In this document: in pieces, positions 1-43,661 of the stretch
Numbering within the stretch: position 1 is the stretch's first letter
Layout of the letters: every line of letters starts with the position of its first letter
From: Flavobacteriales bacterium
GTDB taxonomy: Bacteria; Bacteroidota; Bacteroidia; Flavobacteriales_D; CAJJDF01
DNA length: 43,661 nucleotides
NCBI GenBank assembly: GCA_049609665.1
Contig: JBMYYT010000001.1
Coordinates: 1-43,661, forward strand
Direction of reading: 5' to 3'
Notes under the pieces: generated by a model
What the model was told of the DNA's origin: nothing
Databases searched by the model: none
What the model saw: only the letters and a program-made list of their open reading frames with translations
Made by a program: the position numbers and the translations under genes

Positions 1-168
1 AATAAAGTAGAGTTCAAAGGAAAGAAGTTGTTGGAATCAAACAAGTACAAAAGCACTTTGTTTATTAACGGAAAAAAAATAAATTCAACAGCCAGTAAAT
101 CCAAAAAAGAAGCAGAAGTTGAGCTATCTGAAAAAGCTTTAAAGATCTTGTTTTCGGATGAATATTAA
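1..168 (+). CDS. rnc: ribonuclease III, C-terminal dsRNA-binding domain (5' part off-window)
   Basis: Frame 1 is open from base 1 to TAA at 166-168. The translation ...FINGKKINSTASKSKKEAEVELSEKALKILFSDEY* has the G-x-x-x-SKKEAE-x-x-x-x-x-AL pattern typical of a dsRBD C-terminus as in RNase III. Confidence 0.5.
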   Translation, partial: NKVEFKGKKLLESNKYKSTLFINGKKINSTASKSKKEAEVELSEKALKILFSDEY

Positions 169-192
169 TATTTAACATCACTTATTTCTAAT

Positions 193-1425
193 ATGAAAAA
201 ACGTTTAATCAACATCAAACAGTTATCTGGTATTCAGGAAAACATTTCCAAATTAAAACTCAAAGGAAAAGAAATGGGAGTGTTGAATACCATTGAAAAT
301 GGGTATTTAGAAATAGAAAACGGATTGATTTCAAACTTCGGTAAGATGGAAGATTTATCTGAGACTAAAGTTGAAGAAACAATTGATTGTTCGGGTAAAG
401 TCGTATTGCCAGCTTGGTGCGATTCTCATACTCATTTGGTATTTGCAGGTACACGTGAAACTGAATTTGTAGATAGAATAAATGGATTAACATATGAAGA
501 AATTGCTGCCAGAGGAGGAGGAATTATAAATTCTGCCAAACGATTACAATCAGCCACCGAAGAAGAATTGTATCAAGCTGCTTGGAACCGATTAGAGGAA
601 ATTAAAAGCATGGGAACTGGAGCGGTGGAAATAAAAAGCGGCTATGGATTATCTCTTGAAGCAGAGCTAAAAATTTTAAGAGTAGTCAAACGATTAAAAG
701 CAGATTCTGACTTAACCATTAAAGCTACTTTCTTGGGAGCACATGCCGTTCCGCCTGAGTTTAAAGGAAATAAAGACGGCTATTTGGATATGTTAATCAA
801 CGAAGTGCTTCCCGTTATTAAAGAAGAAAACTTAGCCGACTACATTGATATATTTTGCGAAACCAATTATTTCACTGTGGCGGATGCTGAGCGAATTATG
901 GAAGCTGGAGCAAAATATGGATTGCAATCCAAGATTCACGTCAATCAATTTACCAGCATTGGTGGAATCCAAGCTGGAATAAAACACAATGCGCTATCGT
1001 TGGATCATTTAGAGGTAATGACCGATCAAGATATCGCTGATTTACATAAATCTGAAACTATGCCGACAGCACTTCCATCGTGTTCATTCTTTTTAAAGAT
1101 TCCTTTTGCACCAGTTCGAAAAATGATTGATGAAGGACTGGCTATTGCCTTAGCTACAGATTATAATCCGGGTTCAACTCCTTCTGGAAAGATTCCTTTT
1201 GTGATTTCATTGGCATGTATTTATCAAAGACTAACTCCTGAAGAAGCAATTAATGCAGTGACAATGAATTCGGCTTATGCGATGGGGATAAGTGACACTC
1301 ACGGTTCAATTACAATAGGTAAAAAAGCAAACTTGATAGTTACTAAAGAGATTTCAAGTTATAATTATATCCCTTATGCTTTTGGAGGAAACCATGTGGA
1401 AAGGGTTATTTTAAGAGGGGAATAA
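193..1425 (+). CDS. hutI: imidazolonepropionase (histidine utilisation)
   Basis: 410-aa ORF. It carries the amidohydrolase HxH metal motif 'CDSHTHLVFAG', then 'KIHVNQF' and 'ATDYNPGS', collinear with HutI. Confidence 0.88.
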   Translation: MKKRLINIKQLSGIQENISKLKLKGKEMGVLNTIENGYLEIENGLISNFGKMEDLSETKVEETIDCSGKVVLPAWCDSHTHLVFAGTRETEFVDRINGLTYEEIAARGGGIINSAKRLQSATEEELYQAAWNRLEEIKSMGTGAVEIKSGYGLSLEAELKILRVVKRLKADSDLTIKATFLGAHAVPPEFKGNKDGYLDMLINEVLPVIKEENLADYIDIFCETNYFTVADAERIMEAGAKYGLQSKIHVNQFTSIGGIQAGIKHNALSLDHLEVMTDQDIADLHKSETMPTALPSCSFFLKIPFAPVRKMIDEGLAIALATDYNPGSTPSGKIPFVISLACIYQRLTPEEAINAVTMNSAYAMGISDTHGSITIGKKANLIVTKEISSYNYIPYAFGGNHVERVILRGE

Positions 1426-1453
1426 TTATTAAAGACTTCCCATCTTCAATGTC

Positions 1454-1473
1454 ATTCCTGCGAAGGCAGGAAT
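1454..1473 (+). terminator. GC-containing stem-loop after hutI (possible terminator or REP-like element)
   Basis: Perfect 8-bp stem ATTCCTGC/GCAGGAAT with a GAAG loop, 29 nt after the hutI stop. No U-tract follows. Confidence 0.35.
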
Positions 1474-1501
1474 CTTAAAACGAGAATTAAAAATATAGAT
1501 T

Positions 1502-2152
1502 ATGAAAATTTTGTTTTATTTAAGTGTGCTATTGTTCTTTTCATGCGGGTATGAGGCTGGTTTACCGGCCGTATTACCCGCAAACACTCTTATTGATGAG
1601 AACAATATTCCTGAGGAAAATACATTAAAAATTACGATAACTAATGATAATGAAATTAATGTTGAACAGTTAGAAAGTCAATCTTTTACTGAAATTCAAA
1701 ATCATATTAGACATTTTTTAAAGAAAGATTTGAAAAAGGACACGAGTCAACCAAACATAATGTTTTTAACTGAAGAACTGTGTGATGAAAAGATTAATAT
1801 CTTAAAAAATCACACTTCGGATGTATCAAAAGAAGAATTAACAAATTGGAAGAAAAAACTTTTAGCGGTAAAAACTATTGGTAATTTTTATGTGACAAAC
1901 GACTCTTCATTTATTGAAATAAATTATTCCAAATCTAATTCTTACGGTGACTATTTGGTGGTAAGAGATATTATAATGACAACTATAAATGACCTTCGTA
2001 ATGAATTATCAATCGTGAAATTTGGGAGTACTTATGAAGAACTTGAAGACTTTCAGGAGAACAAAAAGAATGAAGTAAATGCTGAGAAAATAAATGCCTT
2101 AAGATTAGCTTTTCCTCAAAATATTCGAAAACGAAAAATAGATAAAATTTAA
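1502..2152 (+). CDS. hypothetical lipoprotein
   Basis: 216-aa ORF. The N-terminus MKILFYLSVLLFFSC has a hydrophobic core followed by a lipobox-like Cys. No recognisable catalytic motif. Confidence 0.55.
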   Translation: MKILFYLSVLLFFSCGYEAGLPAVLPANTLIDENNIPEENTLKITITNDNEINVEQLESQSFTEIQNHIRHFLKKDLKKDTSQPNIMFLTEELCDEKINILKNHTSDVSKEELTNWKKKLLAVKTIGNFYVTNDSSFIEINYSKSNSYGDYLVVRDIIMTTINDLRNELSIVKFGSTYEELEDFQENKKNEVNAEKINALRLAFPQNIRKRKIDKI

Positions 2153-2826
2153 ACAAAAGCATCCCAAACCACTTCCCTTGGAGGATTAGCAGTAATTTCA
2201 ATAGGTTCCTTTTTAACAGGATGAATAAACGAAACTCCTCGAGCATGAAGATGAATTGACCCGTCTGGGTTAGACCTTTTTGCTCCATATTTTAAATCTC
2301 CTTTTATTGGACAACCAATAAAACTCAATTGAGTTCTAATTTGGTGGTGACGTCCTGTTTTTGGATGAACTTCAAGCAAATAATAATTCTTGGATTTAGC
2401 GATTAATTTATAAGTCAAAATCGCCTCTTTACATTTGCTACCAATACTTTTGGGATAAGCGTAAGACTTATTTTGTTGGTTGTTTCTTTTTAACCAATGA
2501 GTCAATGTTGCAGATTCATCGCCAGGTTGGTTTTGAACTACTGCCCAATAAGTCTTTGAAATGGTTTTGTCCTGAAACATTTTATTGAGGCGAGTAAGAG
2601 CTTTACTGGTTCTGGCAAAAATAACAATTCCACTGGTCGGTCTATCAATACGATGGGTTACGCCTAAATAGACCTCTCCTGGTTTGTTGTATTTCACTTT
2701 GATGTATTCCTTTACCATTTCAGACAAAGGTTTGTCACCAGTTTTGTCACCTTGCACCAAATCCCCAGAACGCTTATTTACAGCAATTATATGATTGTCT
2801 TCGTAAAGGATTTCTAATTTCGTCAT
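2149..2826 (-). CDS. RluA-family pseudouridine synthase
   Basis: 225-aa ORF with the catalytic motif 'HRIDRPTSG' and 'HQIR'. It lacks an S4 domain, as in RluA-like enzymes. It starts 1 nt after the prfB stop. Confidence 0.85.
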   Translation of the reverse strand: MTKLEILYEDNHIIAVNKRSGDLVQGDKTGDKPLSEMVKEYIKVKYNKPGEVYLGVTHRIDRPTSGIVIFARTSKALTRLNKMFQDKTISKTYWAVVQNQPGDESATLTHWLKRNNQQNKSYAYPKSIGSKCKEAILTYKLIAKSKNYYLLEVHPKTGRHHQIRTQLSFIGCPIKGDLKYGAKRSNPDGSIHLHARGVSFIHPVKKEPIEITANPPREVVWDAFV

Positions 2827-2827
2827 C

Positions 2828-3905
2828 TTAATTCTCCATTAAATAGGCTTTCAAAAATCCATCTAAGTTTCCATCCAGCACAGCATCAGGATTGCTTTCT
2901 TGATAATTGGTTCTGTGGTCTTTTACTCTTCTATCGTCCAGCACATAACTTCGTATTTGAGAACCCCATTCAATTTTCTTTTTATCTCCTTCAATCTCGT
3001 TTCTTGCCTCAAGTTGCTTTTGCATTTCAATTTCATACAACTGAGATTTAAGCAGTTGCATGGCTTTTTCTCTGTTTCCAAGTTGAGAACGGGTTTCAGT
3101 ATTTTCAATTACAATTCCAGATGGTGCATGTTTTAGCCTTACACCAGTTTCAACCTTATTCACATTTTGACCACCAGCTCCACCACTCCTAAATGTATCC
3201 CAAGAAATATCAGCAGGATTTATTTTAATGTCAATAGTATCATCCACAAGTGGATAAACATAAACCGAAGCGAAAGAAGTCATTCTTTTCCCCTGAGCAT
3301 TAAATGGACTCACTCTCACCAATCGATGAACGCCATTTTCTCCTTTCAGATAGCCAAACGCAAATTCACCGTCAATTTCTAAAGTTACCGTTTTGATTCC
3401 AGCAGCATCTCCCGCTTGGAAGTTCAATTCTTTTACTTTGTTGCCGTTTTTCTCACTCCACATGAGGTACATTCTCATGAGCATTTCCGCAAAATCACAG
3501 CTTTCCGTTCCTCCAGCTCCGGCAGTAATTTGAAGCACAGCACTAAGTTTATCTTGCTCGGCTGAGAGCATGTTTTTAAATTCTAAATCCTCCAGTTGTT
3601 CAACAAGTTTGGCGTGATTTGAATCTATTTCAGGTTCATTATCTTCTCCTTCATTAAAAAATTCAATGAGGACTTCCAAATCCTCTTTCATCGAAACAAG
3701 CGAATCAAAGGTTTTGGTCCAATACTTTTTACTGTTGATTTGTTTTAGGATTTTTTCGGCCTCTTTAGGGTCATCCCAAAAATTAGGATCATGAGTTTTG
3801 ATTTCTTCTTCTTCAATCTCTACTCTTTTTTTATCTAAGTCAAAGATAGCGGTTTAAGTCCGCCAGTCTGTTTTTTACGTCCGTAATTTGGTCTTGATTT
3901 ATCAT
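2828..3905 (-). CDS. prfB: peptide chain release factor 2, with programmed +1 frameshift
   Basis: The main ORF has the SPF tripeptide ('VSPFNAQGKR') and the GGQ motif ('GGAGGQNVNKVETG'). A short upstream frame starts at ATG 3905 (MINQDQITDVKNRLADLNRYL) and ends at CTT TGA C. Shifting +1 at that site joins it in frame to DLDKKRVEIEEEE...MKEDLEV. (3841-3691 is divisible by 3.). Confidence 0.92.
3839..3848 (-). promoter_or_regulatory. RF2 autoregulatory +1 frameshift site (TAT CTT TGA C)
   Basis: The minus strand reads ...AAC CGC TAT CTT TGA C. This is identical to the canonical prfB slippery CUU-UGA-C context. Confidence 0.88.
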
Positions 3906-3941
3906 GCGATAAAGATAGTTCTTTTAGCTTTTAATTTTCAA

Positions 3942-5846
3942 TTAATTTTTCACTAATTTCAATGTTGACTTTTTGTTCTCCCCGACTAAATTTAAGAAAT
4001 AAACACCCGAACTTCCTTCAAAACTAATTTCATATTGAGTCACATTTTTTGGAGTTATTTCTTTTACTAATCTTCCGTTTATGTCTGTGATAAAAATTGA
4101 AGTTAGCTTAATTGCCTCTTCAAATTTCAAAGTGAAAGTTCCATGAGTTGGATTTGGATAAACCTCAGTATTAATTATAGTTTTTTCAGAAATGGAAATA
4201 TAATTCGATGCGTTTCTTTCGCAAGCTCCAATATCCCTCCTTACATCATTTATATCACCATTTTGAGCTTCATCAAAATCGGTTGGTTCTCCTCTGTTCA
4301 ACAATGGACTTCCTGATTTAGGCATTAAGGTTTTTGTTGGATCTCCATTATATCTTATAGTATCTAACAAAATTACGGAGGAGTCTGCTCCAATTAAATC
4401 AGTAGACAAATAACCAGAGGTCAGATTATCAGAAAAAGCATTGTAGCCAAAGGAGGTAATTCCGGAAGTTGGGAAAAGGAAGTAGCTTGTGGGTTTATTA
4501 TCAGAGAAAATACTGTTTTTCATTGTAATAATGGAAGTCCCACCAAATGAATTCATTAGTATGCCTCCATATCCTCCTCCAGTTCGCTTAGTTTCATTCT
4601 GATAAATAGTTGATTTATTAATATGTAATTTACAAGAACCAGAACTACTCGTTGCGGTAATAGCAGCACCTCCACCTGTTGTGGTTATGTTTCTATAAAG
4701 AGTTGAGGTTTCGATGTTTATTAGGGATAATGTATGAGCACGAGAAAAAATCCCTCCTCCATTTACATCTGTAATGTTATTACAAAGTGTAGAATTAAAA
4801 ACTCTTATCTCAGAGGTATCTGCTCTACTATAACAAAATAAGCCTGCCCCTGTATTATGAGAAATGTTGTCTTCAATTTGATTATTGATACATTCTAAAT
4901 CAGCTTTTTGCTCAGAATCTATACTTACAGCTCCTCCGTTAATTTGAGCAAAGTTTCTTAAATATTTTGTCGTGTATGAGTAAAAACGAATTGGAGAGGA
5001 AGATCCTGTACTTTGAATTGAAATCGCTCCACCACTGCCATAAAGTGCACTGTTTTCAATTAGTTCTGAATTGTAAACTTCAAATTTTGTGTATCCTCCA
5101 AATGATATGTTATACAACCAGATTGCTCCACCTCCTGTTCCATGAGATAAATTTCTATACCAAGTTGACTCCTCAATGTTTATTTCCACGTTATTTGATG
5201 AATGAACATATAAAGCGGCACCTAACGATTTTGAAAAGTTTGAATCTGCATAATTATTTACATAATTAATAGATAGAAAACCGCCATTATAAATATAAAT
5301 TCCTCCCCCTAATGCTTCAGATTTATTGTGAGAAAAAGTTGAGTTTGTAAAATCAATGATTGAGTTGAACTTGTTGGTTGAGATATAGATTCCTCCACCG
5401 TTTCCGGTAGCAGAACAATTTTTAACCATTGAATTAGTTATTTGCACCGTATCTATGCCAAAAAATTTTAGACCACCTCCGTGGTTGATCGATTTGCTAT
5501 CAATAATTGAGATTGAATCAAGCACAACTTTGGAGACTCCGGAAAAATAGAAAGGTGTAATTTGATTGGAACCAGAAATAAATAAAGTATCTGTACTATT
5601 ATAGGACCCTTTGAACACCAGTTTTTTGGAAACGTTAATTGTGCTGGATAAAAAAATAGTGTCATTACCAACATTTAATAGGGAAGAATTGAACCTTATG
5701 GTATCTCCTATGAGTGCAATACTTACGGCATCTCTCAAAGACCCAAATCCCGAATCTTGAGTATTAGTAACAGTAATTGTGTTTGAATAATTAACAATAT
5801 ATAGGAGTAAGAAGACAAGAGAAATTAATGTGTTTTTTATTTTCAT
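3942..5846 (-). CDS. secreted Pmp-like parallel beta-helix repeat protein with T9SS C-terminal sorting domain (paralogue 1, short form)
   Basis: 634 aa. Signal peptide, then cap 'NTITVTNTQDSGFGSLRDAVSIALIGDTIRF...YNSTDTLFISG'. Repeated rungs such as 'NSTFSHNKSEALGGGIYI'. Then 'GYNAFSDN...YNGDPTKTLMPKSGSPLLNRGEPTDFDEAQNG...RRDIGACE'. C-terminal 'VYPNPTHGTFTLKF...GVYFLNL...KLVKN' (about 3945-4163) looks like a type-A T9SS CTD. Confidence 0.85.
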   Translation of the reverse strand: MKIKNTLISLVFLLLYIVNYSNTITVTNTQDSGFGSLRDAVSIALIGDTIRFNSSLLNVGNDTIFLSSTINVSKKLVFKGSYNSTDTLFISGSNQITPFYFSGVSKVVLDSISIIDSKSINHGGGLKFFGIDTVQITNSMVKNCSATGNGGGIYISTNKFNSIIDFTNSTFSHNKSEALGGGIYIYNGGFLSINYVNNYADSNFSKSLGAALYVHSSNNVEINIEESTWYRNLSHGTGGGAIWLYNISFGGYTKFEVYNSELIENSALYGSGGAISIQSTGSSSPIRFYSYTTKYLRNFAQINGGAVSIDSEQKADLECINNQIEDNISHNTGAGLFCYSRADTSEIRVFNSTLCNNITDVNGGGIFSRAHTLSLINIETSTLYRNITTTGGGAAITATSSSGSCKLHINKSTIYQNETKRTGGGYGGILMNSFGGTSIITMKNSIFSDNKPTSYFLFPTSGITSFGYNAFSDNLTSGYLSTDLIGADSSVILLDTIRYNGDPTKTLMPKSGSPLLNRGEPTDFDEAQNGDINDVRRDIGACERNASNYISISEKTIINTEVYPNPTHGTFTLKFEEAIKLTSIFITDINGRLVKEITPKNVTQYEISFEGSSGVYFLNLVGENKKSTLKLVKN

Positions 5847-5863
5847 CTAATTAATAAATAGGG

Positions 5864-7768
5864 TTATAACTTCATTAGTTTTATCGTTTTTATTTCATGG
5901 ACTCCAATTATATTCAAAAAATATAGTCCTGGAATAGCATCAAAATTAATCAAATACTTAGAGTTGTTAGTTGGGGTTATTTCCTTAACTACCCTTCCGT
6001 TTATATCTGAGATAAACAACTGTTTAATAAGGAGTCCGTCTTCAGTTAACAATGTAAATGTTCCGTTGAAAGGATTAGGAAATACTTTAGAAAGAGAATT
6101 AGATTTTTCAGAAATAGAGATATATCCAGAAGCATTTCTTTCACAAGCCCCCATATCTCTTCTCGAATCAAAAATATTTCCGTTTTGAGCTTCATCAAAA
6201 TTGGAAGGATCACCTCTATTAATCAATGGACTTCCGCTTTTTGGCATATGTGTTTTGGTAGAATCTCCATTAAATTTCAAGGTGTCCAACATTATCATAG
6301 TTGAATCTGCTCCGATTAAATCGGTTGTTAAATAACCTGATAAAAGATTGTCGGAAAACACATTGTATCCTAATGAAGTTATAGCTCCTTGGTTGTAGCG
6401 GTAATAACTTATAGGTTTGTTGTCAGCAAAAATTGTGTTTTGCATTTTAATCTGTCCCAAATTAGAGATTCCAGAAAAGCAATCTATTCCGCCTGCGGAA
6501 TTAATTCCAGCTTTATTTTGATAAATGGTGGATTTCATAATGTTTATATCGCACCTTCCTGGACTGCTATGTGCAAATATTGCTCCGCCTTTTCCTGCCG
6601 AACTGTTATTTGAAATAGTAGAGGTTTCTATGCTTAAACCAGTATAGTTTTCAGAAGTAATGAAGATAGCCCCTCCGTTGTTATTTGAGGTGTTGGAGCA
6701 CATAGTGGAATTAAAAATTCTTAATTCAGCTGTGTCGTTGATGCTATAACAAGAAATAACTCCGCCTTGGTAGTTGTTAGCACTATTGTTTTCAAAGTGG
6801 GAGTTTATACATTCAGCATCTATATTCTTGTCTGCTGTGATATGAATACTCCCCCCTCCAGCATTGGCACTATTGTTTGTAAATTTATTGGCATAGGAAT
6901 AAAAACTTAATGATTCATTAGTGCCTTGGGAGCCTAATCCTATTGCTCCGCCATTTCCAAAAGTTGTAATGTTGTTCAAAAAAATAGAGTTATAAACTTT
7001 AATATGTGATAGCCCATTCCAGTTGTTACTTGAAAAACAGAAAGCACCGCCAGAACCTTGGTCAGAAACATTGTTAGAAAACTTGGTTTCCTCAAGAGTA
7101 GCAATCAAGTTTTCTCTTGAGAGAAGAAAAACAGCTCCTCCATTCTTTCTGGAGGAATTGGAATCAAATAGGCAATTAATTATTGATAGTTTTAATAAGC
7201 TTAAGTGGCTATTTATTACCATTGCCCCTCCATCCCAATTACTTCTATTGAAAGAGAACTTGCAATTCTTAAAACGAATAACTGAGTGTACCCCTATGTT
7301 GTTAAAAATAATTCCGCCACCGCTGGTTGTAGACTTACAGTTCTTTACAATTGAATTGCTAATTGTAATGGTATCAACGTTGGTTAAGATTATTCCTCCA
7401 CCTGCTCCTGCTGCAAATCCGTCAACTATCACAATTGAATCCATAATTAACTTATCAAATCCATTAAATTCTAACGGAGAAATTAAATTGGATCCAGAAA
7501 TAAATAAAGTATCCGATGAATTGTAGAGCCCTTTCAAAACCGTGTTTTTTGAAAAGGTAATAGTAGAGGTTAGAAAAATGGTGTTGTTTCCACTTGCGAT
7601 CAATGCCGGGTCAAATCTTATCGTATCTCCAATTAAAGAAAAAGAAACAGCATCCCGTAAGGATCCAAAACCAGAGTCCAAGGTATTTGTAACTGTTATG
7701 GTATTAGAATAAGCGTTCATGTGGGTCAAAAACAAGAATGTAGCAATTATTGATTTTAGAATTTTCAT
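5864..7768 (-). CDS. secreted Pmp-like beta-helix/T9SS-CTD protein (paralogue 2, short form)
   Basis: 634 aa, collinear with paralogue 1 at the same length and roughly half identical by eye. Cap 'NTITVTNTLDSGFGSLRDAVSFSLIGDTIRF'. CTD 'VFPNPFNGTFTL...GLYFLNI'. Its ATG overlaps the upstream stop (ATGA). Confidence 0.85.
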   Translation of the reverse strand: MKILKSIIATFLFLTHMNAYSNTITVTNTLDSGFGSLRDAVSFSLIGDTIRFDPALIASGNNTIFLTSTITFSKNTVLKGLYNSSDTLFISGSNLISPLEFNGFDKLIMDSIVIVDGFAAGAGGGIILTNVDTITISNSIVKNCKSTTSGGGIIFNNIGVHSVIRFKNCKFSFNRSNWDGGAMVINSHLSLLKLSIINCLFDSNSSRKNGGAVFLLSRENLIATLEETKFSNNVSDQGSGGAFCFSSNNWNGLSHIKVYNSIFLNNITTFGNGGAIGLGSQGTNESLSFYSYANKFTNNSANAGGGSIHITADKNIDAECINSHFENNSANNYQGGVISCYSINDTAELRIFNSTMCSNTSNNNGGAIFITSENYTGLSIETSTISNNSSAGKGGAIFAHSSPGRCDINIMKSTIYQNKAGINSAGGIDCFSGISNLGQIKMQNTIFADNKPISYYRYNQGAITSLGYNVFSDNLLSGYLTTDLIGADSTMIMLDTLKFNGDSTKTHMPKSGSPLINRGDPSNFDEAQNGNIFDSRRDMGACERNASGYISISEKSNSLSKVFPNPFNGTFTLLTEDGLLIKQLFISDINGRVVKEITPTNNSKYLINFDAIPGLYFLNIIGVHEIKTIKLMKL

Positions 7769-9816
7769 TGGATTACAATTTTTTTTGTCACTAATGAATT
7801 ATCAATTTTGGCTCTAAGGATAAACACCCCTTTTAATTCTCCAAAATCTAATTTAGTATTAGAAATTATCGAAATAGGGATTTTTTTACCGTCAATTCCG
7901 TGCAAAGATAATACCTCTATACTTTCACTTTTATTTGTACTAAATGTTACATATCTATCGCTTGGATTTGGAAACAACGTTAAACTTGGGTTTTCAAATA
8001 AATCATCTATTCCAACTCCGTTAACATTAATACAGGCGGTTGTATCTACACAACCATTTTTGGTAATTTTCAGGGCATATGTGCCATTAGAATCAGGCAT
8101 TAACCGCCTACCGGTTTGACCTGGAATTGGCGAATATCCGTTTCCACAATCTAACCATTGAAAAGAGGATAAGGAAGAAGTGTCATTTGATTGAATTAGA
8201 AATGAATTAGTAAAAAGGCTCAAATCCATTGGAGTTTTATACAATCTAAAATATAATAGGCTATCATTTCCAGCAGAATTTGTTAAGGTATCAATGTATC
8301 TTCCTGAGGAAGATGCAACTGCTCCATTAGGTAGTGTATAACTTCCACAAATAACATAGTTTTGAAAATCCATAGGAGATTCCGTAGCACCAATTTCTCT
8401 GGTCCCATTTATTAATCCATTTTGTGCATTACTCTTATCTAAAGTATCGCCATTTTCGATAGCGTAGCTTGGATATACAGGCATTAAAGAGACTGTTCTG
8501 TTGCCATTAAGCTGCAATGGTCCAAGCTTGAGTGCCAACGAATCCATTTGACAGCTATCCGTTTTTGTTAGGGTTATTCCTCCAAACGAATTTGTAAGGT
8601 TATATCTTGTTCCTTCAAAAACATTATGCCCTAAGGACCAGTAGCTTCCACTAGTATGAGGGAAGTAGAGACTATTGTTTAAATATATTGAGCCCTTAAT
8701 AGACATAGATCTGGAGTGAATATTAGTTTTATTGTAAGCAATTGTAGAATTATTAATTCTTGTAACCGCGGACCTACTTGATGAGAAGATGTATGCTTCA
8801 GAATTATTACTTTTATTCCTAGCTAAGGTTGAACGATTTAGTTCGAGCAAAGCAGCATCTGTATATATTGCACTTCCCTTGTAATTACAATAATTATTAG
8901 ATACAGAAGAGCTGTTCACAAAAACTCGATTAGCTCCTGAACCTAAAAATCTTGCTCCAAAACCACCACCTGCATTTGCCAAATTATTATTTATATTACA
9001 GTTTTCAACAACAACAGAGTCTAATCCAGAAGAAGAGTAATAAACGAAAAATGCCCCTCCGTATGCACCTGTCATATTATTATTTAAATCTGAATCAATG
9101 ATTTTAACAGCAGATTTTATGGCCCTGTAGTAACAATATAAGGCTCCACCACCTCCATTTCCAGAAGATCCTGTTGGAATTGGGTTACCACTGGAATTTC
9201 GATTTAATTTTGAATTAATCACAAAACATTTAGCTGTTTTTGGGTAATTTGTGCTACTCAAGGAAATTGCTCCACCGTTATATCCTGACAAATTATTAGA
9301 AATATCGCAATTGATAATGTTAACATGAAAAATGGTATCGGATGAATACCCCTGAATTGCACCCCCACGATTTGCAGTATTATATTTTAATACTGAATTT
9401 TTTATTGTCAGCCTCTCCCCATCAAAATTGATTGCTCCGCCAAAACCCGAAACTTTACCTCTGATAAGCACCATACTATCCAAAATTAAGTTTTTGCCAA
9501 GAGACGAGGTGTCTAAAATTGCATTAAAAATTCTAACTGAATCATTCCCGCTTAGAAAAAGTGTGTCAGATGAATTATAAAGTCCAATAAAAGTAAGTGA
9601 CTTAGAAAAACTTATTGTTGAATTAAGAATAATTGTGTCACTACCAAAAGATATTAATGAACTTGAGAATCGAATAGTATCAGCATTATTGGAAGAAGCG
9701 ACTGCATTTCTCAAAGATCCAATCCCAGAATCATTTGTGTTGGTCACTAATTTTAGACCAGAGAAGGCGCTAAAAGAAAAAAATAGAAAAGTAAGAAATA
9801 GAAATGTTTTATTCAT
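7765..9816 (-). CDS. secreted Pmp-like beta-helix/T9SS-CTD protein (paralogue 3, medium form)
   Basis: The ORF track starts at 9855. I prefer ATG 9816 (MNKTFLFLTFLFFSFSAFS), which gives a proper signal peptide and 683 aa. Cap 'LVTNTNDSGIGSLRNAVASSNNADTIRF', GGAI/FxxN-type rungs, one Cys-repeat-like unit, a 4-Cys 'FQWLDCGNGY...NGCVDTTAC' module, and CTD 'LFPNPSDRYVTF'. Confidence 0.82.
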   Translation of the reverse strand: MNKTFLFLTFLFFSFSAFSGLKLVTNTNDSGIGSLRNAVASSNNADTIRFSSSLISFGSDTIILNSTISFSKSLTFIGLYNSSDTLFLSGNDSVRIFNAILDTSSLGKNLILDSMVLIRGKVSGFGGAINFDGERLTIKNSVLKYNTANRGGAIQGYSSDTIFHVNIINCDISNNLSGYNGGAISLSSTNYPKTAKCFVINSKLNRNSSGNPIPTGSSGNGGGGALYCYYRAIKSAVKIIDSDLNNNMTGAYGGAFFVYYSSSGLDSVVVENCNINNNLANAGGGFGARFLGSGANRVFVNSSSVSNNYCNYKGSAIYTDAALLELNRSTLARNKSNNSEAYIFSSSRSAVTRINNSTIAYNKTNIHSRSMSIKGSIYLNNSLYFPHTSGSYWSLGHNVFEGTRYNLTNSFGGITLTKTDSCQMDSLALKLGPLQLNGNRTVSLMPVYPSYAIENGDTLDKSNAQNGLINGTREIGATESPMDFQNYVICGSYTLPNGAVASSSGRYIDTLTNSAGNDSLLYFRLYKTPMDLSLFTNSFLIQSNDTSSLSSFQWLDCGNGYSPIPGQTGRRLMPDSNGTYALKITKNGCVDTTACINVNGVGIDDLFENPSLTLFPNPSDRYVTFSTNKSESIEVLSLHGIDGKKIPISIISNTKLDFGELKGVFILRAKIDNSLVTKKIVIQ

Positions 9817-9833
9817 GGTAAAAAATAATTTTA

Positions 9834-9843
9834 GTAAATTTAC
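9834..9843 (-). promoter_or_regulatory. 10-bp perfect palindrome GTAAATTTAC containing a -7-like box (TAAATTTA) upstream of paralogue 3
   Basis: Read directly from the sequence. It lies 18 nt upstream of ATG 9816, within the 99-bp divergent region. The box differs from TAnnTTTG at the last base. Confidence 0.25.
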
Positions 9844-9915
9844 AAAAAAACACATATAAACCTATTGTTTTCAGGCATTTATCGGGTTTTGTTATTGATT
9901 ATTTAAAATAATTTT

Positions 9916-12528
9916 ATGAAAAAATATTTTTCACTACTTGCCATACTTATTTCTTTTAACACTTTTGCGACTAATCATATCGTTAACAACCTTAATGATA
10001 ATGGACCTGGTTCTTTAAGAAATCAAATAACTATGTCAATGGATGGAGATACTGTTTCATTCGCATCCCATATTGCTAACGGTAAAAATGACACTATTTA
10101 TTTGGACTCGGCTCTTAAAGTAAATTCGTCAATAATTATTATTGGGACACTAAACTCAACAGACACTTTGGTATTGAGCGGACAAAGTTTGCATCAAATT
10201 ATGTATGCTAATCTGAATGGAAACTCAAGACAATCACTTGAAATACAAAATATTGCTTTTATTGACGGAAGCAATCTTAGCAGTGAAGCCGGGGCACTTT
10301 TTTTCAGAGGAGATTCATTGACTTGCAACAATTTATTTTTCAAATTCAATTCTGCGGGAGGTGCAGGAGCGGTATCTATTTTTTCGGAATATGGTACTTC
10401 AGGATATTTTGACTACATGAGTTTCAAAAACTGTAAATTTTATAATAACACAGCCATAGGAGGTAGCTCAGGTGCTTTGAATTTGTATTCTTCCGAAACA
10501 ATGAATGTTTTTATTGAAGATTGTGAGTTTAAATTCAACTCCAGCCCTTCGGAGGGTGGGGCGATTAGAGCTTTAGGCGATAGACTTAAGGTTGAATTAA
10601 ACAGATCGAAAGTCGATTTTAATACAGCATCTGGTGATGGGGGAGGAATTTATTTAAAATCTACTTTTGGCGATGTTCAATTTTTTCTTAATAATTCAAC
10701 TATAGATTACAACTCCAGCCAAAAAAACGGAGGAGGAATTTATTGTTTAAATAAGTCTTATGGAACTAAATTGTCTTTAAACAACTCATCCGTTTCGTTT
10801 AATTTATGCAGCCAAAAAGGAGGAGGAATATATAACCAAATTCAATCAACAAGCACTCCATATTATTCGCAGATTAACAGTCAAAACTCAAAAATAAATG
10901 GCAACTCAGCAAATTCATCGGGAGGTGGTATATATTTTAATTCCAGTGACTCAACAGCTTTATTTATGAAAAACAGTGAGGTTAATGGCAATTCTGCTAT
11001 TGATGGGGGTGGAGTTAATTTTTATGGGAAACTATATGTTGATGTAGATAAATCTGAATTTAGAAAAAACACAGCCTCTTCGGATGGAGGTGGGCTTTTT
11101 TTTGAGGGAAATACTTTTTACGGGAGTCATGATCTGTTTTTTAAAGAAACAGTTTTTTCTCAGAACGTTTGTCAATCTGATGGTGGTGCAATTAGCTATA
11201 TAGGATTTGGATATCCAGAATTAACTGTAGAGTTTTGTGAATTAGATAGCAATGTTGCTAATTCTGGTAGGGGTGGAGCAATATATTACGGCAATCAATC
11301 TCGAATGCCTTATTTAAAGACGAACAACACTACTTATTCAAGGAATATAGCGACTTATGGTGGTGCTATTTATATGTACTCTAAATATAGCACTACACTC
11401 GTGAACCATATGGATATTGAAAATATTACTGTGGTTGATAACGAAGCACTGAATTTTGGTGGCGGAATATGTCTGGTTATATTCAACTCTTCCCAACCTG
11501 TTCAATCCAATTTGGTAATCAAAAATTCAACTTTTTATAACAATATTAAAGGAGGAATATACACACGTGTAAACAATGGAGCTGTTGCATCTGAAGTGGA
11601 GATTAAAGGATCACTTGTGTTTAGCAATGACACTATGAATTTATTTACCGATAGTATTATTTCTGGTGGGTACAATGCTTTTGAAGATAATGTGGTTAAT
11701 GGTTCTAAAACAACTGATTTGTTGGGACTAACAAACTCTCAATTAAATTTAAACTCATTGCAGTTTAATGGTGGTTTTGGAAAAACGGTTATGCCAAAAA
11801 CTTCAAGTGTTCTGTATAATTCGGGAAACCCATCGGATATATCAAAAGCGCAAAATTGGAATATAAAAGGAATAAGAGAAATAGGAGCTTGTGAGCATCT
11901 TAATCTTGCAATAATATACGATACAATTTTCGCCTGTCGAAACTACCCTTCTCCTTCGGGAAACTATTTATGGAATAATTCGGGTGATTATCAGGATCAG
12001 ATAATTTCTAACCCTGGGGACACAGTTTTTTTCATTAATCTTACGGTAGGATTAAAAGCTACACAAACATTGGTTTACCCATTTCTAAGATCAAATGACA
12101 CAGGAGCAACTTATAGATGGTTAGATTGTAGCAATGGTTACTCCGTAATTTCGGGAGCAACTAGCCAGTGGTTTAAACTAACTGCAAATGGGAGCTATGC
12201 CGTTGAAGTTTCCAAGAATGGATGCACGGATACTACTTCCTGCATATCAATAAATAATGTTTCTGTTAAAGAAAGTTTCAAGTCTAAAAATGAATTGAAA
12301 ATCTACCCGAATCCCACTTCAACGAATTTGACAATCGAGATTCCTGAAGGAGTTGATGAATCGGCTATCCTAATAGTAAGAGATGTAAATGGCAGAAAAG
12401 TCTTTCAAAAATCACACATAACTGACGATCAATTGTTTTTAGATTTTAGTCCATTTAAATCAGGAATGTATATCATCGAATTGACAAAAGGAAAAACAAT
12501 TTATAGATCAATTGCAATTAAAAATTAA
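9916..12528 (+). CDS. secreted Pmp-like beta-helix/T9SS-CTD protein (paralogue 4, only member on + strand)
   Basis: 870 aa. Signal peptide, cap 'HIVNNLNDNGPGSLRNQITMSMDGDTVSF...LNSTDTLVLSG', many 'N(S/N)SxxxFNxxxxxGGGIY' rungs, 'GYNAFEDN...FNGGFGKTVMPK...AQNW...REIGACE', 4-Cys module 'YRWLDCSNGY...NGCTDTTSC', and CTD 'IYPNPTSTNLTIE...GMYIIEL'. Confidence 0.85.
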   Translation: MKKYFSLLAILISFNTFATNHIVNNLNDNGPGSLRNQITMSMDGDTVSFASHIANGKNDTIYLDSALKVNSSIIIIGTLNSTDTLVLSGQSLHQIMYANLNGNSRQSLEIQNIAFIDGSNLSSEAGALFFRGDSLTCNNLFFKFNSAGGAGAVSIFSEYGTSGYFDYMSFKNCKFYNNTAIGGSSGALNLYSSETMNVFIEDCEFKFNSSPSEGGAIRALGDRLKVELNRSKVDFNTASGDGGGIYLKSTFGDVQFFLNNSTIDYNSSQKNGGGIYCLNKSYGTKLSLNNSSVSFNLCSQKGGGIYNQIQSTSTPYYSQINSQNSKINGNSANSSGGGIYFNSSDSTALFMKNSEVNGNSAIDGGGVNFYGKLYVDVDKSEFRKNTASSDGGGLFFEGNTFYGSHDLFFKETVFSQNVCQSDGGAISYIGFGYPELTVEFCELDSNVANSGRGGAIYYGNQSRMPYLKTNNTTYSRNIATYGGAIYMYSKYSTTLVNHMDIENITVVDNEALNFGGGICLVIFNSSQPVQSNLVIKNSTFYNNIKGGIYTRVNNGAVASEVEIKGSLVFSNDTMNLFTDSIISGGYNAFEDNVVNGSKTTDLLGLTNSQLNLNSLQFNGGFGKTVMPKTSSVLYNSGNPSDISKAQNWNIKGIREIGACEHLNLAIIYDTIFACRNYPSPSGNYLWNNSGDYQDQIISNPGDTVFFINLTVGLKATQTLVYPFLRSNDTGATYRWLDCSNGYSVISGATSQWFKLTANGSYAVEVSKNGCTDTTSCISINNVSVKESFKSKNELKIYPNPTSTNLTIEIPEGVDESAILIVRDVNGRKVFQKSHITDDQLFLDFSPFKSGMYIIELTKGKTIYRSIAIKN

Positions 12529-13611
12529 TTATTGTTTTATTACTCTTGTTCGATATAACTTTTCATCAGCAATAATCTGGATAAAGTATATTCCCGAAGG
12601 ATAATCTATTAATGATATTTTATTCTCCGAAGCATTTATTTGTCCACTTTTTATAATTTCACCTGTTGGGTTTAACACATAATATTTTGAATATTTTTGT
12701 GGAAGTTCCAAAAAAGAAAAATCAGATGAACTTGGATTTGGGAATACTTTTATTGCTTCAATATTGTCTCTGTCTATACCATTGATCTTAAAACAATTCA
12801 AACTAACGATGGTAAACTCCCTAATTACTTCACCAATTTTCACTCCATTTCTAAACTCCTCACATTTTAAAACAACAATAAAATTTCCCAAAAGCTGACT
12901 TCTTGCAGACAACATACCTGTTACAGAATTTAAAGTGCTTGTCCCTGAGACTCCAAAGATACTTCCGAAAGAATACCCTGGATTATAGCTTCCCGAAGAG
13001 AACGGTTTGTTAGTGTCTCCAGTGGTTGAAATGGGAATAAAGGAGTATGCCAAGCTATCGCCATCAACATCTATACATGACAAATCAATTTGTTTAACGG
13101 ATGAAGCTACATTGACAAATGCTTGAACGGGAAATCGTCCAAACTTTGGAGAATTATTTTTCCCTAATAATGCCGGATCTGGAATTGATACCCTCCATGT
13201 TCTTGAACCATTATCAGATGCAACATTTGTGGAGTTTCCCTTACCACAACAATGCACATAAGTCATAAAATACCCATTTAAATTGTTAGGCAAATTAATG
13301 ATTCTTGAATAGAAATGAGTTTCTATGCAAGGCTGAAAATTTGAAGAGTCACATCCAATAATTACATTTCTCGATGAGTCTTTTTGAATTGATATCTTCT
13401 GCAGCAATGTGTTGGTCGTTTTATCGTAAACTCTAAAATCTCTCAATGAATCAGGAGCAACCATTCCGTGGCAATATCTAAACATTTTCAAACTAACCCG
13501 AAAATGATTATTGCTTATTTGTTCTACCTGCATATCCCCTCCTAAAATATGTGTTGCACTTGAAAAACCAGTGATAAAAACCAGCATTAATGAAATAATC
13601 AATTTTTTCAT
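12529..13611 (-). CDS. Cys-rich secreted protein with T9SS C-terminal sorting domain, unrelated to the beta-helix paralogues
   Basis: 360 aa. After the signal peptide the mature end is 'THILGGDMQVEQ'. About 10 Cys, including 'HCCGKG'; a 'DVDGDSLAYS' motif; CTD 'VFPNPSSSDFSF...GIYFIQI'. Its ATG overlaps the upstream stop (ATGA). Confidence 0.8.
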   Translation of the reverse strand: MKKLIISLMLVFITGFSSATHILGGDMQVEQISNNHFRVSLKMFRYCHGMVAPDSLRDFRVYDKTTNTLLQKISIQKDSSRNVIIGCDSSNFQPCIETHFYSRIINLPNNLNGYFMTYVHCCGKGNSTNVASDNGSRTWRVSIPDPALLGKNNSPKFGRFPVQAFVNVASSVKQIDLSCIDVDGDSLAYSFIPISTTGDTNKPFSSGSYNPGYSFGSIFGVSGTSTLNSVTGMLSARSQLLGNFIVVLKCEEFRNGVKIGEVIREFTIVSLNCFKINGIDRDNIEAIKVFPNPSSSDFSFLELPQKYSKYYVLNPTGEIIKSGQINASENKISLIDYPSGIYFIQIIADEKLYRTRVIKQ

Positions 13612-15704
13612 ATTCGTATAATTTTTAGAGTTTTTGTAAGGTTTTTTGATTGTATTAATAGATAATAATTTCCTGATGGAAAATCCAAAAGGTCAATATT
13701 TAGCTCCGATTTATCAATTTTTTCTTTTTTCAATAGAATTTCCCCCAGATTATTAATTAGCACATAAGAATCTATTAATTCATTTGAAATTGATTTCAAA
13801 TTCACAATGTTAGCAGTCGGATTAGGGAAAACTAAAAAGGCATTATCCTCAATATTTTCTGTTAAATTCAAATTATTAATTTTTATACATTGAGAGGTAT
13901 CAGTACAGCCATTTTTTGTAACAGCCAACGCGTAACTCCCATTTGATGGGATTGAAAAGTAAAATCCTGTATCACTTATATAAGGAGCAAAATTATTATA
14001 ACAATCAAGCCATTGCAAAGAAGATAAGGTGTCATCAGCTTTTAAGTAGGGATGTACTATCGTTATTCCAGTATTAATTTTTTCAACAACTAACTCATAA
14101 ACGCTATCACATCCAGATGGGTTTAGAATAACCTCTCTGTGAATCCCTGTGTTGTTGATTAATTTTCCCCTCCAAGAAATTGGCAAACTACATTGCATAT
14201 AAAACAGACTATCTTTTAATTGACAATTATATTCTGCTGCACCAATATCCCTGTTTCCTATTAACTTTCGGTTTTGAGCATCAGAGGTATCTGCGGTGTC
14301 GCCATTATTTATAGCAATACTACCAGGCTTAGGAGATCTGGTTTTGGAAAAACCTCCATTGTCTTGAAAGTCACTTAAATTCAAACTAACATCCGAGACG
14401 GACAAATAATCCGAGGAAATAGCATGAAATAAAGAATCATCGATAATATTAAAACCCTTAGAAGTTAAAAAAGCAGTATCAGAAAAATTAGGTCCATTAT
14501 TATTGGAATAAATCGAATTGGCTGAAGACACTTTATAGTTTGGGCTATAAAACTCAACTGCTGTTTCGCCAAGGGCAGATTCATTATTATAAACTGTTGT
14601 ATTGGTTAATGATAAAGTGGAAAGATCATTGTTGTATTGAGAATAATTAACCGTAGCGTTAATTGCGCTTCCTTTGCCATGAGTTCTGTTTTTCTCGAAA
14701 GTACAACGGTTAATATCTACTACAAAATTAGATTGTTGACTGTAGTAAGGGCAAATGTGAAGGGCTCCCCCAACTGTTCCCGATGAGTTGTTATAAAACG
14801 TACAGGCATCAATATTGGCTTCAACATAGAAATAGGAACGTAAGTACATTACTCCTCCTGATGAATCCGAATGGTTGTTTTCAAAGGAACAAGTATTAAT
14901 AGAATATAAGCTCCCAAATGAGGCAGAACTATTATAGGTAACTCCTCCATATTTAGAAGTGTTGTTGGAAAACCTGCTAGAATTTATCGTTACATTTCTA
15001 CCTACCAAAACACCTCCAGACCAAACGGCCGAGTTTTTGTTAAATGTTGAGTTATTAATTTCAATCACTGGAGAACCTGTAAACCCCATATAAATAACAC
15101 CTCCAGACCAAACGGCCGAGTTTTTTGAAAATAAACAGCCGTCAATTTTCACAAGATATCTGGCATCAATAACACCTCCTCTCGAATTGGCATGATTGTT
15201 TTCAAAAGTTGAATTTGTGAGGACTGCATATTGGGTATAAATAACCCCTCCCTGAGTGGCAACATTGTTTTTGAATATTGAATTCGAAACAAATAATGTA
15301 TCACTATAGGAATTCATTTTTATTGCTCCACCTAAGGCACCGCCATTGCCATTAATCAAGCACACACTGTCAAATACAATATTGTAAGGAGAAGTTGAGC
15401 TTATTGTATTAATAACAAAATGCTGACTGTTTGGACCAGCGCTAATAAAAAGAGTGTCTGTTGCATTATAAAGCCCTTTGATAACAATTTTTTTGTTAAA
15501 AACAATAGAGGTATCAAGAAATAAAAATTGATTTCCCGAATTAATAAAATTAGGGTTGAATCGAATCGTATCCCCTTCACTTGCAAGCCCAATATTATGT
15601 CTTAGAGTTCCAAATCCGTTATCAAAAAGGCTATTGACAACAAACGTTGCTGCAAAAGAATTGACGGTATATAAAACTATAAGAATTGAAATTATTCTTT
15701 TCAT
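13608..15704 (-). CDS. secreted Pmp-like beta-helix/T9SS-CTD protein (paralogue 5, medium form)
   Basis: 698 aa. Cap 'FVVNSLFDNGFGTLRHNIGLASEGDTIRF...YNATDTLFISA', rungs 'NSTFENNHANSRGGVI', 'GFNIIDDS...DNGGFSKTRSPKPGSIAINNGD..DAQNR...RDIGAAE', one Cys repeat '...GCDSVYELVVEKI', 4-Cys module 'LQWLDCYNNF...NGCTDTSQC', and CTD 'VFPNPTANIVNL'. Confidence 0.85.
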   Translation of the reverse strand: MKRIISILIVLYTVNSFAATFVVNSLFDNGFGTLRHNIGLASEGDTIRFNPNFINSGNQFLFLDTSIVFNKKIVIKGLYNATDTLFISAGPNSQHFVINTISSTSPYNIVFDSVCLINGNGGALGGAIKMNSYSDTLFVSNSIFKNNVATQGGVIYTQYAVLTNSTFENNHANSRGGVIDARYLVKIDGCLFSKNSAVWSGGVIYMGFTGSPVIEINNSTFNKNSAVWSGGVLVGRNVTINSSRFSNNTSKYGGVTYNSSASFGSLYSINTCSFENNHSDSSGGVMYLRSYFYVEANIDACTFYNNSSGTVGGALHICPYYSQQSNFVVDINRCTFEKNRTHGKGSAINATVNYSQYNNDLSTLSLTNTTVYNNESALGETAVEFYSPNYKVSSANSIYSNNNGPNFSDTAFLTSKGFNIIDDSLFHAISSDYLSVSDVSLNLSDFQDNGGFSKTRSPKPGSIAINNGDTADTSDAQNRKLIGNRDIGAAEYNCQLKDSLFYMQCSLPISWRGKLINNTGIHREVILNPSGCDSVYELVVEKINTGITIVHPYLKADDTLSSLQWLDCYNNFAPYISDTGFYFSIPSNGSYALAVTKNGCTDTSQCIKINNLNLTENIEDNAFLVFPNPTANIVNLKSISNELIDSYVLINNLGEILLKKEKIDKSELNIDLLDFPSGNYYLLIQSKNLTKTLKIIRI
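15009..15125 (-). repeat. intragenic 30-nt perfect direct repeat spaced 87 nt (one beta-helix rung) in paralogue 5
   Basis: AACACCTCCAGACCAAACGGCCGAGTTTTT occurs at 15009-15038 and at 15096-15125. Both copies encode KNSAVWSGGV, 29 codons apart. Confidence 0.9.
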
Positions 15705-18700
15705 TTAAGTATAAGTTTAATTGTTTTTGATTCTTTTTCAGTTTTCACTTTTAAATTATAAATTCCTGAAGCTAATGTTTTTGAAAAATTCATCCTGAAA
15801 TTGTCTTTGACTATATTGTCTTCTTCGTAAATCAACTTACCTGATAAATCTGTTAATTGTATATTTTTAACTCCTTTTATTTGTGAAAAATCAATATTTA
15901 CTATTCCGCTTGAAGGGTTAGGATAAACCGTAATATTGCCGTTTTTTGAATTCTCATTCGTTCCAACAAACATTATGCTAAAACAAGAAGAAGTATCTGT
16001 GCATCCATTTTTCGCAACCACAACTGCATATGATCCGTTATTAACGGCAGTAAACACCTTGGATGTTTCTCCTGTTAAAACTGTGTATCCGTTGTTGCAA
16101 TCTACCCATTGATAGGTTACCCCAGTTAGCAATGACTCCAGAGTATTAGAACTTGTTTTGCTTACAAAATTATTAGTCAAAGGAACTATCGTTAAATTAA
16201 TTGCAGTAATACTATCGCACCCTGAAGAATTTAGCAAAGTGTCTTTATAGACACCTGATGAGCTATAGGTTTTTCCATTGCTGGCAAAGTAATATTTATT
16301 ACAAGCCGTAACATTCGTTAACGTAGAGCTGGGTAGATTAATAGTTAAATTAATGGTTATAACACTGTCACAGCCAATGCTGTTGACTAATGTGTCTTGA
16401 TAAATCCCATTTGTAGAGTACAATCGTCCGCTTGAACTGACATAACTATTGCAAGTTGAAATATTGACGGAATTGTAAGTACTTCTTAGTATCGTTAATT
16501 GTAAAGTGTCTGCAGTATTGCAAAAGCTGCCTGCTGATAAAGTTTGAAAGTACGTCCCGGAAGAAGTGTAATTTTTCCCATACCAAGTGTAGTTCTCACA
16601 AGCTACAACATTGCCAGATCCTGCAGTATCGATAATTAAATGTAATCTGTAAATTGAATCACAACCAATAGTTTTAAAGCTAAAATCAGAATAATCACCA
16701 GATATTGAATAAACCTTGTTTCTCCAAGCTATATTAGAGCAAGTTATAATTGTATCTGATTTAAAAAGCTGACAATTTCCTTCGGCTGCTCCGATATCGC
16801 GTGTAGCTTTTAAGGGTCTATTTTGCCCATCGGATAAATCAGTTATATCGCCATTATCAACAGCATAACTTCCAATGAGCGGCATTCTGGTTTTTGTGAA
16901 TCCACCGTTATTTGTCAAAACCCCTAATAAAATAACAGAGGAGTCCGCATGTAATGAATCGGATAAAACTCGATTTAAAAAAGTATCATCACCAATTAAA
17001 TTATAACCATAAGATACAGTACTGTTAGATAGATTTTCAATATTATTAGAGTCTTTGTTAAGGGAAATAATGCTACTATAAACTTCTAATGAGTCGGATT
17101 TACAAAAAACACCATTTCCTTTTACAATAGCTTTGTTGTGAGAAATGGTTGAGTTTAAAACCTTTAGTTTTTCATATTTGTCAGCCATGTGAATTCCACC
17201 CCCTTGAACACTAGCTTCGTTTTCAGTAATAGTTGAGCGATTAACTGTCAGTTTTTTTATTGTAGAGTAAACATAACCACTTGTTGAATCTGAAGAAATC
17301 GCACCTCCTTCTTGAGCTTTATTGTTGTTAAGGGTGGAAGAAAAAATTTCTAACTCCTTTAATTTATAAACATAAATCGCTCCCCCTTTTTTAATTGCCT
17401 CATTATTTTGGAATATGGAATGGTTTATTTTTCCATTACTTGGCATTTGGCAAGCCCCTCCTTTATTAGAGGCATAATTATTAGTGAAATAAGAGGAATC
17501 AATTTTAACTAAGTCGTAATATTGATTTGAAGCAAAAGCTCCTCCATTCGTCCCTTTGTTTTTGTTGAAAATGGAATTTTTTATTGTAGCCATATCCACA
17601 GCAAATACTGCCCCACCATTGAATAAACTCTCATTATCTTCGAAAGTTGAGTTGTTACTTACAAAGTCGCCAGTATTTATTGCACCTCCATTATTTATGG
17701 CATGATTTTTATAAAAAAAGGAGTTCTCCGCAAGTGTTTGAGAAACTCGTGTATCATTATTAAATATAGCCCCACCATTTTGATTGGCTTTGTTAAATTT
17801 CAACACAGTGTTTTTTATGCCCACTTTAGAATATCCAGGTGCTGCCCAGGCATCGGATAAAGAATAAATTACTCCTCCGCTACCTATAGCTTCATTGTTC
17901 ATAATCATACAAGAATCTATCAACACGGATGCAACATTTAAATTACCCGTATACGAGTCAGAAAAAGAATAAAAAGCACCGCCATGGCGGTTACTCCTAT
18001 TGTTTTTGATTGTGCATTTGTTTGCAATTATTTCAGAATAAGTGTTGGGAGTTCCACTAACAGCAGACTTGCCTAATCCGTATGCATAAGAATAAACGGC
18101 TCCTCCATCCTTGCCAGCTATATTATTGCTAATGATTGAGTTATCAAATGTAATTCGGGTATTACTATATATATTTCTAGTGTTCACATAAGAAGTTCCA
18201 ACAGACCTTCTTGAATATAAAAATATTCCTCCACCTTCTAATATAGAGGAATTATTAATCAATTCTGAGTTTGAGAATTGAATTCTAGAATAACTGGAAC
18301 TTGAAATGCTGCTACTCAAATAAGAGTAACAGTATATGGCCCCTCCTTGGTTAGCGGAATTACCATAAAATTTAGAATCCTCAATCTTCATAAGATGAGT
18401 TACTTGGTCTGTTTTAATAGCTCCTCCTTTACTAGTGGCTATATTGTTTTCAAATTTTGACCCACTGATTTCCATATACTTTCCTTTAGAGTAAATCGCA
18501 CCCGCGTCACGGGGACTACTATTATTTCTAAACAAACTGTTTTTTATTGAAATAGTATCTCCGTCAAAGTAGATTGCTCCTCCGTTATTAAGTATATATA
18601 TATTTGTATTCCCAGCACTATTTCCATCAATTATCGATAAGCTATCTATCCACAAGTCTTTTTTGGATAAACCATGAAGGTCAGCACTAAGAACAGGAAA

Positions 18701-21700
18701 ACTTGAATTCCCGCTGATAAATAAAGTGTCTGAAGAATTATATAAACCTACTATTGTTACTTCTTTATTAATCTTAATTGTACTCAACAGGTTAATCGTA
18801 TCGGAACCTCCAATTATTAATGAGTCGGCAAACCTTATAGTATCTCCTGGTTTTGCATTATCAACTACGAATCTCAACGAGCCGTAGCCATTATCTTTCT
18901 TGTTAATAACGTATAGAGTAGTAGGATAATGTCCAATGCAAACTGGATTACTGACACACCCATTTTTACTTAAATACACGGTATATTTTCCATTGTAAAG
19001 TGCTTGATAGTTTCGACTTGATCCATTAAACTCAGGCCATAACAAGACACAATTTCGCCACTGATAAGTGGTTGTGGCATCGTTGCTAGTCATAATATAT
19101 CCGTTTATTGAAACGGTTGTATCAATCGTGGTCACAGTTAAAGTTAATGTATCCATGGTACCGCAACCTCCAGCTCCCGATATTGATTGATAATAAACAC
19201 CAGTTGTAGCATAGGTTTTACCATACCATACAAAAGGCTCACAGCTCGATATTGCTCGAGTACCAATAGTATCAACAAGCAAATTAATTGTAATTACACT
19301 ATCGCAGCCTGTTGAATTTGGGATAACATCCGTATAGGTCCCGGAGGAATAATAAATCAAACCAGAAGGCGAAACATAATTTCCACAACTTGTATCATAA
19401 AGTGTAGTATAGGTTAAAACGTTCAAGGTTAAGTTTAATGTATCAAATCCTGAGCAACACGGAGTTGTGGAAAGAGGTTGATAATAAGTGCCTGATGCTA
19501 AATAAGTTTTCCCAAACCAAGTAAAGCTATTGGCACAAATTGTTTTTGTTAAAGTTCCGTTAGTATCTATAATTAAAACCAAGGTAAATATGGTATCACA
19601 ACCCATAGGGTTAATTTCTGTTAACATAAAAGTGCCTGAAGTATCGTGGAGAGTTCCTTTCCAGAAATAACTTGCTGAAGTGATGATTGTATCTAATTTC
19701 GATTGTTGACAATTATTCTCTGTTGCTCCCACATCTCTAACTCCGATAACCGGCCTGTTTTGGGCATCGGAAATGTCTGTAGGGTTTCCCCCATCAATTG
19801 CAATGGAAGGCGGAATAGGCATTCTTGTTTTTGTAAAACCACCATTAAATAAGGAATATGGGGCTAAATTTACCTGTGAAGGACTTACATTAACCGAATC
19901 TGAGAGGACAAGCCCTACAATACCAGTGTCTGAAAATAGATTATTACCACCAGAATTTATTTTAATAAGGCCACTATTATAAATAAAACTTGTGTCTAAT
20001 GAAAGCAGAATACTGCTTTTAAAATCAACTTTAGAATCAAAGTAATTAGAAATGGAGGCGTCAGCTGAGGAACAATAAATAGTTCCACCATTTCTTACGG
20101 CATTATTGTCTACAAAAGTTGAGTTTAACACATTGACCTGAGAAATAGAGCTATCAATCATATAGTAATTCTCGCTAGTTGAAAGTATTCCACCACCATC
20201 ATTCGTGGAAGTATTGCTTGTAATTGTTGAGTATGAAATATCAACAATGGATTTTGCCGTAGATAAAGAATTTCCCGTGTATAATGAAGCTCTGCTATAA
20301 ACACCTCCACCATAGGCTCCTGAATTGCTATCAAGAGTTGAATGCAAAATTTTCACATTTGATTCCGCGTATTTTACTGTAGATGAACAAACACCTGACG
20401 AATAAATTCCACCAGCAACGTAGCTGGCAATATTTTTACTTAGGGTAGAGTTACTAATTGTAACAAAGGAAGAAGAAGAATTAGAAAAAGAATATATTCC
20501 AGCTCCTGATTGCGCATTATTCCCTATAATTTTTGAATTATTAATGTCGATTTTGGAATGAGACCGAGCAGATGATGTTGATTTATTGTCTGCATGTATC
20601 CCACCACCACGATTGGTACATGTATTAAAGCTAATCTCAGAATTATTAACTAATATTTTGGTATAACTTCCTGATGATGAATTTGTTGAAGCGTGTATCC
20701 CAGCGCCATATTTTGAAACATTATTATTAATTTTACTATTGTAGATTTTAATTTTATTTGTATCTCTATCTGACCAGCAACTAATACCACCACCCCACAC
20801 TCCACCTGAATTATTGGTTATACTCGAGTTTTGAATTGTAAGATCTGAAGAAGAGTGACTGGAATTTGAATAAATTGCACCGCCTCCGCCACTTGACGTT
20901 GAAGAATTCGAATTATTAGTAAAACTACTGTTATCAATAAAAACAATTGATTTTGTAGATGATGAATTAGAAGAAGCACTACTACTAACAGCTCCACCGG
21001 TCCTTCGTGACGAATTATTATTAAATGTAGAATTTCTTATTTCAACTTTAGAAAAATCTCCATTATTATTTGATCCACAGCTTGAAATTAATCCACCTCC
21101 ACTTCCTCCTGTACTATTATTGCTAATATCCGAGTTTGATATTTTAATTACAGAGTTTGCTCTACTTGTGAAACAAACCATTCCACCTCCACTACCAGAG
21201 GCATTATTATTAACAACTTTGGAATTCAAGATTGTTAAATTGACATAAGAATAGGTGGATTGAAGATAAATGGCTCCTCCTTGATAGGAAGAGTTTCCTC
21301 TTAAGACACTGTTATTAATTGTAATTTCAGATGAATAGAATAAAGAAACAGATTTGATTGCACCCCCAGATCCTGAAATACCAGCAGCTCCATTTATCAA
21401 AACAACAGAATCAAAATAATTGTTAATACCACCAGTAGCTCCATCCAAATCAAATATGCTTACTAAGCTATCACCCGATATGAAAAGAGTATCAGTAGAA
21501 TTATAAATTCCTTTATAAATCAATGACTTTGTAGATGGTAATGCGGAGATTAATAAAATTGTATCACTCCCACCTGCAATCAAACTTGGCGAAAACCTAA
21601 TCGTGTCCCCTGAACTTGCTGAAGCCATTACTGCTCTCAAAGAACCCGCACCCGAATCGTTGGTGTTGGTAACTGTGTCCGTTGTAGAAAATGCAAAACT

Positions 21701-21742
21701 AAGGGAACAAGAAAAAATTAAAAGTAAAATAAATTTATTCAT
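15701..21742 (-). CDS. giant two-module Pmp-like beta-helix/T9SS-CTD protein (paralogue 6)
   Basis: 2013 aa. Signal peptide plus cap 'DTVTNTNDSGAGSLRAVMASASSGDTIRF'. A second complete cap 'LYVINKKDNGYGSLRFVVDNAKPGDTIRF...YNSSDTLFISG' starts near aa 941 (about nt 18922). Each half has rungs, a 'NGGFTKTRMP...DAQNRP...RD(V/I)GA(T/A)E' segment, four Cys-bracketed repeats of about 42 aa, and a 4-Cys module. There is a single CTD, 'VYPNPSSGIVNIDF...GIYNLKV', at the end. Confidence 0.88.
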   Translation of the reverse strand: MNKFILLLIFSCSLSFAFSTTDTVTNTNDSGAGSLRAVMASASSGDTIRFSPSLIAGGSDTILLISALPSTKSLIYKGIYNSTDTLFISGDSLVSIFDLDGATGGINNYFDSVVLINGAAGISGSGGAIKSVSLFYSSEITINNSVLRGNSSYQGGAIYLQSTYSYVNLTILNSKVVNNNASGSGGGMVCFTSRANSVIKISNSDISNNSTGGSGGGLISSCGSNNNGDFSKVEIRNSTFNNNSSRRTGGAVSSSASSNSSSTKSIVFIDNSSFTNNSNSSTSSGGGGAIYSNSSHSSSDLTIQNSSITNNSGGVWGGGISCWSDRDTNKIKIYNSKINNNVSKYGAGIHASTNSSSGSYTKILVNNSEISFNTCTNRGGGIHADNKSTSSARSHSKIDINNSKIIGNNAQSGAGIYSFSNSSSSFVTISNSTLSKNIASYVAGGIYSSGVCSSTVKYAESNVKILHSTLDSNSGAYGGGVYSRASLYTGNSLSTAKSIVDISYSTITSNTSTNDGGGILSTSENYYMIDSSISQVNVLNSTFVDNNAVRNGGTIYCSSADASISNYFDSKVDFKSSILLSLDTSFIYNSGLIKINSGGNNLFSDTGIVGLVLSDSVNVSPSQVNLAPYSLFNGGFTKTRMPIPPSIAIDGGNPTDISDAQNRPVIGVRDVGATENNCQQSKLDTIITSASYFWKGTLHDTSGTFMLTEINPMGCDTIFTLVLIIDTNGTLTKTICANSFTWFGKTYLASGTYYQPLSTTPCCSGFDTLNLTLNVLTYTTLYDTSCGNYVSPSGLIYYSSGTYTDVIPNSTGCDSVITINLLVDTIGTRAISSCEPFVWYGKTYATTGVYYQSISGAGGCGTMDTLTLTVTTIDTTVSINGYIMTSNDATTTYQWRNCVLLWPEFNGSSRNYQALYNGKYTVYLSKNGCVSNPVCIGHYPTTLYVINKKDNGYGSLRFVVDNAKPGDTIRFADSLIIGGSDTINLLSTIKINKEVTIVGLYNSSDTLFISGNSSFPVLSADLHGLSKKDLWIDSLSIIDGNSAGNTNIYILNNGGAIYFDGDTISIKNSLFRNNSSPRDAGAIYSKGKYMEISGSKFENNIATSKGGAIKTDQVTHLMKIEDSKFYGNSANQGGAIYCYSYLSSSISSSSYSRIQFSNSELINNSSILEGGGIFLYSRRSVGTSYVNTRNIYSNTRITFDNSIISNNIAGKDGGAVYSYAYGLGKSAVSGTPNTYSEIIANKCTIKNNRSNRHGGAFYSFSDSYTGNLNVASVLIDSCMIMNNEAIGSGGVIYSLSDAWAAPGYSKVGIKNTVLKFNKANQNGGAIFNNDTRVSQTLAENSFFYKNHAINNGGAINTGDFVSNNSTFEDNESLFNGGAVFAVDMATIKNSIFNKNKGTNGGAFASNQYYDLVKIDSSYFTNNYASNKGGACQMPSNGKINHSIFQNNEAIKKGGAIYVYKLKELEIFSSTLNNNKAQEGGAISSDSTSGYVYSTIKKLTVNRSTITENEASVQGGGIHMADKYEKLKVLNSTISHNKAIVKGNGVFCKSDSLEVYSSIISLNKDSNNIENLSNSTVSYGYNLIGDDTFLNRVLSDSLHADSSVILLGVLTNNGGFTKTRMPLIGSYAVDNGDITDLSDGQNRPLKATRDIGAAEGNCQLFKSDTIITCSNIAWRNKVYSISGDYSDFSFKTIGCDSIYRLHLIIDTAGSGNVVACENYTWYGKNYTSSGTYFQTLSAGSFCNTADTLQLTILRSTYNSVNISTCNSYVSSSGRLYSTNGIYQDTLVNSIGCDSVITINLTINLPSSTLTNVTACNKYYFASNGKTYSSSGVYKDTLLNSSGCDSITAINLTIVPLTNNFVSKTSSNTLESLLTGVTYQWVDCNNGYTVLTGETSKVFTAVNNGSYAVVVAKNGCTDTSSCFSIMFVGTNENSKNGNITVYPNPSSGIVNIDFSQIKGVKNIQLTDLSGKLIYEEDNIVKDNFRMNFSKTLASGIYNLKVKTEKESKTIKLILK

Positions 21743-21760
21743 AAAAGGGATGTAATTCGT

Positions 21761-21777
21761 TATCTTTCATAAAGATA
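21761..21777 (-). promoter_or_regulatory. palindrome TATCTTT-CAT-AAAGATA overlapping a -7-like box upstream of the 2013-aa gene
   Basis: 7-bp arms with a 3-nt spacer, 19-35 nt upstream of ATG 21742. The minus strand reads TATCTTTA, which is TAnnTTTG-like except for the last base. Confidence 0.25.
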
Positions 21778-21909
21778 GAAAATATTTAGTGTTAACTTAA
21801 ACCACGAGTCAAGTTATCTTGAAAATAAGTCATTTAAACTTGAATTTTTTACGCAAACACAGAATAATTAAACCAAGAATTGTAATTTTACAAGAACAGA
21901 TATAACGAA

Positions 21910-23376
21910 ATGAGCAAATTACACATTTACAACACCTTAACAGGAAAAAAAGAAGAATTCAAACCAATTATTGAAAATCAAGTTGGGATGTATGTGTGCG
22001 GACCTACTGTTTATAGTGATGTTCACATAGGAAATGTAAGAACTTTCATGTCGTTTGATGTGGTGAATCGGTATTTCAAATTTTTGGGGTATACAGTTCG
22101 ATATGTCCGAAATATAACTGATGTAGGACACTTACTTAACGATGCAGATTCTGGAGAAGATAAAATTGGGAAACAAGCTAAATCAATGAACTTGGAACCT
22201 ATGGAAGTGGTTCAACATTACACCAATGGATTTCATGATGTGATGGATGCGTTTAATATTTCGAGGCCAAGCATTGAACCTTCGGCAACGGGTCATTTGA
22301 TTGAACAAATTGAAATGGTTCAAGAGATAATGGACCAAGGATTTGCTTACGAATCCAATGGTTCCGTTTATTTTGATGTAGAAAAATACAACGAAGCTCA
22401 CCATTATGGGAAGCTTTCAGGAAGAAAAATAGAAGATTTATTATCCAACACTCGTGAATTAGATGGGCAAAGTGAAAAACGAAATCCGTTGGATTTTGCC
22501 ATTTGGAAAAATGCAGATGAAAGTCATATCATGCGATGGAATTCTCCTTGGGGACAGGGATTTCCAGGATGGCATTTGGAGTGCACAGTAATGAGTACCA
22601 AATATTTAGGAGAGACTTTTGATATTCATGGAGGTGGAATGGATTTAAAATTTCCTCATCACGAATGTGAAATTGCACAAAGTAAAGGAGGAGGAAAACC
22701 AGACCCAGCAAATTATTGGATGCATACGAACATGCTCACTATGAATGGAGCCAAAATGAGCAAAGCTGTTGGAAATGTTGTTTCAATTGAAGAGTTAAGA
22801 ACTGGAGATCACGATTTGCTTGAAAAAGGATTTGATGAAATGGTAATTCGTTTTTTCATGCTTCAGTCTCATTATTCAAGCACATTAGATTTTTCAAGTT
22901 CCGCATTATCAGCATCTGAAAAAGGGTTTGATAAATTGATGAAAGCCTTAGAAACGTTAAAAGAACTTAAATCCTCAGAATCTTCTTCGGTTGATGCAAC
23001 AGCATTGAGAGAAAAATGTTTTACTTCGATGAACGATGATTTTAATACCCCAATTCTTATCGCGCATTTATTTGATGGAGTGAAAATGATTAATTCTATT
23101 GATGCTGGGAAAGAAACAATTGATGATGTTAATTTGAAATTGTTAACCGAAACAATGAATGGTTTTGTAACTGAGGTTCTTGGGTTGAAAAGTGTTGACA
23201 AAGACTCTTGTTCTGATGGACTGACAGACGAATTAATGAGTTTGGTAATTAAGTTAAGAAATCAAGCTAAACAAAGCAAAAATTACGGAATGGCGGATGA
23301 AATAAGAGATGAGTTGTCAGGCATGTCTATTACACTTAAAGATTCAAAAGAAGGAACATCATGGGAAAAAAATTAG
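21910..23376 (+). CDS. cysS: cysteine--tRNA ligase
   Basis: 488 aa. Class I motifs 'HIGNVRT' (HIGH) and 'KMSKAVGN' (KMSKS), plus 'GWHLEC' and 'HHECE' zinc/Cys-binding signatures. Confidence 0.93.
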   Translation: MSKLHIYNTLTGKKEEFKPIIENQVGMYVCGPTVYSDVHIGNVRTFMSFDVVNRYFKFLGYTVRYVRNITDVGHLLNDADSGEDKIGKQAKSMNLEPMEVVQHYTNGFHDVMDAFNISRPSIEPSATGHLIEQIEMVQEIMDQGFAYESNGSVYFDVEKYNEAHHYGKLSGRKIEDLLSNTRELDGQSEKRNPLDFAIWKNADESHIMRWNSPWGQGFPGWHLECTVMSTKYLGETFDIHGGGMDLKFPHHECEIAQSKGGGKPDPANYWMHTNMLTMNGAKMSKAVGNVVSIEELRTGDHDLLEKGFDEMVIRFFMLQSHYSSTLDFSSSALSASEKGFDKLMKALETLKELKSSESSSVDATALREKCFTSMNDDFNTPILIAHLFDGVKMINSIDAGKETIDDVNLKLLTETMNGFVTEVLGLKSVDKDSCSDGLTDELMSLVIKLRNQAKQSKNYGMADEIRDELSGMSITLKDSKEGTSWEKN

Positions 23377-24347
23377 TAGTTATTGTCGGCTTGTTGGGTA
23401 TTCTTTTTTCTTGTAAGGAAGAGATTAAGCCAACCAAGAATAAACCTCAAATTATTTCAAAAGTAGTTACGCCAATTTTTAATGCGGATACTGCGTATCA
23501 ATTTATTCAGTCTCAGGTTGATTTTGGACCAAGAGTTCCGAACAGCGAGGCGCATGCAAACTGTGCTGTTTGGCTGGAAAATACTCTAATGAAATACGGA
23601 GCCAAAACTTTAGTTCAAGAAGGAGAAGTAACGGCATTTAACGGAGATAAATTACAGATTAAAAACATCATTGGTCAATTTAGTCCAGAAAAAACCTCTC
23701 GGGTTTTATTATTTGCTCATTGGGATACACGCCCAGTCGCTGACAAGGACACCGAAGATAAAGACAAGCCCATAGACGGAGCAAATGACGGAGGAAGTGG
23801 AGTAGGAGTGATTCTTGAAATGGCGCGCCAGTTTAGTATCAAAGCACCAACGGTAGGAGTGGATGTAATTTTCTTTGATGCAGAAGATTATGGAACTTTT
23901 AAAGGGAGCATGAGCACAATGGCTGACGATTGGTGTCTTGGGAGTCAATATTGGGGAAAGAATCCACCGATAGAAAATTTCAGACCGAAATATGGAATTT
24001 TGTTGGATATGGTAGGGGAGAAAAATGCTCAGTTTCCAAAAGAATATTTCTCTTTGTATTTCGCTCGAAATGTGGTGGAAAAAGTTTGGAGCACAGCTCA
24101 GAAACTGGGGTATTCTAATTATTTTATAAACCGAGAATTAAGCGGTTATCAAGCTATAACGGATGACCACAGGTATGTGAATATTTTAGCTAATATTCCC
24201 TCAATTGATATAATTAGTTACGACCCTGATAGAAATAAATTTGGAGATTACCACCATACTCACGATGATAACATGTCCGTGATTGATAAAAACTCATTGA
24301 AAGCAGTTGGTCAAACGGTGATGGAGGTGGTTTATCAGGAGAAGTAA
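23361..24347 (+). CDS. M28-fold zinc enzyme lipoprotein, glutaminyl-cyclase-like
   Basis: 328 aa. Lipoprotein signal 'LLGILFSC'. Metal-site pattern 'HWDTRP', 'GANDGGSGVGV', 'FFDAEDYG', 'LDMVG', 'HHTHDDN'. Assigning it to cyclase or aminopeptidase needs an HMM or structure comparison. Confidence 0.65.
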   Translation: MGKKLVVIVGLLGILFSCKEEIKPTKNKPQIISKVVTPIFNADTAYQFIQSQVDFGPRVPNSEAHANCAVWLENTLMKYGAKTLVQEGEVTAFNGDKLQIKNIIGQFSPEKTSRVLLFAHWDTRPVADKDTEDKDKPIDGANDGGSGVGVILEMARQFSIKAPTVGVDVIFFDAEDYGTFKGSMSTMADDWCLGSQYWGKNPPIENFRPKYGILLDMVGEKNAQFPKEYFSLYFARNVVEKVWSTAQKLGYSNYFINRELSGYQAITDDHRYVNILANIPSIDIISYDPDRNKFGDYHHTHDDNMSVIDKNSLKAVGQTVMEVVYQEK

Positions 24348-25652
24348 TTATTTTAACATTCCTGCAAATCTTTTCAGCTGAAGTTCAGCAATCTTGGCAT
24401 TATAAGTTGCATTCAGTAAATTGAGTTTAGTATTTATCAAATTCAATTGTGCTTGTCTAAAATCTAAGGAAGTGATTTTTCCTAAATTGAATAGTTCCTT
24501 TGATTTAAGGAAGTTTTGATTGCTTACTTCTACATTAATTTTTTCATTTTCAATAATAGCTTTTTGGGTGGTGTATTCTGCCCAAAAAGTTGCCAATTGA
24601 TTTTCTAAATTTAATTGGATTTTTTGTTTGTTCAATTCTTGAGTTCTCATAGCAATTTTTGCATTTTGAACTCTAACTTTTGTAGCCCCTCCATCAAAAA
24701 CATTCCAACTTAAGTTAAGTCCTGCACTCAGTCCAGTTGACTGTTGTTTTGCTAAGAATCCTGCAGGGCCATTGTCATTAAAATTATACCCATAAGATGC
24801 ATTAGTAGTCACACTTGGCAACCAACCTGCTTGATTTATCTTCAAATCTTGTTGGGTAATAGATTGATTCAATTCAAGTTGTTTCAGTTCATTGTTATTC
24901 GATTTTAATTGCGACAACAATTCCAAATAAGACAAATTACTGTCTAACCTTACCTCTGAATCTACTGAAAATCCGATGCTAATTTCTCTACCTAATAAAA
25001 AGTTAAGATTTCTGCGGTTGTTTTCTACTTGAACAGCAACATTAATTAAATTAATACTATCCTTATTAGCATCCACTTTTGCGTTCAAAATATCCAAGTT
25101 GGATTTTTGACCATATTCTTGTTGCACGGTAACTCGTTCCAACCTTTCTTTTGAGAGTTTATAAGCTTCTTCTATTGTTTTTTTCTGCTCTTGGCTTCGA
25201 GCCAAATTGTAATAGGTGGTATACACATCTATCAATGTATTTTCAATCTGTGTTTTCTTTTGAAGGGATGAAAGGGCATAAAGGTTTTTTAATTTATCAT
25301 ATTGATATTTTCTTGCTCCCCCATTAAACAGCACATAATTTAGCCCAACTGAAGCTCCATACCCTGAAGTTTGAACTCCCTCAATATCCCGTTCGTTTCC
25401 TTGTTGATCAGTAATTTTAGCATTGGAACTATTATATCGAGCATCAGCATTTGCAGTAACTGTTGGCAAAAAACCAGAGTTATATACAGATTTATTATTA
25501 TCTGCTTGAACAACAGAGTTTTCAGCCAATTGAATATCGTAGTTGCTTTTTAAAGCAATGGCAATAGCATCTTCCAAATTAAGAACGCTTTGTCCAATTC
25601 CTAAAGTTGGAACTAAGAGTAAAATGATTAGTGAATTAATAAAATTTTTCAT
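24348..25652 (-). CDS. TolC-family outer membrane efflux protein
   Basis: 434 aa. Signal peptide, two-fold internal repeat of coiled-coil-rich sequence, and last position in an MFP-RND-OMP operon. Confidence 0.85.
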   Translation of the reverse strand: MKNFINSLIILLLVPTLGIGQSVLNLEDAIAIALKSNYDIQLAENSVVQADNNKSVYNSGFLPTVTANADARYNSSNAKITDQQGNERDIEGVQTSGYGASVGLNYVLFNGGARKYQYDKLKNLYALSSLQKKTQIENTLIDVYTTYYNLARSQEQKKTIEEAYKLSKERLERVTVQQEYGQKSNLDILNAKVDANKDSINLINVAVQVENNRRNLNFLLGREISIGFSVDSEVRLDSNLSYLELLSQLKSNNNELKQLELNQSITQQDLKINQAGWLPSVTTNASYGYNFNDNGPAGFLAKQQSTGLSAGLNLSWNVFDGGATKVRVQNAKIAMRTQELNKQKIQLNLENQLATFWAEYTTQKAIIENEKINVEVSNQNFLKSKELFNLGKITSLDFRQAQLNLINTKLNLLNATYNAKIAELQLKRFAGMLK

Positions 25653-25700
25653 CTGTATTCCTTTTGTTTTGTAGTTGAGTTTTTGAAGTAACGCATAGGG

Positions 25701-28700
25701 TTAATATTCCTCATATTTTTCTACTGTAAGTTCTTTTACCGCTCTCTCCACGGATTCTCTGGTTGGTTTTTCTTCTTCCCAGAACGCCCAGTTTTCGGTA
25801 TCCCAAAACCATTTGACATAAACCTTAACCGTATTAACGGTAGAAAGAAAAATAGGAAGTAGTAGCAAAGTAAGCACAGTGGCAATTAAAATTCCATAGA
25901 CAATTGATATTGCCATTGGAATAAGAAATTGTGCCTGAAGACTTGTTTCAAAAATAAGTGGAGTAAGTCCGGCAACTGTGGTTATGGTTGTTAAGAATAT
26001 GGCTCTAAACCTTGATTTACAAGCTTCCATTAATGCGTCTTCAAATTTCATACCTTGCTTCAAGTTAATGTTGAATTTACTTATCAATACCAATCCATCA
26101 TTTACCATAATTCCTATAAGTGCAATAATCCCAAGCATGGAGAGCATATTTATAGAAAAACCATGAATCCAGTGACCCCAGCCAATTCCTATCAAACTAA
26201 ATGGAACTAAAAAAATAAGTACAAAAGGTTGGCTGTAGCTTCTGAAAGTAAATGCGATTACAACATAAATAAATATTAAAATAATCCAACCTGTAGGATT
26301 TAAAGAACGCTGTGTTTTCACAGCTTCTCTATTTTGACCTTCATATAATGGAGTAACTGAAGAGTATTTTGCCAAAATTGGTGGCATAATCGAATCCTTG
26401 ATATTTGCCATATAATCCGAAGCACTTGCTTTTGGATTTACTAAATCTGCTTTAACTTGAATTTCGCGTTGCCCCTCCAAGTGATTGATAGAAATTTCTC
26501 CTCGAGCGATGGAATAATTGGCAATTTCACTAAACGGAACTCTTGTACCTGATGGAGAAACCAATTGCATATTGTACAAATTATTAATCGACATCCTTTC
26601 CGATTTATCGTAGCGAACCCACACTTTTATTTCATCCTCTCCTCTCTGAAAACGCTGAGCTTGTGCACCAAAAAAAGCACTTCTCACTTGACTCATTACA
26701 TCATTTAGAGTAAAACCAAGCAGATAGGCATTGGATTTTAGATTAATGTCAATTTCTTTGATTCCTTGAGGGTCATTGTCTGTAATGTCTTTGACTCCCG
26801 AAATATTTTCAAGTTCACTTTTTAACTCTGCTTTTGCAGCTTTTAGTTCTTTGATATTATTTCCTAATAGAGAAACTGCAATTGGGCTCCCACCAAAAAC
26901 TGATCCTGAACCAAATACTAAGCTTTCTGCTCCAATAATTTCATCTGCGGTATCTTGTATGGCATTAGTTATTTCAGGAGAAGAAAAATCTCTAAGTTCT
27001 CCTTGCAGTAGATTTACAGTAAGCGAAGCTTTGGAAGAACCAGGACCAATAGTTTTTATTACATTCAAAACCACAGAATCTCGTCCAGTTTGCTTTTTGC
27101 CTAAGTCAGCATTTACTTCCCAGACACTTTCTTCTAATCTGCTAATCAGCGAATCAGTTACGTTTTCATTCGTTCCTTGTGGCATATTCAAGGTAATTTG
27201 AACTCTATCACTTGCGATTTGTGGAAAAAAAGTAAAACGGATAACTCCTCCAAAAAGAGCTCCTAAAGTGATAATAAAAAATGCCACAAAAATTGAAAAG
27301 CTAATGAACTTGAATTTCATTGTGAAGTTTAAAACAGGGGTATATAATTTATCCCTCATAAAGTTCATGAACTGCTCCGCTTTTAAGTTAAATTTAAAAG
27401 GTTTAGTACCTTTTTGTAAAGTTTTGGAATGAGATATGTGTGAAGGCAATATCAACAAGGCTTCAATTAACGAAACTGATAAAGTAAGTAAAACAATGAC
27501 CGAAACTTCACTGAAAAATTCTCCAATTCTTCCATCCAAAAATAAAAATGTAGCGAAAGCCAAAATAGTAGTTAGAATTGCGGAAATAATAGGAGGGATT
27601 ACCTCTATGGTTCCATCTATTGCAGCCCGAATTGGAGATTTCCCTTTTTCATGATGCGAATAAATATTTTCGGCAATCACAATTCCATCGTCCACTAAAA
27701 TTCCAATCACGATAATCATCGCAAATAAAGAAAGTACATTAATTGTAACATCAAAAAACCCTGCGATTGCAAACATCCCTAAAAAGGAAATAGGAAGTCC
27801 AAAAGCCACCCACATAGCAATTCTTGGTTTTAAGAAAAAAGAAAGGATAATCAAAACAAGCATCATTCCCTGCCATCCATTTTTGAGTAATAAATTGGTT
27901 CTATCCACTAATGTGATGGACGAATCAGAAGTAACATTTAACTTTATATCTGAGCTTGTTGAGTTATACTTGGCTATGTATTTTTTTACTTTCTCTGCCG
28001 AAGAAATCAAATCTTCACTGTTAGTATTTTGAACAGTCATGTTTACCGATTTGTTTCCATTAAAAAAAGAAGCGTTGGGTGTTTCATTGAATCTATCGCG
28101 TAATATTGCTACTTGTTTTAGCAGTACAACACTTCCCTGAATATCAGATTTTACCACAATATTTTCAAGGTCTTTTGCAAAATATGCTCTTGTGCTTGCA
28201 CGAATTAGATATTCTTCGGAAGATGTTTTTATTGAACCACCAGTAGTTACCAAGCTATTTTGGGAAACGGCTTGTGCCACTTGCTGAAAATTCAGATTAT
28301 AAGCTCTTAATTTTGCTTCGGTAACTGCAATTTCTATTTCTTCATCTGGGAATCCACTCAGTTTTACTTGTGAAATTCCGTCCATTCTTAGCAGTTCTTT
28401 TTCTATTTGTTGGGCTTTTTGTTTTAAAACTTTTAACGGAACACCGTTTCCATTTACCGAAAAAGAAATCGTTTGTCGAGTAGCTTGCTGTTTTGCGATA
28501 ACTGGAGGCTCCATTCCCGATGGAAAACTTGGAACTTTATCCACAGCATTTTTCACATCTGCTAAAATTATATCTGTATTGTAGCCTTTGAAAGTTTCGA
28601 TAGTAATTTGAGCGGTATTTTCATAGGATTTTGATGTTACCCTATCTATACCTTCAATTCCTTTTAGATTGTCTTCTATTTTCAGCACCACTCCTTCTTC

Positions 28701-28880
28701 CATTTCTTGTGGAGAAGCACCAGGATAAGCCAAGTTTATAGTTATAATCCTCGACTCGGACAATGGGAAGAATGAAGAAGTTAATGACTTGTAACCTAAA
28801 AGTCCAAACAACACAAACCCGATAACTACAATCCATGTAGCTATGGGGTATTTAATGAAATAAGCGATTAGTTTTTGCAT
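25701..28880 (-). CDS. RND efflux transporter permease (AcrB/CzcA superfamily)
   Basis: 1059 aa. Twelve-TM, two-large-loop architecture; 'VDDGIVIAENI' and 'VNDGLVLI' TM4/TM10-type motifs. Confidence 0.9.
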   Translation of the reverse strand: MQKLIAYFIKYPIATWIVVIGFVLFGLLGYKSLTSSFFPLSESRIITINLAYPGASPQEMEEGVVLKIEDNLKGIEGIDRVTSKSYENTAQITIETFKGYNTDIILADVKNAVDKVPSFPSGMEPPVIAKQQATRQTISFSVNGNGVPLKVLKQKAQQIEKELLRMDGISQVKLSGFPDEEIEIAVTEAKLRAYNLNFQQVAQAVSQNSLVTTGGSIKTSSEEYLIRASTRAYFAKDLENIVVKSDIQGSVVLLKQVAILRDRFNETPNASFFNGNKSVNMTVQNTNSEDLISSAEKVKKYIAKYNSTSSDIKLNVTSDSSITLVDRTNLLLKNGWQGMMLVLIILSFFLKPRIAMWVAFGLPISFLGMFAIAGFFDVTINVLSLFAMIIVIGILVDDGIVIAENIYSHHEKGKSPIRAAIDGTIEVIPPIISAILTTILAFATFLFLDGRIGEFFSEVSVIVLLTLSVSLIEALLILPSHISHSKTLQKGTKPFKFNLKAEQFMNFMRDKLYTPVLNFTMKFKFISFSIFVAFFIITLGALFGGVIRFTFFPQIASDRVQITLNMPQGTNENVTDSLISRLEESVWEVNADLGKKQTGRDSVVLNVIKTIGPGSSKASLTVNLLQGELRDFSSPEITNAIQDTADEIIGAESLVFGSGSVFGGSPIAVSLLGNNIKELKAAKAELKSELENISGVKDITDNDPQGIKEIDINLKSNAYLLGFTLNDVMSQVRSAFFGAQAQRFQRGEDEIKVWVRYDKSERMSINNLYNMQLVSPSGTRVPFSEIANYSIARGEISINHLEGQREIQVKADLVNPKASASDYMANIKDSIMPPILAKYSSVTPLYEGQNREAVKTQRSLNPTGWIILIFIYVVIAFTFRSYSQPFVLIFLVPFSLIGIGWGHWIHGFSINMLSMLGIIALIGIMVNDGLVLISKFNINLKQGMKFEDALMEACKSRFRAIFLTTITTVAGLTPLIFETSLQAQFLIPMAISIVYGILIATVLTLLLLPIFLSTVNTVKVYVKWFWDTENWAFWEEEKPTRESVERAVKELTVEKYEEY

Positions 28881-28900
28881 AATGCGAAAGGAATAAGGGG

Positions 28901-30007
28901 TTAGTTTTTAGGCGACACTTTCATCCCCTCATACCCATTTGGCATTGGCAATGTGACTAATTGAGATCTATCTGTTAATCCTTTAACGATGACAGAGTTG
29001 TCTCCTGAATGAACTATCGCAACAGGCTGCTTGACCAACAAACTGTCTTTTAGGATAAACACGAAACTTTCATCCACAAGAAGCTTTCGGTCAAATTCAA
29101 AAACATTTTCAATTTCTTGAGCTTTTATGTCTGCTTTTAGGTACTCGCCTTCTTTTAGCTCATTGGAGCGAATTTCAACAAAGAGTTGTAAGGTTTGAGA
29201 AGCCCTATCTATTTGAGGGTTTATTCGAGAAACTCTTCCCTTGTAGGTATTTGATTTATCAATGCTTTCAAGCATTACTATTTTACCAATTTTTAGAAAG
29301 TTTGATAAGCTTGCGTTCACATTGAGTTCCAGTTCATAAATTCCAGGTTTGATGAATTCTCCCAGTTTTTGCCCCGGAGAAACTAAAGTCCCTGGAGTGA
29401 TATTTGCCTCTACCAACACACCTGAAAATGGAGCTGAAATTGTATATTTTGCAAGTCTTGTTTCTAAATTCTTAATAGAATAATAATTGGAATAAATGTT
29501 TTTACCAGTGATGTAGTTTACAAAACTCTCATTTTTAATTTCAGGAAGTTTTGGTAAGCTTTTATCAGCGGAAATAGAAGAAACATAACTTTTCCATTTA
29601 GCTAATTCGGTAGGGTAATCAAATTGGATGTCGGCTAATGTTGACGTAATTAGACCCTTAAACGCAATTCTTTGGGATTTAACGGATGCAACAAACTCCG
29701 AATTATTAATTCCGATTAAGGTTTGCCCAGCTCTGTATTTTGTTCCTGCTTTAAATGGAGTAGAAGTGCGTTGAAAAACCCCTTGAACTTCGGAGTAAAT
29801 TACCATTCTGTCTTTTGCCATGATAGACCCAGTGCTGTTAATTTCCACAGGAATTTTGGTGTTTTCAACTGTTTTTGTGGTCACAGTCTTAAGAACGGAA
29901 GAAGTATTTTTCTTTGGAGCTTTTTTACTTTTTGAAATTATATTGCAAAGCTGAATTGATATAAATATTATAACGATTCCAATAATGGTTAAAATAGTCT
30001 TTCTCAT
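28901..30007 (-). CDS. RND efflux periplasmic adaptor (membrane fusion protein)
   Basis: The ORF track starts at 30043. I prefer ATG 30007 (MRKTILTIIGIVIIFISIQLC), which lies 7 nt after the marR stop. Barrel-sandwich/hairpin-like sequence, and positioned directly upstream of the RND pump. Confidence 0.8.
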   Translation of the reverse strand: MRKTILTIIGIVIIFISIQLCNIISKSKKAPKKNTSSVLKTVTTKTVENTKIPVEINSTGSIMAKDRMVIYSEVQGVFQRTSTPFKAGTKYRAGQTLIGINNSEFVASVKSQRIAFKGLITSTLADIQFDYPTELAKWKSYVSSISADKSLPKLPEIKNESFVNYITGKNIYSNYYSIKNLETRLAKYTISAPFSGVLVEANITPGTLVSPGQKLGEFIKPGIYELELNVNASLSNFLKIGKIVMLESIDKSNTYKGRVSRINPQIDRASQTLQLFVEIRSNELKEGEYLKADIKAQEIENVFEFDRKLLVDESFVFILKDSLLVKQPVAIVHSGDNSVIVKGLTDRSQLVTLPMPNGYEGMKVSPKN

Positions 30008-30014
30008 AATTTGT

Positions 30015-30521
30015 TTAATTAAAAAATGAACCGACTTTCTCATCAGTTACATTCTTCTGTATGGTTTTTAATACTTTTTTGACTGATTCTATTTCTTCTT
30101 TTGAGATATTTTTTTCTATGGTTTTTGCCATTTCACGAAAATGAGGAATAGCTTTTTCCAAAATTTTTTCACCTTTTTTGGTCAAATGAATGTGGTTTTT
30201 TCTTTTATCCAGTTCAGACGAACATTTGATTATATATCCCTTAGTTATGATAGTATTTATCATCCTCGTAAGAGAAGATTTATCTCTATTAGCATAAACT
30301 GCTAATTCATTTTGTGAAATCCCATCATTCTCTGCAATAGTTTTAAGCACCACAAATTGCATCTTGCTCAAATCAATATTGTTTTCATTCAGAATATCTT
30401 CGATTTTATGTTCGATGAGTTTCATGGTTCTACCGATCCATGGGCCAAGAGAATCTTGGAATTCTATGTGTAATTTTTCATTCACAAAACAAAGGTAATT
30501 AGAATGTAGTTGTATATGCAA
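30015..30521 (-). CDS. MarR-family transcriptional regulator (start codon uncertain)
   Basis: Winged-helix pattern 'DLSKMQFVVLKTIAENDGISQNELAVYANRDKSSLTRMINTIITKGYI...DKRKNHIHLTKKG'. The track start at 30521 is a TTG. GTG at 30485 is an alternative start (see findings). Confidence 0.8.
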   Translation of the reverse strand: MHIQLHSNYLCFVNEKLHIEFQDSLGPWIGRTMKLIEHKIEDILNENNIDLSKMQFVVLKTIAENDGISQNELAVYANRDKSSLTRMINTIITKGYIIKCSSELDKRKNHIHLTKKGEKILEKAIPHFREMAKTIEKNISKEEIESVKKVLKTIQKNVTDEKVGSFFN

Positions 30522-30545
30522 CCATATTCTAATTAATTTTAGAAT
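30499..30545 (-). promoter_or_regulatory. candidate MarR operator and promoter
   Basis: Inverted repeat ATTCTAA-N6-TTAGAAT at 30526-30545, plus a third half-site at 30499-30505. The minus strand also shows TTG (30521-30519), 21 nt, then TACCTTTG (30497-30490), which fits the Bacteroidetes TTG/TAnnTTTG promoter layout. Confidence 0.35.
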
Positions 30546-30561
30546 TAATGGGAATAGGCTT

Positions 30562-33500
30562 TTAAAAAAACGCTCGAATCTCGACAGTTCCTGCGTGAAT
30601 AGTTTTGATGTTTTCTGGTTTACGACCAGTGTAGTTTAAGGATAAATCAAGATTTTTTGCAATACGCTTATTTAGAATTAATTCCCAAGTCAAATTATTT
30701 CCGCGTTTGAGTCCTTCCAACATCTCGTATTCGAGAGAGGAATTATCGGCCCCAACAAAACCTATGGCCACAAAATTAAATTCGGCACCTAAGTTCAGTT
30801 TATTGACAATAGTATATTTTATTGCAGTACCCAAAGTGCTAATTGAGGCAAATTCTCCCTCTGTTTGATTTCTTTTTTCTTGATAAGAATATTTAAAATC
30901 CCAATTAAAATTATTGTCTTTTTGAAAGGTAATAACAGGAGAAGTTTTAATATAATTTATGTTGAAATTTCGAGAAGTCAAGAAATCTGATTCTAATGAT
31001 TTCTGACCTTGTTCGTTCTCCCATTTAACTAATATTTTCTTGAATTGATAGCGTAAATTTACGCCAAAAGAAGTTCTATCTCTTGTATTGAAACCATTGG
31101 ATAACAGCAATTTGTTGCTGTTGTTTTGAAATTTTAATTCAACACCATATTTATAACCTGTTCTATTAAAAAACAGGGAGGAAAGAATTTGTTTGTTAAG
31201 AGAAACAAGAGAAGAATCTTTCAAATTATTGGCAAATGGATTCAAACTTGTTTCCACACTTTCTTGTGTTGTTTTACGATCAATCCGATAGGCAGAAACC
31301 GAGGAAATTTTTGAAACAAATTTCCAGAATCTCTCTTTTTTATCTTTCAACAATGTTCTTGGATTTATAGAAACCGATTGGCTAAATTGATTGGAATAGG
31401 TTCTCACATATTCATTGCTTTGCGTGAATACTCGAATATAGTTGGCTTGATCTTGAAAGGCTGCAATCTCAAATTCATTTATTTCTTTACTTCCATTTTT
31501 ATTGTAATCAATCCAGGTAAAAACTCCTTGACCAGGATTTACTTCCACATATACAAATTCTCGTTTTTGCTCCAATCCAGATCCAACACTGTAAAACGTA
31601 TTAAGTGAAACAAGTTGCTTCCAAAATGAAGTGCTAAAATTAGTCTGGTTCAAGAAAGTATTCTCAGGAGTGGATGATGAAACAGAATCAGTGGGCACAA
31701 GATTACGATAAGCTATATTCCCCTTTAATCGGGTTCTTTTGTTCTTTGAATTAATCCCATAGTCCAATCCAGCTTCATTGGAATAAGCAGATTGAGTGAG
31801 AGAATTCGCGATTGATTTTTTTTCATTTCGATATCCATAGTACAAGCTAAAAAAGCGTGAATCATTTTTTGTGTTCTTTAGAAAAAGCCTACCATCATAA
31901 AAAGAATAACTTGAATTGAGCAGAGAATCGTTCTTAACAAAAAGATTATTCTCCAATTCATCCTGATAACCAATTGAAATTAATCCCAAATCATACTCAA
32001 TCAAAGTCTTGTGGCGATAAAAGTTTGTATTAATCTCGGAAATAGAGTTCAATAAACTCCCCGAATAATTTGCTTTCACTTTTTTCTTATCAATTTTAAC
32101 TCCTAAATTATTTTTGAATCCTCTAAAAGTTTCTCCCAAGTCCAATACATCTAATTGGTAATTAAATTCACCTAAGCTATCGTTTTTCAACCCTAAAGAT
32201 AAGTTTCCAAGCAACAGAGGAGTGGTTATGTCTTGGTAAGGTAAGTTCCAATTTCTATTGAATTCAATAGCTCTAAATTTTTCGATAGGGTTAAAATTTA
32301 CGCTTGTAAAATCAACAGAACCTCCTGTTGTTAAATGATTTGAATGAATTTTTTTGTTATGAATCAATTCAAGTTTGGTTCCAATACCGTAATTATTAGA
32401 GTTCCCTTGAGATGAAAATGTATTCAAATCATTATTAGATAATCCTACATCAGTTTTAATGGTTAAATTTTCGGTTGCTTGAAATAAATTTTCGAGTGTA
32501 AGTAGCTGTTTTCTTTTGGGTGTAATAATTAGAACCACAGGTTCATAATTCCCATTTTTAATAATCTGGCCACCTACTGTATCGGGTTTTATCCATTTGT
32601 AGACTTTGCCAAAAGGGGAAAACCCTTCTTGAATGTAATTTCCATTTCCTTGCCCTAAGTCGCTGAATTGAAGCCGATATAAGGTTGTATCAGCACTCGT
32701 TGAGAATTGGTAAATAGTATAACCTAATGAATCTTTTTTAAGGTAAGAAACCACATTTTCTTCTTCATCTACAGTGTTTTCTCTTTCGATGATTGCACGA
32801 GAAATGTCGTTTCCGATTGAGTTCATTAAGGCTATTTCAGGATCAGTTAAGTCCTGAAACAACGGTTGATTTTTGTGATCTTGTTCGCTAAAAAAACGAA
32901 TGAACGAAGTAGATTTTTTAGTTTTAAATTTCACCTCTGAATGGAGCATAGTTCTTAAATAGTTTCTGTCTGAATATTGAAACTGCACTTCAATTCTTTT
33001 GTTCTTAGTAATTAAAAATTTTGGAGTAAATGTAATTTCAGCGGTGTTGTAATCAATTATATAATCATTTTCGGCACCTCTTTTTAATAGAATTCCATCC
33101 ACAAAAACTTGTTCCGTTCCAGACAGAATCAAAACAAATAATTCGTTGTCAACTCCAGTCAATTTATAGGGACCTTGGTTACTTTCAATTCCTTGAAAGA
33201 ACTGTATGCGATATTTTCCTCGTGATACAGCTGCTCCAGCTTCTGCTCCAATTGTCGAACTATCACCCAATTCAAATTGATTGGAATAAAACAATCCTTG
33301 ATTTTTTTTTCGATATCTCAAATAATGAGATTCCATACTTTCCTTTACGTAATCCCCTGCAATGAGCTTCCATCTATTTTCCGAAAGTTGGATAAAAACA
33401 TTGTCAAAATCCTGCAGCTGTTGTGTGTTACCATCTGGCTGAATAGGAACATTATCATCAGTCACGGAAGCTAATACTTCAATATTTCCTCCAATTTTTC

Positions 33501-33990
33501 CAGATAATTGAAGATTAAAATTAGAATTAACACCAAGATTTTGAGCATTACCGACAGAAATTCCTCTGGATATGCTACCTGATTTATTTAGATTGTCGAG
33601 CCCAAATAAATCCAATTCTTGTTTTTGATTTCCACTGCTTTTGAACGGATTAGAATAATTAATTTCGGGTTGAATTAATGCAGTATCCTTGTTGGAATAT
33701 ACTTTAGAAAAATCAATGGAAAACAAAAGATACTCGACTTGTAAATTTACGGGTAATTCTCCTTTCCATTCAAGGGTTGAAGATGAGTAGTTAAGGGTGA
33801 ATAAAGAGTCGGAAACAGCAGTTTTCCCAATAAAAATTTTAAAAGAATTGGGAACAATGGATAAGCTATCCAATTGATAAAAACTGGAATCCAATACGAT
33901 GTTTTTGGTTACTTTCTGACTCCAAGCATTAGCACTTACAATCAAGACCAAAGTTAACACCCAATATTTCTTGGAAAAACTCACTTCCAA
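30562..33990 (-). CDS. large predicted outer-membrane beta-barrel protein, function unknown
   Basis: 1142 aa. Signal peptide 'LVLIVSANAWS|QK', long stretches of alternating-polarity beta-strand-like sequence rich in N/S/Y/F, and a C-terminal '...VEIRAFF' aromatic terminus typical of Bam substrates. Confidence 0.6.
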   Translation of the reverse strand: MEVSFSKKYWVLTLVLIVSANAWSQKVTKNIVLDSSFYQLDSLSIVPNSFKIFIGKTAVSDSLFTLNYSSSTLEWKGELPVNLQVEYLLFSIDFSKVYSNKDTALIQPEINYSNPFKSSGNQKQELDLFGLDNLNKSGSISRGISVGNAQNLGVNSNFNLQLSGKIGGNIEVLASVTDDNVPIQPDGNTQQLQDFDNVFIQLSENRWKLIAGDYVKESMESHYLRYRKKNQGLFYSNQFELGDSSTIGAEAGAAVSRGKYRIQFFQGIESNQGPYKLTGVDNELFVLILSGTEQVFVDGILLKRGAENDYIIDYNTAEITFTPKFLITKNKRIEVQFQYSDRNYLRTMLHSEVKFKTKKSTSFIRFFSEQDHKNQPLFQDLTDPEIALMNSIGNDISRAIIERENTVDEEENVVSYLKKDSLGYTIYQFSTSADTTLYRLQFSDLGQGNGNYIQEGFSPFGKVYKWIKPDTVGGQIIKNGNYEPVVLIITPKRKQLLTLENLFQATENLTIKTDVGLSNNDLNTFSSQGNSNNYGIGTKLELIHNKKIHSNHLTTGGSVDFTSVNFNPIEKFRAIEFNRNWNLPYQDITTPLLLGNLSLGLKNDSLGEFNYQLDVLDLGETFRGFKNNLGVKIDKKKVKANYSGSLLNSISEINTNFYRHKTLIEYDLGLISIGYQDELENNLFVKNDSLLNSSYSFYDGRLFLKNTKNDSRFFSLYYGYRNEKKSIANSLTQSAYSNEAGLDYGINSKNKRTRLKGNIAYRNLVPTDSVSSSTPENTFLNQTNFSTSFWKQLVSLNTFYSVGSGLEQKREFVYVEVNPGQGVFTWIDYNKNGSKEINEFEIAAFQDQANYIRVFTQSNEYVRTYSNQFSQSVSINPRTLLKDKKERFWKFVSKISSVSAYRIDRKTTQESVETSLNPFANNLKDSSLVSLNKQILSSLFFNRTGYKYGVELKFQNNSNKLLLSNGFNTRDRTSFGVNLRYQFKKILVKWENEQGQKSLESDFLTSRNFNINYIKTSPVITFQKDNNFNWDFKYSYQEKRNQTEGEFASISTLGTAIKYTIVNKLNLGAEFNFVAIGFVGADNSSLEYEMLEGLKRGNNLTWELILNKRIAKNLDLSLNYTGRKPENIKTIHAGTVEIRAFF

Positions 33991-34122
33991 ACTTACGATT
34001 TAACTCGAAATTTGTTGTTTAAACAGCCGACAAAAGAAGCTTTTTATCAAAAGTAAATCGTTATAAACAACCGTTTTTCAATAACACTTAAAATAAAAAG
34101 TAAACTCAAACGTAACTTTAAG

Positions 34123-34130
34123 TAAGTTTG
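34123..34130 (+). promoter_or_regulatory. candidate Bacteroidetes -7 box (TAAGTTTG)
   Basis: Perfect match to TAnnTTTG, 32 nt upstream of ATG 34162. No clear -33 TTG partner was seen. Confidence 0.3.
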
Positions 34131-34161
34131 CCGTTATAGAGTTAACCAAAATCAGAACTGG

Positions 34162-35844
34162 ATGAGAATTTTCAATTTACTAATCATACTAATACTTTCA
34201 GGGCCATTATTTTCTCAGAAAATAACACCTTATAAATTGGAATCAAATTACTATGACGCCAAAAAAACTAAACTCCGAAGTAAGGGATATGTGAATAACA
34301 ATCCTTACCTCAGTTATTTTGGTGCCAAAGAAGGAGAATGGAAGTTCTATCATGAAAATGGGAATCTGCAAGAGTTATCCTATTTCAACCAAGGTAAGTA
34401 TGTAAATGAATCTTTACAATATTATCCTTCTGGGAAAATCATGATTAGAGGTTTTTTCTATTTAGGTGTTAAAGACAGTGCTTACACGTCATATTTTGAA
34501 AACGGAAGAATTGCTGAACATGGATTTTATAATAAAGGAGGCAAAATAGGAAAATGGGAATATTGGTATGTGGACAGCACTCTTAGAAAAATTTCAGTTT
34601 ATGATAGTAATGGAATAGAAAAAGTAGGTTCTTTTTGGAATAAAAAGAAAAAGAAAACTGTGAGTAATGGAAACGGAGAGCTAACAACTTACTTTAATAG
34701 TGGAAATATAGAAACCCAATATTCTTACAAAGACAGTTTGTTGCATGGGGATTTTAAAATTTTAAAAGCTAATCAAAAACCCTCTTTAATAGGTAGTTAT
34801 AAAAATGGAAAGAGAGAAGGAGAATGGAAATCATATTTTCTGATTGCAAACCAGCTTAAATCAGTTAAGAGCTTTAAAGGAGATAGCTTAGAAGGAGAAT
34901 ACACGCTTTACTTTAATAATGGCAAAAAGAATATTTCAGGATTTTTTGAAAACAACAAGAAACAAGGCGATTGGAAATGGTGGGATAGAAACGGAGGAAA
35001 AGACATGGAAGGCCAGTTTATCAATGATCTTCAATCAGGTATTTGGACGAGTTATTACCCATCAGGAAAAGTAAAATCTAAAGGAAATTATGTAGAAGGA
35101 AAAAAGCATGGGAAATGGGAGTTTTTCTATAAAAATGGCAGAAAATTTAAGGAAGGGACTTATAAGAAAAACAAAAAAGATGGAGAATGGAAAGTGTGGT
35201 TTGAAAATAAAAAACTATCTCACAAAGGAAATTTCAGCAATGGAAAAGAAAACGGATTTTGGGAATCTTGGTACGAATCTGGAGTTAAAAAAGACGAGGG
35301 AACCTACAAAAACGGTTTTTTTGAGGGCGATTGGAAAGGATGGTATCCTAATAAAGCATTAAGATATGAAGGCACTTGGAAAGACAATTACAAAACAGGA
35401 ATGTGGAGTCATTGGCATTCAAATGGAATATTGAGTGAAAAAGGCAAACACAAAATAATTATTGAGAAGAGAAAAAAACTCAAAATACAAAAAACCATTA
35501 CCAAGAGTGTAAAACACGGCAAATGGGAAATGCGTAGCAAAAATGACGGTTCTCTTGTGAGCAAGGAACAATACAAGAATGGGAAAAAGCACGGTAAATG
35601 GACTTATTATTATCCAGGAGGAGTATTGGTTTCATCACAAATGAAATACAAAAATGGATTATTACACGGCACATATAAAACCTATGACAGAAGCGGAAGG
35701 TTAATGAAAGAAGTGAATTATAAGAAAAATGTAAAACATGGAGTTAGAATTGTTTATGATGAAAAAGGCAATGTAATTAGCAAGACCAAATGGAAACATG
35801 GGAATAGGATAAACAAGGGTACCAAAGGATATTCTCCTATTTAA
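34162..35844 (+). CDS. secreted MORN-variant (YwqK-like) repeat protein
   Basis: 560 aa. Signal peptide 'LSGPLFS|QK'. About 20 tandem units of roughly 23 aa, of the type 'G(E/K)W(K/E)x(Y/W)(Y/F)xNGxxxxxGxYxxGKKxG'. Confidence 0.8.
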   Translation: MRIFNLLIILILSGPLFSQKITPYKLESNYYDAKKTKLRSKGYVNNNPYLSYFGAKEGEWKFYHENGNLQELSYFNQGKYVNESLQYYPSGKIMIRGFFYLGVKDSAYTSYFENGRIAEHGFYNKGGKIGKWEYWYVDSTLRKISVYDSNGIEKVGSFWNKKKKKTVSNGNGELTTYFNSGNIETQYSYKDSLLHGDFKILKANQKPSLIGSYKNGKREGEWKSYFLIANQLKSVKSFKGDSLEGEYTLYFNNGKKNISGFFENNKKQGDWKWWDRNGGKDMEGQFINDLQSGIWTSYYPSGKVKSKGNYVEGKKHGKWEFFYKNGRKFKEGTYKKNKKDGEWKVWFENKKLSHKGNFSNGKENGFWESWYESGVKKDEGTYKNGFFEGDWKGWYPNKALRYEGTWKDNYKTGMWSHWHSNGILSEKGKHKIIIEKRKKLKIQKTITKSVKHGKWEMRSKNDGSLVSKEQYKNGKKHGKWTYYYPGGVLVSSQMKYKNGLLHGTYKTYDRSGRLMKEVNYKKNVKHGVRIVYDEKGNVISKTKWKHGNRINKGTKGYSPI

Positions 35845-35909
35845 TATTCTCTTATTCTTGGTTAGATTACAAAAATTAGTTTTATTGTAGGAAACAATAC
35901 TGATTTAAC

Positions 35910-37502
35910 ATGCCAATTCAAATAGAAAAAGACGAGAGAGAACCCTCAAGAGATCAAAACCCTGGATCAAACCGAAACACAGGCGGAATAGGAGGAAAAT
36001 GCTTATTAGCTTTAGCTCCAATTTTATTTAAACTGTTTGGTAAAAAACCAAAACTTTTAATAATCATTGCGGTTATTGGAGCACTTCTTTATTTTTCTGG
36101 AGGATTGGATAGCTTCCTTGGTGGAGGAGATTCAAATCCAGTTGTAGTAGCTCCGGACATGAATTCCAACCAAAAAGATTATGGGTTGGGAAGTAAGTAT
36201 GATGAGGAGAAATACGTAAACACGGATATATTTGCATCTTTAGCAAATAACAAAAAGAACCCCCTACCAGATAGAGTTTCATTGTTGAAATACGCACCGA
36301 AAAGATTGAACCAAGGACAGCAAGGTTCGTGTGTAGGTTGGGCGAGTTCTTATGCAGCAAGAACAATATTGGAATCCCGAGCAACTGGCAAAAATCCAAA
36401 TAACGTTGCAATGAGTCCTTCTTTTTTATACAATCAAATTGCACTCCCAAATTGTCAAGGAACTTATATTAGTGAAGCAATGAAATCACTTTCAAGTGTG
36501 GGAGATTTACCATTTTCGAAGTTTAAATACAACGAACAATCATGTGCCAGAAAACCAGATAATTATCAGAGAAATGAAGCCTCTACCTACAAAATAAAAG
36601 GGTATAACCGATTAACAAAAAACGGGAATAAGCATAAAACAGATTTACTTGCTATCAAGCAAAACTTAGCTCAAGGAGCTCCTGTTGTTATTGGAATGAT
36701 GGTAGGAGGAAGTTTTATGCAAGGCATGCAGGGAAGAGAGGTTTGGCGACCAACCAACCAGGACAGATCACAGAGAGGATTTGGAGGACATGCAATGTGC
36801 GTGATTGGCTATGACGATTACAAAGCTGGCGGTTCTTTTCAAATTATGAATAGCTGGGGACCTTCTTGGGGAAAGAACGGAGTAGGATGGGTTACTTATA
36901 AGGATTTTGATTATTTCACTAAAGAAGCTTACGGATTATATCCAATGGGAAATGCAAATGATAAAAAGTTTGACCCGAACCGTTTAGTAATGAAATTTGG
37001 ATTAGTTGCAAAAGAAACTGGACGTAATATTCCATTCAAATACATTGATGGAATAACTTTCAGAGTAAAACAACCGCTTGCTGCTGGAACAAGATTTAAA
37101 TTAGAATCTACCAATTCTATTGAGTGTTACACCTATATTTTTGCTGAAGATACTGACGGAAGTAGCCGTGTACTTTTTCCATATACAGATAAGCACTCTC
37201 CATACTGCGGAATTACTGGAACTCGATTATTTCCTAACGACCATTCTCTTTTTCCAGATGAAATAGGAAACCGAGATAAAATGGCAATTATTGTTTCAAA
37301 AAAGCCATTTGATTATGACAAGATAAACACACTAATTAACTCAACGCCAGGAAATTCATTTCAAGAAAAAATCATGAATACATTTAAATCTGCAATGATT
37401 CCAAATGTAAAGTTTAACTCTTCTGGAGAAACTATTAATGTAGATTGCAATACTCAAGGGAAAGATATTTTAGCAGTTGTTTTGGAGATTGATAAGAAGT
37501 AA
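35910..37502 (+). CDS. membrane-anchored papain-like (C1 family) cysteine peptidase with DUF4384-like C-terminal domain
   Basis: 530 aa. One TM segment (LLIIIAVIGALLYFSGGL). Catalytic signatures 'QGQQGSC(141)VGWASSYA', 'GGH(294)AMCVIGYDD' and 'QIMN(314)SWGPSWGKNGVGWV'. C-terminal 'FKLESTNSIECYTYIFAEDTDGSSRVLFPY...' resembles DUF4384. Confidence 0.8.
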   Translation: MPIQIEKDEREPSRDQNPGSNRNTGGIGGKCLLALAPILFKLFGKKPKLLIIIAVIGALLYFSGGLDSFLGGGDSNPVVVAPDMNSNQKDYGLGSKYDEEKYVNTDIFASLANNKKNPLPDRVSLLKYAPKRLNQGQQGSCVGWASSYAARTILESRATGKNPNNVAMSPSFLYNQIALPNCQGTYISEAMKSLSSVGDLPFSKFKYNEQSCARKPDNYQRNEASTYKIKGYNRLTKNGNKHKTDLLAIKQNLAQGAPVVIGMMVGGSFMQGMQGREVWRPTNQDRSQRGFGGHAMCVIGYDDYKAGGSFQIMNSWGPSWGKNGVGWVTYKDFDYFTKEAYGLYPMGNANDKKFDPNRLVMKFGLVAKETGRNIPFKYIDGITFRVKQPLAAGTRFKLESTNSIECYTYIFAEDTDGSSRVLFPYTDKHSPYCGITGTRLFPNDHSLFPDEIGNRDKMAIIVSKKPFDYDKINTLINSTPGNSFQEKIMNTFKSAMIPNVKFNSSGETINVDCNTQGKDILAVVLEIDKK

Positions 37503-37560
37503 TATAAATCATATGTAATACTGTTAAAACTTTCAAATTATTTAATAAAAGGCAAATAAG

Positions 37561-37986
37561 ATGAAAACTATAAGCGTAACCTTTTTTGTGATTTTGATAA
37601 GTTTTTTCACTTTATCAGGATGTACCAACAGAAGTAAAATAAAAAAAAGTAGCAGTTCATCCTGGATAGATGGATTATGGCAAGGAACTGGTTACCAAAT
37701 TGATTTGGAAAACGATAATCAATGGTCAATATCATTGAAAATAGATTCAAAAAGAAACATTTATACAATTAACTATTTAAGTATACCATGCAGAGGGCAA
37801 TGGGAGTTAATCAGTATTTCAGATGAACAAGCTTTCTTTAAAGAAACTATCCATAAGGGTAGAAATTTATGTGTTAATAAAGGAAAGATAGTATTGTCTA
37901 AAATTGATGAAAACACCTTGATATATAGCTTCTTTAATCCAGGAGAGAAAAAAGCCAATGCGTTTTCAACCTTAATTAAAAACTAA
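37561..37986 (+). CDS. small lipoprotein, function unknown
   Basis: 141 aa. Lipobox 'FFTLSGC'. Lies 58 nt downstream of the C1 peptidase on the same strand. Predicted beta-rich. Confidence 0.6.
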   Translation: MKTISVTFFVILISFFTLSGCTNRSKIKKSSSSSWIDGLWQGTGYQIDLENDNQWSISLKIDSKRNIYTINYLSIPCRGQWELISISDEQAFFKETIHKGRNLCVNKGKIVLSKIDENTLIYSFFNPGEKKANAFSTLIKN

Positions 37987-38045
37987 TGAGAAGTATTTAT
38001 TTAATCTAAAATAAATAATGGAGGCTGATTAAAACAAAGAGTCAT

Positions 38046-39305
38046 TTGAAAAATACACTAATCCTTAACCAAACCCTTTCTTTAACTGATATTGAAAAAT
38101 TATCGACCAGTTATGAGCAAGTGGTATTTTTAAATTCCAATAACGATAACTCTATTTCCTATTTAGCCGTAGGAAAGAAAGCAGAGCTAAAAGCCAAGGA
38201 AAATCAAGTTTTTAAAGAGTTGCAAGAATTCATTAATCAACACCAAGATTGGGTTTTTGGTTATTTAGGTTATGATTTAAAAAATGAAATTGAGCCCACC
38301 CTTTTATCAAACAACTCTGATGAAGTTGGCTTTGGAGATTTCTATTTTTTTGTTCCAGAAATAGTTGTTGAATTAACTATTGATTTCACTAAAGTTCATT
38401 ATTTTGAAAATGAAGAAAAAGATCATTTCTTGTCAATTTTGGAGAAAAACAACCAAAAAACGACCAAAAAAACCAAAAAAGTAAACTTTTCTCAAAGAAT
38501 GAGCAAAGAAGAATATCTCGAAAAATTCAAGATAATTAAAGAACATATTCAACAAGGAGACATTTATGAAATGAATTTTTGTCACGAATTTTTTTCTGAA
38601 AACACCGAGATTAACTCTTTTGAAACCTACTCAAAATTAAATAATTTAACAAACGCTCCTTTTTCAACTTTTTATAAAAACGGAGAGCAATTTATTCTTT
38701 CAGGTTCTCCAGAACGGTATTTAAAGAAAGAAGGAAATAAAATAATTTCTCAGCCCATAAAAGGCACAGCCAAAAGAGGAAAAACCGAAAAAGAAGACAA
38801 GCAAATTAAATTAGAACTTTCACAAAATCAAAAAGAACGAAGTGAGAATATTATGATTGTGGATTTGGTGAGAAATGACTTGTCTAAGACTGCAAAAAAA
38901 TCTTCGGTAAAAGTCGAAGAACTATGCAAGGTCTATTCGTTTGACACGGTGCATCAAATGATTTCAACTGTTACTTCTGAAATTGACGATTCCGTTCATC
39001 CCGTTGAGGTTTTGAGAACAACATTTCCGATGGGTTCTATGACTGGAGCCCCCAAAGTGGAAGCAATGAAAATCATTGAGAAATTAGAAACTACAAAGCG
39101 GGGAGTTTATTCTGGTGCAATCGGCTATTTTAAACCCAATCAGGATTTTGATTTTAATGTAGTTATCCGAACTTTGTTGTATAATAAAGAAAATCAATAT
39201 CTGTCTTTTATGGTGGGTGGAGCAATTACGAGCAAAGCAACTGCTGAACAAGAATACGAAGAAACGTTATTAAAGGCGGAGGCCATGATATTGAGCTTGA
39301 AGTGA
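38046..39305 (+). CDS. pabB: aminodeoxychorismate synthase component I (chorismate-binding enzyme family)
   Basis: 419 aa. 'GDIYEMNFC', 'SGSPERYL', 'IKGT', 'ENIMIVDLVRNDL', 'FPMGSMTGAPK' and 'RGVYSGAIGY' are hallmark PabB/TrpE-family motifs. It starts at TTG; no in-frame ATG is available upstream. Confidence 0.8.
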   Translation: MKNTLILNQTLSLTDIEKLSTSYEQVVFLNSNNDNSISYLAVGKKAELKAKENQVFKELQEFINQHQDWVFGYLGYDLKNEIEPTLLSNNSDEVGFGDFYFFVPEIVVELTIDFTKVHYFENEEKDHFLSILEKNNQKTTKKTKKVNFSQRMSKEEYLEKFKIIKEHIQQGDIYEMNFCHEFFSENTEINSFETYSKLNNLTNAPFSTFYKNGEQFILSGSPERYLKKEGNKIISQPIKGTAKRGKTEKEDKQIKLELSQNQKERSENIMIVDLVRNDLSKTAKKSSVKVEELCKVYSFDTVHQMISTVTSEIDDSVHPVEVLRTTFPMGSMTGAPKVEAMKIIEKLETTKRGVYSGAIGYFKPNQDFDFNVVIRTLLYNKENQYLSFMVGGAITSKATAEQEYEETLLKAEAMILSLK

Positions 39306-39329
39306 GAGGTTGGAAGCATGAAGTAAAAA

Positions 39330-39355
39330 TTGACATACGACTTGTTGACATACGA
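39330..39355. repeat. short intergenic direct repeat TTGACATACGA x2
   Basis: Copies at 39330-39340 and 39345-39355, in the 179-nt pabB-trmH spacer. CTTTGTG also occurs three times, at 39399, 39409 and 39430. Confidence 0.6.
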
Positions 39356-39405
39356 TTTACGACCTTAAAGTTCCAAAAATACATTTTCAAAGAATCCACT
39401 TTGTG

Positions 39406-39413
39406 TACCTTTG
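39406..39413 (+). promoter_or_regulatory. candidate -7 box (TACCTTTG)
   Basis: Perfect TAnnTTTG match, 72 nt upstream of ATG 39485. Confidence 0.3.
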
Positions 39414-39484
39414 TGCTTTCTTCGTGAATCTTTGTGGTTAACTTTTTTCAGAGAAATCTTAAATCAAGAACATTAAATAACAAA

Positions 39485-40015
39485 ATGAATAAAAAAACTC
39501 TAAATAGCGAACTGGACCGATTATCTATCGAAGAATTTAAGTCCCAAAAAAAGACTCCAATCATAGTGATTTTGGACAATATTCGAAGCTTAAATAATAT
39601 TGGTTCTGTTTTCAGAACCAGTGATGCGTTTCGAATTGAAAAAATTTATTTGTGCGGTTACACAGCTACTCCGCCCAATAAAGATATTGCTAAAACAGCA
39701 TTGGGAGCAACTAAATCAGTGGATTGGGAGCACAGAGAAGATATAATAGAATTAATTCAAGAGTTGAGAAAAAACACCACTGAGGTGTATGCGATTGAGC
39801 AAACTTCGGATTCAATTATGTTGGATAATTTCCAGCCTAAAAAAAATGCCAAAACTGCAGTAATTTTTGGAAATGAAGTGCAAGGTGTTCAACAAGAGGC
39901 AATTGATGTGTGTAATGGAGTAATCGAAATACCTCAAATTGGAACAAAACACTCGCTTAATATCTCCGTTTCAAACGGGGTTGTGCTTTGGGATTTGTTT
40001 TCTAAACTCAAATAG
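39485..40015 (+). CDS. SpoU/TrmH-family RNA 2'-O-methyltransferase
   Basis: The track ORF begins at GTG 39434. I prefer ATG 39485 (MNKKTLNS...), giving 176 aa. SPOUT motifs 'NIGSVFRTSDAF', 'VIFGNEVQGV' and 'IPQIGTKHSLNISVSNGVVLW'. Confidence 0.82.
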   Translation: MNKKTLNSELDRLSIEEFKSQKKTPIIVILDNIRSLNNIGSVFRTSDAFRIEKIYLCGYTATPPNKDIAKTALGATKSVDWEHREDIIELIQELRKNTTEVYAIEQTSDSIMLDNFQPKKNAKTAVIFGNEVQGVQQEAIDVCNGVIEIPQIGTKHSLNISVSNGVVLWDLFSKLK

Positions 40016-40149
40016 AGTTACAAAATCACCCAATTCTTTTTCTCAAATCAAAAGAATCTAAATTATTAAATTCAATGATTTCAATAAACTAAGTGATACT
40101 TCGTTCTAAACGGATAGACTTCTTTTACTTTTTTCACAAAAGACTAAAA

Positions 40150-42456
40150 ATGAAAACACAGGCTCTAATTTTTTTACTTTTTTTTGTTGCATTTGGGATA
40201 AATGCTCAAGAAGATTATGGCGGTTTTCTTGGTAATTTAAAATATGGAGAATGGAGAGAATCTAAGAATAGGTATCAATTAACCTATGTAGGCGAATATT
40301 CAAATGGATTGAGAATTGGACATTGGAAAATTTACAATTCGAGAGGAATTTTAGAATGCGAAGGACTGTATGAGAATGGGATAATTAGCGGAACCTGGAA
40401 ATCCTATTATGACAGCAGTTTGGCCCGGATAGACATCTATGATAATGAAAGAAAAATAAGAAAATCAACATCTTATCATTTCAAAACCAATAAAATATGG
40501 ACCAAGACAGAGTATAAAATCAACTCAAATATATGCAAGTGCTGTTCATTTACCAACAAATATGATGGTGGAATAAGAGCAGGAAAATTTGAAGAATATT
40601 ATGAAAACGGGAAGTTAAAAGAGGATGGAACTTATGAAAATAATAAGAAAACAGGGGAATGGAGATATTACAATCCAAAAGGGGTAATTAGGATGACAGC
40701 AACCTATAAAAATGGGGAACGCACAGAAAACAGAAGGCATTATGATGCTAATGGTAATCTTAAAAAAATAAACCAATTCGAAAACGGAATAAAAGTAGGG
40801 GATTGGAGAGAATATAGTAAATACGATAAATTAACAGGTGAAGGGTTTTATAAAAACGGAACAAAAATCGGAAAGTGGAAAATTTACTCTGAATATAACG
40901 ACCAACTTTGGATTGGGAAATTTAAAAAAGGAAAGGAGAATGGGACATGGAAACTCTACAATACAGAAGATTTAAAACATTTGGTGTCTATTGGAAAGTT
41001 TAAAAATGGAAAGGAAGAAGGTACATGGAAATTCTATTTCAATAGTGGCTCAAATAAATTAAAATCTATAGGGAAGTTCAAAAACGGCAAGAAAATAGGG
41101 GAATGGAAATTTTATGAGTATGATGGCAGTCTATATAAAGTAGAACCATATAAAAATGGAAAGCTAAATGGAACGGTTAAGGAGTATTACTTTTCAAAAG
41201 GCGAAAGAAAATTATCTTTTGTTGGTGAATTTAAGAACGATGAAAAATCAGGTTACTGGAAAAACTATCAAGACAATAATAAGTTATTAAGTGTTGGAAC
41301 TTATGAAAATGGTGAATATTCGGGAGAATGGAAATTCTATTATCACGAAAGTGGAAACATAAAATCTATCGGAAAATTGGAGAAAGGTGAAAACATAGGT
41401 GTGTGGAAATATTACTATGATCAGGACGGTAAAATAAAATCGACTGGAGAGTATAAAAACTCTAAAAAAGTAGGAGAATGGAAAACCTATCGCATTAACG
41501 GAGAGATAGTAGACACAAGAAATTACGGAGAAAACGGAGAGTATCAAGAAAATAGTTTTGGAAAAACAGAGAACGGAAAAAAAGTTGGACAATGGAAATT
41601 CTATAGTTATAGGACAGGAACTTTGCAGAAAATTGGAGAGTATGATAAGGGAAAGGAAACAGGAGAATGGAAGGGATATAACCCCAATGGGAAGTTATCT
41701 TTTATAGGCAAATATGGAACTGGGGCTGAAGCAGGCGAACAAATAGACGAATGGAAGCAATATCACAGTAATGGAAAACGATATTCAATTGGGAAATATG
41801 AAGCAAATAAAAAAGTAGGAGAATGGAAGTATTACCATAAAAACGGAAAAATTTCTTCAGTTGGTAAATATGATGATAAAAGAACTGGGGAATGGAAATG
41901 GTATCACGAAAACGGAAAACTATCTTCCATAAGCACTTATGAAAATGGGTTTGTTAAAGGCGAAAAAAAAGAATACAACGGCAAAGGAACATTAATTAAG
42001 ATTTCTAAATTTTTGGGAAATAATAGGTATCCGGAGGAATGGAAAACTTACTACGACAATGGAAATTTAAAAGAAGAAATTTCAAGCTTTAAGCAAGGAA
42101 AGCGAATTGCAAAATATTACTATGAAAATGGTCAGGTAAGGTATATTGACAGTTTAATTTCAAAACAAAGGTCATTTTATACCGGAGAATACAAGGTTTA
42201 CCATGACAATGGAAACTTAGAAAGTATAAATAGGTTTCGGTTTGGCGAAGAGCACGGGAAATGGATTTCTTATTACAAGAACGGAAATGAACAAATAATT
42301 GGCGAATTCAAATACGGAAGCCGCATTGGTGAATGGAAGTATTATTATGAAAACGGTAAATTACAAATGATAGGCAACTTTAAAGACGGTATAAAAAAAG
42401 GAGAATGGAAATACTATTTCAACAATGGAGAATTGCAAAGGACTGAAAACTACTAA
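40150..42456 (+). CDS. secreted MORN-variant (YwqK-like) repeat protein, large
   Basis: The track ORF begins at GTG 40093. I prefer ATG 40150 (MKTQALIFLLFFVAFGINA|QE), giving 768 aa. About 30 tandem 'GEWK(F/Y)Y..NGK(L/I)xSxGKYxxxKKxG' units by eye. Confidence 0.8.
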   Translation: MKTQALIFLLFFVAFGINAQEDYGGFLGNLKYGEWRESKNRYQLTYVGEYSNGLRIGHWKIYNSRGILECEGLYENGIISGTWKSYYDSSLARIDIYDNERKIRKSTSYHFKTNKIWTKTEYKINSNICKCCSFTNKYDGGIRAGKFEEYYENGKLKEDGTYENNKKTGEWRYYNPKGVIRMTATYKNGERTENRRHYDANGNLKKINQFENGIKVGDWREYSKYDKLTGEGFYKNGTKIGKWKIYSEYNDQLWIGKFKKGKENGTWKLYNTEDLKHLVSIGKFKNGKEEGTWKFYFNSGSNKLKSIGKFKNGKKIGEWKFYEYDGSLYKVEPYKNGKLNGTVKEYYFSKGERKLSFVGEFKNDEKSGYWKNYQDNNKLLSVGTYENGEYSGEWKFYYHESGNIKSIGKLEKGENIGVWKYYYDQDGKIKSTGEYKNSKKVGEWKTYRINGEIVDTRNYGENGEYQENSFGKTENGKKVGQWKFYSYRTGTLQKIGEYDKGKETGEWKGYNPNGKLSFIGKYGTGAEAGEQIDEWKQYHSNGKRYSIGKYEANKKVGEWKYYHKNGKISSVGKYDDKRTGEWKWYHENGKLSSISTYENGFVKGEKKEYNGKGTLIKISKFLGNNRYPEEWKTYYDNGNLKEEISSFKQGKRIAKYYYENGQVRYIDSLISKQRSFYTGEYKVYHDNGNLESINRFRFGEEHGKWISYYKNGNEQIIGEFKYGSRIGEWKYYYENGKLQMIGNFKDGIKKGEWKYYFNNGELQRTENY

Positions 42457-42515
42457 CAAAGCATAAATCACTATGTTTTTCTGTTGTTAACTCAAAAGTC
42501 AATTGGATTAATATT

Positions 42516-42776
42516 CTATTTAATCTCATTCATTTTTATTTCTCTACCATCGGCAAAAACGTAACACTTTATCTTCCAAAATCCAGAAATAAGTTTAACT
42601 CTCAAGTTAGTTTTTGAGCTGCGGTTTGGCAATTCACATTCTAATTTAGATTGCCCAAACCAACCGTATGAGATGTCTTGAAGAGTTTCATTAATAAATA
42701 ATTTTTCTCCTCTAAACCAAGTATTGTGTACTTCAATACTATTTCCTAAATATATTCCTTTCCAAATTGTTTTCAT
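42516..42776 (-). CDS. small hypothetical protein
   Basis: 86-aa ORF with no recognisable motif. It is divergent from metK. Coding status rests on ORF length only. Confidence 0.4.
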   Translation of the reverse strand: MKTIWKGIYLGNSIEVHNTWFRGEKLFINETLQDISYGWFGQSKLECELPNRSSKTNLRVKLISGFWKIKCYVFADGREIKMNEIK

Positions 42777-42882
42777 AAATAAGGTTAAAAGTCAATTAAA
42801 AATAATCAAAACAGGCTATATAATTGCTAAATATTGCAGAAAATGATATTTTCGCAAATTACAATTCTTAAATAGAAAAATT

Positions 42883-43661
42883 ATGTCATATTTATTCACT
42901 TCTGAATCTGTTTCTGAAGGACACCCAGATAAAGTTTCTGATCAAGTATCAGATGCAATAATCGATAACTTTTTAGCTTTTGACCCAGACTCGAAAGTTG
43001 CTTGCGAAACTCTTGTAACAACTGGTCAAGTTGTGTTAGCAGGAGAGGTAAAAACTAAAACTTACCTTGATGTTCAAAAAATTGCAAGAGATGTAATCAA
43101 CAAGATTGGTTATACCAAAAGTGAATATATGTTTGACGGAAACTCTTGTGGAGTATTCTCGGCAATTCACGAGCAATCAGAAGATATTAATCAAGGAGTA
43201 GAAAGAGCAAATAAAGAAGATCAAGGAGCTGGAGATCAAGGGATGATGTTTGGTTACGCAACTGATGAAACTGATAACTACATGCCATTGGCGCTGGAGC
43301 TTTCTCACAGGTTGTTGATTGAATTGGCTTTACTAAGGAGAGAAAATAAAGACATTACTTATTTAAGACCAGATGCAAAATCTCAGGTTACGATTGAATA
43401 TTCTGATGACAATGTACCACAAAGAATTGATGCAATTGTAGTTTCTACACAGCACGATGATTTTGATGCAAGTGATGACGTAATGTTAGAAAAAATTAAG
43501 TCTGATATCGTAAATATTTTAATTCCAAGAGTAAAAGCTAAGTTACCAGCTAACATCCAAGCTTTGTTTACAGATGGAATTACTTACCACATTAACCCAA
43601 CAGGAACTTTCGTAATCGGAGGACCTCACGGAGATACTGGATTAACAGGAAGAAAAATTAT
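42883..43661 (+). CDS. metK: S-adenosylmethionine synthase (3'-truncated by window edge)
   Basis: ATG at 42883. The translation [31 protein letters not shown]...[12 protein letters not shown]...[14 protein letters not shown] contains the canonical MetK signatures. The ORF is still open at the window end. Confidence 0.93.

Follow-up and report, generated by a model that had tools for sequence, protein, structure and literature searches.

[quoted passage not shown] Six of them share one beta-helix design that adds up to seven modules, with the 2013-aa gene G being a two-module fusion. The shared order runs from a putative signal peptide to an N-cap, Pmp-type rungs, a choice-of-anchor-Q C-cap, optional small Cys and Ig-like domains and the sorting domain. 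The initial annotation had described six paralogous genes with seven modules of one collinear design, and the coordinates, the N-cap alignment and the domain scores all agree with it. The features are as follows.

3906..3941: A/prfB spacer, 36 bp from the stop of A to the prfB ATG (3905-3903); right edge of the block
3942..5846, minus strand: gene A, 634 aa; from N to C terminus a putative signal peptide, the N-cap, rungs of the Pmp type, choice-of-anchor Q and the sorting domain
3945-4163, minus strand: T9SS type-A sorting domain of gene A
5864..7768, minus strand: gene B, 634 aa; architecture as in gene A, of which it is the closest paralogue
5870-6085, minus strand: sorting domain of gene B
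7765..9816, minus strand: gene C, 683 aa from Met14 (the 696-aa ORF reaches 9855)
9817..9915: C/D divergent spacer, 99 bp
9916..12528, plus strand: gene D, 870 aa; full architecture with small Cys and Ig-like domains
12301-12507, plus strand: sorting domain of gene D
12529..13611, minus strand: gene E, 360 aa; putative signal peptide, two beta-sandwich domains, type-A sorting domain
13608..15704, minus strand: gene F (reference member), 698 aa; putative signal peptide at residues 1-18, cap at 19-115, ~14 rungs in 116-420, choice-of-anchor Q at 442-493 (DNA 14226-14381), small Cys domain at ~500-545, Ig-like domain at ~547-610, sorting domain at 625-696 (DNA 13617-13832)
15701-21742, minus strand: gene G as a whole, 2013 aa
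15701..18937, minus strand: gene G module 2, residues 936-2013; cap, without signal peptide
18938..21742, minus strand: gene G module 1, residues 1-935; a putative signal peptide followed by cap, rungs and choice-of-anchor Q
21743..21909: G/cysS spacer, 167 bp between the gene starts; left edge of the block

Gene order and genomic site of the block

Gene D is the only plus-strand member and is convergent with gene E, their stop codons being separated by 0 bp. Start and stop codons overlap by 4 bp at G/F, F/E and C/B, and A and B are 17 bp apart, which supports the proposed co-expression of the genes in two strings. We infer three transcription units, G-F-E, C-B-A and D alone. The C/D spacer presumably holds the promoters for both the C-B-A string and D; no consensus promoter was identified in its 99 bp, and neither a promoter nor a terminator was assignable. 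The start of gene C at Met14 (coordinate 9816), and with it the 683 aa originally reported, is supported because the orthologue from the sister species aligns from residue 15 of the ORF.

In eight contigs of close relatives, some of them possibly from the same organisms, prfB and cysS adjoin without the array, separated by a divergent spacer of 89 to 177 bp, so that the block here occupies a normally short spacer. Homology to these relatives stops at 3906 on the right edge and restarts at 21908 on the left one. No T9SS machinery genes (gld/spr/por) were found within the 43.6-kb window of this uncultured, marine-type Flavobacteriales bacterium, all records of which are metagenomic.

Domain architecture and predicted fold

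All seven genes scored above the cutoff (23 bits) of the sorting-domain model TIGR04183, with 29 to 44 bits, bearing out their description as T9SS type-A cargo. The corresponding Pfam model, PF18962, was passed by six of them, gene C remaining at 23 against a cutoff of 27, and profile searches also matched solved T9SS sorting domains (8glk, 8glj, 5ag8, and 8qb1). By eye, every N-terminus shows M-[KN]-K/R followed by 12 to 15 hydrophobic and then small residues, and the AlphaFold2 model of F has a helix at residues 2 to 13, at low pLDDT, in this signal region.

The rungs follow the consensus [IV]xN[SC]xFxxNxAxxxGG[AG][ILV]. Scored per module, Chlam_PMP (PF02415, cutoff 20.6 bits) passes in five of seven (G2, 111 bits; F, 67; D, 45; B, 29.5; G1, 23) and falls about 1 bit short in A (19.6) and C (19.5). 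Of the two parts of the GGA(I/L/V)+FxxN signature claimed initially, GGA[ILV] occurs 3 to 13 times per protein versus 0.03 to 0.15 in shuffled sequences (20 to 100 times more often), while FxxN is only moderately enriched over shuffles. The choice-of-anchor-Q model NF041518 (58 aa, cutoff 25 bits), expected at the C-terminal end of the helix, passes in four modules (A, 26.6; B, 33.8; F, 35.3; G2, 40.0). It is below threshold in G1 (23.4), C (13.3) and D (13.9), where the segment is alignable at an unchanged position, in keeping with the choice-of-anchor-Q-like segment first noticed by eye. Gene C is the most degenerate member by both models. In the alignment of the N-cap, which spans all seven modules, 20 columns are invariant. 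Two families suggested at the outset did not materialize: the CSLREA model TIGR04214 failed to match the cap segment of F even at an E value of ≤5 (the cap reads G-S-L-R and not C-S-L-R-E-A), and Beta_helix (PF13229) was found only in gene D and below threshold (24.5 versus 25.9). Pfam searches for a Pmp middle domain or an autotransporter beta-barrel gave no matches in any module.

Small Cys-containing and Ig-like spacer domains link the rod to the sorting domain in four of the six beta-helix genes. Gene A lacks such an insert; gene C has a small Cys domain and a "YQWLDC" Ig-like domain ahead of its sorting domain. Both modules of G, which blastp separates at residues 935/936, contain GCDS-type Cys repeats and an Ig-like domain. 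Module 1 has no sorting domain, and module 2 has the strongest Pmp rungs of the block (14 stretches) and carries the sorting domain (DNA 15704-15928). Gene E is made of beta-sandwich domains belonging to an unannotated family and is marked by an invariant His21 right after the signal peptide, a DxDGD motif and a CC pair. The initial annotation left it outside the six paralogues. It has no beta-helix, but it too is T9SS cargo, and the block conserves it as a member.

The AlphaFold2 model of F (pLDDT, 86.5; pTM, 0.73) is a beta-helix of about 14 rungs. Its three-strand rungs span residues ~85 to 415 (pLDDT of >90 over most of them), and beta-sandwich domains follow. The best match of the helix was Rhombotarget A (9cdu) by both Foldseek and profile search (E values of 3e-6 and 2.7e-10), and the C-terminal parts of the model matched the solved T9SS sorting domains 8glk, 8glj, and 5ag8 by the same two methods. 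The helix is predicted to be right-handed from its matches to beta-helix structures. The Pmp scores, the model and the fold matches thus converge on the Pmp-type right-handed beta-helix originally proposed. The functional analogy below draws on the beta-helix fold, which lyases, hydrolases, and ice-binding proteins share as well. We are highly confident of the domain architecture and of the identity of these proteins as T9SS cargo.

Age of the paralogues and selection

Genes A and B are 49.5% identical by blastp, and all remaining pairs are in the range of 27 to 32%. Between paralogues, synonymous changes have reached saturation (dS of 1.8 to 2.6, with about 2.6 even for A/B), and because of this saturation the view of an old repertoire holds. 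The sister species has the entire block in the same gene order and orientation, with one-to-one orthologues at 54 to 60% identity and synonymous sites that are again saturated. The two-module fusion of G is present there too (2003 aa), and the orthologues conserve both length and rung number. The block is an old unit, already in place before this lineage and the sister species diverged. The mature domains are 53 to 74% identical between the orthologues, with almost no indels, compared to 17 to 49% for the signal peptide and sorting domain. Against a conspecific strain, dN/dS was 0.15 to 0.18 over 4.2 kb without gaps. Selection on the block is purifying both between strains and between species, so that the repertoire is maintained as well as old, as had been suggested.

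The possibility that an amplification left these genes behind as decaying relics, without current function, would fit the modules that lie just under the Pmp threshold (C and A) or under that of choice-of-anchor Q (C, D, and G1). It is extremely improbable, and effectively refuted by intact orthologues and a dN/dS well below 1, with all seven ORFs intact and under purifying selection. One assembly of the sister species (L001) has G split into 1869 and 80 aa, and three other contigs of that species have an intact gene of 2003 aa.

Possible functions and relation to known systems

The best overall explanation is probably that these are noncatalytic binding proteins delivered by the T9SS. All seven would leave the cytoplasm via Sec and then pass to the T9SS through the type-A C-terminal sorting domain, ending either free of the cell or attached to its surface; both T9SS dependence in vivo and surface location are predicted here from the domain content. 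Six of them would be rigid right-handed beta-helix rods, with coils stacked by the GGA[ILV] and FxxN-like motifs and each rod closed by the conserved N-cap and the choice-of-anchor-Q C-cap, and the seventh, E, would be a small two-domain beta-sandwich protein. Every paralogue would recognize a ligand different from those of the others, by way of a helix surface and loops that are conserved in that paralogue. A binding, adhesin-like function, proposed by analogy, has about an even chance of being correct.

Enzymes of PL1/3/6/9 and GH28/GH136 are classically built on a right-handed beta-helix, and many Flavobacteriia secrete such enzymes via the T9SS. The block could thus encode secreted carbohydrate-active enzymes of an unmodeled polysaccharide lyase or glycoside hydrolase family, as a degradative set diversified by substrate. 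Foldseek does list the GH136 enzyme LnbX (5gqc; E value of 2.5e-4) and, weakly, the PL6 enzyme AlyGC (5gkd; E value of 2e-3, probability of 0.44). However, the TM-scores to these enzymes are low (0.26 to 0.29) and reflect generic helix similarity, while a GH167 enzyme and a lipase found by profile search match in the sorting domain alone. No lyase or hydrolase family of Pfam or NCBIfam was detected in any module even at an E value of ≤10, consistent with the absence of catalytic motifs in the initial annotation. In an alignment of 29 family sequences, invariant charged or polar residues are confined to the two caps and the invariants of the rungs are Asn and Gly, leaving the helix body without invariant acidic or basic residues. 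There are also no SusC/SusD, sulfatase or other polysaccharide utilization genes nearby in the window. We consider an enzymatic role unlikely.

A multicopy surface family with strongly diverged paralogues and a Pmp analogy might also be a set of interchangeable variable surface antigens or phage receptor decoys, retained because it allows antigenic or phase variation, a role that has been suggested for the chlamydial pmp genes. The recent internal rung duplication in F (a perfect repeat of 30 bp, its copies lying 87 bp apart) points in this direction. Against it stand the low dN/dS between strains, without indels, and the one-to-one orthologues with conserved length and rung count despite saturated synonymous sites, with the mature domains being the most conserved part. 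The block contains no homopolymer tracts, inverted repeats of the invertible-promoter type or tandem DNA repeats, and we saw no sign of gene conversion among the paralogues, as even A/B, the closest pair, is saturated. The suggestion of variable antigens is accordingly not supported and quite improbable, and in the best reading the paralogues are not interchangeable, each having its own conserved role. The seven proteins could instead assemble into a single heteromeric structure on the surface, such as a fibre, coat or tethering complex, with E as an adaptor. The order and orientation kept at the orthologue identities given above, the translationally coupled gene starts and the constant adjacency of E and F, here and in the sister species, are in its favor, whereas the distant homologues of F and E that were inspected are singletons. 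Yet synteny may last without co-assembly, and a signal peptide and sorting domain of its own in each protein is what independent cargo would have; we regard such a complex as unlikely, to the same degree as the enzymes. A more specific version is a little less likely still: six distinct rods and the Ig-like adaptor E, separately exported by the T9SS, would together build a heteromeric fibre or coat, and the relocatable seven-gene cassette encoding them would have entered the prfB/cysS spacer in one piece.

The closest known relatives are the choice-of-anchor Q/T9SS type A beta-helix proteins of Bacteroidota, with the same cap-to-sorting-domain architecture. The names "choice-of-anchor Q" and "T9SS type A sorting domain-containing" come from NCBI annotation via NF041518 and TIGR04183. 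Full-length homologues so named, at 28 to 38% identity, occur in Crocinitomicaceae, Vicingaceae, Phaeocystidibacter, and other Flavobacteriales, and phmmer retrieved 9286 cluster representatives at an E value of ≤1e-3 and 2223 at ≤1e-10. Unlike the inspected distant homologues of F and of E, here seven modules and an Ig-like partner gene are found in one conserved block. Among the papers searched, none uses the term "choice-of-anchor Q".

Rhombotarget A (RbtA) of Acinetobacter baumannii is described as a cell surface protein whose structure is the first of its class (PMC12643943). As here, it is a Pmp-like beta-helix surface protein (9cdu/9cdv), and its own function is unknown. Its cloned helix domain ends in LGAIEYI (from the translated reverse primer), resembling the R-D-I-G-A-x-E end of the choice-of-anchor-Q segment. 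RbtA is sorted by GlyGly-CTERM/rhombosortase and the T2SS, whereas the proteins of the block have a T9SS sorting domain and no GlyGly-CTERM. The Rhombotarget A equivalog TIGR04212 was matched by G alone, at 23.8 bits against a cutoff of 295, which limits the likeness to fold and rungs, and single-sequence phmmer against the PDB gave no match. Chlamydial Pmps are likewise a multiparalogue surface family with GGA(I/L/V) and FxxN-type rungs in a beta-helix passenger. Pmp6, Pmp20, and Pmp21 are adhesins (PMC2997323), and the Pmp motifs are structural, with function located in side loops (PMC11166332). However, Pmps are type Va autotransporters with a middle domain and beta-barrel from intracellular pathogens, while the present proteins have neither domain, are predicted to be exported by the T9SS and belong to a free-living Flavobacteriales bacterium. 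Type-A sorting domains are recognized by the PorV shuttle (PMC12618676). In the T9SS cargo RgpB, mirolase, and Flavobacterium johnsoniae RemA and ChiA, a beta-sandwich sorting domain of about 72 aa follows an Ig-like domain, as here, but their passengers (proteases, chitinase, and lectin) are unrelated to those of the block.

The block supplies further members of a class known to annotation pipelines, and not a new mechanism; the family is very large, annotated, and never characterized. Cargo of this kind, with a Pmp-like beta-helix and a choice-of-anchor-Q cap, is among the largest unexplained protein classes of Bacteroidota, with thousands of clusters at 50% identity and some proteins of 2 to 6 thousand residues. 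If the co-assembling cassette were real, it would represent a new kind of T9SS-built appendage. With its compact size and with paralogue identities kept across species, the block makes a handy first panel for finding the ligands of these rods and any joint action among them.

Modular architecture of the seven-gene block

Seven back-to-back open reading frames, here genes A to G, were found by ORF scan between positions 3942 and 21742 of the window, with the lengths stated in the initial annotation. Gene C comes out of the scan mechanically as 696 aa; the annotated 683 aa correspond to a start at Met14 (coordinate 9816), which leaves a normal signal peptide and from which the orthologue of a sister species (see below) aligns. 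The claim of a type A sorting domain for type IX secretion (T9SS) was borne out by NCBIfam TIGR04183, which scored above cutoff in every one of the seven, gene E (360 aa, without rungs) among them. Gene G consists of two complete modules, G1 (residues 1 to 935) and G2 (residues 936 to 2013), as delimited by blastp. By the same comparison, A and B share 49.5% identity and all other pairs 27 to 32%. The N-terminal cap described in the annotation could be aligned over the seven modules, with 20 invariant columns. The chlamydial Pmp repeats were recovered in part, since the Pfam Chlam_PMP model was above cutoff in B, D, F, G1, and G2 and 1 bit below it in A and C. At the motif level, GGA[ILV] occurs 3 to 13 times per protein versus 0.03 to 0.15 in shuffles, but FxxN is just mildly enriched. 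The choice-of-anchor Q model was likewise above cutoff in A, B, F, and G2 and subthreshold in G1, C, and D, where the segment is equally placed. Two other profile checks proposed with the annotation gave nothing, the CSLREA model being blind to the cap and Pfam Beta_helix staying below threshold in every protein. The cap, the N-terminal domain of E, the small Cys domain, and the GCDS repeats had no match in Pfam plus NCBIfam at an E value of ≤5. Altogether, the description in the initial annotation is accurate and its interpretation mostly upheld.

Gene spacings in the block
prfB-A: 36 bp
A-B: 17 bp
B-C: -4 bp (overlap)
C-D: 99 bp (divergent)
D-E: 0 bp (convergent)
E-F: -4 bp (overlap)
F-G: -4 bp (overlap)
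G-cysS: 167 bp (divergent)

These spacings argue for two transcripts, G-F-E and C-B-A, the latter possibly continuing into prfB, with D transcribed alone. The stop codons of D (plus strand) and E (minus strand) meet at 12528/12529 without an intervening base, and the same abutment is seen in the sister species (contig L084, 9274/9275), leaving no room for terminators; the terminator-like sites detected were all intragenic. A sigma-70 promoter scan was uninformative (87 sites versus 82.7 expected), and the Bacteroidetes -7 motif TAnnTTTG was found at 49 sites versus 67 expected, none of them in the two promoter-bearing spacers. Homopolymer tracts of at least 9 A/T or at least 6 G/C were absent save for one C6 run within B, candidate phase-variation inverted repeats were weak and AT rich, and there were no tandem repeats at the DNA level.

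Predicted folds of the helix proteins and gene E

AlphaFold2 was run on F, the 698-aa reference member, with a 29-sequence alignment of its family, giving a model with a pLDDT of 86.5 and a pTM of 0.73. It starts with a signal helix and the cap, followed by ca. 14 coils of three short strands (approximately residues 85 to 415), an ordered nonregular C-cap that corresponds to the choice-of-anchor Q segment, two small beta domains, and the sorting-domain sandwich. The top PDB match by Foldseek was Rhombotarget A (RbtA) of Acinetobacter baumannii (9cdu; E value of 3e-6), a protein crystallized as a design target (PMC12643943); next came the beta-helix of the GH136 enzyme LnbX and many Ig-like receptor domains fitting the C-terminal part, and the RgpB sorting domain was also among the matches. 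When the alignment profile was compared to the PDB, it retrieved solved T9SS sorting domains, and its rung region reached RbtA with an E value of 2.7e-10, a match obtained by profile search only, as a single-sequence phmmer search with the F helix found nothing there. Within F there is also a perfect 30-bp direct repeat (15009 to 15038 and 15096 to 15125), with copies 87 bp apart, i.e., 29 aa or one rung (...NKNSAVWSGGV...). It is present in the conspecific contig L083 as well and is a recent single-rung duplication.

Gene E
12529-13611, minus strand: gene E, homologues P0210 to P0248

In its N-terminal part, E is a member of a Bacteroidota family without annotation, in which the proteins terminate in a sorting domain of either type A or type B (PF13585). 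In this family His21, which immediately follows the signal peptide (A-x-H-I-x-G-G), and a D-x-D-G-D motif (DVDGDSL) are invariant and a CC pair nearly so. The AlphaFold2 model of E (pLDDT of 80) shows two beta-sandwiches plus the sorting domain, with generic Ig, FN3, and S-layer matches only in Foldseek. A distant homologue of E is a single gene in an unrelated context.

Conservation of the block and its position between prfB and cysS

The 4,210-bp ENA contig L083 aligns to window positions 12282 to 16491 with 97.6% identity and zero gaps. The dN/dS ratios between the two (0.17 for the C terminus of G, 0.15 for F, and 0.18 for E) indicate purifying selection on these genes within the species. 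A sister species is represented by four contigs (L001 and L084 to L086) that are mutually 99.5 to 99.7% identical and from which its layout was pieced together as G' (2,003 aa) -> F' (705) -> E' (359) <- D' (860), C' (688) -> an A/B-type gene, with order and orientation identical to those of the window. Among the samples containing the window's species is ERZ928430, and among those with the sister species are SRR36548965, SRR23272291, DRR671419, and ERZ8868305. Orthologue identity was 56% for G, 59% for F, 60% for E, 54% for D, and 57% for C; the last gene has 45% identity to A and 41% to B. At the place of cysS in the window, the sister species has two further genes upstream of G', a beta-helix gene of 1,009 aa and a T9SS gene of 276 aa. 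A search for the right flank of the sister array via an A-type homologue yielded just one 1.6-kb contig, from a third lineage. In L001 (4104 to 9949) the G orthologue is split into 1,869 and 80 aa, reflecting misassembly or else a disruption at the strain level; it is intact (2,003 aa) in the other three sister contigs.

Synonymous sites are saturated between orthologues and between all paralogues. This, together with the shared layout, indicates that the divergence of the paralogues predates the species split and that the layout has been kept since; with the low dN/dS, it sustains the earlier view of an old, maintained repertoire. Orthologues are 53 to 74% identical, with almost no indels, over their mature regions (cap, rungs, choice-of-anchor Q, and Ig-like domains), versus only 17 to 49% over the sorting domains and signal peptides. 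The target of selection is therefore the secreted part, and each paralogue retains a rung number of its own.

The nearest genomes are all metagenome assembled, with CysS 79 to 83% identical to that of the window (≤ca. 63% for named genera); no recorded contig matched the window's CysS exactly. Relatives have prfB and cysS side by side in divergent orientation, separated by 89 bp in contig L003 and 177 bp in L004, and they are also adjacent in three metagenome contigs with RF2 identity of 91 to 94%. Homology to L003 and L004 ends at window position 3906, the base that precedes the prfB ATG, and restarts 2 bp ahead of the cysS ATG. The 18-kb block thus fills a normally short site. It is much older than its insertion there, and either it moved in as a unit or it was repeatedly lost elsewhere. 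Its edges have no shared terminal repeat of >11 bp and no integrase or transposase, and its GC content (0.33 to 0.36) equals that of the flanks. In the more distant contig L103 (3840 to 4772; RF2 identity of 83%), the cysS/prfB spacer holds a single MORN/YwqK-like repeat gene of ca. 290 aa, as judged by eye. Accessory surface genes may have landed in this spacer repeatedly.

Release factor gene bordering the block
2828-3905, minus strand: prfB (RF2), frameshift site 3845-3839, classic programmed +1 frameshift

The prfB reading frame runs from the ATG (3905 to 3903) through 21 codons, the last of them CTT, to an in-frame TGA (3842 to 3840) followed by C; the 287-aa ORF from the scan is the downstream frame only. 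As gene A stops just 36 bp ahead of this start, prfB has lost the upstream spacer of its relatives and may receive readthrough from the C-B-A string.

Elsewhere in the window, an RND efflux operon (24348 to 30521, minus strand) encodes an outer membrane factor, an AcrB-type pump, and an HlyD-type adaptor, with a MarR regulator upstream. Its proteins had no match in the ca. 10 kb downstream of the M28 peptidase gene in L003 and L004, so that the operon looks lineage specific, like the block. A 1,142-aa ORF (30562 to 33990, minus strand) had no Pfam match at an E value of ≤1e-3, and three plus-strand genes lie at 34162 to 35844, 35910 to 37502, and 40093 to 42456; two of these encode large MORN_2-repeat proteins of 560 and 787 aa, and one a C1 peptidase of the papain family with a fused DUF4384.

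Putative function and family breadth

From established T9SS biology, the block proteins would be exported by Sec, recognized by PorV through the type A sorting domain, and translocated, after which the sorting domain would be removed and the protein released or attached to the surface (PMC12618676). Beyond the cargo architecture, beta-helix fold, purifying selection, and conserved identity of each paralogue established here, we infer by analogy that these proteins have a binding function. Chlamydial Pmps mediate adherence to host cells (PMC2997323), and structure predictions place their functional features in side loops, the tetrapeptide motifs being structural (PMC11166332); the motifs therefore tell the scaffold, not the ligand. 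An enzymatic role for the beta-helix proteins is disfavored, since no polysaccharide lyase or glycoside hydrolase family was detected at an E value of ≤10, in line with the lack of a catalytic signature noted initially, the invariant charged and polar residues are confined to the two caps at opposite ends of the rod, and polysaccharide utilization genes are absent nearby. The suggestion of variable antigens, made in the initial annotation alongside adhesins, is not supported given the low dN/dS, fixed rung numbers, 1:1 orthology, and absence of phase-variation devices.

In all six beta-helix proteins, the sequon for O-glycosylation in Bacteroidota, D-[ST]-[AILVMT], occurs at 3 to 5 times its frequency in shuffles (6 to 31 observed versus 2 to 9 expected). 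The sequons include three cap motifs, D-T-[IV], D-T-L, and D-S-[IVLM] (residues 45 to 47, 83 to 85, and 112 to 114 in F), invariant or nearly so across the family, which could be glycosylated or have a structural role only.

The helix part of F retrieved 9,286 representatives of 50%-identity clusters at an E value of ≤1e-3 and 2,223 at ≤1e-10, many of them giant multimodule proteins. Where named, they are called "T9SS type A sorting domain-containing," "choice-of-anchor Q domain-containing," "predicted outer membrane repeat protein," or "hypothetical." Distant homologues inspected in Crocinitomicaceae, Phaeocystidibacter, and one further lineage are single genes in unrelated contexts. In the literature searched, "choice-of-anchor Q" was absent, and "type IX secretion" and Chlam_PMP never appeared in one paper. 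The block proteins add new members to a very large class of beta-helix cargo of T9SS, one recognized by annotation yet uncharacterized. New here are the conserved seven-gene unit with its Ig-like partner, purifying selection with paralogue-specific conservation, and the prfB-cysS location in this lineage. The block would gain greater significance only if the seven proteins do assemble into one structure.
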